From Heterodontus francisci (taxonomy: Eukaryota), in the NCBI RefSeq assembly GCF_036365525.1, contig NW_027140922.1:62001-126000 (forward strand): DNA of 64,000 nucleotides. Direction: 5' to 3'. The translations under genes and the position numbers were made by a program. The notes beneath the pieces were generated by a model. That model did no database searches, was not told where the DNA came from, and was given only the letters and a program-made list of their open reading frames with translations. This document shows, piece by piece, positions 1-64,000 of this stretch (the first letter of the stretch is position 1; every line of letters begins with the position of its first letter).

Positions 1-607
1 CGAATAGCCTGAATCCATGCTGCATCTTCTATCTAATTCGATGTCACCAGCGTCACCAGCCGAAGCAATGGATAAAAAATGGGAAGACGGAGCAATTTCA
101 AAGCATGTCTTCATAATGCCTATTTTATCAATTGCACTTTGCAAATCTCAGGTACCTGTAGTTACACATGACAGCCACGAGGTGGGGATGGAGCTCCACC
201 GCAGCCTGAGTCCAACTTGCTTCTGTCAAGACTGACTGAGCAATGCAGCAGTGACTTGACCCATCTACCTAATAGTCAATTCCACTAACTCTGAAACAGA
301 TTAAAATCATAACCATTCCACACAAAATAGACAACTGGATTTCCCCAAGTCTGCTCGTTCATAGTCACTGGTTTGACCAACACTTGTGATATACAAAAAC
401 AGATGATCTGAAGGAAGTAAAGAGGGGAAGCAAAGTGAGAAAACAGTGAAAGAAAAATGAAGAAGGAGACATTTTATATAAAAACACATATTCAGGGATG
501 CGCACATCACTGACAAGGCAAGAATTCATTACCTATGCTGAATTTCCCTTAACTGAATGACTTGCTAGTCCATTTCAGAGGCAGTTAACAGTGAACTACA
601 TTGCTAT

Positions 608-1115
608 CAGGTGATGCATTTTGGCAGAAGGGAGACAGAGAGGAAATACTGACTTAATGACACAGGCCTGAAGAGTGTTCAAGGACAGAGGGACCTGGGG
701 CTTAATGTGCATAGATCTTTGAAGTTGGCAGGACATATTGAGAGAGAGGTTCGCAAAGCGTATGGGATCTTGGGATTCATGAATAGAGGTATAAAGTACA
801 AAAGCAGGGAGGGTATGCTCAACATATATGAGGTTCTGGTTGGGCCCCAACTTGTGTACTGAGCCCGGTTCTGGTCACCACACTTGAGGAAGGATGTAGG
901 GTCCTTGAGAGGGTGCAGAGGAGATTTACTGGAATGGTTCCAGGGATGAGAGAGTTTAGCTGCATGGTTAGGTTGGTGAAGCTGGGGTTGTTCTCCTTGG
1001 AGCAAAGGAGATTGAGGGGAGATTTGATAGAAGTGTACAAAATGAAGAGAGGTTTAGATAAAGTAGACAAAGAAAAACTGTTCCCATTAGCTGATTGTAC
1101 AAAGACTAGGGGACG
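608..1115 (+). mobile_element. CR1-type LINE fragment (RT C-terminal region)
   Basis: ORF 913-1125 QRRFTGMVPGMREFS..RLVKLGLFSLEQRRLRGDLIEVYK is typical CR1 ORF2 C-terminus; degenerate. Confidence 0.85.
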
Positions 1116-1239
1116 AAGTGGATAGGAATAAAACAGAGAATAAAAGCTGCGATAAACTGAAATCTGGTAGGGAATTCACGAGAATTCTTTACCCAAAATA
1201 CAGAATTCACTGTCAGCAGAAACTGCTGAGACAAAGACA

Positions 1240-1570
1240 GGGAAAGGAAGAGGCCATTCAGCCCCTCAAATCTGTACCACCATTCAATGAGATCATGGCT
1301 GATCTGTGATCTAACTCCATATTCCCGCCTTTGCCCCATATCCCTGAATATATTTTGGATCACAAAAACCTATTCATCTCCGATTTCAAATTAACAATTG
1401 ATTCAGCATCAATTTCTGTGAGCAGAAGAGAGTTCAAACCTCTCCACCCATTGTGTGTAAAAGTGTTTCCTAATTTCACTCCTGAAAAGTCTGGCTCTAA
1501 TTTTTAGTCTAGGCCTCTTAGTCCTAGATTCCCAAACCAGCGGAAATAGTTTCTCTCTATCTACTCCCAA
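1240..1570 (-). mobile_element. CR1-type LINE 3' fragment abutting the truncated V-0
   Basis: gaggccattcagcccctc..cattcaatgagatcatggctgatctg is the reverse complement of the CR1 3' end seen many times in the window. Confidence 0.65.
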
Positions 1571-1654
1571 AGACTAAATAAATACGACTTCAAACTGGAG
1601 ACCTCCAGCCTGCGGGAGAATCACTCGGCCGTGTATTTCTGTGCCTGGAGAGAT
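1571..1654 (+). pseudogene. TRBV: V-0: 5'-truncated TRBV family-1 relic (FR3 only)
   Basis: Reads RLNKYDFKLETSSLRENHSAVYFCAWRD; no leader/FR1/FR2; directly preceded by LINE DNA. Confidence 0.9.
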
Positions 1655-1693
1655 CACAGTGACTCAGAGAGATGGAGCAGTTCAACAAAAACA
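1655..1693 (+). other. 23-RSS of V-0
   Basis: CACAGTG (1655-1661) + 23 bp + ACAAAAACA (1685-1693). Confidence 0.92.
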
Positions 1694-1952
1694 TCAAAGG
1701 CAGCAGGAAACACCTGTTTCAGATAAAATTGCTCGGTACCTTGACCTACCGTTCCCTTATGCAGAGTGACAGTGTTTATAGCAATAAAAAGAGTTGAGTT
1801 ATGATTGTAGTGACACACTAGATTTACAGGTACTGCTGAGGGTGCAGAGAACGATTAATAAGGATGTCACGAGATTTCAGAATGTAACTATCAGGAATCA
1901 ATGACAATAATCTGGGTATTCATACACTGACCCTGTGTTGACCTTCTCCACA

Positions 1953-1970
1953 GGGACAGCAGAGGGGGAT
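1953..1970 (+). promoter_or_regulatory. CTCF-like element downstream of V-0 (degenerate)
   Basis: GGGACAGCAGAGGGGGAT; homologous block recurs after every family-1 V. Confidence 0.35.
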
Positions 1971-2574
1971 CCAGGACCATAGACCGGACAATGGCTTTGA
2001 GAAGGATTTAATGAGAAAACTAATAGAGCAGGAGATCATGCAGATCCAGCTTGATATACATCAACAGGACAAGGACACCCACTCCTTTAGAGAGAGAAAG
2101 AGAGTGTATGTGTGTGAAAGAGAGAGCGAGATCCAGTGAGAGAGAGGAAAAACGACAGGTAGAGTTAAAGAGACTGAGACAGAGAGGGAGACAGAGATAG
2201 AGGCAAAGACAGTGAGACAGCAAGAGACACATAATGAGAGAGAGAGAGAGACACTGAGAGAGAGACGGAGGGAAAGAGAGACTGAGCTAAAGAGCCTGCG
2301 ACAGATAGGAAGATAGATCAAGAGAGAGACAGAGACAGGGAAATAAACTGAAGAGATAACAAGAGTAAGAGAGAGGGAGAGTCAGAGAGAAGGAGGGAAT
2401 GGGAGACATAACCTTAGATACATGAGGGGAGAGAGAGAGAGAGACAGAGAGAGAGTGCAAGAGAGCGGAAGGTAAACTGAGATAGAGATAGATAGAGAGA
2501 GAGAGAGAGAAGCAGAATGACAGCCAATTCAATTCTGATTTGTTGAACTGGGTGAATGGGCGTCTCCAACATTG

Positions 2575-2625
2575 TATCACATCCTAATGCTCTTCATGTT
2601 CCTCCCAATGATTTGTAAAGAGTGG
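2575..2625 (+). promoter_or_regulatory. Family-1 V promoter block (ETS + CCAAT + TGATTTGTAA); copies at ~5635, ~7590, ~9383, ~11677
   Basis: ~50-bp block atcac(a/t)tcctaatgctct..gttcctcccaatgatttgtaaagagt conserved ~75 bp upstream of all five family-1 leader ATGs. Confidence 0.7.
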
Positions 2626-2699
2626 ATTTGGACCCTTACAAGACTCTAAGCTCCTGATCTCACTCCTGTGTCTATTAAGAGAACAGGTTATAGTGAAAG

Positions 2700-3155
2700 A
2701 TGTATCAGTTACTGGGTCTGATAATCCTGTTTCATTGTAAGTGAGTGTGAAATGCAAAAACTATCGTTAATAACTTTCCTCTCTTCTCCCTGTCTCCCTT
2801 TCATTCCCAGAAGTTTCCTGTTTACTGATCTGCTCTTCTCTCCATCTCTCTCCCAGATGTGAACTCACAGACTATCCACCAGACTCCCGCCGCTGTCTCC
2901 AGATTGCGTGGAGAGGCAGTGGAACTGAGGTGCACTGTGGAGGGGATCAGCAGTACCATCTCCATGTACTGGTACAGACAAGAGCCGGGGAAGGAGCCGC
3001 TGTTGATGTTTTACTCCACTACTGCTAACTATGTGGATCCAGAGGGGATGGTGGGCGGTTTCACCGCCGAGAGACCAACTGACTCCCAGTTCAACCTGGA
3101 GTCCTCCAGCCTGCGGGAGAATCACTCGGCCGTGTATTTCTGTGACTGGAGTCCT
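2700..3155 (+). CDS. TRBV: V-1: TCR beta V segment, family 1 (leader 2700-2736, V exon 2857-3155), potentially functional
   Basis: Leader MYQLLGLIILFH, GT at 2737, AG at 2855-2856; spliced ..YVNSQTIHQTP..C23..WYRQ..YFCDWSP, open frame. Confidence 0.92.
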
Positions 3156-3194
3156 CACAGTGACTCAGAGAGATGGAGCAGTTCAACAAAAACC
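3156..3194 (+). other. 23-RSS of V-1 (consensus)
   Basis: CACAGTG + 23 bp + ACAAAAACC. Confidence 0.95.
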
Positions 3195-4320
3195 CCAAAG
3201 GCAACAGGAAACACATGTTTCAGATAAACCCAGACGGTGCTGCATCCTGCTGGATGCTTTTGTCATTGGGAACATGTTTTTCACAAGAAGACAGGGCGGA
3301 TTTAAAGAGAAAGAGATTAGATTTAGAGACAGTGGAAAATTGCGAGATAGAATTTCGAGGAATGAAACCGATATTGAGAAGTTATAGCGATCAAAGTAGT
3401 CTGAACCAGAGAAGAGAAGACTGAAGGATAAACCTTTAGTGTTCTTAGAGAGATTCTGAAAGGGTTTAATGNNNNNNNNNNNNNNNNNNNNNNNNNNNNN
3501 NNNNNNNNNNNNNNNNNNNNNNNNNNNNNNNNNNNNNNNNNNNNNNNNNNNNNNNNNNNNNNNNNNNNNNNNNNNNNNNNNNNNNNNNNNNNNNNNNNNN
3601 NNNNNNNNNNNNNNNNNNNNNNNNNNNNNNNNNNNNNNNNNNNNNNNNNNNNNNNNNNNNNNNNNNNNNNNNNNNNNNNNNNNNNNNNNNNNNNNNNNNN
3701 NNNNNNNNNNNNNNNNNNNNNNNNNNNNNNNNNNNNNNNNNNNNNNNNNNNNNNNNNNNNNNNNNNNNNNNNNNNNNNNNNNNNNNNNNNNNNNNNNNNN
3801 NNNNNNNNNNNNNNNNNNNNNNNNNNAGATAGATAGGTAGNNNNNNNNNNNNNNNNNNNNNNNNNNNNNNNNNNNNNNNNNNNNNNNNNNNNNNNNNNNN
3901 NNNNNNNNNNNNNNNNNNNNNNNNNNNNNNNNNNNNNNNNNNNNNNNNNNNNNNNNNNNNNNNNNNNNNNNNNNNNNNNNNNNNNNNNNNNNNNNNNNNN
4001 NNNNNNNNNNNNNNNNNNNNNNNNNNNNNNNNNNNNNNNNNNNNNNNNNNNNNNNNNNNNNNNNNNNNNNNNNNNNNNNNNNNNNNNNNNNNNNNNNNNN
4101 NNNNNNNNNNNNNNNNNNNNNNNNNNNNNNNNNNNNNNNNNNNNNNNNNNNNNNNNNNNNNNNNNNNNNNNNNNNNNNNNNNNNNNNNNNNNNNNNNNNN
4201 NNNNNNNNNNNNNNNNNNNNNNNNNNNNNNAGGTAGATCGATCGGAAGAGAGATAGATAGGTAAATAGATATACAGACACTGTTGTGGTTTATTCACTGA
4301 CAGTGTTGTCTTTCTCCAAA

Positions 4321-4339
4321 GGGACAGCAGAGGGCGGTG
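4321..4339 (+). promoter_or_regulatory. CTCF-like element downstream of V-1
   Basis: GGGACAGCAGAGGGCGGTG versus consensus TGGCCASYAGRKGGCRSY. Confidence 0.55.
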
Positions 4340-4529
4340 TAGGACCGTGATAAGTATCAGATTATTGATGATGTTTCAATAGGGACTTTGAAACTTGTCT
4401 ATGAACCGCTCCTGATAATTAAATAACTACATCCCTGTTACAGACTGGTGAACTGAACACAAGGTACCGCAGATGCTGGATGGTTTAGGTTCTGGGCGCT
4501 AAGTCACTATATTGGTGCTCGTTGCATTT

Positions 4530-5050
4530 CTGTGTTATAAATAAATAAGGATGGAAATGTTAATCAGATCAGACAGCCTCTGTGGAGGGAGAAAAACATT
4601 AGCATATCAGGTCGTAGATCTTTCAACAGAACTAGAAGGATTTAGAGATCTATTAACTTTTAAGCAGCACAAAGTCAGAGAGACGGGCAATGGGAGAAAA
4701 GCAAAAGAGATTGAATAACAAAACTGAGGCTGGTGCAAGACAAAGGGGAAGTTAATGGGTCAAGTAAAGAACAAAAGATGGGTCTAGAAGAGGCAGAACT
4801 GGCAGAAACACAATCATTACCAACAAGCCTCTGTCCAAATAAACCGGAGCATTGGTTATGATCAGAAATGGTTAAACTCGCAGTTGAGTTCAGAAACCTG
4901 TAAAGTGTCCAATTGAAAGATGAGGTGCTGTTCTTCGAGTTTCTGTTGAGCTTCATTGGAGCAGAGAAGGAGTTCGAGGAAAGAGAGGTCATGGTGGGAG
5001 TGGGAATGAGAATTAAAAGTGTCCACTAACCGGAATCTCAGGGTCACACT
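4530..5050 (-). mobile_element. Penelope-like element relic (GIY-YIG endonuclease C-terminus); duplicate at ~10590-11100
   Basis: ORF 4862-5047 LLLCSNEAQQKLEEQHLIFQLDTLQVSELNCEFN resembles Penelope endonuclease C-terminus. Confidence 0.65.
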
Positions 5051-5758
5051 TGCAGCCTGAATGCAGGATGTTCCACAATGCTGTCACCCTGTTGCTGTAT
5101 TTGGTCTCTGCAACTAGTCCCACTCCCCCTGCCCTTTCTACATAACACTGCACATTTTCCCTTCAGATAATTATCCAAATTTCCTTTTGAAAGCCACGAT
5201 TGAACCTGCCTCCCCCGCACTCTCAGGTAGTGCATTCCAGATCCTCACCACTCACTGCGTCAAAACGTTTCCTCAGTTCACCTTTGGATCTTTTGCCAAT
5301 TACCTTCAATAAGTGCCCTCTGGTTACCAATACATCAGCCCATGAAACACAGAGACAGAGAGGGTGAATCAGGGAGACATAGAGAGGAAAAACTCAACAT
5401 AAATGAACGGGACAGAGGGAGACAGAGAGAGAAAAATACACACACACACACACACAGATACAGTGAGAAAGAGATTGAAAGAGTGGGAAACATAAAGCTC
5501 GATACATGCAGAGAGAGAGAGAGTGAGGAACAAAGAGTAAGAAAGACAGAGGAAGGCGGATTGAGATAGATAGAGAGAGAGACATTGACAACCTACTCCA
5601 CTCTAACTTGTTGACGTGGGTGTCACCATCTCTGCATCACTTCCTAATGCTCTTCCTGTTCCTCCCAATGATTTGTAAAGAGTGGGTTGGTTATTGACAA
5701 CACTCATCACTCCTGCTCTCTCCCCTTTGCAGATTCAGAAGGCAGCTTAAAGGAAAAG

Positions 5759-6234
5759 ATGTATCTGTTACTGACTCTGATCAACCTGTTTCACCGTAAG
5801 GGATTTTATTGAAACAATAATTATACTTAACATTTCTTTCGTTTTATTTTTCTTTGATTTTCTCTCTCTCTCTCCTCTTTCTCCCCACTGGACTGAATGT
5901 CACTGTTTACTGATCTCCTACTCTCCCTGTCTCTTTCCCAGATGTGAACTCACAGACTATCCACCAGACTCCCGCCGCTCTCTACAAATTTCCTGGGGAG
6001 CAGGTGAAGCTGAAATGCACCGTGGAAGGTACCAGTGACCCTTACATGTACTGGTACAGACAATACCCGGGGAAGGAGCCGCAGTTTATGTTTTACTCCA
6101 CGGGTGCCAATCTCGTATCTCCAGAAGAGGTGGATGGTTTTACCGCCGAGAGACCAAGTAACTCCGAGTTCAACCTGGAGTCCTCCAGCCTGCGGGAAAA
6201 TCACTCGGCCGTGTATTTCTGTGCCTGGAGTCTT
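5759..6234 (+). CDS. TRBV: V-2: TRBV family 1 (leader 5759-5795, V exon 5942-6234); open frame but defective RSS
   Basis: Leader MYLLLTLINLFH, GT 5796, AG 5940-5941; SQTIHQTP..CTVEGTSDPYMYWYRQ..YFCAWSL. Confidence 0.9.
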
Positions 6235-6271
6235 CACCGTGACTCAGAGAGATGGCAGTTCAACAAAAACC
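6235..6271 (+). other. Non-canonical RSS of V-2 (CACCGTG, 21-bp spacer)
   Basis: CACCGTG 6235-6241; spacer 6242-6262 is 2 bp shorter than paralogs; ACAAAAACC 6263-6271. Confidence 0.9.
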
Positions 6272-6571
6272 CCAAAGGCAGCAGGAAACACCTGTGGAGG
6301 ATAAAGGTGCTCGGCGCTGCCTCTTGTTTTTTGTGCAGGGCGATTGTTTTTGTGACGATAAGAAGACAAGTGAGAATAACAGTGAGATAATAAATGTCCA
6401 GGCACTGACGAAGAGACAATGAACGGACCTCATCTGTGCGGTAAAACTTTCGATCTCTCTCTGAATGATTAACAAGGATAACACCAGATCTGAGGTTGTA
6501 ACTATCAGGAAAGATCAACAATAAAACTACTTGAGTTCTTCTGCACTGACACTGAGTTTTCTTCCTCTATA

Positions 6572-6590
6572 GGGTTAACAGAGGGCGCTC
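6572..6590 (+). promoter_or_regulatory. CTCF-like element downstream of V-2 (second degenerate copy at 7350-7368)
   Basis: GGGTTAACAGAGGGCGCTC; 7350 copy GGGACAGCTGAGGACGCTC. Confidence 0.45.
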
Positions 6591-6717
6591 CAGGACCATT
6601 AATACACAATGGACGAGAAAACATTTAATCGGAAAACAGAAAGAGGCAGAGGTCATGCAGCCCTCGAGCTTCATACACAGTGACAGGAGAAGGACATTCA
6701 TCACCTTAAAGAGGGAT

Positions 6718-6749
<32 letters not shown>

Positions 6750-7713
6750 CGAGAGAGACAAAGAGAGGGAGACAGAGTGTGTGAGAGAGGGTGAGAACAA
6801 GATTGAGAGGAAAACTGACAGAGACAAAGGGACTGAGAGAGAGAGAGAGACTGAGCGTGTGAGAGAGGGTGAGAACGAGATTGAGAGGAAAACTGACAGA
6901 GACAGAGAGACTGAGAGAGAAAGATTGAGAGAGAGAGAGTGAGACAAAGAGAGTGAGACAGAGAGACGGAGACTGAGAGGAGGAGAGAGAGGAGAAGGAG
7001 GAGGACCGAGAGGGGGGCCAAGAAAGAACCAGAGAGAAAACAAAAAAAAAACACAGAGGAAGAGACTGAAACAGATTGGGAAACAGACACACACATACAC
7101 ACACACTCACAAAGACTGAGACAGGGACAGAAAGACAGAGAGCAGTAAAACAGAGCGGGACAGTGATCTAAAGACAGAGCGAGTGAAAAACACACGCACA
7201 CACATGCACTGCTATGTATCCGTGTCCATTCATCTTCCAGCTCATTGAATAAGAATATCCCGTGATCTCAGGAAAGTAACTGTCAGGAAAGAATAACAAT
7301 AAAAGGACTGGGGCTGTTATAGACTGACACTGTGTATATTTTCACTATGGGGACAGCTGAGGACGCTCGCGGACCATGTGATGCACAATGGCTTTGAGAA
7401 GGAGTTCATAGGATAAATCATACAGTGGGAGATCATACAGTCCTCCAGGTTGATATACATGACCAGGAGAAGGACAATCACCTCCTTAGAGAGAGAGAGA
7501 AAGAAAGAGAGAGAGACTGAGAGAGAAACTGGGACATTGACAACTCGATTCTCATTTGTTGATGTGGGAAATGAACATCACCATCTCTGCATCACTTCCT
7601 AATGCTCTCCCTGTTCCTCCCAATGATTTGTAAAGAGTGGGTTGGTTATTAACAACACTCATCACTCCTGCTCTCTCCCCTTTGCTGATTCAGAGGGCAG
7701 CTGAAAGTAAAAG

Positions 7714-8174
7714 ATGTGTCTGTTACTGGCTCTGATCACCCTGTTTCACCGTAAGGCATTTTATTGAAACAATAATTCTACTTAACATTTCTTTAGGTTT
7801 TGTTTTTACTTCTTTCTCTCTCCCACTTTACTGAAATTCCCTGTTTACTGATCTCCTCCTCTCCCTGTCTCTTTCCCAGCTGTGAACTCACAGACTGTCC
7901 ACCAACTCCCGCCGTTGTCTCCAAATTTCCTGGGGAGCAGATGAAGCTGAAATGCACCGTGGATGGCACCAGTAACCCTTACATGTACTGGTACAGACAA
8001 TACCCGGGGACGGAGCCGCAGCTGATGATTTACTCCCTAACTGTACAAAGGGTGAACTCAGAGGGGACACTGGATGGTTTCACCGCCGAGAGACCGACTG
8101 ACTCCGAGTTCAAACTGGACTCCTCCGGCCTGCGGGAGAATCACTCGGCCGTGTATTTCTGTACCTTGAGTCTT
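7714..8174 (+). pseudogene. TRBV: V-3: TRBV family 1 pseudogene (leader 7714-7750, V exon 7880-8174), 1-bp FR1 deletion
   Basis: caccaactccc instead of caccagactccc at ~7904 shifts frame to TGA at 7942-7944; ends YFCTLSL. Confidence 0.9.
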
Positions 8175-8213
8175 CACAGTAATTCAGAAAGGTGGAGCAG
8201 TTCAACAAAAACC
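8175..8213 (+). other. 23-RSS of V-3
   Basis: CACAGTA + 23 bp + ACAAAAACC. Confidence 0.9.
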
Positions 8214-9507
8214 CCAAAGGCAGCAGGAAACACCTGTGGGGGGTAAAACCGTTCGGTGCCTCGACCTCCTGTTCCCTTATGCAGAGTGAAAGTATTACAA
8301 TAAAAAGTGTTGAGCGATGATTGTAGTGACACACTAGATTTACAGGTACTGCGATTAATAAAGGTGTCACGAGATCTCAGAATGTAATTATCAGGAATCA
8401 ATGACAATAATCTGGGTTTTTATGCACTGACACAGTGTTTACCTTCTCCACAGGGACAGCAGAGGTGGATCCAGGCCCATGGAACTGACAATGGCTTTGA
8501 GAAGGATTTAGTGACAACACTGAAAGAGCAGGAGATCATGCAGATCCAGCTTGATACACATGAACAGGACAAGGACACCATTTTGTTAGAGAGAGTAAGA
8601 GTGTGTGTATGTGTGACAGAGAGATCTAGTGAGAGAGAGGAAAAACGACAGATAGAATTGAAGAGACTGAGACAGAGAGGGAGACAGAGATAGAGACAAA
8701 GACAGCGAGGCAGCAAGAGAGACATAATGAGAGTGAGAGAGAAAGGGACTGAGAGAGAAGGAGAGAAAGAGAGACTGAGATAAAGAGCCTGAGACAGATA
8801 GGGAGGCAGAGCTAGAGAGAGACAGAGAAAGAACTAATGAGACAGTAAGAGTGAGAGAGAGGGAGAGTCAGAGAGAAGGAGAGAGTGGGAGACATAACCC
8901 CAGACACATGAGGAGAGAGCGAGACAGAAAGAGAGAGAGCAAGAGNNNNNNNNNNNNNNNNNNNNNNNNNNNNNNNNNNNNNNNNNNNNNNNNNNNNNNN
9001 NNNNNNNNNNNNNNNNNNNNNNNNNNNNNNNNNNNNNNNNNNNNNNNNNNNNNNNNNNNNNNNNNNNNNNNNNNNNNNNNNNNNNNNNNNNNNNNNNNNN
9101 NNNNNNNNNNNNNNNNNNNNNNNNNNNNNNNNNNNNNNNNNNNNNNNNNNNNNNNNNNNNNNNNNNNNNNNNNNNNNNNNNNNNNNNNNNNNNNNNNNNN
9201 NNNNNNNNNNNNNNNNNNNNNNNNNNNNNNNNNNNNNNNNNNNNNNNNNNNNNNNNNNNNNNNNNNNNNNNNNNNNNNNNNNNNNNNNNNNNNNNNNNNN
9301 NNNNNNNNNNNNNNNNNNNNNNNNNNNNNNNNNNNNNNAATTCTGATTTGTTGAACTGGGTGAATGGGCGTCTCCAACATTGTATCACTTCCTAATGCTC
9401 TTCATGTTCCTCCCCATGATTTGTAAAGAGTCTATTTGGACCCTCACAAGACTCTCGGCTCCGGCTTTCACTCCTGTGTCCATTAAGAGAACATGTTGTA
9501 GTGAAAG

Positions 9508-9971
9508 ATGTGTCAGTTACTGGGTCTGATAATCCTGTTTCTTTGTAAGTGAGTGTGAAATACAAAGATTATCGTTAATAACTTTCCTCTCCTCTCCCTG
9601 TCTTCCTTTCATTCCCAGAAATTCCCTGTTTACTGATCTCCTCCTCTCTCCATCTCTCTCCCAGATGTGAACTCACAGACCATCCACCAGATTCCCGCCA
9701 CTGTCTCCAGATTTCCCGCGAAAGGAGTGGGACTGATGTGCACTGTGAAGTAGCATCTCCATGTACTGGTAGCATCTCCATGTAATGGTACAGACAATAC
9801 CCGGGGAAGGAGCCGCTGTTGATGTTTTACTCCAGTACTGCTAACTATGTGGATCCAGAGGGGACGGTGGACGGTTTTACCGCAGAGAAACTGAATAAGT
9901 ACGAGTTCAAACTGGAGTCCTCCAGCCTGCGGGAGAATCACTCGGCTGTGTATTTCTGTGCCTGGAGTCTT
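9508..9971 (+). pseudogene. TRBV: V-4: TRBV family 1 pseudogene (leader 9508-9544, V exon 9665-9971)
   Basis: In-frame TAG at 9751-9753 after C23; CDR1 deletion plus 19-bp tandem duplication 9750-9787; 3' half MFYSSTANYVDPEG..YFCAWSL. Confidence 0.92.
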
Positions 9972-10004
9972 CACAGTGAGAGATGGAGCAGTTCAACAAA
10001 AGCG
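9972..10004 (+). other. Defective RSS of V-4 (17-bp spacer)
   Basis: CACAGTG 9972-9978, 17-bp spacer (6-bp deletion), ACAAAAGCG 9996-10004. Confidence 0.88.
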
Positions 10005-10382
10005 CCAAAGGCAGCAGGAAACACCTGTTTCAGATAAAACCAGGCGGTGCTGCGTCCTGTTTGGTGTTTTTGGCATTGGAAAAGTGTTTTTCACAAGAAG
10101 ACAGGGCGGATTTAAACAGAAGGTGAGAGGTTAGATACAGAAGCACAGGGGAAGTGTGAAATGGACTTTCCAGGAATGATATCAGAACAAAGATAGTTTG
10201 AACATCTTTGCTCCAGAGAGGAGAAGACTGAAGGGTGAAAATTCAGAGTTCTTAGAAAGATTATGAAAGGGTTTAATGTGTGAAGTGAAGATCAGATAGG
10301 TAGGTAGATTGGTCGATAGATAGCTGGTAGGCAGACAGACACTGTTGTGTTTTATTCACTGACAGTGTTGTCTTTCTCCAAA

Positions 10383-10401
10383 GGGACAGCAGAGGGCGGT
10401 G
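10383..10401 (+). promoter_or_regulatory. CTCF-like element downstream of V-4
   Basis: GGGACAGCAGAGGGCGGTG, identical to the 4321 copy. Confidence 0.55.
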
Positions 10402-11800
10402 TCGGACCGTGAAAAGGATCAGATTATTGATGATGTTTCAACAGGGACTTTGAAACTTCTCTATGAACCTCTCCTGATAATTATAGAAATACATCCCGGT
10501 TACAGTCTGGTGAACTGAACACAAGGAACCGCAGATGCTGGATGGTTTAGGTTCTGGGTGCTCTGTCACTATATTGGTGCTCATTGCGTTTCTGGTTTAC
10601 AAATAAATAAGGATGGAAATACTAATCAGGTCAGACAGCCTCTGTGGAGGAGGAAAAATTAACATATCAGGTCATTCAGCAGAACTGGAAGGATTTAGAG
10701 GTCTATCAACTTTTAAGCAGCACAAAGCCAGGGAGAGGGAGAATGGGAGGAATGCAGGAGAGATTTAATAACAAAACTGAGGCTGGTGCAAGACAAAGGG
10801 GATGTTAATTGGTCAAGTAAAGAACAAAAGATGGGTCTAGAGGAGGTGGAAATAGCAGAAACACAATTATTACCAACAAACCTCTGTCCAAATAAACCGG
10901 AGCAGTGGTTATGATCAGAAATTGTTAAACTCACTGTTGAGTTCAGAAAGCTGTCAAGTGTCCAATTGAAAGATTAGGTGCTGTTCTTCGAGTTTCTGTT
11001 GAGCTTCATTGGAGCAGAGAAGGATTTCGAGGACAGAGAGGTCAGGGTGGGAGTGGGAATGAGAATTAAAACTGTCCACTAACCGGGACCTCAGGGTCAC
11101 ACTTGCAGCCCGAATGCAGGGTGTTCCACAATGCTGTCACCCTGTCGCTGTATTTGGTCTCTGCAGCTAGTCCCACTCCTCCTGCCCTTTCGACGTAACA
11201 CTGCACATTTTCCCTTCAGATAATTATCAAATTTCCTTTTGAAAGCCACGATTGAATCTGCCTCCCCCGCACTCTCACGTAGTGCATTCCAGATCCTCAC
11301 CACTCACTGCGTCAAAACGTTTCCTCAGTTCACCTTTGGATCTTTTGCCAATTACCTTCAATAAGTGCCCTCTATTTCTCAATACATCAGCCCATGAAAC
11401 ACAGAGGCAGAGAGGGTGAATCAGGGAGACATAGAGAGGAAAAACTCAACGTAAATGAACAGGACAGAGGGAGACAGAGAGAGAAAAATACACACACACA
11501 CAGATATAGAGAGAAAAAGATTGAAAGAGTGGGAGACATAAAGCTCGATACATGCAGAGAGAGAGAGAGTGAGGAACAAAGAGTAAGAAAGAGAGAGGAA
11601 GGCGGATTGAGATAGAGAGAGAGACATTGACAACCTACTCCACTCTGACATGTTTACCTGGGCGTCACCATCTGTGCATCACTTCCTAATGCTCTTCCTG
11701 TTCGTCCCAATGATTTGTAAAGAGTGGGTTGGCTATTGACAACACTCATCACTCCATCTCTCTCCCCTTTGCTGATTCAGAGGGCAGCTTAAAGTAAAAG

Positions 11801-12277
11801 ATGTATCTGTTACTGACTCTGATCACCCTGTTTCACCGTAAGGCATTTTATTGAAACAATAATTCTCCTTAACATTTCTTTCATTTTATTTTTCTTTGAT
11901 TTTCTCTCTCTCTCCTCTTTCTCCCCACTGGACTGAATGTCGCTATTTATTGATCTCCTCCTCTCCCTGTCTCTTTCCTAGATGTGAACTCACAGACTAT
12001 CCACCAGACTCCCGCCGCTGTCTCCAAATTTTCTGGTGAGCAGGTGAAGCTGAAATGCACCGTGCAGGGCACAAGTAACCCTGACATGTTTTGGTACAGA
12101 CAATACCCGGGGAAGAAGCCGCAGCTGATGTTTTACTCCCGAAGTGTACAAAGCATGAACTCAGAGGGGACGGTGGAGGGTTTCACCGCCGAGAGACCGA
12201 GTAACTCCGAGTTCCACCTCGAGTCCTCCAGCCTGCGGGAGAATCACTCGGCAGTGTATTTCTGTGCCTGGAGTCTT
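11801..12277 (+). CDS. TRBV: V-5: TRBV family 1 (leader 11801-11837, V exon 11982-12277), potentially functional
   Basis: Leader MYLLLTLITLFH, GT/AG intact; SQTIHQTP..CTVQGTSNPDMFWYRQ..YFCAWSL open. Confidence 0.93.
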
Positions 12278-12316
12278 CACAGTGACTCAGAGAGATGGAG
12301 CAGTTCAACAAAAAGC
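12278..12316 (+). other. 23-RSS of V-5
   Basis: CACAGTG + 23 bp + ACAAAAAGC. Confidence 0.93.
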
Positions 12317-13191
12317 CCAAAGGCAGCAGGAAACACCTGTTTCAGATAAAACCAGGCGGTGCTGCGTCCTGTTGGGTGATTTCATCATTGGGAACATGTT
12401 CTTCACAAGAAGACAGTGCAGATTTAAAGAGAAAGTGAGAGGTTAGATTTCGAAGCACCGGGGAATTGCGAATTCGACTTTACAGGAACACAGAGTTTAA
12501 AGCGAACATGATAGTTTGAATATCGGGTTATCTTTGCTCCAGAAAAGAGAAGACTGAAGGGTAAACCTTCAGCGGTCTCAGAGAGCTTCTTAAAGATTTT
12601 AAGATGTGAAGTGAAGTTCAGAAACAACAGCGAGAGAGACAGAGATTGAAAGAGCGATCGAGAGAGAGATACAGAGAGAGATAANNNNNNNNNNNNNNNN
12701 NNNNNNNNNNNNNNNNNNNNNNNNNNNNNNNNNNNNNNNNNNNNNNNNNNNNNNNNNNNNNNNNNNNNNNNNNNNNNNNNNNNNNNNNNNNNNNNNNNNN
12801 NNNNNNNNNNNNNNNNNNNNNNNNNNNNNNNNNNNNNNNNNNNNNNNNNNNNACATAAATAGATAGAGAGGCATTGAGAGATAGATAGAGAGAGAGAGAT
12901 AAAGAGAGAGAAAGAGAGACGGATAGAGAGAGAGAGAGAAATAAATAGAGATGGATAGATATATAGATAGAGAGAGACATAGAGAGATTGATAGATAGAG
13001 AGATAGATAGAGAGAGAGGGAGAAAGAGAGACACGGATAGAGAGAGGGAGAGAGAGACAGAGACAGAGAGAGAGAGATAAAGAGAGGTAGAGAGAGAGAT
13101 AGAGAGAGGGAGAAAGATAGAGAGAGATGGATGGATTGATGAATGGATATTGAAGGTGTGGTTTGATGTCACTGTGTTTTCTTTCTCCAAA

Positions 13192-13210
13192 GGGACAGTA
13201 GAGTGCGCTG
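13192..13210 (+). promoter_or_regulatory. CTCF-like element downstream of V-5
   Basis: GGGACAGTAGAGTGCGCTG in the same conserved block (ttctccaaaggg..). Confidence 0.45.
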
Positions 13211-14599
13211 TTGTACCATTATAAACATCAGAGTCTGGAAGACACTTCAACAGTGACCTGGGAACACAAGGAGTTCATTCATCACCTCGAAAACATTCCG
13301 ACCTTCACTGAGATCATGAAATAAAGACAAGAAATCCTGGAACCACTCAGCGGGTCTGGCAGCATCTGTGGAAAGAGAAGCAGAGTTAACGTTTCGGGTC
13401 AGTGACCCTTCTTTCGGGTCAGTAATCCTTTATTTCACTGAGATCATGACTGATCGATAACTTCCCATCGCTCTCTCTCTCCAACCCTCTCTCTCCCTCT
13501 CTCCATGCCTCTCTTTCTCCATCCCTCTCTCTCCCTCTCTCTCTATCCCTCTCGCTCCCACTCTCCATCCTCTCTCTTCCTGTCTCCATCCCTCTCTCTC
13601 CCTCTCCCTCTCCATCCTTCTCTCACCCTCTCTCCATCCCTCTCTCTCCATCCCTCTCCATCCCTCTCTCTCCTGCACTCTCCATCCCCCTCTTTGCTCC
13701 TCTCCATCCCTCTCTCTTCCTATCTCCATTCCTCTCTCTCCTTCTCTCCCCATCCATCTCTGCCTCTCTCTCCATCACTCTCTCTCCCTCTCTCTTCAAC
13801 CCTCTCTTTCACTCTCGCTACCAAGCTGGTGTAAAATGAGAGAATGCCAATTAACATCCCTGTCTTTTACAGGGCAATGACTGTCTCTCTATCTCGCTCG
13901 TTATTTTTCTACCTACATGACTTTCCCTCGATCTCCCTATATCTCTACCTCTCTCTATAGCTGTCTGTCAACCTGACTGACTCTCTATCTATCTATCTCT
14001 CTACCTGATTATCTAGCTCTCTGTCTCTGTATGTATCAAACTCTATCTTTAGGTGATTACAGTTTGTATGAACTTATTAAACATGTTGCAGTAATGTAAT
14101 AAATGACCGTCTTTTCATAGATTTTCTATATATTGACCAGTAGAAGATGTGGTTTGTCATCAATTATCTATCAAAAACCTCTATGATCTTCAATATCTGT
14201 ATCACATCTACCATTAACCTTCGCTGCTCTAAGGAGAGAAACCCCCAGCTTCTCCAGTCTCTCCACAGTAACTGAAGTCCCTCATCCCTGGTAACAGATG
14301 GTTAATCTCTTTCTAACCTTCACTACACAGAGGCGAACAACTCCCCAATTCACAGGAACTAACTCAGCTCAGAACCATTAACCATCTGAGCGCTGTTTCA
14401 CACTGTTCAAAGGTGAGACCCCTCTCCAGATACCTTCATCTCTGGGACACCTGCCTCCTGACAGCGAGTTCATAAGCTGCTGAAACCTGTTTAGCCACTT
14501 TCATCTTAGACTCGAGTCACATTTGATGTGTTTTTCAAAGAAATTAGCAGATCAGACCAGTGAACAATTTAACCCTTTAACTCCCATTCACCACGGAGG

Positions 14600-14960
14600 T
14601 TCGGCAGCAGAGCAGTTATGTTACTGGACTCGTAATCCAGAGGCATGGACTAATGATCTCCAGACTTGAGTTCAATTCCCACTGGGGCAGAAATGCAATT
14701 TAAATTCAATTAATTAAATAAATAAAAATCTATCAGAGACACTATGAGTAATCATGAACATGGAGTGTCGGAAAAACCCAACGTCTTCATTGATTACCTT
14801 CAGGGAAGGAAATCTGCCATTCATACCCGGTCTGGCCTATATCTGATTGCAGACCCACAGCAATGTAGTTGACTACTAACTGCCCTCTGATATGGCCTAG
14901 CAGGTATTCCCGAAGATGGTTCACGACCACCTTCTCAGAGGCAATAAGGGATGGGCACAC
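14600..14960 (+). mobile_element. tRNA-derived SINE-like element with LINE-derived tail; duplicate ~16850-17205
   Basis: B-box-like gagttcaattccc; tail accaccttctcagaggcaataagggatggg matches the 3' end of the LINE at 19128-19700. Confidence 0.55.
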
Positions 14961-15079
14961 TCTCTGGGTATAGAGGGTTGTTTCCCTGAATTCTACTCTA
15001 TCAAAGCGCTTTCTGACATGTGAACATCTCCATTCAATCTCCCCCTATCCTCCTGTGTTGTATCATTCTACAACATTGC

Positions 15080-15160
15080 TAACCAATGTAATGGGGTGGA
15101 GCAGAGTGTCGCAGTAAGTGACTGCCACTCACAATGACAACCGGATGCTGTGTATTTATT
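15080..15160 (+). promoter_or_regulatory. Family-2 V promoter (GGGGTGG box, ETS ACCGGATG, TATA-like); duplicate ~17335-17410
   Basis: Motifs conserved ~90-160 bp upstream of both family-2 ATGs. Confidence 0.55.
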
Positions 15161-15245
15161 TGGATACAATATAGAAGCCGCCTGCAAGTGTGTTGTTGAA
15201 AACTCCACACGTTCACACATCGAGTTAGTATCGAATGAAGAAATC

Positions 15246-16080
15246 ATGTTGCATGAAGTTCTCAGTCTAATCTTGATGGCTGCACTCTTCCCACGTAAGT
15301 CAAAGTCAGAAACTGTGTCGAATAATGTATTGTAAAGTCAGCGGTGAATCTGTTCCATAACACTGCTGTGTCAGAGTCTCACTCCAGAACACTTGAGCTC
15401 AAAGTCAAAACTAACACCCCAGGTGTCAGGGCTGAGGGAGTGCTGGACTGTCGCAGGGGCAGTACTGCGGGTGTGCTGCACTGTCGTAGAGGCAGTACTG
15501 AGGGTGTGCTGCACTGTCGCAGAGGCAGTACTGAGGGAGTGCAGCACTGTCACAGAGGCAGTACTGAGGGAGTGCTGCACTGTTGCGGAGGCAGTACTGA
15601 GGGAGTGCCGCACTGTCGCAGAGGCAGTACTGAGGGAGTAACTACATTGGTTGCAAAGCCCTTTCTGATGTCCTGAGGTCCTGAACGGCGATATATTAAT
15701 GTAAGCCCTCTCTTTCTTGTAATGCAGCCCCTGCTCCAATCCATTATTGACTGAAATAATAATCTAATCGATGTTCCGTCCCACAGGAATACTCTCCTCC
15801 TATGTGGAACAGTCACCCTCCATCCTATCGATTTCCGCAGGAGAGTCGACAACACTCAGATGCACGCTGAAGAATACTGCCTATCTTACAATGTACTGGT
15901 ACAGACAACAACCAGACAGGGCACTGGAAGCTCTGTTCTATTCTGCTGGAACACGGTCTGTCACCAATTACACATCCGAGTCATTTAAGGCAGACAGAGC
16001 CAGCAATACACTGTTTACTTTGGCACTGAGAGACGCCGCTCCGTCTCACACCGCTGTCTATTTCTGCGCTTGTAGTATCA
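15246..16080 (+). CDS. TRBV: V-6: TRBV family 2 (leader 15246-15294, V exon 15787-16080), potentially functional
   Basis: Leader MLHEVLSLILMAALFP, GTAAGT donor, AG 15785-15786; SYVEQSP..RCTL..MYWYRQ..YFCACSI. Confidence 0.9.
15430..15640 (+). repeat. 33-bp intronic minisatellite (~6 copies), probably SINE-derived; duplicate ~17678-17885
   Basis: Unit cactgtcgcagaggcagtactgagggagtgctg. Confidence 0.9.
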
Positions 16081-16119
16081 CACAGTGTTTGAGAAAGCGG
16101 ATCCGCAGCTGCAAAAACC
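16081..16119 (+). other. 23-RSS of V-6
   Basis: CACAGTG + 23 bp + GCAAAAACC. Confidence 0.93.
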
Positions 16120-16138
16120 TGCAGCGGATGAACGGGAG

Positions 16139-16172
16139 TTCAGTGCTCATCTTCAACTGGCAGGGGTCAGCA
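16139..16172 (+). promoter_or_regulatory. Single RSS-proximal CTCF-like element of V-6
   Basis: ttcagtgctcatcttcaaCTGGCAGGGGTCAGCA; core begins 37 bp after the nonamer; monomer of the V-7 array. Confidence 0.55.
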
Positions 16173-17493
16173 GTAGATTGACGCTTATTGTTCATATCTA
16201 TCTGTCCACCTGATTGTTTATCTCTCTGTCTCTCTATCTATCTATCTCTCTACCTGGTTATCTATCTCTCTGTCTCTCTATCTATCTAACTCTATCTTTA
16301 GGTAATTACAGTTTGTATGAACTTATTAAACATACTGCAGTAATGTAATGAATGACCATCTTTTCATAGATTTTCTATATATTGACCAGTAGAAGATGTG
16401 GTTTGTCATCAATTATCTATCAAAATCCTCTATGATCTTCAATATCTGTATCACATCTACCATTAACCTTCTCTGCTCTAAGGGCAGAAACCCCCAGCTT
16501 CTCCAGTCTCTCCACAGTAACTGAAGTCCCTCATCCCTGATACCAGTCTGGTTAATCTCCCTCTAAACTTCACAAAACAGAGGCGAACAACTCCCCAATG
16601 CACAGGAACTAACTCAGCACAGAACCATTAACAATCTGAGCGCTGTTTGACACTGTTCAAAGTGAGACCCCTCTCCAGATAACTTCATCTCTGGGACACC
16701 TGCCTCCTGACAGCGAGTTCAGAAGCTGCTGAAAACTCTTTACCCACTTTCATCTTAGACTCGAGTCACATTTGATGTGTTCTTCAAAGAAACTCGCAGT
16801 TCAGACCAGTGAACAATTTAACCCTTTAACCGCCATTCAGCAAGGAGGTACGGTAGCAGAGCAGTTATGTTACTGGACTAGTAATCCAGAGGCCTGGACT
16901 AATGATCCCCAGACTTGAGTTCAATTCTCACCAGGGCAGAAATTGAATTTAAATTTAATTAAGTAAATAAATAAAATCTGTAATGGAAAGTAAGAGCAAT
17001 TCTGAACATGGAGTGTCGTAAAAACCTAACGTATTCATTGATGACCTTCAGGGAAGGAAATCTGCCATTCTTACCCGGTCTGGCCTATATGTGACTGCAG
17101 ACCCACAGCAATGTGGTTGACTGTTAACTGCCCTCTGATATGGCCCAGCAGGCATTCCCGAAGATAGTTCACCATCAGCTTCTCAGGGGCAATAAGGGAT
17201 GGGCACACTCTCTGGGTATAGAGGGTTGCTTCCCTGAATTCTACTCTATCAAATCCCTTTCTGAAATGTGAACACCTCTATTCAATCTCCCCCTATCCTC
17301 CTGTGTTGTATCATTCTACAACATTGCTATGCAAAGTAGTGGGGTGGAGCAGAGTGTCGCAGTAAGTGACTGCCAATCACAATGACAACCGGATGCTGGG
17401 TATTTAATTGAACACAATATAGAAACCGCCTGCAAGAGTGTTGTTGAAAACTCCACACGTTCACACATCGAGTTAGTATCGAATGAAGAAATC

Positions 17494-18327
17494 ATGTTGC
17501 ATGAAGTTCTCTGTCTAATCTTGATGCCTGCCCTGTTCCCACGTAAGTCAAAGTCAGAAACAGTGTCGAATAATGTTTTGTAATGTCAGCGGTGATTCTG
17601 TCCGGAACACTCCTGTGTCAGAGTCTCACTCCAGAGCACTTCAGCTCAAAGTCAAGGCTGACAAACCACATGTCAGGACTGAGGGAGTGCTGCACTGTCG
17701 CAGAGGCAGTACTGAGGGAGTGCTGCACTGTCACAGAGGCAGTACTGAGGGAGTGCTGCACTGTCGCAGAGGCAGTACTGAGTGAGTTCTGCACTGTCGC
17801 AGAGGCAGTACTGAGGGACTGCTGCACTGTCGCAGAGGCAGTACTGAGGGAGTGCTGCACTGTCGAATAGGCAGTACTGACGGAGTAACTGCATTTGTTG
17901 CAAAGCACTTTCTGATGTCCGGAGGTCCTGAACGGCGCTATATTAATGTAAGCCCTTTCTTTCTTGCAATGCAGCTCCTGCTCCAATCCATTATTGACTG
18001 AAATAATAATCTAATCGATGTTCCATTCCACAGGAGTAGTCTCCTCCTATATGGAACAGTCACCCTCTATCCTATCGATTGCAGCAGGAGAGTCGACAAC
18101 ACTCAGATGCACGCTGACCAATACTGACTATTCATATATGTACTTGTACAGACAACATCCAGACAGGGCACTGGAAGCTCTGTTCTATTCTGCTACAGAA
18201 GGGTCTGTTACCAATTACACGTCCGAGTCATTTAAGGCAGTCAGAGCCAGCGATACACTGTTTACTTTGGCACTGAGAGACGCCGCTCCATCTCACACCG
18301 CTGTCTATTTCTGCGCTTGTAGTATCG
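17494..18327 (+). CDS. TRBV: V-7: TRBV family 2 (leader 17494-17542, V exon 18034-18327); open frame but Trp41->Leu (ORF-class)
   Basis: MYLYRQ (TTG at 18144-18146) instead of MYWYRQ; ends YFCACSI. Confidence 0.88.
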
Positions 18328-18366
18328 CACAGTGCTTGAGAAAGCGGATCCGCAGCTGCAAAAACC
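18328..18366 (+). other. 23-RSS of V-7
   Basis: CACAGTG + 23 bp + GCAAAAACC. Confidence 0.93.
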
Positions 18367-18385
18367 TGTAGTGGATGAACGGGAG

Positions 18386-18745
18386 TTCAGTGCTCACCTT
18401 CCACTGGCAGGGGGCAGCAGTGGATTGAATCTCGGTGCTCATCTTCCCCCGGCAGGGGGCAGCAGTAGATTAAATCTCAGTGCTCATCATCCACCGGCAG
18501 GGGTCAGCAGTAGATTGAATCTCAGTGCTCATCTTCCACCAGCAGGGGGCAGCAGTGGATTGAATCTCAGTGCTCATCATCCACCGGCAGGGGGCAGCAG
18601 TGGATTGAATCTCTGTGCTCATCTTCCACCGACAGGGGGCGGCAGTACATTGAATCTCAGTGCTCATCTTCCACCGACAGGGGGCGGCAGTACATTGAAT
18701 CTCAGTGCTTATCTTCGACCGACAGGGGGCAGCAGTAGACTGACT
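18386..18745 (+). repeat. 45-bp minisatellite x8, each unit carrying a CTCF-like motif
   Basis: Cores at 18404, 18449, 18494, 18539 (CCAGCAGGGGGCAGCA), 18584, 18629, 18674, 18719. Confidence 0.9.
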
Positions 18746-19127
18746 GCTCAATTTCTGCAACCAGGTCATGGAATCATCTTGGTTAACAGCAGAGAAGGAG
18801 ACCATTCGGCCCATCTTCCCCGTACTGGCTTATTTGAAAGAACTGTCCAGTTATTGCTCTTCCCCCCACCCCCCCCCCCCACTACTTCCCCATAGCCCTG
18901 CACATTGTTTCCATTCACGTGTACAATCCATTGCCTTTTGAACGTTCTTGTTCAAACTGCTTCCAACACCCTTTCAGACAGTGCTCGCCACATCATAACA
19001 ACTCGCTGCTTAAATAAATCATCACTTCTCCCCCCCTCTCCCCATTAATTCATCTGCCAGTTATATTTAATCAATGTCTCTGGGTTGCCTTCTGCCTATA
19101 GAAACAGTTTCTGTCATTTACATATTT

Positions 19128-19700
19128 TTAAAAATTCTTTGATGGGATGTGTGCATCGCTGACCGGGCCAGCATCTGCTATCCATCCTAAATTGCCCTTG
19201 AGAAGGTGGTGGTGAGCTGCCTTCTTGAACCACTGCAGTCCATGTCGGGTAGTTACAACCACAGTCCCGTAAGGAAGGGAGTTCCAGGATTTTGACCCAG
19301 CGACAGTGAAGGAACGGCGATATAGTTCCAAGTCAGGATGGTGTGTGACTTGAAGGGGAACTTGCAGGTGGTGGTGTTCCCATGCATCTGCTGTCCTTGT
19401 CCTTCTAGGTGGCAGAGGTCGCGGGTTTGGAAGGTGTTGTCGAAGGAGCCTTTGGGAGTTGCTGCAGTGCATTTTGTATATAGTCCACAGTGCTACCACA
19501 GTGCGTTTGTGGTGGAGGAAGTGAATGTTTGTGGATAGGGTGCCAATCAAGCGGGCTGTTTTGTCCTGGATGGTGTCGAGCTTCTTGAGTGTTGTTGGAG
19601 CTGCACTCATCCCGGTAAGTGGAGAGTATTCCATCACACTTCTGACTTGTGCCTTGGAGATGGTGGAAAATCTTTGTAGAATCAGGAGATGAGGTACTCA
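19128..19700 (-). mobile_element. Non-LTR retrotransposon (CR1/L2 superclade) 3' fragment
   Basis: ORF MEYSPL..TTLKKLDTIQDKTARLIG..RRSFTVAGSKSWNSLP..FKKAAHHHLL. Confidence 0.8.
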
Positions 19701-19800
19701 AGACTCAACGTGCTATCTGAGTGGGTAAAACTCTCCTCTCTGAGTTAGGAGGTGCCACTCCACAGACTGGAGCCAATAAAAAGGCTGACACTTCAGTGCC

Positions 19801-19995
19801 TGGAACGCGTTGCCAGCGGAGGTGGTAGATGTGAACACGATAGCGTCTTTTAAGATGTATCTAGACAGATACATGAATGGGCAGGAAGCAAAGAGATACA
19901 GACCCTTAGAAAATAGGCGACATGTTTAGGTAGAGGATCTGGATCGGCGCAGGCTTGGAGGGCCGAAGGGCCTGTTCCTGTGCTGTAATTTTCTT
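19801..19995 (+). mobile_element. CR1 LINE 3' end
   Basis: WNALPAEVV..FKMYLDRYM-type coding remnant followed by ggccgaagggcctgttcctgtgctgt tail. Confidence 0.75.
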
Positions 19996-21044
19996 TTTTC
20001 TTTGTTCTTTCTTTGCCAACAAACTGCAGGTAAGTCAAAACAAATCCACCGACCAAAAATTTCGGACTGAAATGCATGTTTCATACTATTTTTTCTGATT
20101 AAGCAGAATTAACGCACACAATTTTGAATGCAACACAAACGCAATAAATTGATGCTAAACCCTTTAGTAAAAGCCTGGTTTGGCCTCAACTGGTGTAGCG
20201 TGTCCACTTCTTTACATGACATTGCCGGGAGGATGGAGAGGGTGCAAAGGAGATTTAGAAGGAGGTGACCGGGCATGAGGGGTTTCAGCTATGTGGAGAT
20301 GTGGGAGAAGCTGTTCATTGGAAAAGATAAGGTTACCAAAAGTCCCAGAGCCCAATCCAGAAGGTTAGGGGTGCGATGATGGACCACACCACTGCTCATT
20401 CAATCCAAAAAACATTGAAATGTTTCCCATTTCATCCATGATCTTCCCACTTCATGTAAAATGCATCTATGGAATAGTTAAGTTGTCACCCCCACTCTTG
20501 GTCTAACCTTTAACACTTCCATTGTTACCGAGTCCTGATGGATATTTAAGAAAGATAGTGAACATTTACTCTTGTAACATCTCAGCTTTTCTGAAATGAC
20601 CCTCCCAGCAATGCACACATCCCATCACTGAATACATTCAGATACAATTGGAAGTGAACAAGCTTGATAATGATGGTGGAGTGAGCATCTTTTCATGGTT
20701 ATGAGGCTGCTGAGGGTGAGGCTGACACAGAAAATGGCGGTCGGGAGGAGGGTGGTAATGTGTCCTCAGATGGTAATGATGAGTGTGAGGATGGTGTCAG
20801 GATGAATGTGGTTATGATCAGGGGAGTACTGAAGGTATTGATGATACCAACACACCCGCCCATTTAATCACCTCTCCACCACAGAAGATAGTTTACATCA
20901 CATTTACTCCCTTCCTTTCTGCAACTTTCAAAGACATGAAACAGAACTGCAGGCCCAGAAACCGATGAGCTGGGGCTCAAACATTGGTCCCTCCCCAGAA
21001 ATGACGAGTCCTCGGGGAGCCCATGAACAAAGAAAGAAAGCTTG

Positions 21045-21165
21045 GCTCCGCCTAGGAAAATGTTGAAGATGATGGAGACGGAAGCTGTAAATTCCAGTCA
21101 GTTCCCAGAACTTTGAGATACTCTACAATAAAAGTGCTCAGTCATTTCATTTAAAACCACACGGA
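21045..21165 (+). promoter_or_regulatory. Family-3 V promoter (GGAAG ETS core, TTTAAAA, RUNX AACCACA; GAS TTCCCAGAA only in this copy)
   Basis: AACCACA 21155-21161 and GGAAGCTGT conserved upstream of V-8/9/10; TTCCCAGAA 21102-21110. Confidence 0.55.
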
Positions 21166-21182
21166 TCCTTCACCCTCCAGAG

Positions 21183-21366
21183 ATGGCTGTGTCTCAGCTC
21201 TGGGTTGTGTTGTTGGTGTTAACGGGTAAGGAGGTGTCTGAACTGTGAGGTTACAATGATGTAGATGTGTCTCGGATTCTCAGTCTCTGTCTGTCTTTGT
21301 CTCTTTCCTTCTCCAACTGTATTTCTTTCTCTGTTGATAACGATATAGACATTGTCCCTGGGTTAA

Positions 21367-21397
<31 letters not shown>

Positions 21398-21705
21398 GTT
21401 TTGCAGATGTGGGGGCCGTGTTGATCCAACAGACTCCCGCTTCCATATCCCATTCCCCAGGCTCTCCAGTCAGGATCGAGTGTATTTACACTGAAGCAAC
21501 AGCTAGCTCTGTTTTCTACTGGTACCAATGGCATCTGGACCGTGAGCCCGAGAACCTTTTCTATTCCTATGCTGCTAGAACGGTCAACCCCTCCGGAGAG
21601 GTGGACGGTTTCACCGCCAGGAGACCCGACAACACCCATTTTTACCTGGAGTCCTCCAGCCTGTGGGAGAATCAATCAGCCGTGTATTACTGTGCCTGTA
21701 GTCTG
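21183..21705 (+). CDS. TRBV: V-8: TRBV family 3 (leader 21183-21225, V exon 21407-21705), potentially functional
   Basis: Leader MAVSQLWVVLLVLT, GT 21226, AG 21405-21406; VLIQQTP..IECIY..FYWYQW..YYCACSL. Confidence 0.9.
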
Positions 21706-21744
21706 CACAGTGACTCAGAAAGGCGCCGGACTTCAGCAAAAACT
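21706..21744 (+). other. 23-RSS of V-8
   Basis: CACAGTG + 23 bp + GCAAAAACT. Confidence 0.92.
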
Positions 21745-23106
21745 CTAAACATTGACAGAGCTCACTTATGGGAGATAGACCTGTCTATCTGGGGTGTCAT
21801 TCTATCACTCTGACTATCTGTCAGTTTCTATGTCTACTGTTGAATGAACTGGCTCTTTGACAGAGTTGTCTAACTAGTTCCCATTCACTGACTAGTTCTC
21901 CATTGCACTAATAAATCTTCCCTTCATCTACTTCTCCAATTGACATCTGGAAGTTACTATTGGATGGTCTTCCACCGTCCTTTCAGTCAGTGCCCTCAAC
22001 ATGATAACAATTCACTGAGGAGAAAGATTCCACTCATATCCCACTCTGGTTCCTTTCCCAATTACCTTCAATTCTTGGTTCCTGGTTTATCGACCCTCCT
22101 GACTGTCGATACCACCCTCTGGATACAGTTTCTCTATCAAGACACTTCTGACCACGTCTTTCAAATCTCCGCTTACCCTCATTACTCTAATGGACACAAG
22201 TCCATACAAATAGGAAATGGTTGATCTTGGAACCTTTAATCATGTCTCTGATGATTCATACAGTGCAAAGGCGAGACACCTCTCCAGATCCGTCTCTGAC
22301 TGGAACACCTGCCTCCAGACGGCGGCTTCAGCATCTGTTCAAAACTGTTAATCCACTTGTCTCTCAGTCTGTCGGTGTCTTTTGAAGAATTTTGACAATG
22401 ACTGCAGTTCAGTGTGGTGAAGAACTTAACCCTATAACTCCCGTTTAGCAGAAGGGGGGAAATGAAACTGTCTTGGCCCTGAAACAAGGCAGCAGGTTGA
22501 CGGGTCTTATTGGATCATAGAATCATGAGGGACAAATCCAGGCCATTCAGCCCATCGATCCTGGCCTAGCTGTTTGAAAGAGCGACCTGCTCCCATCTCT
22601 CTTCAACTTGCCCTATCAACAGATTCTTCTATTCCTTTCTCACTCATGTATTTATTCAGCTCCCCTTTAACTGCATCGTCTCTATTCGACCTCAACCCAT
22701 TCCATTTGGTCTGTAATTCCACATTCTCACCGCTCCCTGGGTTAAAGAACCTCCTCCTGAATTCCCAATTGGATTTATTAAGGACTATCTTACAATTATG
22801 ATCCCTGGTATTCACTTCCCTGTCCAATTACTCCCACTCCCTGTTCTTTCTGATTAACCCTGCACTTGATCTTGCAGCTTGTCTGTCTCCTTCCCTGCAT
22901 TACAACAGTGACTGCACTTCAAAATGTATTTGACTGGTTGAGGCTGGAGTGAAGCAGAGAGCTGTCGGGCCGAAATGCGCCGATCTGTGCATTAACTTCC
23001 ATCTAGTTCTGTGCCACAAGCGCCAACACGAGTCGAGTAGGAGAATATAACTGATGACAGAAACAGGTTCAGCTTCTGACACTGAAAGGCCTGCAGAATC
23101 AGTGCT

Positions 23107-23138
23107 TGCAGTTGCATTGGAGCCACTAGGTGCCAGTG
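23107..23138 (+). promoter_or_regulatory. CTCF-like element downstream of V-8
   Basis: TGCAGT upstream module + CCACTAGGTGCCAGTG (23123-23138). Confidence 0.55.
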
Positions 23139-23784
23139 TTACTCCACTGTTGCCGCTGCCAAGAACATGCTCACACAGAGTAAGCTTCCCCACAGCAGCT
23201 CCACAGGTCAACTTGGCTGCTTCTGAAATGTTTCACTTCTCAACTATTTCACACAAAATATTCCGGCAATGAAAAAAAAACTCAATGATAGATGAGATAG
23301 ATGAGCTTTTAGTCTGATCGTTTTGGGGGCATTAAGTGACATTTATATCATTCCACCCTTGGAATATTTGCGCCCAAATGCCAATTTGTAGATTTCCAGG
23401 TTCCATTTTACAATTACATTGTCCCAGGTGTTTGTAGGAAACTAGGAGAGAGCCTGAATTTTCATCGTGACTTTAGCACAATTCCCACATCTATCGTGCC
23501 AAGTGTAAAGTAACATTTTTCCCACATGCTCCCTGTTTCCAGGTGGAATAACGTGAGATCTGGTGCTCACTTCATGTGATCAAGTGAGAGACAGTTTTCA
23601 GAACAGAAGGCTTCACACTGACATGTTGTGATATCCACAACCCGCCGGTGGAGGGGCTGTATTAATCAGGTCTGTTCATTGATGAGGTGAAACTCAGTAT
23701 GTTGAGGTTTTAAGAGCGGGTTCGCTTTTGCAGAACATTGCAAAATAATAAATTAACCCGGAAGCTGGAGAGAGTTCACCTTCT

Positions 23785-24385
23785 TAGGCAGTTCCCCGGG
23801 GTTGAGGTTGACTTGCTTCCACTCCGGTTCAATGGGTTCTGAGATGGCTGATGAGTCCAGTGTATGATCTGCAGACTCTGTCACATGAGGTGCAGGTGGT
23901 GCTTGTAGGATCAGGCAGGTGAGTAGTTTGCAGGTTTGTGCGCTCCCTCCGATGCCTCGGCCTTACCTCTGCATGTTCCTGAAGTTCCTCGAGGTGTCCA
24001 ATGCCTTCCTGTATGTCCTTTCTCCATCTGGGCTTGGTCAGGAGCCAGGGTCTCCAAGGAGTCGACGGGGATGTTTCATCTCTCCAGGGATGCTGTGAGG
24101 ACACCTCTAAAGCCTTTCCGCTGTCCTCCTGGGAGTCTCCTGCCACGACCAAGTTCTGAGTAGAACAGTTGCTTTGGGGAGTCTGGTGGCAGGAATGTGA
24201 ATGACATGTCCCAGCCAGTGGAGCTGGTGTGGGGTGTTTCGCGCCCTGACACGAGGCAGGTTGGTTTGGGAGAGCACGATGCTGTTGGACCACCTGTCTT
24301 GCCACTGGAGTTGGAGGATAATGCGGAGGCACCTCTGGTGTTACTTCTCCTGTGCTTTGAGGTGTCCACTGTAGGTTCTCCAAGG
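23785..24385 (-). mobile_element. RTE-clade LINE 3' fragment; duplicate ~28350-28955
   Basis: C-terminal zinc finger CTSCDRVCRSYTGLISHLRTH and LPKQLFYSEL..GGQRK-like motifs. Confidence 0.8.
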
Positions 24386-25659
24386 TAAGGTCAATGTGGA
24401 GATGTATTTATGAGCAGTGACTGATGGGACATGCAGTTCAGAGCTATCCACTGTCTAGACAAAGAATCACACACAGACAGACCTCAAACTCACGTAATAT
24501 TACCAAGGAGTCAAAAAGCAGGGCCTCATCCACAGTTTTATCTTCATGTACCTGGGTTCCACACTATGACTGTACACATTTTTGGTCTCCAACCTCCTTG
24601 GTTAAAACACACTGGGTGCACTGTGAAAATTTCAGGTCTCCTCATACCTTGGTTAGACTTCATTTGGAGAACTGTGCACTGTTCCGTTCTCATTATACAT
24701 TGGTTAGATCACAACTGGAGCACTATGCACAGTTCTGGCGTCTATATACATTGGTAAGACCACATTTAGATCATGGTATCATTATGCATAGCAGTGAAGA
24801 TCGAACAGGCTGGGGTCCTTCTCCAGAAATGAGGGGTTCCCAGATAAGAAGTCTTTAATATTATTAATAGGTTTGATAGGATAGACGTAGAGAAGATATT
24901 TTCACTTGAGGCCAAATACCAGATCTATAAGGTATAAAATACTCAGTAAAAATCCAAATTCAGGACAAACTTCATTACCCAGAGATTGGTGAGAATGGGG
25001 AACCCACAACCATAGGCAGTGGTGGAGGTAAATAGTATTCAGTGGGAAACTAGTAGACATACGAGGCAGAAAGGATTGACAGGAGATGCTGAGAGGATGA
25101 GATAAAGAGGGATGAAAGGATGTATCTGTGGAACATTAGCACCTGTATAGATCCGTTCACCTGATGCTGTGTTCTATATTGTCTGCAATTCTATATAGTC
25201 AACGTCAGTATCTGAAAGAGGGGAGAAAGTTGGAAAGCCGATCTGGAACTTCCCAAAGGAGTTCTGCAGCCAATGAAGTGCTTCTGTTGAATTACAGGCA
25301 TGTTGGTCTTTGTTGCAAGGGGGATGGGAGAACAAGAATAAGGAAGTCGTGTTACACTTGCATTGGGTCTTGGTGAGAACACACCTGGAATACTGTGTGC
25401 ACAGATTTGAACAGGGCCCCGAATGATCGGGCTGCAGATGTCAATGACACTGAACTGCAATTCCAGAACGCGATTACCAGGCGTCAAACATTGGTCCCTC
25501 CCCGGAAATGAAAGAAAACTGGGTCCCGCCTATCTGAATGATAAAGTGATGGAGAAGGAAGCTGTGAATTTCAGTCAGTGCCGAGAACTTTGAGATACTC
25601 TACAATAAAAGTGCTCAGTCATTTCATTTAAAACCACACGGATCCTTCACCCTCCAGAG

Positions 25660-26287
25660 ATGTCTTTGTCTCAGCTCTGGGTTGTGTTGTTGGTGTTAAC
25701 GGGTAAGGAGGTGTCTGAACTGTGAGGTTCCAATGATGTACATGTGTCTCTGCTTCTCAGTCTCTGTCTCTCTTTGTCTCTCTCCTTCTCCCTTTATATT
25801 TCTTTCTCTGTCTCTCATTCTCTCTCTCTATCTCTGCCTTTATCTCTGTCTCTATTTCTAACTGGTCCCCACCGCTCTCTCTCTCTCTCTGTCTGCCCAC
25901 TTCTACCTCTTCTTGTTGATAACAATATAGACATTGTCCCTGGTTTTATCTCTCTCTTTCTCTCTCTCTCTCCCTCTCTGTTTTACAGATGTGGTGGCCG
26001 TGTTGATCCAACAGACTCCCACTTCCATATCTCATTCCCCAGGCACTCTAGTCAGGATCGAGTGTATTTACACTGAAGCAACAGCTAGCTCTGTTTTCTA
26101 CTGGTACCAATGGCATCTGGACCGTGAGCCCGAGAACCTTTTCTATTCCTACCCCGCCGGAACGGTCACCCCCTCCGGTGAGGTGGACGGTTTCACCGCC
26201 AGGAGACCCGACAACACCCATTTTTACCTGGAGTCCTCCAGCCTGTTGGCGAATCAATCAGCCGTGTATTACTGTGCCTGGAGTCAG
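25660..26287 (+). CDS. TRBV: V-9: TRBV family 3 (leader 25660-25702, V exon 25989-26287), potentially functional
   Basis: Leader MSLSQLWVVLLVLT; open V exon ending YYCAWSQ; C23/W41/C104 present. Confidence 0.9.
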
Positions 26288-26326
26288 CACAGTGACTCCG
26301 AAAGGCGCCGGAGTTCAGCAAAAACT
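26288..26326 (+). other. 23-RSS of V-9
   Basis: CACAGTG + 23 bp + GCAAAAACT. Confidence 0.92.
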
Positions 26327-27690
26327 CTAAACATTGACAGAGCTCACTTGTGGGAGATAGACCTGTCTATCTGGGCTGTCATTCTATCACTCTGACTATC
26401 TGTCAGTTTCTATGTCTACTGTTGAATGAACTGGCTCTTTGACAGAGTTGTCTAACTAGTTCCCATTCACTGACTAGTTCTCCATTGCACTAATAAATCT
26501 CCCCTTCATCTACTTCTCCAATTGACATCTGGAAGTTACTATTGGATGGTCTTCCACCGCCCTTTCAGTCAGTGTCCTCCACATCATAACAATTCACTGA
26601 GGAGAAAGATTCCACTCATCTCCCACTCTGGTTCCTTTCCCAATTACCTTCAATTCTTGGTTCCTGGTTTATCGACCCTCCTGACAGTAGATACGACCCT
26701 CTTGATACAGTTTCTCTATCAAGACACTTCTGACCACGTCTTTCAAATCTCCCCTTATCCTCATTACTCTAATGGACACAAGTCCATACAAATAGGAAAT
26801 GGTTGATCTTGGAACCTTTAATCATGTCTCTGATGATTCATACAGTGCAAAGGCGAGAAACCTCTCCAGATCCGTCTCTGACTGGAACACCTGCCTCCAG
26901 ACGGCGGCTTCAGCATCTGTTCAAAACTGTTAACCCACTTGTCTCTCAGTCTGTCGGTGTCTTTTGAAGAATTTTCACAATGACTGGAGTTCAGTGTGGT
27001 GAAGAACTTAACCCTTTAACTCCCGTTTAGCGCAAGGGGGGGAAATGAAACTGTCTTGACCCTGAAACAAGGCAGCAGGTTGACGGCTCTTATTGGATCA
27101 TAGAATCATGAGGGACAAATCCAGGGTATTCAGCCCATCGAACCTGGCCTAGCTGTTTGAAAGAGCGACCTCCTCCCATCTCTCTTCATCTTACCCTATC
27201 AACAGATTCTTCTATTACTTTCTCACTCATGTATTTATTCAGCTCCCCTTTAACTGCATCGTCTCTATTCGACCTCAACCCATTCCATTTGGTCTGTAAT
27301 TCCACATTCTCACCGCTCCCTGGATTAAAGAACCTCCTCCTGAATTCCCAATTGGATTTATTAAGGACTACCTTACATTTATGATCCCTGGTTTTCATCT
27401 TCCCTGTCCAATTACTCCCACTCCCTGTTCTTTCTGAATAACCCTGCACTTGATCTTGCAGCTTGTCTGTCTCCTTCCTACCATTACAACAGTGACTGCA
27501 TTTCAAAATATATTTGACTGGTTGAGGCTGGAGTGAAGCAGAGAGCTGTCGGGCCGAATGGCGCCGATCTGTGCATTAGCTTCCATCGACTTCTGTGCCA
27601 CAAGCGCCAACACGAGTCGAGTAGAAGAATATAACTAATGACTGAAACAGGTTCAGGGTCTGACACTGAAAGGCCTGCAGAATCGGTGCT

Positions 27691-27723
27691 TGCAGTTACA
27701 CCTGGAGCCACTAGGTGTCGGTG
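27691..27723 (+). promoter_or_regulatory. CTCF element with upstream module downstream of V-9
   Basis: TGCAGTTAC-N5-GAG-CCACTAGGTGTCGGTG (core 27708-27723). Confidence 0.65.
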
Positions 27724-30209
27724 TTACTCCACTGCAGCCGCTGCCCAGAACATGCTCAGACAAAGTGAGCGTGACCCGCAACAGCTCCACAGGTCAACTT
27801 GGCTGCTTCTGAAATGTTTCACTTCTCAACTATTTCACACAAAATATTCCGGCAATGGAAGATGAGGTAGATGAGTTTTTAATCTGATCGTTTATGGGTC
27901 ATTAAGTATCAATTATGTCAGTGCAACCTTGAAATATTTGCACCCAGATGCCAGTTTGTAGATTTCCAGGTTCTATTTTACAATTGCACTGTCCCAGGTG
28001 TTTGTAGGAAACTAGGAGAGAGCCTGAATGTCCATCCTGACTTTCGCACAACTCCCACATCTATCGTGCCAAGTGTAAAGTAACATTTTCCCCCCATGCT
28101 CCCTGTTTCCAGGTTGAATAACGGGAGATCTGGTGCTCACTTCATGTGATCAAGTGAGAGACAGTTTTCAGAACAGAAGGCTTCACACTGACATGTTGTG
28201 ATATCCTCACCCTGCCGGTGGAAGGGCTGTATTAATCAGGTCTGTTCATTGAGGAGGTGAAACTCAGTATGTTGAGGTTTTAAGAGCGGATTTGCTTTTG
28301 CAGAACATTGCAAAACATTAAATTAACACAGAAGCTGGAGAGAGTTCACCTTCTTAGGCAGTTCCCCGGGGTTGAGGATGACTTGCTTCCACTCCGGTTC
28401 AATGGGTTCTGAGATGGCTGATGAGTCCAGTGTATGATCTGCAGACTCTGTCACATGAGGTGCAGGTGGTGCTTGTAGGATCAGGTAGGTGAGTAGTTTG
28501 CAGGTTTGTGCGCTCCCTCCGATGCCTCGGCCTTACCTCTGCATGTTCCTTAAGTTCCTCGAGGTGTCCAATGCCTTCCCGTTTGTCCTTTCTCCATCTG
28601 GGCTTGGTCAGGAGCCAGGGTCTCCAAGGAGTCGACGTGGATGTTTCATCTCTCCAGGGATGTTGTGAGGACATCTCTGAAGCATTCCCGCTGTCCTCCT
28701 GGGAGTCTCCTGCCACGACCAAGTTCTGAGTAGATCAGTTGCTATGAGGAGTCTGGTGGCAGGAATGTGAATGACATGTCCCAGCCAGTGGAGCTGGTGT
28801 TGGGTGTTTCGCGCCCTGACACTAGACAGGTTGGTTTGGGAGAGGACGATGCTGTTGGACTATCTGTCTTGCCACTGGATTTGGAGGATAATGCGGAGGC
28901 ACCTCTGGTGCTACTTCTCCTGTGCTTCGAGGTGTCTACTGTCGGTTCTCCAAGGTAAGGTCAGTGTGGAGGTGTATTTGTGAGCAGTGACTGACGGGAC
29001 AAAGCAGTTCAGAGTTATCCACTGTCTGGACAAAGAATCACACACAGACTGACCTCAAACTCACGTAATTTTACCAAGGAGTCAAAGAGCAGGGCCTGAT
29101 CCATAGTTTTATCCTCATGTACCTGGGTTCCACACTTGGACTGTACATATTTTTTGGTATCCAACCTCCTTGGTTAAAACACACTGGGTGCACTGTGAAC
29201 ATTTCAGGTCTCCTCATACCTTGGTTAGACTTCATTTGGAGAACCGTGCACAGTTCTGGTCTCATTATACTTTGGTTGGACGAAGACTGGAGCACTGTGC
29301 ACAGTTCTGACCACATTTAGATCACGGTATAATTATACATAACAGTAAGGATCGAACAGGCTGGGGTCCTTCTCCAGAAATGAGGGGTGCCCAGATAAGA
29401 AGTCTTTAATATTATTCATAGGTTTGATAGGATAGATGTAGAGAAGATATTTTCACTTGAGGCCCAAGACCAGAATTATAAGCTATAAAATAGTCACGAA
29501 AAATCCAAATTCAGGACAAACCTCATTTCCCAGAGATTGGTGAGAATGGGGAACTAACCACCATAGGCAGTGGTAGAGGCAAATAGTATTCAGTGGGAAA
29601 CTAGTAGACATACGAGGCAGAAAGGATTGACAGGAGATGCTGAGAAGATGAGATAAAGAGGGATGAAAGGATGTATCTGTGGAACATCAACACCTGTATA
29701 GATCCGTTCACCTGATGCTGTGTTCTATATTGTCTGCAATTCTATATAGTCAACGTCAGTATCTGAAAGAGGGGAGAAAGTTGGAAAGCCGATCTGGAAC
29801 TTCCCAAGGAGTTCTACAGCCAATGAAGTGCTTCTGTTGAATTACAGGCATATTGGTCTTTGTTGCAAGGGGGATGGGAGTACAAGAATAAGGAAGTCGT
29901 ATTACACTTGTATTGGGTCTTGGTGAGAACACACCTGGAATACAGTGTGCACATATTTGGACAGGGCTCCGAATGATCGGGCTGCACATGTCAATGAAAC
30001 AGAACTGCAGTTCCAGAAAGCGATTAACAGGCGTCTAACATTGGTCCGTCCCCGGAAATGAAAGAAAACTGGGTCCCGCCTATCCGAATGATAAAGTGAT
30101 GGAGAGGGAAGCTGTGAATTTCAGTCAGTGCCCAGAACTTTGAGATATTCGACAATAAAAGTGCTCAGTCATTTCATATAAAACCACACGGATCCTTCAC
30201 CCTCCAGAG

Positions 30210-30823
30210 ATGTCTGTCTCTCAGCTCTGGGTTGTGTTGTTGGTGTTAAGGGGTAAGGAGGTGTCTGAACTGTGAGGTTCCAATGATGTACATGTGTCTC
30301 TGCTTCTCAGTCTCTGTCTGTCTTTGTCTCTCTCCTTCTCCCTCTATATTTCTTTCTCTGTCTCTCATTATCTCTCGCTCTCTGCCTCTCTGCCTCTAAC
30401 TGGTCCCCACCGCTCTCTCTATCTCTGTCTGCCCGCCTCTACCACTTCTTGTTGATAACGATATAGATATTGTCCCTGGGTTAATCTCTTTCTTTCACTC
30501 TCTCTCTCCCTCTCTGTTTTACAGATGTGGGGGCTGTGTTGATCCAACAGACTCCCTCTTCCATATCCCATTCCCCAGGCTCTCCAGTCAGGATCGAGCG
30601 TATTTACACTGAAGCAACAGCTGGCTCCTATTTCTACTGGTACCGGTGGCGTCCGGACCGTGAGCCCCAGAACCTTTTCTATTCCTACGGTGCTGGAACG
30701 GTCAGTCCCTCTGGTGAGGTGGACGGTTTCACCGCCAGGAGACCCGACAACACCCATTTTTACCTGGAGTCCTCCAGCCTGTGGATGAATCAATCAACCA
30801 TGTATTACTGTGCCTGTAGTCTG
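30210..30823 (+). CDS. TRBV: V-10: TRBV family 3 (leader 30210-30252, V exon 30525-30823); open frame but Cys23->Arg (ORF-class)
   Basis: RIERIY (CGT at 30599-30601) instead of RIECIY; ends YYCACSL. Confidence 0.88.
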
Positions 30824-30862
30824 CACAGTGACTCAGAAAGGCGCCGGACTTCAGCAAAAACT
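30824..30862 (+). other. 23-RSS of V-10
   Basis: CACAGTG + 23 bp + GCAAAAACT. Confidence 0.92.
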
Positions 30863-33262
30863 CTAAACATTGACAGAGCTCACTTGTGGGAGATAGACCT
30901 GTCTATCTGGGCTGTCATTCTATCACTCTGACTATCTGTCAGTTTCTATGTCTACTGTTGAATGAACTGGCTCTTTGACAGAGTTGTCTAACTAGTTCCC
31001 ATTCACTGACTAGTTCTTCATTGCACTAATAAATCTCCCCTTCATCTACTTCTCCAATTGACATCTGGAAGTTACTATTGGATGGTCTTCCACCGCCCTT
31101 TCAGTCAGTGTCCTCCACATCATAACAATTCACTGAGGAGAAAGATTCCACTCATCTCCCACTCTGGTTCCTTTCCCAATTACCTTCAATTCTTGGTCCC
31201 TGGTTTATCGACCCTCCTGACAGTAGATACTACCCTCTGGATACAGTTTCTCTATCAAGACACTTCTGACCACATCTTTCAAATCTCCCCTTACCCTCAT
31301 TACTCTAATGGACACAAGTCCATACAAATTGGAAATGGTTGATCTTGGAACCTTTAATCATGTCTCTGATGATTCATACAGTGCAAACGCGAGAAACCTC
31401 TCCAGATCCGTCTCTGACTGGAACACCTGCCTCCAGATGGCGGCTTCAGCATCTGTTCAAAACGGCTAACCCACTTGTCTCTCAGTCTCTCGGTGTCTTT
31501 TGAAGAATTTTCACACTGACTGGAGTTCAGTGTGGTGAAGAACTTAACCCTTTAACTCCCGTTTATCGCAAGGGGGGTGGGGGGCGGGGAAATGAAACTG
31601 TCTTGACCCTGAAACAAGGCAGCAGGTTGACGGGTCTTATTGGGTCATAGTGTCATGCAGGTCAAATCCAGGGTATTCAGTCCATCGATCCTGGCCTAGC
31701 TGTTTGAAAGAGCGACCTCCTCCCATCTCTCTTCATCTTCCCCTATCAACAGATTCTTCTATTCCTTTCTCACTCATGTATTTATTCCGCTCCCCCTTAA
31801 CTGCATCGTCTCTATTCGACCTCAACCCATTCCATTGGTCGCCCATTCAACATTATCTCCACTCCCTGAGAAAAAGAACCTCCTTCTGAATTCCCAATTG
31901 GATTTATTAAGGACTACCTTACATTTATGATCCCTGGTTTCCATCCTCCCTGTCCAATTACTCCCACTCCCTGTTCTTTCTGATTAACCCTGCACTTGAT
32001 CTTGCAGCTTGTCTGCCTCCTTCCCTGCATTACAACAATGACTGCATTTCAAAATGTATTTGACTGGTTGAGGCTTGAGTGAAGCAGAGAACCGTCGGGC
32101 CGAATGGCGCCGATCTGTGCATTAACTTCCATCTAGTTCTGTGCCACAAGCGCCAACACGAGTCGAGTAGGAGAATATAACTAATGACTGAAAGAGGTTC
32201 ATGGTCTGACACTGAATGGCCTGCACAGCACTGTGCACAGCACTGCAGATTTGGTCCAACCAAGGTCGATGGAGACCAGAACAGTGCACAGGGCTCCAGA
32301 AGAGCTCTAAGTAAGGTATTTGTAAGTATGAACTGTCCTCAGCACTTCAGGCGTCGTCTACACAAGGCATATCGAGCTGAGAATTGTGCACAGTGCTCCA
32401 GGTGTGGTCTATCTGAGGTTCTTTATATAAACTGGAGGTGAAAAGTGGAAGATCTTTAATACAATTTGTGTTAAATGTCCATTTCCCAGCTTTGTAAACC
32501 CTTGTAACATTAAACTGGTAAATGTTAAGAAGGTTTTTTGGATTGAATACAGGCTAATGGATAAATACAGCAGCAGCAAATAATGTGCAAAGTATCATTG
32601 AGAAATATAACTGTAAATATGGGTGAGAATTGTGTGAAATGTCACCAGTTGTTAAAGTTCTCTTGGCTGCACCATTTAACCTGTCTCTAGTTTCAGTCTT
32701 TGTAACACAGTGGAATTGAAAATCTGAATAAAAACTGCATGTTTATTCTGCAGTCAAACCGGCCTCTCCAGCAAAAACTCTTTTGTCACAATTTCAAGGT
32801 AACTGCAGTGAGTCATTTTCTGAACTGTCTGTTAACTGGAGGTGAATAGTGAAAGACATTGAATACAATGAGTGTTAAATGGTCATTATCCAAACTGGTC
32901 CCTCCAGGTTTTAAATGACAGCAGCTTTTCTGCCCTGTGAATGAGGTTTTTGGGGGAGGGAGAGAGAGACAGACAGGTTTCTGTGTGGAATGGTCCATTT
33001 GGGATATGGCTGGAATATCCCTCTCTCCCTCACTCCCTGTTTCCACAGAGACTCACCTTGGACTGTCCCATACCTGGGAGGGAGTGTCCAGATGGAGGAA
33101 GCTGAATGCTGTATTTTGGGTGGACTGTCTGTTTTGAGTGACAGGTTCCGGGATATATTAGGAGAACATCAGTCTCCATTCTTTCTTTCCATGCGGCTGG
33201 TTTGTGAAGGTGAGTTTTTGTGTCTCAGTCTCTGTGCCCAGGTGAATTGCAAGCTGATTACA

Positions 33263-33313
<51 letters not shown>

Positions 33314-33479
33314 CAGTCTGAATCCCCCACTCTGTCCCACTCCTGACCCTTTTCTCCAATTCCCACCACAATCTCCCACTCCAGGATCTTTTCCCCATGG
33401 ACAAGCTGATGGAGGGAAGGTGTTGGAGTCCAACGATGGAGCGCAGACCATGTGGGATGGTGAGTATCACATCTTTATT

Positions 33480-34230
33480 GTCTCTCTCTCTGCCTTTTTC
33501 CCTCCTTCTCTCAGTCTCTCTCTCAATCTGTGTGTTTCAGTGTGTGTTTTTTTCCCCTCTCTCTGTGTTTTCTCTCTCTCTCCCCGTGTTTCTCTCCCCC
33601 TCTCTCTGTTTTTTCTCTCTCGGTTTTTTTCTCTCGCTCTCCCCGTGTTTCTCTCCCGCTCTCTCTTTGTTTTTTCTCTTTCTCTTTTGTGTTTTCTCTC
33701 TCTCTCTCTGGGTTTTCTCTCTTTCTCTGGGTTTTTTCTCTCTCTTGTGTTTTCTCTCTCTCTCTCTGGGTTTTTTCTTTCTCTCTCTCTCGTGTTTTCT
33801 CTCTCTCTGGGTTTTTTCTCTCGTGTTTTCTCTCTCTCTCTCTGGGTATTTTCTCTCTTGTGTTTTCTCTCTTTCTCTGGGTTTTTTCTCTCTCTGGGTT
33901 TTTTCTCTTTCTCTCTCTTGTGTTTTCTCTCTCTCTCTCTCTGGGTTTTTTCTCTTTCTCTCTCTTGTGTTTTTTTTCTCTCTCTCGTGTTTTCTCTCTC
34001 TCTCTCTGGGTTTTTTCTCTCTCGTGTTTTCTCTCTCGTGTTTTCTCTCTCTCTCTCTGGGTATTTTCTCTCTTGTGTTTTCTCTCTTTTTCTGGGTTTT
34101 TTCTCTCTCTGGGTTTTTTCTCTTTCTCTCTCTTGTGTTTTCTCTCTCTCTCTGGGTTTTTTCTCTTTCTCTCTCTTGTGTTTTTTCTCTCTCTCGTGTT
34201 TTCTCTCTCTCTCTCTCTGGGTTTTTTCTC
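33480..34230. repeat. CT/T-rich low-complexity satellite
   Basis: Repeating tctctgggttttttctct..cttgtgtttt units; long ORFs here are artefacts. Confidence 0.9.
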
Positions 34231-34231
34231 A

Positions 34232-34990
34232 CTAAATGCCCCCCCCCTGAACAAACTCCCATCTAAATACCCCCCTGTGAACAGACTCCTATTTAAATAC
34301 CCCCCCCGGGAACAGACACCTATCTAAATATCCCACAGGAAACAGACTCCTTTCTAAATACCCAACCCCCGGGAACAGACTCCTACCTAAATACCCCACA
34401 GGGAACAGACTCCTATCTAAATACACCCCCCCCCCCCCCGGGAACAGACTCCTATCTAAATACACCCCCCCCCCCGGGAACAGACTCCTATCTAAATACA
34501 CCCCCCCCCCCCGGGAACAGACTCCTATCTAAATACCCCCCGGGAACAGACTCCTATCTAAATACACCCCCCCCCCCCCCCCCGGGAACAGACTCCTATC
34601 TAAATACCCCCCGGGAACAGACTCCTATCTAAATACACCCCCCCCCCCCCCGGGAACAGACTCCTATCTAAATACACCCCCACCCCCCCCCCCCCCCCCG
34701 GGAATAGACTCCTATCTAAATACCCCCCGGGAACAGACCCCCATCTAAATGCCCCCCCCTGAACAAACTCCCATCTAAATACCCCCCTGTGAACAGACTC
34801 CCATCTAGCTACCCCCCCCCCCTTATCCAGACCCCCATCTAAATACCCCCCGGGAACAGACTCTCATCTAAATACCCCCCGGGAACAGACTCTCATCTAA
34901 ATGCCCCCCCGGGAACAGACTCTCATCTAAATGCCCCCCCGGGAACAGACCCCCATCTAAATAACCCCCCCCCCCCCATTAACTGACCCC
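34232..34990. repeat. Minisatellite gggaacagactcctatctaaatac + variable poly-C
   Basis: Over 20 units of ~29-45 bp, length varying with the C run. Confidence 0.9.
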
Positions 34991-36996
34991 AATCTAATTC
35001 TCCCCCCCAATGTAAACACCCCCCTCCTTTCTGAATACCGTCCCTGTCCCTTCCCCCATTGAGCCACAAGGAGACAGGCAGAGACAGTCGGGGAGCAGAT
35101 ACACAGAGAGGCAAAGAAACACTGGGCTGGACTCGGACTTGGTACCAATGGTGCAAACCAGGATGGAGGGCAGGAGGGTGGTTGTGAATCCGGCTGCCCG
35201 TTCAGCATCTCTCCCCTGTTTTTACCTCAATGGGACCAAAACTGGGCAGAGATGGAAAGCAGGATCCCAGTTTACAATCACCCTGTGCACACACCAAGGC
35301 AGTGAGTTCAAATCCACCCCCAGACAGAGGGACAGAGACACAGAAAACAGATCCTGGGATTAGGACAGAACAGAGAGAGAGAGAAATAAATGGAAAGGGA
35401 GATGGAGAATGACATGCAGGGAGTCCGAAACCAGTGAGAGAAACTCAGAACAGAGGGTCAGAATACCGAGAAGGACAGAGAGAGACATGGAGACATACAG
35501 AGAGAGAGAGCTGGAGATGTAGTGAGAGAATGCAGCAGCGATGAAGATATTGAGAAAGATCCCAGACAAAGAGAGATACAGAGACAGAAAGATGTGGCGG
35601 GGCAGAGATACAAAGTAAGATGTGTTTACAGAATAGCAAGAGGTGTCCTGGGACAGGGGGGAGGGAAATGCAGAGATAATCTTGCAGGAAAGGAGGAGCA
35701 GAGATGGAAAGATTCAGGGATTTGGAAGTGATTGAGAGAACAAGTGGAGAGAGAGAGAGAGAAAGATGCAGAGAGTCGCAGAAAGAGTGGCAATGGAAAC
35801 GTGAGACTCCAGAGACAGGCAGAGATAGAAAGGATGTTGAGAGATACAGTGATAGGAATTTAAAGATGTGAAGAAACAGAGCTAGGAGGAAGGTGCAGGG
35901 AACAAGTGCAGCAAAAGATGGAGAGGGGGAAATCTAGGGGATTACATTGACTGTTCTGGAGCAGCTCTTTCCCAAACTATTCCCTTCGGGAGCTCCCTCC
36001 AGCCCCCTCCCCTGTGGCAAAAAAAAAATCCACAGAGCCTCTGAAAACACAAAATCAAAATACTGCAGATGCTGGAAATCTGAAATAAAAAGTGTGTTAG
36101 AAATACTGAGCATTTCCAGCACTTTGTTTTTCTATCAGCCCCGAAAACACACCGTTTTCTTTTCTGTATCTTGAAATGAATTTGACAATGACACATATAT
36201 ATTTATTATTATTTTCCTCTCTGGTTATAGCTCTTGTCTGAGAATTCCAGGTGGCCAAACGATTCTTCCTCTGCATCATCACAGCTGCAGCTTCCGAAAA
36301 GATTCTCCTTGGGAATAAGAGAAATAAAATTGATTCAAACACAGCAAAGCATTTTGGAACAGAAATAAAACACAGCAAGAGCCCAGAGCTCTTTCTCTCA
36401 CTCACTGACATAAAACAATCTCTCAGTGACTCCCCGTCTTGCAAATACATCCCCCGACACAGAGCCAGAGACTGGGAAGTGTGGATGTGTTTACCCTGTC
36501 CTTTCCTGCTGTCTCTCAATTTCTCTCTCTCTCTATTTCTCTGTGTGTCTCTCTCATCTGTTTCTGCCTCATTCTAAAAACACACAAACACTGGTGACCC
36601 CCATCCCCTATCCTGTCGAAGGATAGAAAGAAATTGCCACATTCCCATCCCTGAAAATCAGAATTCAAATGGCCCCCAGGTGTTTCATTTCACTGTCAAA
36701 TTAACCCACAGTCTAAAACACCAGCATTATTCGGGAATGAGAACAAACCTTCACATTTCACCCATTTCATTGCTGATTCACAGAAGTATCTGACACTCAA
36801 TGAATTCATTTTTAAAGTGGTCGGCAATGTTGGAAATGCTGTCGGCCACTGTTGCACAGCAAGATCCCACAAGCAGCAGTGTGATCAAAGTCGGCTATCC
36901 CTCCTCCCCCTCTAATACCCTCCATGTTTCCCTCACTCCTGCGTCTCTCCCTCCTGTTACTCTCATTCAGAGAGACAGATGGGGAGAGAGAGAGAA

Positions 36997-37717
36997 TCAC
37001 AGAATAATACTGTGCAGAAGAGGCCCTTCGGCCCATCGAGTCTGCACCGATGCATTAAAGACACCTGACCTGTCTACCTAATCCCATTTACCAGCAATTG
37101 GCCCATAGCCTTGAATGTTATGACGTGCCAAGTGCTCATCCAGGTACTTTTTAAAGGATGTGAGACAACCTGCCTCTACCACCCTCCCAGGCAGGGCATT
37201 CCAGACTGTCGCCACCCTCTGGGTAAAAAAGCTCTTCCTCAAATCCCCCTTAAACCTCCCGCCCCTCACCTGAAACTTGTGACCCCCTCGGAACTGACCC
37301 TTCAACTAAGGGGAACAGCTGCTCCCTATCCACCCTGTCCATACTCCTCATAATCTTGTACACCTCGATAAGGTCACCCCTCAGTCTTCTCTGCTCCAGT
37401 GAAAACAACCCAAGCCTATCCAACCTCTCTTCATAGCTTAAATATTCCATCACAGGCACCATCCTGGTGAATTGCCTCTGCACCCCCTCCAGTGCAATCA
37501 CATCCTTCCTATAATGTGGTGACCAGAATTGCACACAGTACTCCAGCTGTGGCCTTACCAAAGTTCTATCCAACTCCAACATGACCTCCCTGCTTTTGTA
37601 ATCTATGCCTCGATTGATAAAGGCAAGTGTCCCATATGCCTTTTTCACCACCCTATTAACCTGCCCTTCTGCCTTCAGAGATCTATGGACAAACACGCCA
37701 AGGTCCCTTTGTTCCAG
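36997..37717 (-). mobile_element. Relatively intact 5'-truncated CR1 LINE
   Basis: ORF 37250-37720 [39 protein letters not shown] plus 3' tail. Confidence 0.92.
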
Positions 37718-38344
37718 CATTATTCAGGAATTATAACAAGGCTTTAGACAGCTTCACCTTTCGGATGTTTAATTTACTCGAGCAAGGTGGGCCCCAGAGA
37801 GAGGGAATTAAACCTCGGCCTAATGAACAGACACAACTCACGTGGGCCCACTGGGTGCAGCCTGTGGACAAGGCCTCAGTCCGTCCCCTCTGGAGGAAGC
37901 TCCTGTCCAAGGATTCCTCGTCCCAGACTTTCCCTCTTTTCACCTTCACCATGCAGTTTTCAGAATGAAAATTCCTCGGGAAAGAAGGAGAAAAAATTGC
38001 ATTAAAATACAAAGCAAGGACATTTTAAAACAAAATAGCACAGCAAGAGCCCAGGGTTTCCCCTCTCAGTTTCAGAGGCAATCAGCAATATTCAAAGCGA
38101 ATCAAATCACAGTTATAAACCAGATTGAGACAGAGAGAACACACACACACAGATACACAGACACACACACTGAATCAGACTGGGGAATGTGTCTATTCTC
38201 TCTCGAGAGAGAGAGTGAAAGGTGGGTTTTGTGATTGGAACTGGGATCTTCCTACCCAGATATATACTGAGTGAGCTGTTTGTAAACTCCACCCCTTGAG
38301 TCTCTGACATGTTGGGCTGTCTCTCAATCTCTTGCCTCGGGGGC

Positions 38345-38515
38345 CTGTCCATTGATATGTTAATCCCAGGACAGGACCTTCCTGACTCTTCCAGTCCATT
38401 GATTTGTTAATCCCAGGACAGGACCTTCCTGACTCTTCCAGTCCATTGATATGTTAATCCCAGGACAGGACCTTCCTGACTCTTCCAGTCCATTGATATG
38501 TTAATCCCAGGACAG
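38345..38515. repeat. 47-bp minisatellite (~3.5 copies)
   Basis: gtccattgatatgttaatcccaggacaggaccttcctgactcttcca. Confidence 0.9.
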
Positions 38516-39377
38516 CAATGCTTTCAGCCATTTCTTGGTTAATTTTAAATCTTGAATGCTTTCCCTGCAGTTTGAAAATATCAAACACTGATCCAACACT
38601 CTTGAGAAATATGTCATAGTGTCATCAAACAAAGTCAACATGGTTTCACGAAAGGGAAATCTCCTTTTAATTTTCTCTGCTCTAAGGAGAACAAGCCCAG
38701 CTTCTCCAGTCTATCAGTGTAACTGTAATAATCTCATCCAGGAACCGTTCCAGTAAATCTCTTCTAAACATTCACCAAAGCCTCCATGTCCTTCCTAAAG
38801 TGTGGTCCCAGAATTGGACACAATACTCCAACTGGGGACAAACTATTATTTTATAAAGGTTGAGCATCACTTCCTGACTTTTGCACTCTCGATCTCTGTT
38901 TATAAAGCTCAGGATCCCATCTGCTTTATTAACCCATCAGCGAAGAGAGAAATTCTCTCCATTGACCGGTTCCATTAGACATGAATCCTTGAGTCATTCC
39001 AAGGCTGGCGGGAGGGTTTAGGGGAGACCAGAGAGAACCCTGACCTGGTCAGTTTTTATCAAACAGGAAACCATCAGTACATTGGCACCAATGGGGTGGA
39101 AGGAAGCTTCCTATAGTGATAACATTCCCAGCTGCGGATCAGTGGATACAGGGGTCAAATCCATCTCCACACCATCCCAGTGACTGTACACTGGGGATCT
39201 GCCTCTCAATTCTGTGTAACATCTAGAGAGCTATTCAGCTGTGTGATCCATCCCACCTTTCTCTCACTACCTGTCCACCTCGCCCTCTGCCTCTCCCCCT
39301 CACTCGCTGTGTCTCTCCCTCTTTCAACACCACTTTCTCTCCCTCTCTCTCTCTCCCCTCTCTCTATCTCTCTCTCT

Positions 39378-40080
39378 TTGCAGTGTCCCACTAGTCACAG
39401 CCTGCCAACCTGAAAATGACCCATTTATTCCTACTCTCTGTTTCCTGTCCATTAACCAGTTCTCAATCCATGCCAGTATCTTCCCCCCAATCCCATGTGC
39501 TCTCATTTTGTTTACTAACCTCTTGTGTGGGATCTTATCAAAAGCTTTCTGAAAATCGAAATCTATCACATCCACCGGTTCCCCCTTATCTATTCCGCTA
39601 GTTACGTCCTCAAAAAAACTCCAACAGGTTTGTTAAAGATGATTTCCCTTTCATAAATCCATGTTTACTCTGACCAATCCTACCATTATTTTCGAAGTGT
39701 CTGCTTATCACATCCTTTATTATAGATTTGAGAATTTTCCCTATGACTGATGTTAGACTAACAGGTCCGTAGTTCCCCATTTTCTCTCTCCCTCCTTTTG
39801 TAAATAGTGAGGTTACAATTGCTACCTTCCAATCTGCAGGAACCATTCCAGAGTCTATTGAATTTTGAAAGATGACCACCAATACATCAACTATCTCTAC
39901 AGCCACCTCTTTCAACACTCTGGGATGTAGATCATCAGGTCCAGGGGATTTATTTACTTTCAGACCCATTCATTTGTCTCGTACTATTTTTTACTAATAT
40001 TTCTACCTTGCAGTTCATCATTGACACTAGTTCCCTGATTCTCCATTATTTCTGGGAGGTTTTTAGTATGTTCCTCTGTG
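39378..40080 (-). mobile_element. CR1 LINE RT fragment; duplicate ~51616-52340
   Basis: KSPGPDDLHPRVLKE..HGFMKGKSSLTNLLEFF..DFQKAFDKIPHKRL RT motifs. Confidence 0.92.
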
Positions 40081-40156
40081 TAGACAGACACAAAGTATTT
40101 GTTTAGTTTCTCTACCATTGTCCTAGGATGAGAGACTGAGTAAATTGGACCTGTAT

Positions 40157-40903
40157 TCTCTGTTACCCTCTGAATCCCAGTCTCTCCCTCTCTGTTACCC
40201 TCTGAATCCCAGTCTCTCCCTCTCCATTACCCTCTGAATCCCAGTCTCTCCCTCTCTGTTACCCTCTGAATCCCAGTCTCTCCCTCTCTGTTACCCTCTG
40301 AATCCTAGTCTCTCCCCCTCTGTTACCCTCTGAATCCCAGTCTCTCCCCCTCTGTTATCCTCTGAATCCCAGTTTCCCCCTCTCTGTTACTCTCTGAATC
40401 CCAGTCTCTCCCTCTCTGTTACCCTCTGAATCCTAGTCTCTCCCTCTCTGTTACCCTTTGAATCCCAGTCTCTCCCTCTCTGTTACCCTCTGAATCCTAG
40501 TCTCTCCCCCTCTGTTACCCTCTGAATCTCAGTCTCTCCCTCTCTGTTACCCTCTGAATCCCAGTCTCTCCCTCTCTGTTACCCACTGAATCCCAGTCTC
40601 TGCCCCTCTGTTACCCTCTGAATCCCAGTCTCTCCCTCTCTGTTACCCTCTGAATCCCAGTCTCTCCCTCTCTGTTACCCTCTGAATCCCAGTCTCTCCC
40701 TCTCTGTTACCCTCTGAATCCCAGTCTCTCCCTCTCTGTTACTCTCTGAATCCCAGTCTCTGCCCCTCTGTTACACTCTGAATCCCAGTCTCTCCCCCTC
40801 TGTTACCCTCTGAATCCCAGTCTCTCCCTCTCTGTTACCCACTGAATCCCAGTCTCTGCCCCTCTGTTACCCTCTGAATCCCAGTCTCTCCCTCTCTGTT
40901 ACC
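40157..40903. repeat. 32-bp minisatellite (~23 copies; ~16 copies at 52394-52915)
   Basis: Unit tgttaccctctgaatcccagtctctccctctc. Confidence 0.93.
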
Positions 40904-40988
40904 TAATCCGAACTTTATAAATGTTCAGCATAACCTCCCTGATAGAGGTTGAAATGGAACACACAAGAACACGAAACCCCCAACACCA

Positions 40989-41342
40989 TTTTTTTTAGAT
41001 TAGAGATACAGCACTGAAACAGGCCCTTCGGCCCACCGAGTCTGTGCCGACCATCAACCACCCATTTATACTAATCCTACACTAATCCCATATTCCTACC
41101 AAACATCCCCACCTGTCCCTATATTTCCCTACCACCTACCTATACTAGTGACAATTTATAATGGCCAATTTACCTACCAACCTGCAAGTCTTTTGGCTTG
41201 TGGGAGGAAACCGGAGCACCCGGAGAAAACCCACGCAGACACAGGGAGAACTTGCAAACTCCACACAGGCAGTACCCAGAATCGAACCCGGGTCCCTGCA
41301 GCTGTGAGGCTGCAGTGCTAACTACTGCGCCACTGTGCCGCC
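40989..41342 (-). mobile_element. Full-length V-SINE (HE1-like, tRNA-derived) with CACCA target-site duplication
   Basis: Minus strand: A/B boxes (tggcgcagtagttag, ggttcgattct), V-domain gtgtggagtttgca..ctccggtttcctcccaca, CR1-like tail; absent from the duplicate at ~52996. Confidence 0.9.
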
Positions 41343-42218
41343 CACCAGATTGGACAGAACATGGGAATATTTTATGAAGGGTCTGTTGGTTGATTTTTAC
41401 TGATGTGTAGATTTTGCAGTCTCTGTGTGTCGGTTTGTGTGTGAATCAGTGTCTGTATCTGTGTGTGTGTCTCTGCTTCTGCTGCGTTTGACCCGGTCTC
41501 AGTTTGTACTGCACAAGACCATTTCTCTGTTTATAATATAATAGGCCCTGTCTTTACTCTGTATCTAACCCCATGCTGCCCCTGTCCTGGGAGTGTATGA
41601 TGGGACAGTGCAGAGGGAAATTTACTCTGTCTCACCCCACACTGTGCTTGGCTTGGGAGTGTTTAATGGGACAGTGTAGATGGAGCTTTACTCTGTATCC
41701 CTGGAATTTAGAAGATTAAGGGGCGATTTGATCAAAGTTTTCAGAATATTAAGTTAAACTGATCGGGTAGACAGAGAGAAACTATTCCTACTGGCTGCAG
41801 AGTCGAGAACTTGTGGACATAGTCTAAAAATCTAAACATAGTCTAAAAACCATTCAGGATTGAAATGAAGAAACATTTCAACACACCAGGTGTGGTATCA
41901 GTTTGGAACTCTCTTCCACAAACAGCAATCGATGCTGAGACACTTGTTAATTTTTAAATCTGAGATTGATGGATTTTTACTGACAAAAGTTATGAAGTGA
42001 TATGGGGCAAAGACAGGTATATGGAGTTAGATCACAGATCAGTCATGATCTCATTGAATGAGGGAACAGGGTTGAGGGGCTAAATGGCCTCCTCCTCTTC
42101 CTCTGTCCTCTGACAAATATCCTGCTATCACTCTCGGTGTCTGGGTCACCCTCTCGGTCTGTATCTCCCTCTTTGTGTCTCTTTCTGTCTGTCTGTCTCT
42201 CCTTCCCTCCTCTCTCAG

Positions 42219-42527
42219 AACATCAGTCAGCCATTTTAGGTTTTCAGTGGGCATTTTATGTTACCACAGCACTGGGACATTTATATCAGAGACTGACTCC
42301 TCACTAATGTCAGGTTAGTGTTTTAAACTTGACAGAGAGACAGATCCTGGGATTCTTTCGAATGTAGCTTCTCATCCTGAAAAGTGTTAACTAACGTGTT
42401 GGGAAATGTGTCAAAAGCTGTTTCCATTCAGACATTCCTGCATTGGGGAAGTGTGAGCGATCTTTGCAGAGACAGGAAATAGATGGACCTGCAGGTTTTG
42501 GTTGATACAATAAGGTGAGAATTTGAT
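42219..42527 (+). pseudogene. Decayed two-exon remnant (42219-42313, 42432-~42527), possibly SRCR-like
   Basis: Polypyrimidine/AG acceptors and GT donor; junction reads ..LLTNVR|HSCIGEV; in-frame stops. Confidence 0.3.
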
Positions 42528-43224
42528 GATCCAGAAGGAATAGCCTCCATTTTAAACATCCAGCAAGCTATTCCACTGTGGGAGCCATCACACCCTCATG
42601 ATATTGGTTGTGTAAATTTCATGCTGGCTTATTGGTTAATTTTAACTCTGGAATTGATAGATTCTTGTTAACCAAAAGTATTAAGAGATAAGGGTCAAAG
42701 GTGGAATACATGGTGTTAGTTAGATCACAGATCATCCCTGATCTCATTGAATGCTGGAACAGGGTTGAGGGGTTAAATTGCCTCCTCCTCTTCCTCTGTC
42801 CGATGTTAAATATCCTTCTTTCACTCTCAGTCACCCTCTCGGTCTGTGTCTCTCTGTTTCTCTCTTTCTCTCTCTCTCTCTCTGTTTCAGACAGTGTAGA
42901 GTGAGATTCACTCTGTATCCACCCCATGATGTTCCTGCCCTGGGAGTGTCTGATGGGACAGTGTAGAGGGAAATTTACTCTGTGTCTAACCCAACATTGT
43001 GCTTGGATTGGGAATGTTTAATGGGACAGTGTAGCTGGAGCTTTACTCTGTATCCCTGCAATTTAGAAGGTTCTGAGGTGATTTGATGAATGTTTTCAAG
43101 ATAATATGGAAATAATAAAGATTCAATTTGGAGCTTGCAAACTGTAAATTGAATTTAGCTTCATCCTGAAAACTGGTAGCAAACGTGTTGGGAAATGTGT
43201 CAAAAGCTGTTTCCATTCAGTTAA

Positions 43225-43930
43225 GTTTGATGTCAATGTTTCCCCAGGATGTTGATGCTGGGGGATTCAGCGATGGGATAATGCTTTGAATGCCAAGGGG
43301 AGGTGGTTGGATTCTCTCTTGTTGCAGATGCTCATTGCCTGGCACTTGTGTGACGTGAATGTTACTTGCCACTGGTCGGCCCAAGCCTGAATGTTGTCCG
43401 GGTCTTGGTGCATGTGGCTGTGGATTGCTTCATTATCTGAGACAAATTACTGTGGATGCTGGAAATCTGGAAACCATCGAGCTGAATCACTAACTCTGTT
43501 TCTCTCTCCACAGATGCTGCCTGACCTGCTCAGTATTTCCAGCATTTTCTGCTGGGATTTCATTATCTGAGGAGGTGCAAATGGAACTGAACACTGTGCA
43601 ATCATCAGTGAACATCCCCACTTCTGACCTTCCAATGGAGGGCAGGTCATTGAGGAAGCAGCTGAAGATGGTCGGGCCTCGGACACTACCCAAAGGTTGG
43701 AGAGAGAGATATTGTTGGGGTGGATTGAAAGGGAGAATGTAAGATATATTAATTTGATATAATCCTGCAGTGATGTCCTGGGACTGAGCTGATTGACCTC
43801 CAACAACCACAACCATCTTCCTTTGTGCTCGGTATGATTCCAACCAGTGGAGTCCCACTGACTTCAATTTTACTCGGGCTCCTCGATGCCACACTCGGTC
43901 AAACACTGCCTTGATGTTAAGGTCAGTCTC
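43225..43930 (-). mobile_element. L2/CR1-superclade LINE RT fragment with internal insertions
   Basis: FDRVWHRG..LHWLESY..KMVVVVGGQ..DITAG..GSVRGPTIFSCFLNDL..MFTDDC. Confidence 0.8.
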
Positions 43931-45419
43931 TCTTCCCAGTAGCAGAGAAGAGTGAATCGTTCCCTTTGACCCGTTGTGTACTGAACATGCTCTGCTTCTT
44001 CACAGCCTGATACAGGACTGTACACGGCCGATTAATGTAGCCCATCAAACACTCCGAGAGCAGGTTCAGCACAGCTTAGGAAGAGAGTACAGTTCCTTCA
44101 ACATTCTCTCTCTGTCTTCCTCTCTCTGTCTCTCCCTCCTGCTATCTCTGACACAAGGAGAGAGGGTTAGATATGCAGACAGAGAGAGAGGGCTGTCGAG
44201 AGGGACAAGGTTGGAGAGAGAGATATTGTTGGGGTGGATTGAAAGGGAGAATGTAAGATATATGAATTTGATGTAATCCTTCACTGCTGTGTGTACAAAC
44301 ATATAAGAGATAGATATGGAGAGAGAAACATCCGGAGAGATCCAGAGGGAATATCCTCCATTTTAAACATCCAGCAAGCTATTCCACTGCGGGAGCCATC
44401 GCACCCTCATGATATTGGTTGAGGACATTTTGAAATCTGTGCCCTTTTTTATGTACCTCTGTGCTAAGGTAAATAGGTCCTCCCTATCCACTCTATCGAG
44501 GCCCCTCATAATTTTATACACCTCAACTCCATCTCCCCTCAGACTCATCTGTTCCAAAGAAAACAATCCCAGCCTGTCCAATCATTCCTTTGGATTTCTT
44601 TGTCATTTTAGATCTCTCTTCTGCAAACAGGAATTCATGCTGGCTTCATTGTTAATTTTTAAATCTGGGATTGATAGATTCTTGTTAACAAAAGGTATTA
44701 AGAGATAAGGGTCAAAGGTGGGATATATGGTGTTAGTTAGATCACAGATCAGCCCTGATCTCATTGAATGCTGGAACAGGGTTGAGGGGTTAAATTGCCT
44801 CCTCCTCTTCCTATATCCGATGTTAAATATCCTTCTTTCACTCTCAGTCTCCCTGTCTGTCTGTGTCTCTCTCTTTCTCTCTTTCTCTTTCTGTCTCTCT
44901 CTCTCTGTCTGTTTCGGACAGTGTAGAGTGAGATTCACTCTGTATCCACCCCATGATGTTCCTGCCCTGGCAGTGTTGGATGGGACAGTGTAGAAGGAGC
45001 ATTACTCTGTATCTAATCCATGCTGTACCTGTCTGGGGAATTTTGATGGGAGAGTGCAAGCAGAGAGGTCCGGGACCAGTGTCCTCATGGGGAGGACTTA
45101 ATGGTGCCTCCTAATTGACTAGTTATCAATATTGGTGCTCCATGGATGAAAGGGGCTGTGGCTGAGTGGATATGACATTGGCTGAGAGAGTGGACAATGG
45201 TTGTTTCAGACTGGAGGGAGGTATACAGTGGAGGATCATATTAGGACCACTGATCTTTTTGATATATACTAATAACTTGGACTTGGGTTTCCAGGGCATA
45301 ACTTCAATGTTTACCAATGTTTGTGACATCTATAATGTAATAAACAGGGAAGGGACTAGTAGCAGACTTCAGGAGGATAGAGGCAGTCTGGTGAAATGGA
45401 ACACACAAAAACAAATGAA

Positions 45420-46280
45420 TTAGGAGCAGGAGTAGGCCATTCAGCCCATCGAGCCTGCTCTCCCATTCGATGGCTGATCTGATTGGGAACTCAACTCCAC
45501 TTTCCTGTCTGCCCCCCATAACCCTCGACTCCCTGGTTGATCATAAATCTATCTAACTCAGCCTTGAATATATTCAATGATCCAGCCTCCACTGCTCCCT
45601 GGGGAAGAGAATTCCACAGACTAACCACCCTCTGAGAGAAAAACATTTCTCCTCATCTCAGTCTTAAATGGGAGAGCCCTCATTTTAAACTGTGTCCCCT
45701 CGTTCTAGACTCCCCAACAAGGTGAAACATCCTCTCAGCATCCACCCTGTCCAGTTCCCCTCAGGACCTGAGATGTTTCAATAAGATCACCTCTCATTCT
45801 TCGAAACTCCAGTGGGTATCGGCCCAACCTGTTCAACCTTTCCTCATAAGATAACCCCTTCATCCCAGGTATCAGTCGAGTGAACCTTCTCTGAACTGCT
45901 TCTAATGCAGTTATATCCTTGATTAAGTAAGGAGACCAAAACAGTCCACATTACTCCAGATGTGGTCTAACTAAGGTCCTGTACAGCTGTAACAACACTT
46001 CCCTACTTTTATATTCTATTCCCCTTGTAATAAACAACACAGTTCCATTTGCCTTCGAACCACTCGCTGTACCTGCATAGTAACATTTAGTGATTCATGT
46101 ACCAGGACCCCCAGATCCCTCTGTACCGGACAGTTCTGCAGTCTCTCTCCATTTCAATAATATACTGCTATTTATTCTTCCTGACACATTCTACTCCATC
46201 TGCCAAATGTTTGTCCACTCACTTTACCGATCGAAATCTCTTTGTAGACTCTTTATGTCCTCTTGACAGTTTACTATCCA
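45420..46280 (-). mobile_element. Degenerate CR1 LINE 3' region (further fragments ~47400-47780, ~54630-54935)
   Basis: gagtaggccattcagcccatcgagcctg 3' end; [18 protein letters not shown] in ORF 54748-54999. Confidence 0.75.
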
Positions 46281-46654
46281 ACCTATCATTGGACAGACAC
46301 AGGCAGGTTAACTTCAATGCTGAGAAATGTGAAGTGATGGATTTTGGAAGGAAGACTGGGAGAGGCAATATAAACTAAATGGTACAATGTTAAAATGGGT
46401 GCAGGAAGAGAGAGGCCTTACACATACAGGAGCTGACAGTCTCTCTCTCTCTTTCTCTCCCCATTTCACTCTCTCTCTCTCTCTTTCAATCCTGATCCTG
46501 ACTTTTCTCGGAATCCTTCTTGGTTGAATAGTTCCCTGAAATGTTTCAGTCTCACTGTTACAAGGAACAAGTCACATTTCTGTGATATTTTCGATATCTT
46601 AATGATTCAATTTGGAGCTTGGATTGTGTCAGGTAAATGTGGTTTCTCATTCAG

Positions 46655-46916
46655 ACATTCCTGCTTTGTGGAACTGTCAGTTATCTGTGCAGGGACAGGA
46701 TATCGGGGTGTTTGAATGGAGTTGAAGATTTTGGTTGCGAGAATAGGGTGTGAATTAGATTGTGGATTGTGTCCCTGAATGTCTTTAAGCCGATGTCCTG
46801 AGAGAATGAAGTGGTTTACCAATGTCTGAATAACATCAAAGTCTTTAGACACATGAAAGAACAAGATTGGGGACAATATACAAAAGCTGAGACAGTCAGA
46901 CAACAACAGGAGGAAG
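46655..46916 (+). pseudogene. Decayed exon, possibly SRCR-like (paralog ~54085-54348)
   Basis: ttcag acceptor, GTGAAT donor; HSCFVELSV..GYRGV*MELKILVARIGCELDCGLCP*..EVVYQCL. Confidence 0.3.
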
Positions 46917-48785
46917 GTGAATGTCTTTTACAGTTTGTAATCTGAAAGCCTGAGCTAATGACTGAAAAAGCAGGAGTTCAAATCCCACATTGGGTTCTTG
47001 TGAATTTGAATTTCTCTGAAAATAAAAAATAACTCTGGAATAATAAATCCTCCAAGATGAAATGATTCCCTCTCACTGCTCTGACACTCATTTACCTTCA
47101 AGTAGCTTTTTCCAGTCCACTTTTTCTAAATCACCTTCCACCGGCCCAGCTTCATTCCCTAAAACTAAGTGTAAAACTGACCCATCTCTTGTTGTCCTTG
47201 CTATGTACTGGCCTGAAAAAGTTCCCCTGAATGTATATTTAGAATTCTGTATCCTCGATACCTTTTACACTAGTCTCAGTTATCAATGCACTAGTTAGGT
47301 CTGCACTAGACCCTGTCTCTGTTTATATTACACATGGCCCTGTCTCTGCTATAAAAATGGCTTAAAAAGTGGAGAGAAAACCCTCCATTTTATCCACAAG
47401 ATCCGAAGAGATAGGAACAGGAGTAGGCCATTCAGCCCATTGAGCCTGTTCTGCCATTCTCTAAGATCATGACTGATCTGATAGTGACCTTAACTCCACT
47501 TTCCTGTCTGCCCCCCATAACCCTTGACTCCCTTGTCGATGATAAATCTGTCTAACTCAGCCTTGAATATATTCAATGATCCAACCTCCACTGCTCTCTG
47601 GGGAAGAGAATTCCAAAGTCTAGCCACCCACTGAGATAAAAAAAATTCCTCCCCATCTTTGTCATAAATGGGAGACCCTTTATTTTTAAACTGTGCCCCC
47701 TCGTTCTAGACTCCCCCACAAGGGGAACATCCTCCCAGCATCCGCCCTGTAAAGTCCCCTCAGAATCTTGTATGTTTCAGTTCCATTAGACATGAATCTA
47801 TGAGTCGTTCCAAGGCTGGCGGGAGGGTTTAGGGGAGATCAGAGAGAACCCCCGACCTGGTCAGCTCTTTTCGAACACGAAACCATCAGTACATTGGCAG
47901 TGATATTACTAAAGCCCTGAGGAAGACAGGATGAGGCCATTCGGCCCCTCCAACCTGTCCAGCCCATTCAATCAGGTCATGGCTGATTTGCTCCTTCTCC
48001 ACATCGAGCTGTCTCGGCTCCGTAAACATTAATACCCTTTCCTAACAAATCTCTACCGGCAATCAGGAATTAATGTCACTGCCTGTTAACACTGGGGAAT
48101 TCCTTCCCTCAACCTCTCCGTCTTTCTGTCTCTCATTCCTGCTTAAAGACGTTCCTTAAAACTAACCTTTTTGACCAAGCGTTTGGTCATCAGCCTTAAT
48201 CTCAACTTCTGTGGGTTTGGGGTCAGATTTTGTTTTATAATGCACCCGATGTAGCACCTTTGGGACTTTTTAATCCTCACCTTCTCCCTCACCCAGTCCG
48301 TCTCTCTCTCTCTCTCTCTCTCTCCTCCTCACCTCTAAGACAAGTATATCCATCCTTCAGTACTGAGACCAGGACTGTACACAGTACTCCAGGTGTGGGC
48401 TCACCAAACCCTGTCCCATTACAGCAAGACTTCCTCACTCTTGTACTCTAACCCCTTTGCAATAAAGGCCAACACTCCATTTGCTGTACCTGTGTGTTCA
48501 CTTTCTGTGCTTTGTGTACAAGGACACCCAAATCCCTCTGAACACCAACATTTCATCGTTTCTCACCATTTGAAAAATGTTCTGTGTTTCTATTCTTCCT
48601 GCCAAAGTGAAGAACCTCCTCACCCGACTCTCTCTCTCTCACTCCCTCAACTTGTTTCTGTCTCTCTCCCTCAGCCCATCTCTCTCTCTCTAACTCTCCC
48701 TCTCTCTCGATCTTTCTCCCCCTCACCCTGTCTCTCTCTCTCCCCCCTCACCCTTTGTGTCTCTCTCTCCCCCTCCCTCAGCCCG

Positions 48786-48817
<32 letters not shown>

Positions 48818-49176
48818 TCACCCCATCTCTCTATCTTTCTCTCTCTCTCTCTCTCCCTTAATGCATCAATGCAGTGGATCTGATGGGGTAGTTTGGGAGA
48901 AACTATTTCGGTAGGTTGGGGACTCTGGGACGAGTGAGCACAGTCTAAAAATTCGAGGCAGACCTTTCAGGAGTGAAGTTAGGAAACACCTCTACACACT
49001 AAAGGTGGTGTTAGTTTGGAACTGTCTTCTGTAAACGCACGTTGATGTTAAATCAATTGTTAATTTTTAAATCTGAGATTCACCTTCTCGGATGCCTTTT
49101 GGAAATTGAAATATTCTGTTGTCACTCTCTGTCCCTTAGTTATACTGTTGTTTCTGTGTTTGTGTGGGTCTGTGTA

Positions 49177-49238
<62 letters not shown>

Positions 49239-52200
49239 TATGCTTGTTTCTCTCTCCTCTCTCAGAACCTCAGTAAAACTCCACATACATCAGTTTGCCA
49301 TTTTAAGTCGGCTACTTTCGGTGACACCACATCTGCAGAGGGTGCACTTCCTTATGCAGGCTGGTAATAAACCCGTATCCGCAGCTGGCTCCAATGTTCC
49401 CGTGAAAATTTAGTTGTTGTTCGTAGCCATTTTTCTTTCGTGAACAGTCCCTTTAAACATTTGAAGAATCTTTGCAGACGTGTGTAATTTATCAGGGAAC
49501 AGGACCTGCGTGGTACCTTCCAGGCTGCTGCACACAGCTTTGCAGGAACACTGACCGACACTCTCCATCCCAATCTCTTCCTCTTTCTCTCTGGTACTCT
49601 CTCCCCATTGCTATCCTTCCCTTTCTCTCTTATTCTCTCTCTATATCTATCCCTGTCTTTCTCACTGTTACTCTCTCCATCTGGATGGAGGAGGAGAATG
49701 AGAGGCATATACAGAGGCAGCTTTACTCTGTATCTAACCCCACACTGTACCTGCCCTGGGAGTGTTTGATAGAACAGAGAAGACAGAGATTTACTCTGCA
49801 GATAACTTGGCTTGGCAGCATTTGATGGGACCGTGTAGACAGAGCTTTACTCTGTATCCCTGGAATTAAGAAGGGTAAGGGGTGAGTTGATCAAAGTTTA
49901 TAAGATAATCCTGGAAGCTGATGGGGTAGAGAGAGAGAAAATCTTCTCACTGGTTGGGGAACCTGGGACGAGGGGCACAGTCTAAAAATAGAAAATTAAT
50001 CTAAAATTCTTTCAGGCTGAAATCTATAAACATTTCTACACACAAAGGGTGGTGGAATTTTGGAATTGTCTTCCACAAATAACCCCTCCCTATCTCTGCA
50101 ATCTCCTCCAGCTCCACAATCCTCCAATATCTGTGATCCGCTAATTCTGGCCTCTTGAACATCCCCAATTTGAATCGTTCCACCATTGGTGGCCGTACCT
50201 TCAAACTGCCAAGGCCCGAACTCTGGAATTCCTTTCCTAAACCTCTCCGTCTCAGTAACTCTCTTCCCTCTTTGAAGACGCTCCCTAAATCCAACCTCTT
50301 TGACCAGGATTTTGTTCGTCTTGCCTAATAACTCCTTAAGTGACTCGGTGCTGAATTTTAATTTTTAAATTGATTGGAGTGAGGTGTGTGTCACTGGCCA
50401 GGCCAGCATTTATTGTCCATCACTAATTTCCCTTGAGAAGGTGGTGGTGAGCCATGTTCTTGAACCACTGCAGTCCATGTGGGGTAGGTAGACCCACAGT
50501 GCTGTTCAGAAGGGAGTTCCAGGATTGTAACACAGTGCAATATCGTTCCAAGTCAGGATGGTGTGTGACTTTAGTTGTTGTGTGTGGCCATCTTTATCAG
50601 TGCACGGTCCCTTTAAATTTGTGATTTCTTTTTAACGCAGTTAGATGTAAAAGTTCTACAATCTGCCTGTCTCTGCCCATCTCTCCCTCCCTCTTTCTGC
50701 CCATCTCTCCCTCCCTCTCTCGCTCTGCCTCTCTGAAGACCAACATCACATATGTTTCGCTAATTACTCTCTTACTAAGTGCTGCCGCCTTCAAAGATCA
50801 CTGCTCGTGAACCTCCAGCTCCCTCTGTACCTGCACACTCTTGAGAAATATGTCATAGTGTCATCAAACAAAGTCAACATGGTTTCACGAAAGGGAAATC
50901 TCCTTTTAATCTTCTCTGCTCGAAGGAGAACAAGCCCAGCTTCTCCAGTCTATCAGTGTAACTGTAATAATCTGATCCAGGAACCGTTCCAGTAAATCTC
51001 TTCTAAACATTCACCAAAGCCTCCATGTCCTTCCAAAAGTGTGGTCCCAGAATTGGACACAATACTCCAACTGGGGACAAACTATTATTTTATAAAGGTT
51101 TAACATCACTTCCTGACTTTTACACTCTAGACCTCTGTTTATAAAGCTCAGGATCCCATCTGCTTTATTAACCCATCAGCGAAGAGAGAAATTCTCTCCA
51201 TTGACCGGTTCCATTAGACATGAATCCTTGAGTCATTCCAAGGCTGGCGGGAGTGTTTAGGGGAGACCAGAGAGAACCCTGACCTGGTCAGTTTTTATCA
51301 AACAGGAAACCATCAGTACATTGGCACCAATGGGGTGGAAGGAAGCTTCCTATAGTGATAACATTCCCAGCTGCGGATCAGTGGATACAGGGGTCAAATC
51401 CATCTCCACACCATCCCAGTGACTGTACACTGGAGATCTGCCTCTCAATTCTGTGTAACATCTAGAGAGCTATTCAGCTGTGTGATCCATCCCACCTTTC
51501 TCTCACTACCTGTCCACCTCGCCCTCTGCCTCTCCCCCTCACTCGCTGTGTCTCTCCCTCTTTCAACACCACTTTCTCTCCCTCTCTCTCTCCCCTCTCT
51601 CTATCTCTCTCTCTTTGCAGTGTCCCACTAGTCACAGCCTGCCAACCTGAAAATGACCCATTTATTCCTACTCTCTGTTTCCTGTCCATTAACCAGTTCT
51701 CAATCCATGCCAGTATCTTCCCCCCAATCCCATGTGCTCTCATTTTGTTTACTAACCTCTTGTGTGGGATCTTATCAAAAGCTTTCTGAAAATCTAAATC
51801 TATCACATCCACCGGTTCCCCCTTATCTATTCCGCTAGTTACGTCCTCAAAAAAACTCCAACAGGTTTGTTAAAGATGATTTCCCTTTCATAAATCCATG
51901 TTTACTCTGACCATTCCTACCAGTATTTTCTAAGTGTCTGCTTATCACATCCTTTATTATAGATTTGAGAATTTTCCCGATGACTGATGTTAGACTAACA
52001 GGTCCGTAGTTCCCCATTTTCTCTCTCCCTCCTTTTGTAAATAGTGAGGTTACAATTGCTACCTTCCAATCTGCAGGAACCATTCCAGAGTCGATTGAAT
52101 TTTGAAAGATGACCACCAATACATCAACTATCTCTACAGCCACCTCTTTCAACACTCTGGGATGTAGATCATCAGGTCCAGGGGATTTATTTACTTTCAG

Positions 52201-54529
52201 ACCCATTCATTTGTCTCGTACTTTTTTTACTAATATTTATATTTTGCAGTTCATCATTTACACTAGTTCCCTGATTCTCCATTATTTCTGGGAGGTTTTT
52301 AGTATGTTCCTCTGTGTAGACAGACACAAAGTATTTGTTTAGTTTCTCTAGCATTGTCCTAGGATGAGAGACTGAGTAAATTGGACCTGTATTCTCTGTT
52401 ACCCTCTGAATCCCAGTCTCTCCCTCTCTGTTACCCTCTGAATCCCAGTCTCTCCCTCTCTGTTACCCTCTGAATCCCAGTTTCCCCCTCTCTGTTACTC
52501 TCTGAATCCCAGTCTCTCCCTCTCTGTTACCCTCTGAATCCAAGTCTCTCCCCCTCTGTTACCCTCTGAATCCCAGTCTCTCCCCCTCTGTTATCCTCTG
52601 AATCCCAGTTACCCCCTCTCTGTTACTCTCTGAATCCCAGTCTCTCCCTCTCTGTTACCCTCTGAATCCTAGTCTCTCCCCCTCTGTTACCCTCTGAATC
52701 CCAGCCTCTGCCCCTCTGTTACCCTCTGAATCCTAGTCTCTCCCTCTCTGTTACCCACTGAATCCCAGTCTCTCCCTCTCTGTTACCCTCTGAATCCAAG
52801 TCTCTCCCCCTCTGTTACCCTCTGAATCCCAGTCTCTCCCTCTCTGTTACCCTCTGAATCCTAGTCTCTGCCCCTCTGTTATCCTCTGAATCCCAGTCTC
52901 TCCCTCTCTGTTACCTAATCCGAACTTTATAAATGTTCAGCATAACCTCCCTGATAGAGGTTGAAATGGAACACACAAGAACACGAAACCCCCAACACCA
53001 GATTGGACAGAACATGGGAATATTTTATGAAGGGTCTGTTGGTTGATTTTTACTGATGTGTAGATTTTGCAGTCTCTGTGTGTCGGTTTGTGTGTGAATC
53101 AGTGTCTGTATCTGTGTGTGTGTCTCTGCTTCTGCTGCGTTTGACCCGGTCTCAGTTTGTGCTGCACAAGACCATTTCTCTGTTTATAATATAATAGGCC
53201 CTGTCTTTACTCTGTATCTAACCCCATGCTGCCCCTGCCCTGGGAGTGTATGATGGGACAGTGCAGAGGGAAATTTACTCTGTCTCAGCCCACACTGTGC
53301 TTGGCTTGGGAGTGTTTAATGGGACAGTGTAGATGGAGCTTTACTCTGTATCCCTGGAATTTAGAAGATTAAGGGGTGATTTGATGATAATTTTCAGAAT
53401 ATTAAGGGAAACTGATCGGGTAGACAGAGAGAAACTATTCCTACTGGCTGCAGAGTCTAGAACTTGTGAACATAGTCTAAAAATCTAAACATAGTCTAAA
53501 AACCATTCAGGATTGAAATGAAGAAACATTTCAACACACCAGGTGTGGTATCAGTTTGGAACTCTCTTCCACAAACAGCAATCGATGCTGAGACACTTGT
53601 TAATTTTTAAATCTGAGATTGATGGATTTTTACTGACAAAAGGTATGAAGTGATATGGGGCAAAGACAGGTATATGGAGTTAGATCACAGATCAGTCATG
53701 ATCTCATTGAATGACAGAACAGGGTTGAGGGGCTAAATGGCCTCCTCCTCTTCCTCTGTCCTCTGACAAATATCCTGCTATCACTCTCGGTGTCTGGGTC
53801 ACCCTCTCGGTCTGTATCTCCCTCTTTGTGTCTCTTTCTGTCTGTCTGTCTCTCTTTCCCTCCTCTCTCAGAACATCAGTCAGCCATTTTAGGTTTTCAG
53901 TGGCCATTTTATGTTACCACAGCACTGGGACATTTATATCACTGACTGACTCCTCACTAATGTAAGGTTAGTGTTTTAAACTTGACCGAGAAACAGATCC
54001 TGGGATTCAGTTGAATGTAGATTCTCATCCTGAAAAGTGTTAGCTAACGTGTTGGGAAATGTGTCAAAAGCTGTTTCCATTCAGACATTCCTGCATTGTG
54101 GAAGTGTGAGCTCTCTTTGCAGAGACAGGAAATAGGGGTGTTTGAATGGACCTGTAGCTTTTGGTTGATACAATAAGGTGAGAATTTGAATTGTGTCCCT
54201 TGCAGATCCACAGAATGGAAGGTATTTACAGAACACCACATGAAGTAGTTTACCAATGTCTGACAAACTTCAAAGACTTCCGACACATGGAAGAAGAGAA
54301 TGGAACAATATACAAACCCTGAGACAGTCAGACAACAGCAGTAGGAAAATGAATCTCTTTTTCTGGGTTTTAATTTGAAGGCCTGAGCTGATGATTGAAA
54401 AAGCAGGAGTTCAAATCCCACACTGGGATGTTGTGAATTTGAATTCTGTTATTACGCAAACAAGCCTCCCACTCTCTCACTTGCCCTCCCTCTCTCCTTC
54501 CCACTCGGTCTCTCTTTCTCCCCCTCCCG

Positions 54530-54564
<35 letters not shown>

Positions 54565-56221
54565 TCTGTCTTTACGTCAGTTCTTTCAGATATATGGAGA
54601 TATTGGAGAGCTTGGGTTGTTCTCCACTGGTCCTTCCTATCTACTCTATCTGGGCCCATCATCATTTTACACACCTCCATTAAATCTCCCCTCAGCCTCC
54701 TCTGTTCCAAAGAAAACAATTCCAGCCTGTCCAATCTTTCCTCCTGGTTAAAATTCTCCATTCCTGACAACATCCTCTGTAAATCTCCTCTGTACTCTCT
54801 CTAGTGTGATCACATCCTTCCTGTAATGTGGTGACCAGAACTGTACACAGTACTCTAGCTGTGGTCTAACTAGTGTTTTATACAGTTCCAGCATAACCTC
54901 CCTGCTCTTATATTCTATACATCGGCCAATAAAGGAAATTACAATCGAAAATCCTGTGAGAAAAATAATCCCTATTGTTAAAAAAAAAACAGCTAACAAT
55001 TGTCACAGTGCAACACAAGTATGATTTATTAAACTTTAACACAACAGAGTTTGTTACTCAGTCGTGTAAAGTGCATTGCACTATTACTGACCTTTATTCC
55101 AGTCCCTCAATCCCACTTCATCTCGGGGAGATTGTTATAAGATTCACCCCATCATTTCAAACATAAATATTACCCACATCAAACCAGAGCAATTAGAAAT
55201 TGTACACAGCTGCTGATAGCTAGTAACAAGACCGAAGGGAATGTTCAGTCTTCCATCTGCAACCCAGACAAATATATGTCTTCATTTATATTGATATCTG
55301 TCTGTCTGTCTGAATGGAATCAGATGGAGGCCAGGCGTCTCCCATAACAACATTGTTTGACCATTTCACTTTTTCTGACAGACTGAAAGTTTTCATCTAT
55401 CTTGTCTCTATTTTCCTGCAGTGATGTCCTGGGACTGAGCTGATTGACCTCCAACAACCACAACCATCTTCCTTTGTGCTCGGTATGACTCCAACCAGCA
55501 GATTCCCACTGACTTCAGTTTTACTCGGGCTCTTCGATGCCACACTCGGTCAAACGCTGCCTTGATGTTAAGGTCAGTCTCTCTTCCCAGCAGCAGACAG
55601 GAGTGAATTGTTCCCTTTGACCCGTTGTGTACTGAACATGCTCTGCTTCTTCACAGCCTGATACAGGACTGCACACGGCCGATTAATGTAGCCCATCAAA
55701 CACTCCGAGAGCAGGTTCAGCACAGCTTAGGAAGAGAGTACAGTTCCTTCAACATTCTCTCTCTGTCTTCCTCTCTCTGTCTCTCCCTCCTGCTATCTCT
55801 GACACAAGGAGAGAGACAGAGGGAGAGAGGGTTAGATATGCAGACAGAGAGAGAGGGCTGTAGAGAGGGACAAGGTTGGAGAGAGAGAGATTGTTGGGGT
55901 GGATTGAAAGGGAGAATGTAAGATATAATAATTTGATGGAATCCTTCACTCCTGTGTACACAAACAGATAAAGGTAGGTGTGTAGAGTGAAATATTGGTG
56001 GAGAGGGAGAAATGTGGATGAAGTTGGGGCCCAAGCGACCCATTCTGATGATCCAGAAGGAAAGCACTCCATTGTAAACATCCAGCAAGCTATTCCACAG
56101 TGGGAGCCATCACACTTTCATGATATTGTTGTGGAAATCTTGAAATCTATGTCCCTGGTTATTGACCCCTCTGCTAAGGGAAATGGGTCCTTCCTATCCA
56201 CTCTATCTCAGCCCATCAGAG

Positions 56222-56485
56222 TTTCACTCTGTATCTAACCCCGTGCTGCACCTGACCTGGGAGTGTTTGATGGGGACAGTGTAGAGGGAGCTTTACTCTG
56301 TATCTAACCCCGTGCTGCACCTGTCCCGGGAGTGTTTGATGGGGACAGTGTAGAGGGAGCTTTACTCTGTATCTAACCCCATGCTGTATCTGTCCCGGGA
56401 GTGTTTGATGGGGACAGTGTAGAGGGAGCTTTACTCTGTATCTAACCCCATGCTGTATCTGTCCCGGGAGTGTTTGATGGGGACA
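56222..56485. repeat. ~69-bp minisatellite (also 63003-63270 and dispersed monomers)
   Basis: ctctgtatctaaccccgtgctg..gggagtgtttgatggggacagtgtagagggagcttta. Confidence 0.9.
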
Positions 56486-56569
56486 GCATTCTCCATTTTC
56501 ACTCTCTTTCTGCGACTCTCTACATCTTTATCTGTCTCTCTCTTTCCCTGTACCTGGACCCCTCCCTCT

Positions 56570-58709
56570 GGCCTCTTTCTCTCTCTGAATCTGTGTGTCT
56601 CTCTCTGTGCCAGTCTGTCTCTCTCCCTCTCTGAATCTGTGTGTCTCTTTCTTTGTGCCTGTCTCCCTCTCTCTCTCTCTCACAATCTGTGTGTCTCTCT
56701 CTCTGCCTGTCTCTCACTCGGTCTCTCTGAATCTGTGTGTCCCTCTCTGTGCCTGTCTCTCTCTCTGAATCTGTGTGTCTCGCTCTGTGACTGTCTCTCA
56801 CTCTCTGAATCTGTGTGTCCCTCTCTGTGCCTGTCTCTCTCTCTGAATCTGTGTGTCTCGCTCTGTGCCTGTCTCTCTCCCTCTCTCTCTCTCTCTCTGT
56901 GCCTCTCTCTCTCTCTGAATCTGTCTCTCTCTGTCGCAGAATCTGTCTCTCTTTCTGAATCTGTGTTTCTCTCTCTCACTGAACCTGTGTGTCTCTCTGT
57001 GCCTGTCTCTTTTTCTCTGAATCTCTCTCTCTCTCTCACACTCTGAATCTGTGTGTCCCTCTCTGTGCCAGTCTCTCTCTCTCTATCTGTGTGTCTCTCT
57101 CTGTGCCTGTCTCTCTCTCTCTCTCTCTGAATCTGTGTGTGTCTCTCTGTGCCTGTCTCTCTCTCTCTCTCAATCTGTGTTTCTCTCTCTCTCTCTGAAT
57201 CTGTGTCCCTCTCTGTGCCAGTCTCTCTCTCTCTCTCTCTGTGTCTCTCTCTGTGACTGTCTCTCTCTCGCTCACTCTGAATCTGTGTGTCTCTCTCTGT
57301 GCATGTCTCTCTCTCTCTCTCTGAATCTGTGTGTGTCTCTCTGTGCCTGTCTCTCTGTCTCTCTCTCTGAATCTGTGTGTCTCTCTCTCTGTGACTGTCT
57401 CTCTCTCTCTGAATCTGTGTGTCTCTATCTGTGACTGTCTCGATCTCTCTGAATCTGTGTGTCTCTCTCTGTGCCTNNNNNNNNNNNNNNNNNNNNNNNN
57501 NNNNNNNNNNNNNNNNNNNNNNNNNNNNNNNNNNNNNNNNNNNNNNNNNNNNNNNNNNNNNNNNNNNNNNNNNNNNNNNNNNNNNNNNNNNNNNNNNNNN
57601 NNNNNNNNNNNNNNNNNNNNNNNNNNNNNNNNNNNNNNNNNNNNNNNNNNNNNNNTCTGAATCTGTCTCTCTCTCTGCCTGTCTCTCTCTCTCTCAGAAT
57701 CTCTCTCTCTCGCTCTCTCTCACTCTGAATCTGTGTTTCTCTCTCTGTGCCTGTCTCTCTCTCCCTCTGAATCTCTGTGTCTCTCTGTGCCTGTCTATAT
57801 CTCTCTCTCAGAATCTGTCTCTGTCTCTCTCTCTCTCTCTCTCTCTGAATCTGTGTGTCTCTCTCTCTGTCTCTCTCACTCTCTCTGAATCTCTGTGTAT
57901 CTCTCTGTGCCTGTCTCTCTCTCCCTCTGAATCTCTGTGTCTCTCTGTGCCTGTCTATATCTCTCTCTCAGAATCTGTCTCTGTCTCTGTCTCTGTCTCT
58001 CTGTCTCTCAATCTGTGTGTCTCTCTTTCTGTGCCTGTCTCTCTCCCTCTCTCTAAATCTGAGTCTCTCTCTCTCTGCCTGTCTGTCTGCCTGTCTCTCT
58101 CTCAGAATCTGTCTCTCGCACTCTCTCTCTCTCTCTCTGAATCTGTGTGTCTCTCTTTGTGCCAGTCTCTCTCTCTCTATTAATCTCTGTGTATCTCTCT
58201 GTGCCTTTCTCTCTGTCTCTCAATCTGTGTGTCTCTCTCTCTGTCCCTGTCTCTCTCCCTCTCTCTAAATCTGAGTCTCTCTCTCTCTCTGCCTGTCTGT
58301 CTGCCTGTCTCTCTCTCAGAATCTGTCTCTCGCACTCTCTCTCTCTCTCTCTGAATCTGTATGTCTCCCTCTGCGCCCGTCTCTCNNNNNNNNNNNNNNN
58401 NNNNNNNNNNNNNNNNNNNNNNNNNNNNNNNNNNNNNNNNNNNNNNNNNNNNNNNNNNNNNNNNNNNNNNNNNNNNNNNNNNNNNNNNNNNNNNNNNNNN
58501 NNNNNNNNNNNNNNNNGTGCTTGCCTCTCTCTCTGTGCCTGTCGCTCGCTCTGTGCCTGTGTCTCTCTCTCTCTGTGCCTATCTCTCTCTCTCTCTCTCT
58601 CTGTGCTTGCCTCTCTCTCTGTGCCTGTCGCTCGCTCTGTGCCTGTGTCTCTCTCTCTCTCTCTGAATCTGTGTATCTCCCTGTGCCTGTCTATCTCTCT
58701 CTCTCAGAT

Positions 58710-58740
<31 letters not shown>

Positions 58741-59246
58741 CTGTCTGTGTCTCTCTCTGTCTGTCTCTCTCTCCCTCTGAATCTGTGTGTCTCTCTCTGT
58801 GCCTTTCTCTCACTCGGTCTCTNNNNNNNNNNNNNNNNNNNNNNNNNNNNNNNNNNNNNNNNNNNNNNNNNNNNNNNNNNNNNNNNNNNNNNNNNNNNNN
58901 NNNNNNNNNNNNNNNNNNNNNNNNNNNNNNNNNNNNNNNNNNNNNNNNNNNNNNNNNNNNNNNNNNNNNNNNGTCTCTCTCCCTCTCTCTAAATCTGAGT
59001 CTCTCTCTCTCTCTCTCTCTCTGCCTGTCTGGCTGTCTCTCTCCCTCTCTCTGAATCTGTGTGTCTCTCTCTCTGTGCCTGTCTCTCTCTCTCTCTCTGA
59101 ATTTGTGCGTATCTCTCTGTACCTGTCTCTCTCGCTCTCTGAATATGTGCATCTCTGTCCCCCCTCTCTCTCTCTCTGAATCTGTGTGTCATTCTCTCTC
59201 CATCTCTCTCTCTCTCTCTCTCTCTGAATCTGTGCATCTCTCTCTG

Positions 59247-59289
<43 letters not shown>

Positions 59290-60849
59290 CTGTGTTTATC
59301 TCCCTCTGCCAGTCTCTCTCTCCCTCTGAATCTGTGTGTCTCTCTCTGTGACTGTCTCCCTCTCTCTGAATCTGTGTGTCTCTTTCTTTGTGCCTGTCTC
59401 TCTCTCTCTCTGAATCTGTGTGTCTCTCTTTGACTGTCTCTCTCTCTAAATCTGTCTGTCTCTTTCTGTGCCTGTCTGTCCCTCTCCCTCTCTGAATCTG
59501 TGTGTCTCTTTCTTTGTGCCTGTCTCCCTCTCTCTCTCTCTCTCTCTCTCACAATCTGTGTGTCTCTCTCTCTGCCTGTCTCTCACTCGGTCTCTCTGAA
59601 TCTGTGTGTCCCTCTCTGTGCCTGTCTCTCTCTCTCTCACTCTCTGAATCTGTGTGTATCTCTCTGTGCCTGTCTCTCTCTCTGAATCTGTGTCTCTCTC
59701 TGTGCCTGTCTATCTCTCTCCCTCAGAATCTGTCTCTCTCACTCTCTCTCTCTCTCTTTGAATCTGTGTGTCTCTCTCTGTGCCTGTCTCTCTCTCTCTC
59801 ACTCTCTCTCTCTGAATCTCTGTGTCTCTCTCCGTGACTGTCTCTCGCTCTCTGAATCTGAGCGTCTCTCTGTGTGCCTGTCTCTCTCTCCCTCTGAATC
59901 TGTGTCTCTCTCTGTGACTGTCTCTCTCTCTCTCTNNNNNNNNNNNNNNNNNNNNNNNNNNNNNNNNNNNNNNNNNNNNNNNNNNNNNNNNNNNNNNNNN
60001 NNNNNNNNNNNNNNNNNNNNNNNNNNNNNNNNNNNNNNNNNNNNNNNNNNNNNNNNNNNNNNNNNNNNNNNNNNNNNNNNNNNNNNNNNNNNNNNNNNNN
60101 NNNNNNNNNNNNNNNNNNNNNNNNNNNNNNNNNNNNNNNNNNNNNNNNNNNNNNNNNTCTCTCACTCTCTATCTCTCTGAATCTGTGTGTCTCTCTCTGT
60201 GCCTGTCTCTCTCTCTCTCTGTATCTGTGCGTCTCTCTCTGTGACTGTCTCTCGCTCTCTCTGAATCTGTGTGTCTCTCTCTGTGCCTGTCTCTCTCTCT
60301 CTGAATCTGTGTGTCTCTCTCTGTGCCTGTCTCTCTCTCTCTGAATCTGTGTGTCTCTCTCTGTGCCTGTCTCCCTCTCTCTCTGAATCTGTGTGTGTCT
60401 CTCTGTGCCTGTCTCTCTCTCTCTGAATCTGTGTGTCTCTCTCTGTGCCTGTCTCCCTCTCTCTCTGAATCTGTATGTCTCTCGCTCTCTCTGAATCTGT
60501 GCGTCTCTCTCTCTGCCTGTCTCTCTCTCTCTGAATCTGTGTGTCTCTCTCAGTGCCTGTCTCTCCCTCTCTCTGTATCTGTGCGTCTCTCTATGTGCCT
60601 GTCTCTCTCTCTCTGAATCTGTGTGTCACTCTCTCTCTGAATCTGAGTGTCTCTCTCTCTCTCTGAATCTCTGTGTCTCTCTCTGAATCTGTGTTTCACT
60701 CTCTCTCTGAATCTGTGTGTCACTCCCTCTCTGAATCTGTGTGTCTCTCTCTGAATCTGTGTGTCACTCTCTCTCTGAATCTGTGTGTCTCTCTCTGTGC
60801 CAGTCTCGCTCTCTCTCTCTCTGAATCTGTGTGTCTCTCTCTGCGCCAG

Positions 60850-60880
<31 letters not shown>

Positions 60881-61123
60881 CTGTGTGTCTCTCTCTGAAT
60901 CTGTGTGTCACTCTCTCTCTGAATCTGTGTGTCTCTCTAAGTGACTGTCTCTCTCGCTGTCTGAATCTGTGTGTATCTCTCTGTGCCTGTCTCTCTCTCT
61001 CTCTCTCTCTCTCCGCCTGTCACTCTCTCTCTCTCTCTATCTCAATCTCTGAATTTGTATGTCTCTCCCTTTGCCTGTCTCTCACTCTGTCTCTCTGAAT
61101 CTGTGTGTCACTCTCTGTGCCTG

Positions 61124-61158
<35 letters not shown>

Positions 61159-62450
61159 GAGTTTGTATGTCTCTCCCTTTGCCAGTCTCTCTCTCACTCT
61201 ATCTGAATCTGTTTGTCACTCTCTGTGCCTGTCTCTCTCTCTCTCTCTCTCCCCCTGTGTCTCTCTGTGCCTGTCTCTCTCTCTCTGAATCTGTGTCTCT
61301 CTCTCTGTGCCTATCTCTCTATCTGAATCTGTGTGTCTCTTTCTTTGTGCCTGTCTGTCTCTCTCTCACTCTCTCTGAATCTGTGTGTCTCTCTCTCTCT
61401 GCCTATCTCTCTATCTGAATCTGTGTGTCTCTTTCTTTGTGCCTGTCTCTCTCTCTCTCTCACTCTCTCTGAATCTGTGTGTCTCTCTCTCTGCCTGTCT
61501 CTCAGTTGGTCTCTCTCAATCTCTGTGTGTCCCTCTCTGTGCCTGTCTCTCTCTCTCTCAGAATCTGTTTCTCTCGCTCTCTCTCTGAATCTGTGTGTCT
61601 TTCTCTCTGTGACTGGCTCTCTCTCGCTCTCTAAATCTGAGTCTCTCTCTCTCTCTCTCTCTGCATGTCTATCTCTCTTCTCAGAATCTGTCTCTCTCAC
61701 TCTCTCTCTCTTTGAATCTGTGTGTCTCTCTGTGTGCCTGTCTCTCTCTCGCTCTCTGAATCTGTCTCTCTCTCTGTGCCTGTCTCTTTCTCTCTGAATC
61801 GGTGTGTCTGTCTCTGTGACTGTCTCTATCTCTCTGAATCTGTGTGTCTCTCTGTGCCTGTCTCTCTCTCTCTCTGTATCTGTGCGTCTCTCTCTGTGCC
61901 TGTCTCTTGCTCTCTCTGAATCTGTGTGTCTCTCTCTGTGCCTGTCTCTCGCTCTCTGAATCTGTGTGTCTCTCTCTGTGCCTGTCTCCCTCTCTCTCTG
62001 AATCTGTGCGTCTCTCTCTGTGCCTGTCTCTCTCTCTCACTGAATCTGTGCGTCTCTCTCTCTGCCTGTCTCTCTCTCTCTGAATCTGTGTGTCTCTCTC
62101 TGTGACTGTCTCTATCTCTCTGAATCTGTGTGTCTCTCTCTGTGCCTGTCTCTCTCTCTGTATCTGTGCGTCTCTCTCTGTGCCCGTCTCTCTCTCTCTC
62201 TGTATCTGTGCGTCTCTCTATGTGCCTGTCTCTCTCTCTTCTCAGAATGTGTCTCTCTCACTCTCTCTCTCTCTTTGAACCTGTGTGTCTCTTTCTGTGC
62301 CTGTGCCTCTCTCTCTCTTTGACGCTGTGTGTCTCTCTATGTGCCTGTCTCTCTCTGTCCCTCAGAATCTGTCTCTCTCACTCTCTCTCTCTCTCTGAAT
62401 CTGTGTCTCTCTCTGTGCCTGTCTATCTCTCTCCCTCAGAATCTGTCTAG
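56570..62450. repeat. ~6-kb CT-rich satellite (tctctgaatctgtgtgtctc..ctgtgcctgtc) with N gaps
   Basis: Low-complexity tandem units; the many SLSL/RERE ORFs are artefacts. Confidence 0.95.
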
Positions 62451-64000
62451 GGTGCAGAAAAGATTCACAAGCAAGGTTCCAGGGATGAGGGACTTCAGTT
62501 ACATGGATAGATTGGAGAAGCTGGGGTTGTTCTCTGTGTCTCTCTCTGTCCTCCTCTCTCTATCTCTCCCTCCTGCTATCTCTGACATTAGGAGAGAGAC
62601 AGAGGGAGAGAGGGTTAGATATGCAGACAGAGAGAGAGGGCTGTAGAGAGGGACAAGGTTGGAGAGAGAGAGATTGTTGGGGTGTTTTGAAAGGGAGAAT
62701 TTAAGATATATTATTTTGATGTAATCCTTCACTCCTGTGTACACAAACAGAGAAAGATAGGTGTTTGGAGTGAAATATTGGTAGAGAGAGAGAAATGTAG
62801 ATCAAGTTGGGGCCCAAGTGACCGGTTCTCATGGTTTGGAGGGAAAACGCTCCATTGTAAACATCCAGCAAGCTATTCCACTGTGGGAGCCATCACACTT
62901 TCATGATATTGTTGTGGAAATCTTGAAATCTATGTCCCTGGTTATTGACCCCTCTGCTGAGGGAAATGGGTCCTTTCTATCCACTCTATCTAAGCCCATC
63001 AGAGTTTCACTCTGTATCTAACCCCGTGCTGCACCTGACCTGGGAGTGTTTGATGGGGACAGTGTAGAGGGAGCTTTACTCTGTATCTAACCCCATGCTG
63101 TATCTGTCCCGGGAGTGTTTGATGGGGACAGTGTAGAGGGAGCTTTACTCTGTATCTAACCCCATGCTGTATCTGTCCTGGGAATGTTTGATGGGGACAG
63201 TGTAGAGGGAGCTTTACTCTGTATCTAACCCCATGCTGTATCTGTCCCGGGAGTGTTTGATGGGGACAGCATTCTCCATTTTCACTCTCTTTCTGCGACT
63301 CTCTACATCTTTATCTGTCTCTCTCTTTCCCTGTACCTGGACCCCTCCCTCTGGCCTCTTTAGTTGTGATTCGGTGAGTTCACAGCGGACTGTCTTCAAT
63401 CTCATAGAAAAACTGTTTCCCCTGGTTTGTGATTCTCCCTCGGAGCTTAACCCTTGGAGTGCAGGTATCATTCTACTCTCTTAATACCACCCAATATTTC
63501 ACACTCCTCCTTAACCACAATGTTTGCCTCATCCCCCTCTTTTATGACTATTTCACAATATTGTTACTCCTGTGATTAAAGGGACAGGGACAGAGGGGTT
63601 ACGACATTGGGTAAGAGACAGAACACAGAGAGTAGTGGTGAACGGTTGTTTCAGACTGGAGGGAGGCATAGAGTGGTGTCACCCAGAGATTTCTATTGGG
63701 ACCACTGCTCTTTATGATGACATGACTTAGGTTTACAGAGCAGAACTTCAAAGTTTGCAGATGACACAAAACTTTGGAAATGTAGTAAAGAGGGAAGAGA
63801 ATAGTAGCAGACTTCAGGAAGCTATTGGCAGTCTGGTGAATTGACAGACACATGGCAGGTTAAATTCAATGCTGAGAAATGTGAAGTGATGGATTTTGGA
63901 AGGAAGACTGGGAGAGGCAATATAAACTAAATGGTACAATGTTAAGATGGGTGCAGGAAGAGAGAGGCCTTACACATACAGGAGCTGACAGTCTCTCTCT

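Follow-up and report, generated by a model that had tools for sequence, protein, structure and literature searches.

CTCF sites in described antigen receptor loci

In mouse Tcrb, 18 co-oriented CTCF sites lie on the V side of the locus (available text of PMC10772921 and PMC5859386), and use of Trbv1 fell 6-fold when the site downstream of it was scrambled (accessible sections of PMC10772921). According to the available parts of PMC5859386 and PMC10772921, the bound V-region sites of mouse Tcrb and Igh are all directed at D-J-C, and the likeness to these loci drawn by a first-pass annotation of the DNA analysed here was apt. RSS-associated sites of VH segments lie 17-19 bp from the nonamer in mouse and 19 or 48 bp from it in human (available portion of PMC6746451). 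The functional CTCF studies that we found for antigen-receptor loci were mammalian only, and our literature search, in which subscription papers were largely outside coverage, found none on CTCF in the receptor loci of sharks or other cartilaginous fishes. In the skate, TAD borders follow a CTCF orientation code, so that the vertebrate motif and the convergent-site logic hold in a cartilaginous fish; the accessible text (PMC10115646) deals with fin tissue and motifs inside ATAC peaks and contains no antigen-receptor locus. Given the skate code, a similar arrangement in a shark is fairly expected, and the present result would be a further case of a known design, not a new one.

The window analysed here, a stretch of 64,000 nucleotides from Heterodontus francisci, resembles mouse Tcrb in that the same receptor chain is encoded, sites lie among the V segments, strong sites are fewer than V segments and V-gene orientation is kept throughout; as at Trbv1, a site can lie downstream of a V. 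For mouse Tcrb, the available text documents CTCF binding, convergent sites on the D-J side (5'PC, CBE1 and CBE3), looping and an influence on V usage; for the shark locus we describe motifs. An eightfold array of 45-bp units directly 3' of an RSS is found only in the shark when compared with mouse Tcrb as described in the accessible parts of PMC10772921 and PMC5859386.

V segments and the predicted position of D-J-C

We found 11 TCR-beta V pieces of three families in the window, all on the + strand and with 23-type RSS:

1571..1693, +, V1, family 1, 3' fragment of a TRBV with 23-RSS
2700..3194, +, V2, family 1, leader 2700-2736, exon 2857-3155, frame open, 23-RSS at 3156
5759..6271, +, V3, family 1, frame open, RSS with CACCGTG and a 21-nt spacer
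7714..8213, +, V4, family 1, pseudogene through a frameshift, RSS at 8175
9508..10004, +, V5, family 1, pseudogene with stops, a 19-nt duplication and a shortened RSS spacer, heptamer at 9972
11801..12316, +, V6, family 1, intact
15246..16119, +, V7, family 2, open exon 15787-16080, 23-RSS at 16081, leader limits read from the sequence
17494..18366, +, V8, family 2, frame open, Leu in place of the conserved Trp, 23-RSS at 18328
21183..21744, +, V9, family 3, intact, 23-RSS at 21706
25660..26326, +, V10, family 3, intact, 23-RSS at 26288
30210..30862, +, V11, family 3 (V-10 of the first-pass annotation), frame open, first Cys missing, 23-RSS at 30824

A leader exon, a V exon and an RSS with a 23-bp spacer, the defining parts of a TRBV, were found together, the exceptions being V3 and V5, with their shortened spacers, and the fragment V1. 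Contigs from two runs, X5 and X8, both RNA by guess only, skip the V6 leader intron (11838-11981, GT..AG). Of the 12 runs listed, 8 carried no library label and none was labelled ChIP. Protein searches with single V queries returned 2 and 1 matches, and a profile search returned 41. V7 shares 67% identity with nurse shark TCR beta (ADW95896.1), and family 1 matches at 57-64% a bamboo shark V-J-C model that was automatically named kappa-like, but which we take as beta because of its constant region. Among solved structures, human TCR beta chains came 7th and 8th for family 1, below multi-domain constructs. Family 3 was placed in TRBV because its DNA is homologous to that of family 1.

No D, J or C was found within the window, including the 31 kb to the right of the V cluster. 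Specifically, tblastn with two elasmobranch J-C regions gave nothing better than E=0.14 for J or C in the window, the FGxG motif of J was absent from it, and a Pfam search covering 29 of the 163 ORFs to the right of 32.2 kb revealed no Ig domain but a fragment of a reverse transcriptase and a weak match to DUF5736. Because genome-based gene models from other elasmobranchs connect V segments resembling families 1 and 2 with J-C, we infer that D-J-C lies to the right; the models suggest a J-C placed downstream on the same strand.

CTCF motif matches

Scored with a CTCF matrix that we wrote out ourselves rather than took from a database, matches of 12 bits or more (strong) numbered 14, all 14 on the + strand and within positions 1-33,000; there were none in 33,001-64,000, and the minus strand of 33-64 kb likewise held no match of at least 12 bits. 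These strong matches represent four unrelated, independent sequence contexts. Permuted matrices reached at least four contexts in 3 of 600 cases at 12 bits and in 0 of 600 at 15 bits, and 200 dinucleotide shuffles never gave more than 6 matches at 12 bits (14 observed) or 3 at 15 bits (11 observed), with no + strand bias. The core motif exceeds background at 14 sites, and the copies at 1953, 6572, 7350, 8453 and 16154 all score below 9 bits. With the published mouse VH consensus at up to 3 mismatches, 10 matches were found on the + strand (4322, 10384 and all 8 array units behind V8) and 1 on the minus strand; on the + strand, human VH and general consensus strings matched array units only.

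All positions in the first-pass annotation were recovered: the family-1 19-mers at 1953, 4321, 6572, 7350, 8453, 10383 and 13192, the family-2 cores at 16157 and from 18404 onward, and the family-3 TGCAGT at 23107 and 27691. Its three unrelated contexts, all on the + strand, become four with the addition of a family-3 element (site A, below), the common strand holding for 14 of 14 strong sites. Enrichment over background, which it had proposed checking by a matrix scan, exceeded the permuted and shuffled nulls, but the strand bias is weak when the four contexts are the sample (P=0.06 one-sided, 0.125 two-sided); since the sites move with duplicated V units, four contexts cannot prove selection on strand, and their co-orientation is weak evidence of it. 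The statement that nearly every V has a site was too strong: a match of at least 12 bits lies within 1.5 kb of the RSS in only 6 of the 11 V pieces (7 at 10 bits and 9 at 8 bits), and one site per V is unsupported. Two of these six are defective (V5 and V11), whereas the intact V7 has only 7.0 bits, and among the 11 pieces site strength showed no evident relation to whether the V was intact.

In CTCF sites, the linker between the upstream motif and the core is typically 5 bp, with a range of 2-7 (PMC12885311). Within such a linker range, the upstream (ZF9-11) motif is present at site B of family 3 and at 172 (8/10), partial in family 2 (4-6/10), and absent from family 1 (4-5/10) and site A.

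The family-1 block

Seven copies of the family-1 core were found:

1953..1971, +, weak, 8.6 bits
4321..4339, +, strong, 18.3 bits, separated from the V2 RSS by an N gap
6572..6590, +, weak, 6.0 bits
7350..7368, +, weak, 8.9 bits, 364 bp 5' of the V4 leader, the sole copy without AG
8453..8471, +, weak, 4.9 bits
10383..10401, +, strong, 18.3 bits, a young duplicate of 4321, 3' of the pseudogene V5
13192..13210, +, intermediate, 11.4 bits

Four of the seven are weak. Conservation of the core (0.77) was not better than that of the 20 nt upstream (0.72-0.73), substitutions did not spare the CTCF motif (P=0.51), and no purifying selection that would maintain the core for CTCF was detected. The core starts like a TRBD1 motif, but its reading as a D segment was rejected because a flanking pair of 12/23 RSS was not found.

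As the first-pass annotation had noted, the block could belong to a spliced exon. It may represent the 3' splice site of non-coding germline V transcripts, or a relic exon, with the likeness to CTCF being incidental, a reading that we regard as somewhat unlikely. All 7 copies contain a pyrimidine tract (0.63-0.79) and, 24-29 nt upstream, a branch-like YTRAY, and in 6 of 7 an AG sits at the edge of the core; the part upstream is conserved like the core, and the missing CTCF upstream motif would also fit. However, no joint ended at 10383 among the 10 listed when four runs were aligned to 9340-12680, an interval that covers one of the seven copies. In addition, an X5 contig of depth 136 is interrupted at 12340 and continues from 10362, precisely the limits to be expected of unspliced read-through of a V4-type unit across the tract and the AG; this is a weak point, since X5, like X7 and X8, is RNA by guess, 402 loose ends lay beyond those listed, and the alignment covers one copy of seven. 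Contig depth does not allow the genes to be ranked by use. If the splice reading were correct, family 1 would leave the claim, and families 2 and 3 would stay.

The family-2 unit and the V8 array

Both family-2 V segments carry 45-bp units 3' of the RSS:

16140..16184, +, lone unit 3' of the V7 RSS, core 37 bp past the nonamer, weak (7.0)
18387..18743, +, tandem array of 45 bp x 7.9 3' of the V8 RSS, upstream motif partial

The core scores along the V8 array are, in order, 10.7, 17.0, 15.5, 22.4, 19.2, 16.6, 16.6 and 17.4, and the copies nearest to the RSS (7.0 and 10.7) have T in place of the most conserved C. Only in family 2 is the distance from core to nonamer fixed (37 bp for both V), the sites of families 1 and 3 lying 242-1381 bp from a nonamer. 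The family-2 sites are like the RSS-associated VH sites of IGH (as described in the available part of PMC6746451) in their fixed distance to the nonamer, their restriction to a family and their orientation with V transcription; all 8 array units match the mouse VH consensus at 3 mismatches or fewer, and clustered sites are likewise described for human VH in that part. They differ from IGH in the distance of 37 bp, in being confined to family 2 and in the weakness of the RSS-nearest copies, and, unlike mouse 7183/Q52 segments in the same accessible text, the presence of a shark site does not follow that of an intact V.

Cross-species evidence came from proteins only, whose models may be spliced. 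In the whale shark, model XP_048476706.1 continues across an RSS of the family-2 kind. The best of its back-translated + strand windows begins 38 nt past the nonamer, against 37 in our window; the score of that whale-shark window was matched at the same offset in 0 of 1000 shuffles, and anywhere in 62 of 1000. The six read-through models combined gave P of about 0.006, each singly being at P=0.04-0.09 or worse. None of 13 other read-through tails contained a window equal to that of the whale shark, and the family-1-like read-through models of the bamboo shark had no notable CTCF window near the RSS (matched by 141/300 and 27/300 shuffles). A family-2 site at a matching offset is compatible with the whale-shark model.

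Family-3 sites A and B

Two elements accompany the family-3 V segments and are listed with the family-3 duplication:

25910..32225, +, family-3 duplication, 93.5% to 21327-27679, stopping right before site B of the last unit
22309..22327, +, site A, 12.8 bits, 603 bp from the heptamer, within a block of about 220 bp common to family 2
26891..26909, +, site A, 12.8 bits
31427..31445, +, site A 3' of the last V, 17.2 bits
23106..23138, +, site B, upstream motif 8/10, linker 4, core 13.8
27690..27723, +, site B, the best two-part site, upstream motif 8/10, linker 5, core 17.3
152..190, +, homologue of the two-part site B, upstream motif 8/10, linker 6, core 11.3 at 172

In family 2, the site-A block is still 68% alike but its core has been lost (-3.3 bits). 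The break that the first-pass annotation placed at about 32220 corresponds to the end of homology at 32225, where site B of the last V is indeed cut off; site A is kept at 31427, so the last V is not site-less. The sites at 22309, 26891, 31427 and 172 had been overlooked.

Proposed function and alternatives

We favour, as the probable explanation, a TRB V cluster in which CTCF motifs in unrelated blocks follow the direction of the V segments and in which the strong ones are predicted to bind CTCF and anchor loops rightward. A few ancestral elements, namely the family-1 block, the RSS-side unit of family 2 and sites A and B of family 3, were copied along with the V cassettes; some of the copies decayed, and behind V8 there was eightfold amplification. 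The strong sites are likely bound by CTCF in thymocytes, and the bound sites would be left-hand anchors of cohesin loops reaching D-J-C, predicted to the right, and would thereby promote use of the V segments. Since the sites are few copied elements and not one per V, co-oriented anchors acting at the level of the locus, as in mouse Tcrb, are a better fit than a scheme in which every segment must have its own site. If the sites are bound, the loop-based folding by which distant V segments can compete is older than the divergence of sharks from bony vertebrates. More tentatively, and with rather less confidence, CTCF/cohesin-guided V selection may be as old as jawed-vertebrate V(D)J recombination. 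In this view the shark cluster would have co-oriented anchors of the mouse Tcrb type together with an IGH-type RSS-side site shared across orders of sharks, and the gain, decay and tandem amplification of sites, the eightfold array behind V8 being an example, would tune V usage. The locus offers natural contrasts in the one weak unit of V7 versus the seven strong units of V8, and in family-1 V with strong versus decayed copies.

Alternatively, the motifs may be bindable but share their direction passively, having been caught in V duplication units with little effect on the choice of V. The sites do occupy fixed places in the duplicated units, the independent contexts number only four, V intactness does not track site strength, and the family-1 copies decay as though neutral. 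We nevertheless consider this unlikely: four strong independent contexts fall within 33 kb, against zero in the adjoining 31 kb, which exceeds both nulls; the distant homologue of site B at 172 retains both motif parts, as judged by eye; and the whale-shark model is compatible with a family-2 site at an equal offset.

It is quite unlikely that the strong sites act locally instead, as RSS-side stops holding a V for RAG, in the manner of proximal VH in mouse, or as insulators between V promoters and the right-hand repeats, although such a role would overlap with that of loop anchors and the two are not mutually exclusive. The 37 bp between nonamer and family-2 unit recalls the mammalian RSS-associated spacings, an upstream motif and a tandem arrangement are characteristic of insulators (PMC12885311), and the next leader lies 364-2056 bp downstream of the family-1 blocks. 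Nevertheless, the family-2 copies closest to the RSS are the weakest, and 375-1380 bp separate most of the strong sites from a nonamer.

A matrix match does not equal binding, but chance matches, or genome-wide repeats unrelated to the locus, are a very improbable source of these sites, for both nulls were exceeded, the repeat-rich right half has no strong match, and the bin containing 10383 had depth 0 in X6, X7 and X8, where repeat bins reached hundreds to thousands.

TCR-beta V segments of the cluster

Within its first 31 kb the window carries 11 V pieces, all on the + strand and all terminating in a 23-type RSS; on sequence similarity these are identified as TCR-beta V segments of a cartilaginous fish. 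Family-2 V shared 67% identity with nurse shark TCR beta (ADW95896.1) and 75% with an epaulette shark model; family 1 matched the V region of a V-J-C model from bamboo shark at 57-64% identity, human TCR beta chains were among the best solved relatives of family 1, and DNA homology links family 3 with family 1.

Heptamers of the V segments
1655, 3156, 6235, 8175, 9972, 12278 (+): family 1 (V1 to V6)
16081, 18328 (+): family 2 (V7, V8)
21706, 26288, 30824 (+): family 3 (V9 to V11)

V2, V6, V7 (leader limits taken from sequence reading), V9 and V10 look intact; V1 is a fragment, the RSS of V3 is damaged, both V4 and V5 are pseudogenes, and the conserved Trp of V8 and the first Cys of V11 are missing. 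In the sequencing run X5, RNA by guess, the V exons were covered and the V6 leader intron was skipped at GT..AG. Over 9340-12680, the listed organism's best DNA runs contained just 0.35-0.38 of the sampled words and X5 contigs were locally ~6% divergent, which may point to low coverage, or to pronounced variation among alleles or paralogues in this V cluster.

Both family-2 V carry a 33-bp tandem repeat of ~6 copies in the leader intron (15432-15639 and 17674-17886). Upstream of family-1 leaders, at 5633, 7588 and 11675, lies a conserved promoter motif, an Ets-like site adjoining a CRE-like element, which we take to be reminiscent of the TRBV promoter decamer. In addition, a ~25-nt flank directly after the nonamer is conserved in 6/6 family-1 V (1694-1718, 3195-3219, 6272-6296, 8214-8238, 10005-10029 and 12317-12341), with an Ets-like GGAA and, in five of the six, an E-box ~18 bp behind a full-length RSS. 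The same flank (KAAGNTC) is kept in the bamboo shark read-through model P0120, and could be a regulatory element on the RSS side, distinct from CTCF.

Enrichment and orientation of CTCF motifs

Both strands were scanned with a CTCF count matrix after MA0139.1, and every site named by the first-pass annotation was recovered at its coordinate. We found 14 matches of at least 12 bits, all within 1-33,000, and none of at least 12 bits on either strand of 33,001-64,000. With duplicates grouped, the matches fell into four contexts.

Contexts of matches of at least 12 bits
4321, 10383 (+): family-1 block
7 of 8 units (+): 45-bp array behind V8
22309, 26891, 31427 (+): family-3 site A, 603 bp from the heptamer
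23120, 27705 (+): family-3 site B, ~1415 bp from the heptamer

Column-permuted matrices, under which the DNA keeps its duplication structure, yielded at least four contexts in 3/600 runs at 12 bits, in no case with all contexts on one strand, and in 0/600 at 15 bits. Dinucleotide shuffles of 500-nt tiles gave means of 0.6 matches on + and 0.8 on -, and at least four matches in 8/200 runs at 12 bits and 0/200 at 15 bits. The published mouse VH consensus, which makes no use of the scan matrix, matched with at most three mismatches at 10 places on + (4322, 10384 and eight array units) and one on -; on +, human VH and general consensus strings matched array units only. The enrichment of CTCF motifs in the V region is real and exceeds both nulls. 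The strand bias alone, over four contexts, has P=0.06-0.125. At 12 bits all matches lay on + (14/14); at 8 bits the V region had 20 matches on + and 3 on - (right half, 1 and 2). The statement of the first-pass annotation that nearly every V has a site was too broad, since a + site of at least 12 bits within 1.5 kb of the RSS was present in 6/11 V, the best + site in that range reaching at least 10 bits in seven and at least 8 bits in nine. The predicted co-oriented motifs of this shark TRBV cluster are a real and statistically clear set, narrower than had been claimed.

The family-1 block

The seven family-1 cores scored 18.3, 18.3, 11.4, 8.9, 8.6, 6.0 and 4.9 bits, and the two strong copies (4321 and 10383) stem from a single recent duplication (90% across 2.1 kb). 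Between sub-types, conservation of the core (0.77) was no better than that of the 20 nt preceding it (0.72-0.73), and core substitutions were as costly in score as random changes (P=0.51), so that the motif was not spared. An earlier worry that the block resembles a branchpoint plus acceptor was justified, because a branch-like motif and pyrimidine tract occur in 7/7 copies and AG at the core edge in 6/7. That the block is a splice acceptor, a reading confined to family 1, is less likely than not. Weakly against such use, among 10 listed joints none ended at 10383, and an X5 contig (depth 136) exits the stretch at 12340 and re-enters at 10362, the exact alignment limits of the V4 unit. These limits fit, weakly given one copy, the guessed RNA nature of X5 and 402 loose ends beyond the joints listed, an unspliced read-through over the tract and AG of a V4-type unit. 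Family-1 blocks can also be read as lying upstream of the next V, by 364-2056 bp.

Family-3 sites and the family-2 unit

Site B is the most convincing CTCF motif, with an upstream zinc-finger 9-11 motif matching at 8/10 and linkers of 4, 5 and 6 in three copies; according to PMC12885311, a linker of 5 is typical (range 2-7) and the upstream motif is present at 13-15% of sites. A distant homologue at 172, absent from the first-pass annotation, retains both motif parts. The surrounding site-B block has its homologue at 60-330, at the left window edge, which points to a family-3-like V immediately beyond that edge. As had been noted, the last unit ends short of site B, at 32225, but site A is retained in it (31427, 17.2 bits). 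Site A lies inside a non-coding block common to families 2 and 3, with 68% identity versus 52% for the V exons.

Shared ~220-bp block, ~600 bp behind the RSS
14372-14588
16644-16842
22230-22450
26812-27031
31348-31576

The CTCF core of this block is intact in family 3 only. Since the family-2 copies have lost it, the block would either have been kept for more than CTCF or have moved between units.

The RSS-nearest family-2 units score low (7.0 and 10.7 bits) because T replaces the most conserved C. Both CpG decay products are present in the V8 array, suggesting germline methylation. The candidate family-2 unit is similar to RSS-associated VH CTCF sites (PMC6746451). In whale shark, a gene model runs through a family-2-like RSS, and its best back-translated + window begins 38 nt behind the nonamer (37 in the present window), with a score reached by 0/1000 shuffles at the same offset and 62/1000 anywhere. 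Read-through models of other families had a compatible + window in skate (25/300 shuffles), sevengill (13/300) and horn shark (27/300, with an equally good minus-strand window), the whale-shark figure being 15/300; two family-1-like bamboo shark models gave lower scores (141/300 and 27/300). Combined, the six models, picked by eye, gave P about 0.006, and 13 other read-through tails all scored below the whale-shark window. These cross-species windows, from back-translated and possibly spliced protein models, are hints only.

Possible role of the sites

We consider it probable that the strong candidate sites would be occupied by CTCF in thymocytes, that bound sites would halt cohesin or anchor cohesin loops, and that these loops would draw V segments close to D-J-C, with putative partner sites there and a possible effect on the repertoire. 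In mouse Tcrb, 18 V-side sites converge on three at the D-J side, and rearrangement of Trbv1 falls 6-fold when the CTCF site downstream of it is scrambled (PMC10772921). In both Igh and Tcrb, all bound sites on the V side are oriented toward D-J-C (PMC5859386), and a convergent-site code operates at skate TAD borders (PMC10115646) and in lamprey loops (10.64898/2026.10.19.759930), so that the machinery would be available. At the motif level, the shark cluster would extend the known mammalian design of co-oriented V-side CTCF sites; our search, with poor coverage of subscription literature, listed no work on CTCF sites at receptor loci of sharks. Co-orientation may in part be passive, because each site was copied along with its V cassette; with just four contexts behind the strand bias, a wholly passive origin is conceivable, though we think it unlikely. 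Local RSS-side or insulator action, which overlaps with loop anchoring, seems somewhat less likely again, and chance matches are very improbable, both the permuted-matrix and shuffle nulls having been exceeded.

The loop-anchor reading places D-J-C to the right, as the motifs run forward and, by the standard convention, a forward CTCF motif faces partners on that side. No D, J or C was found within the 64-kb window. In bamboo shark, epaulette shark, smooth-hound and sawfish, RefSeq-type models link a family-1-like or family-2-like V with J and C; because models of this type are as a rule colinear with the genome, J-C likely lie downstream on the V strand for families 1 and 2.

Directly after the V cluster, 32990-33475 holds three short pieces that resemble exons and end in GT donors; they have no Pfam match and are possibly 5' exons of a neighbouring gene. 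The DNA farther right is repeat-rich, with a long segmental duplication (38340-42560 versus 50760-54200, limits approximate) and, at 43490-43999 (-), a LINE-type reverse-transcriptase fragment (RVT_1, E=4e-5, below the curated cut-off).
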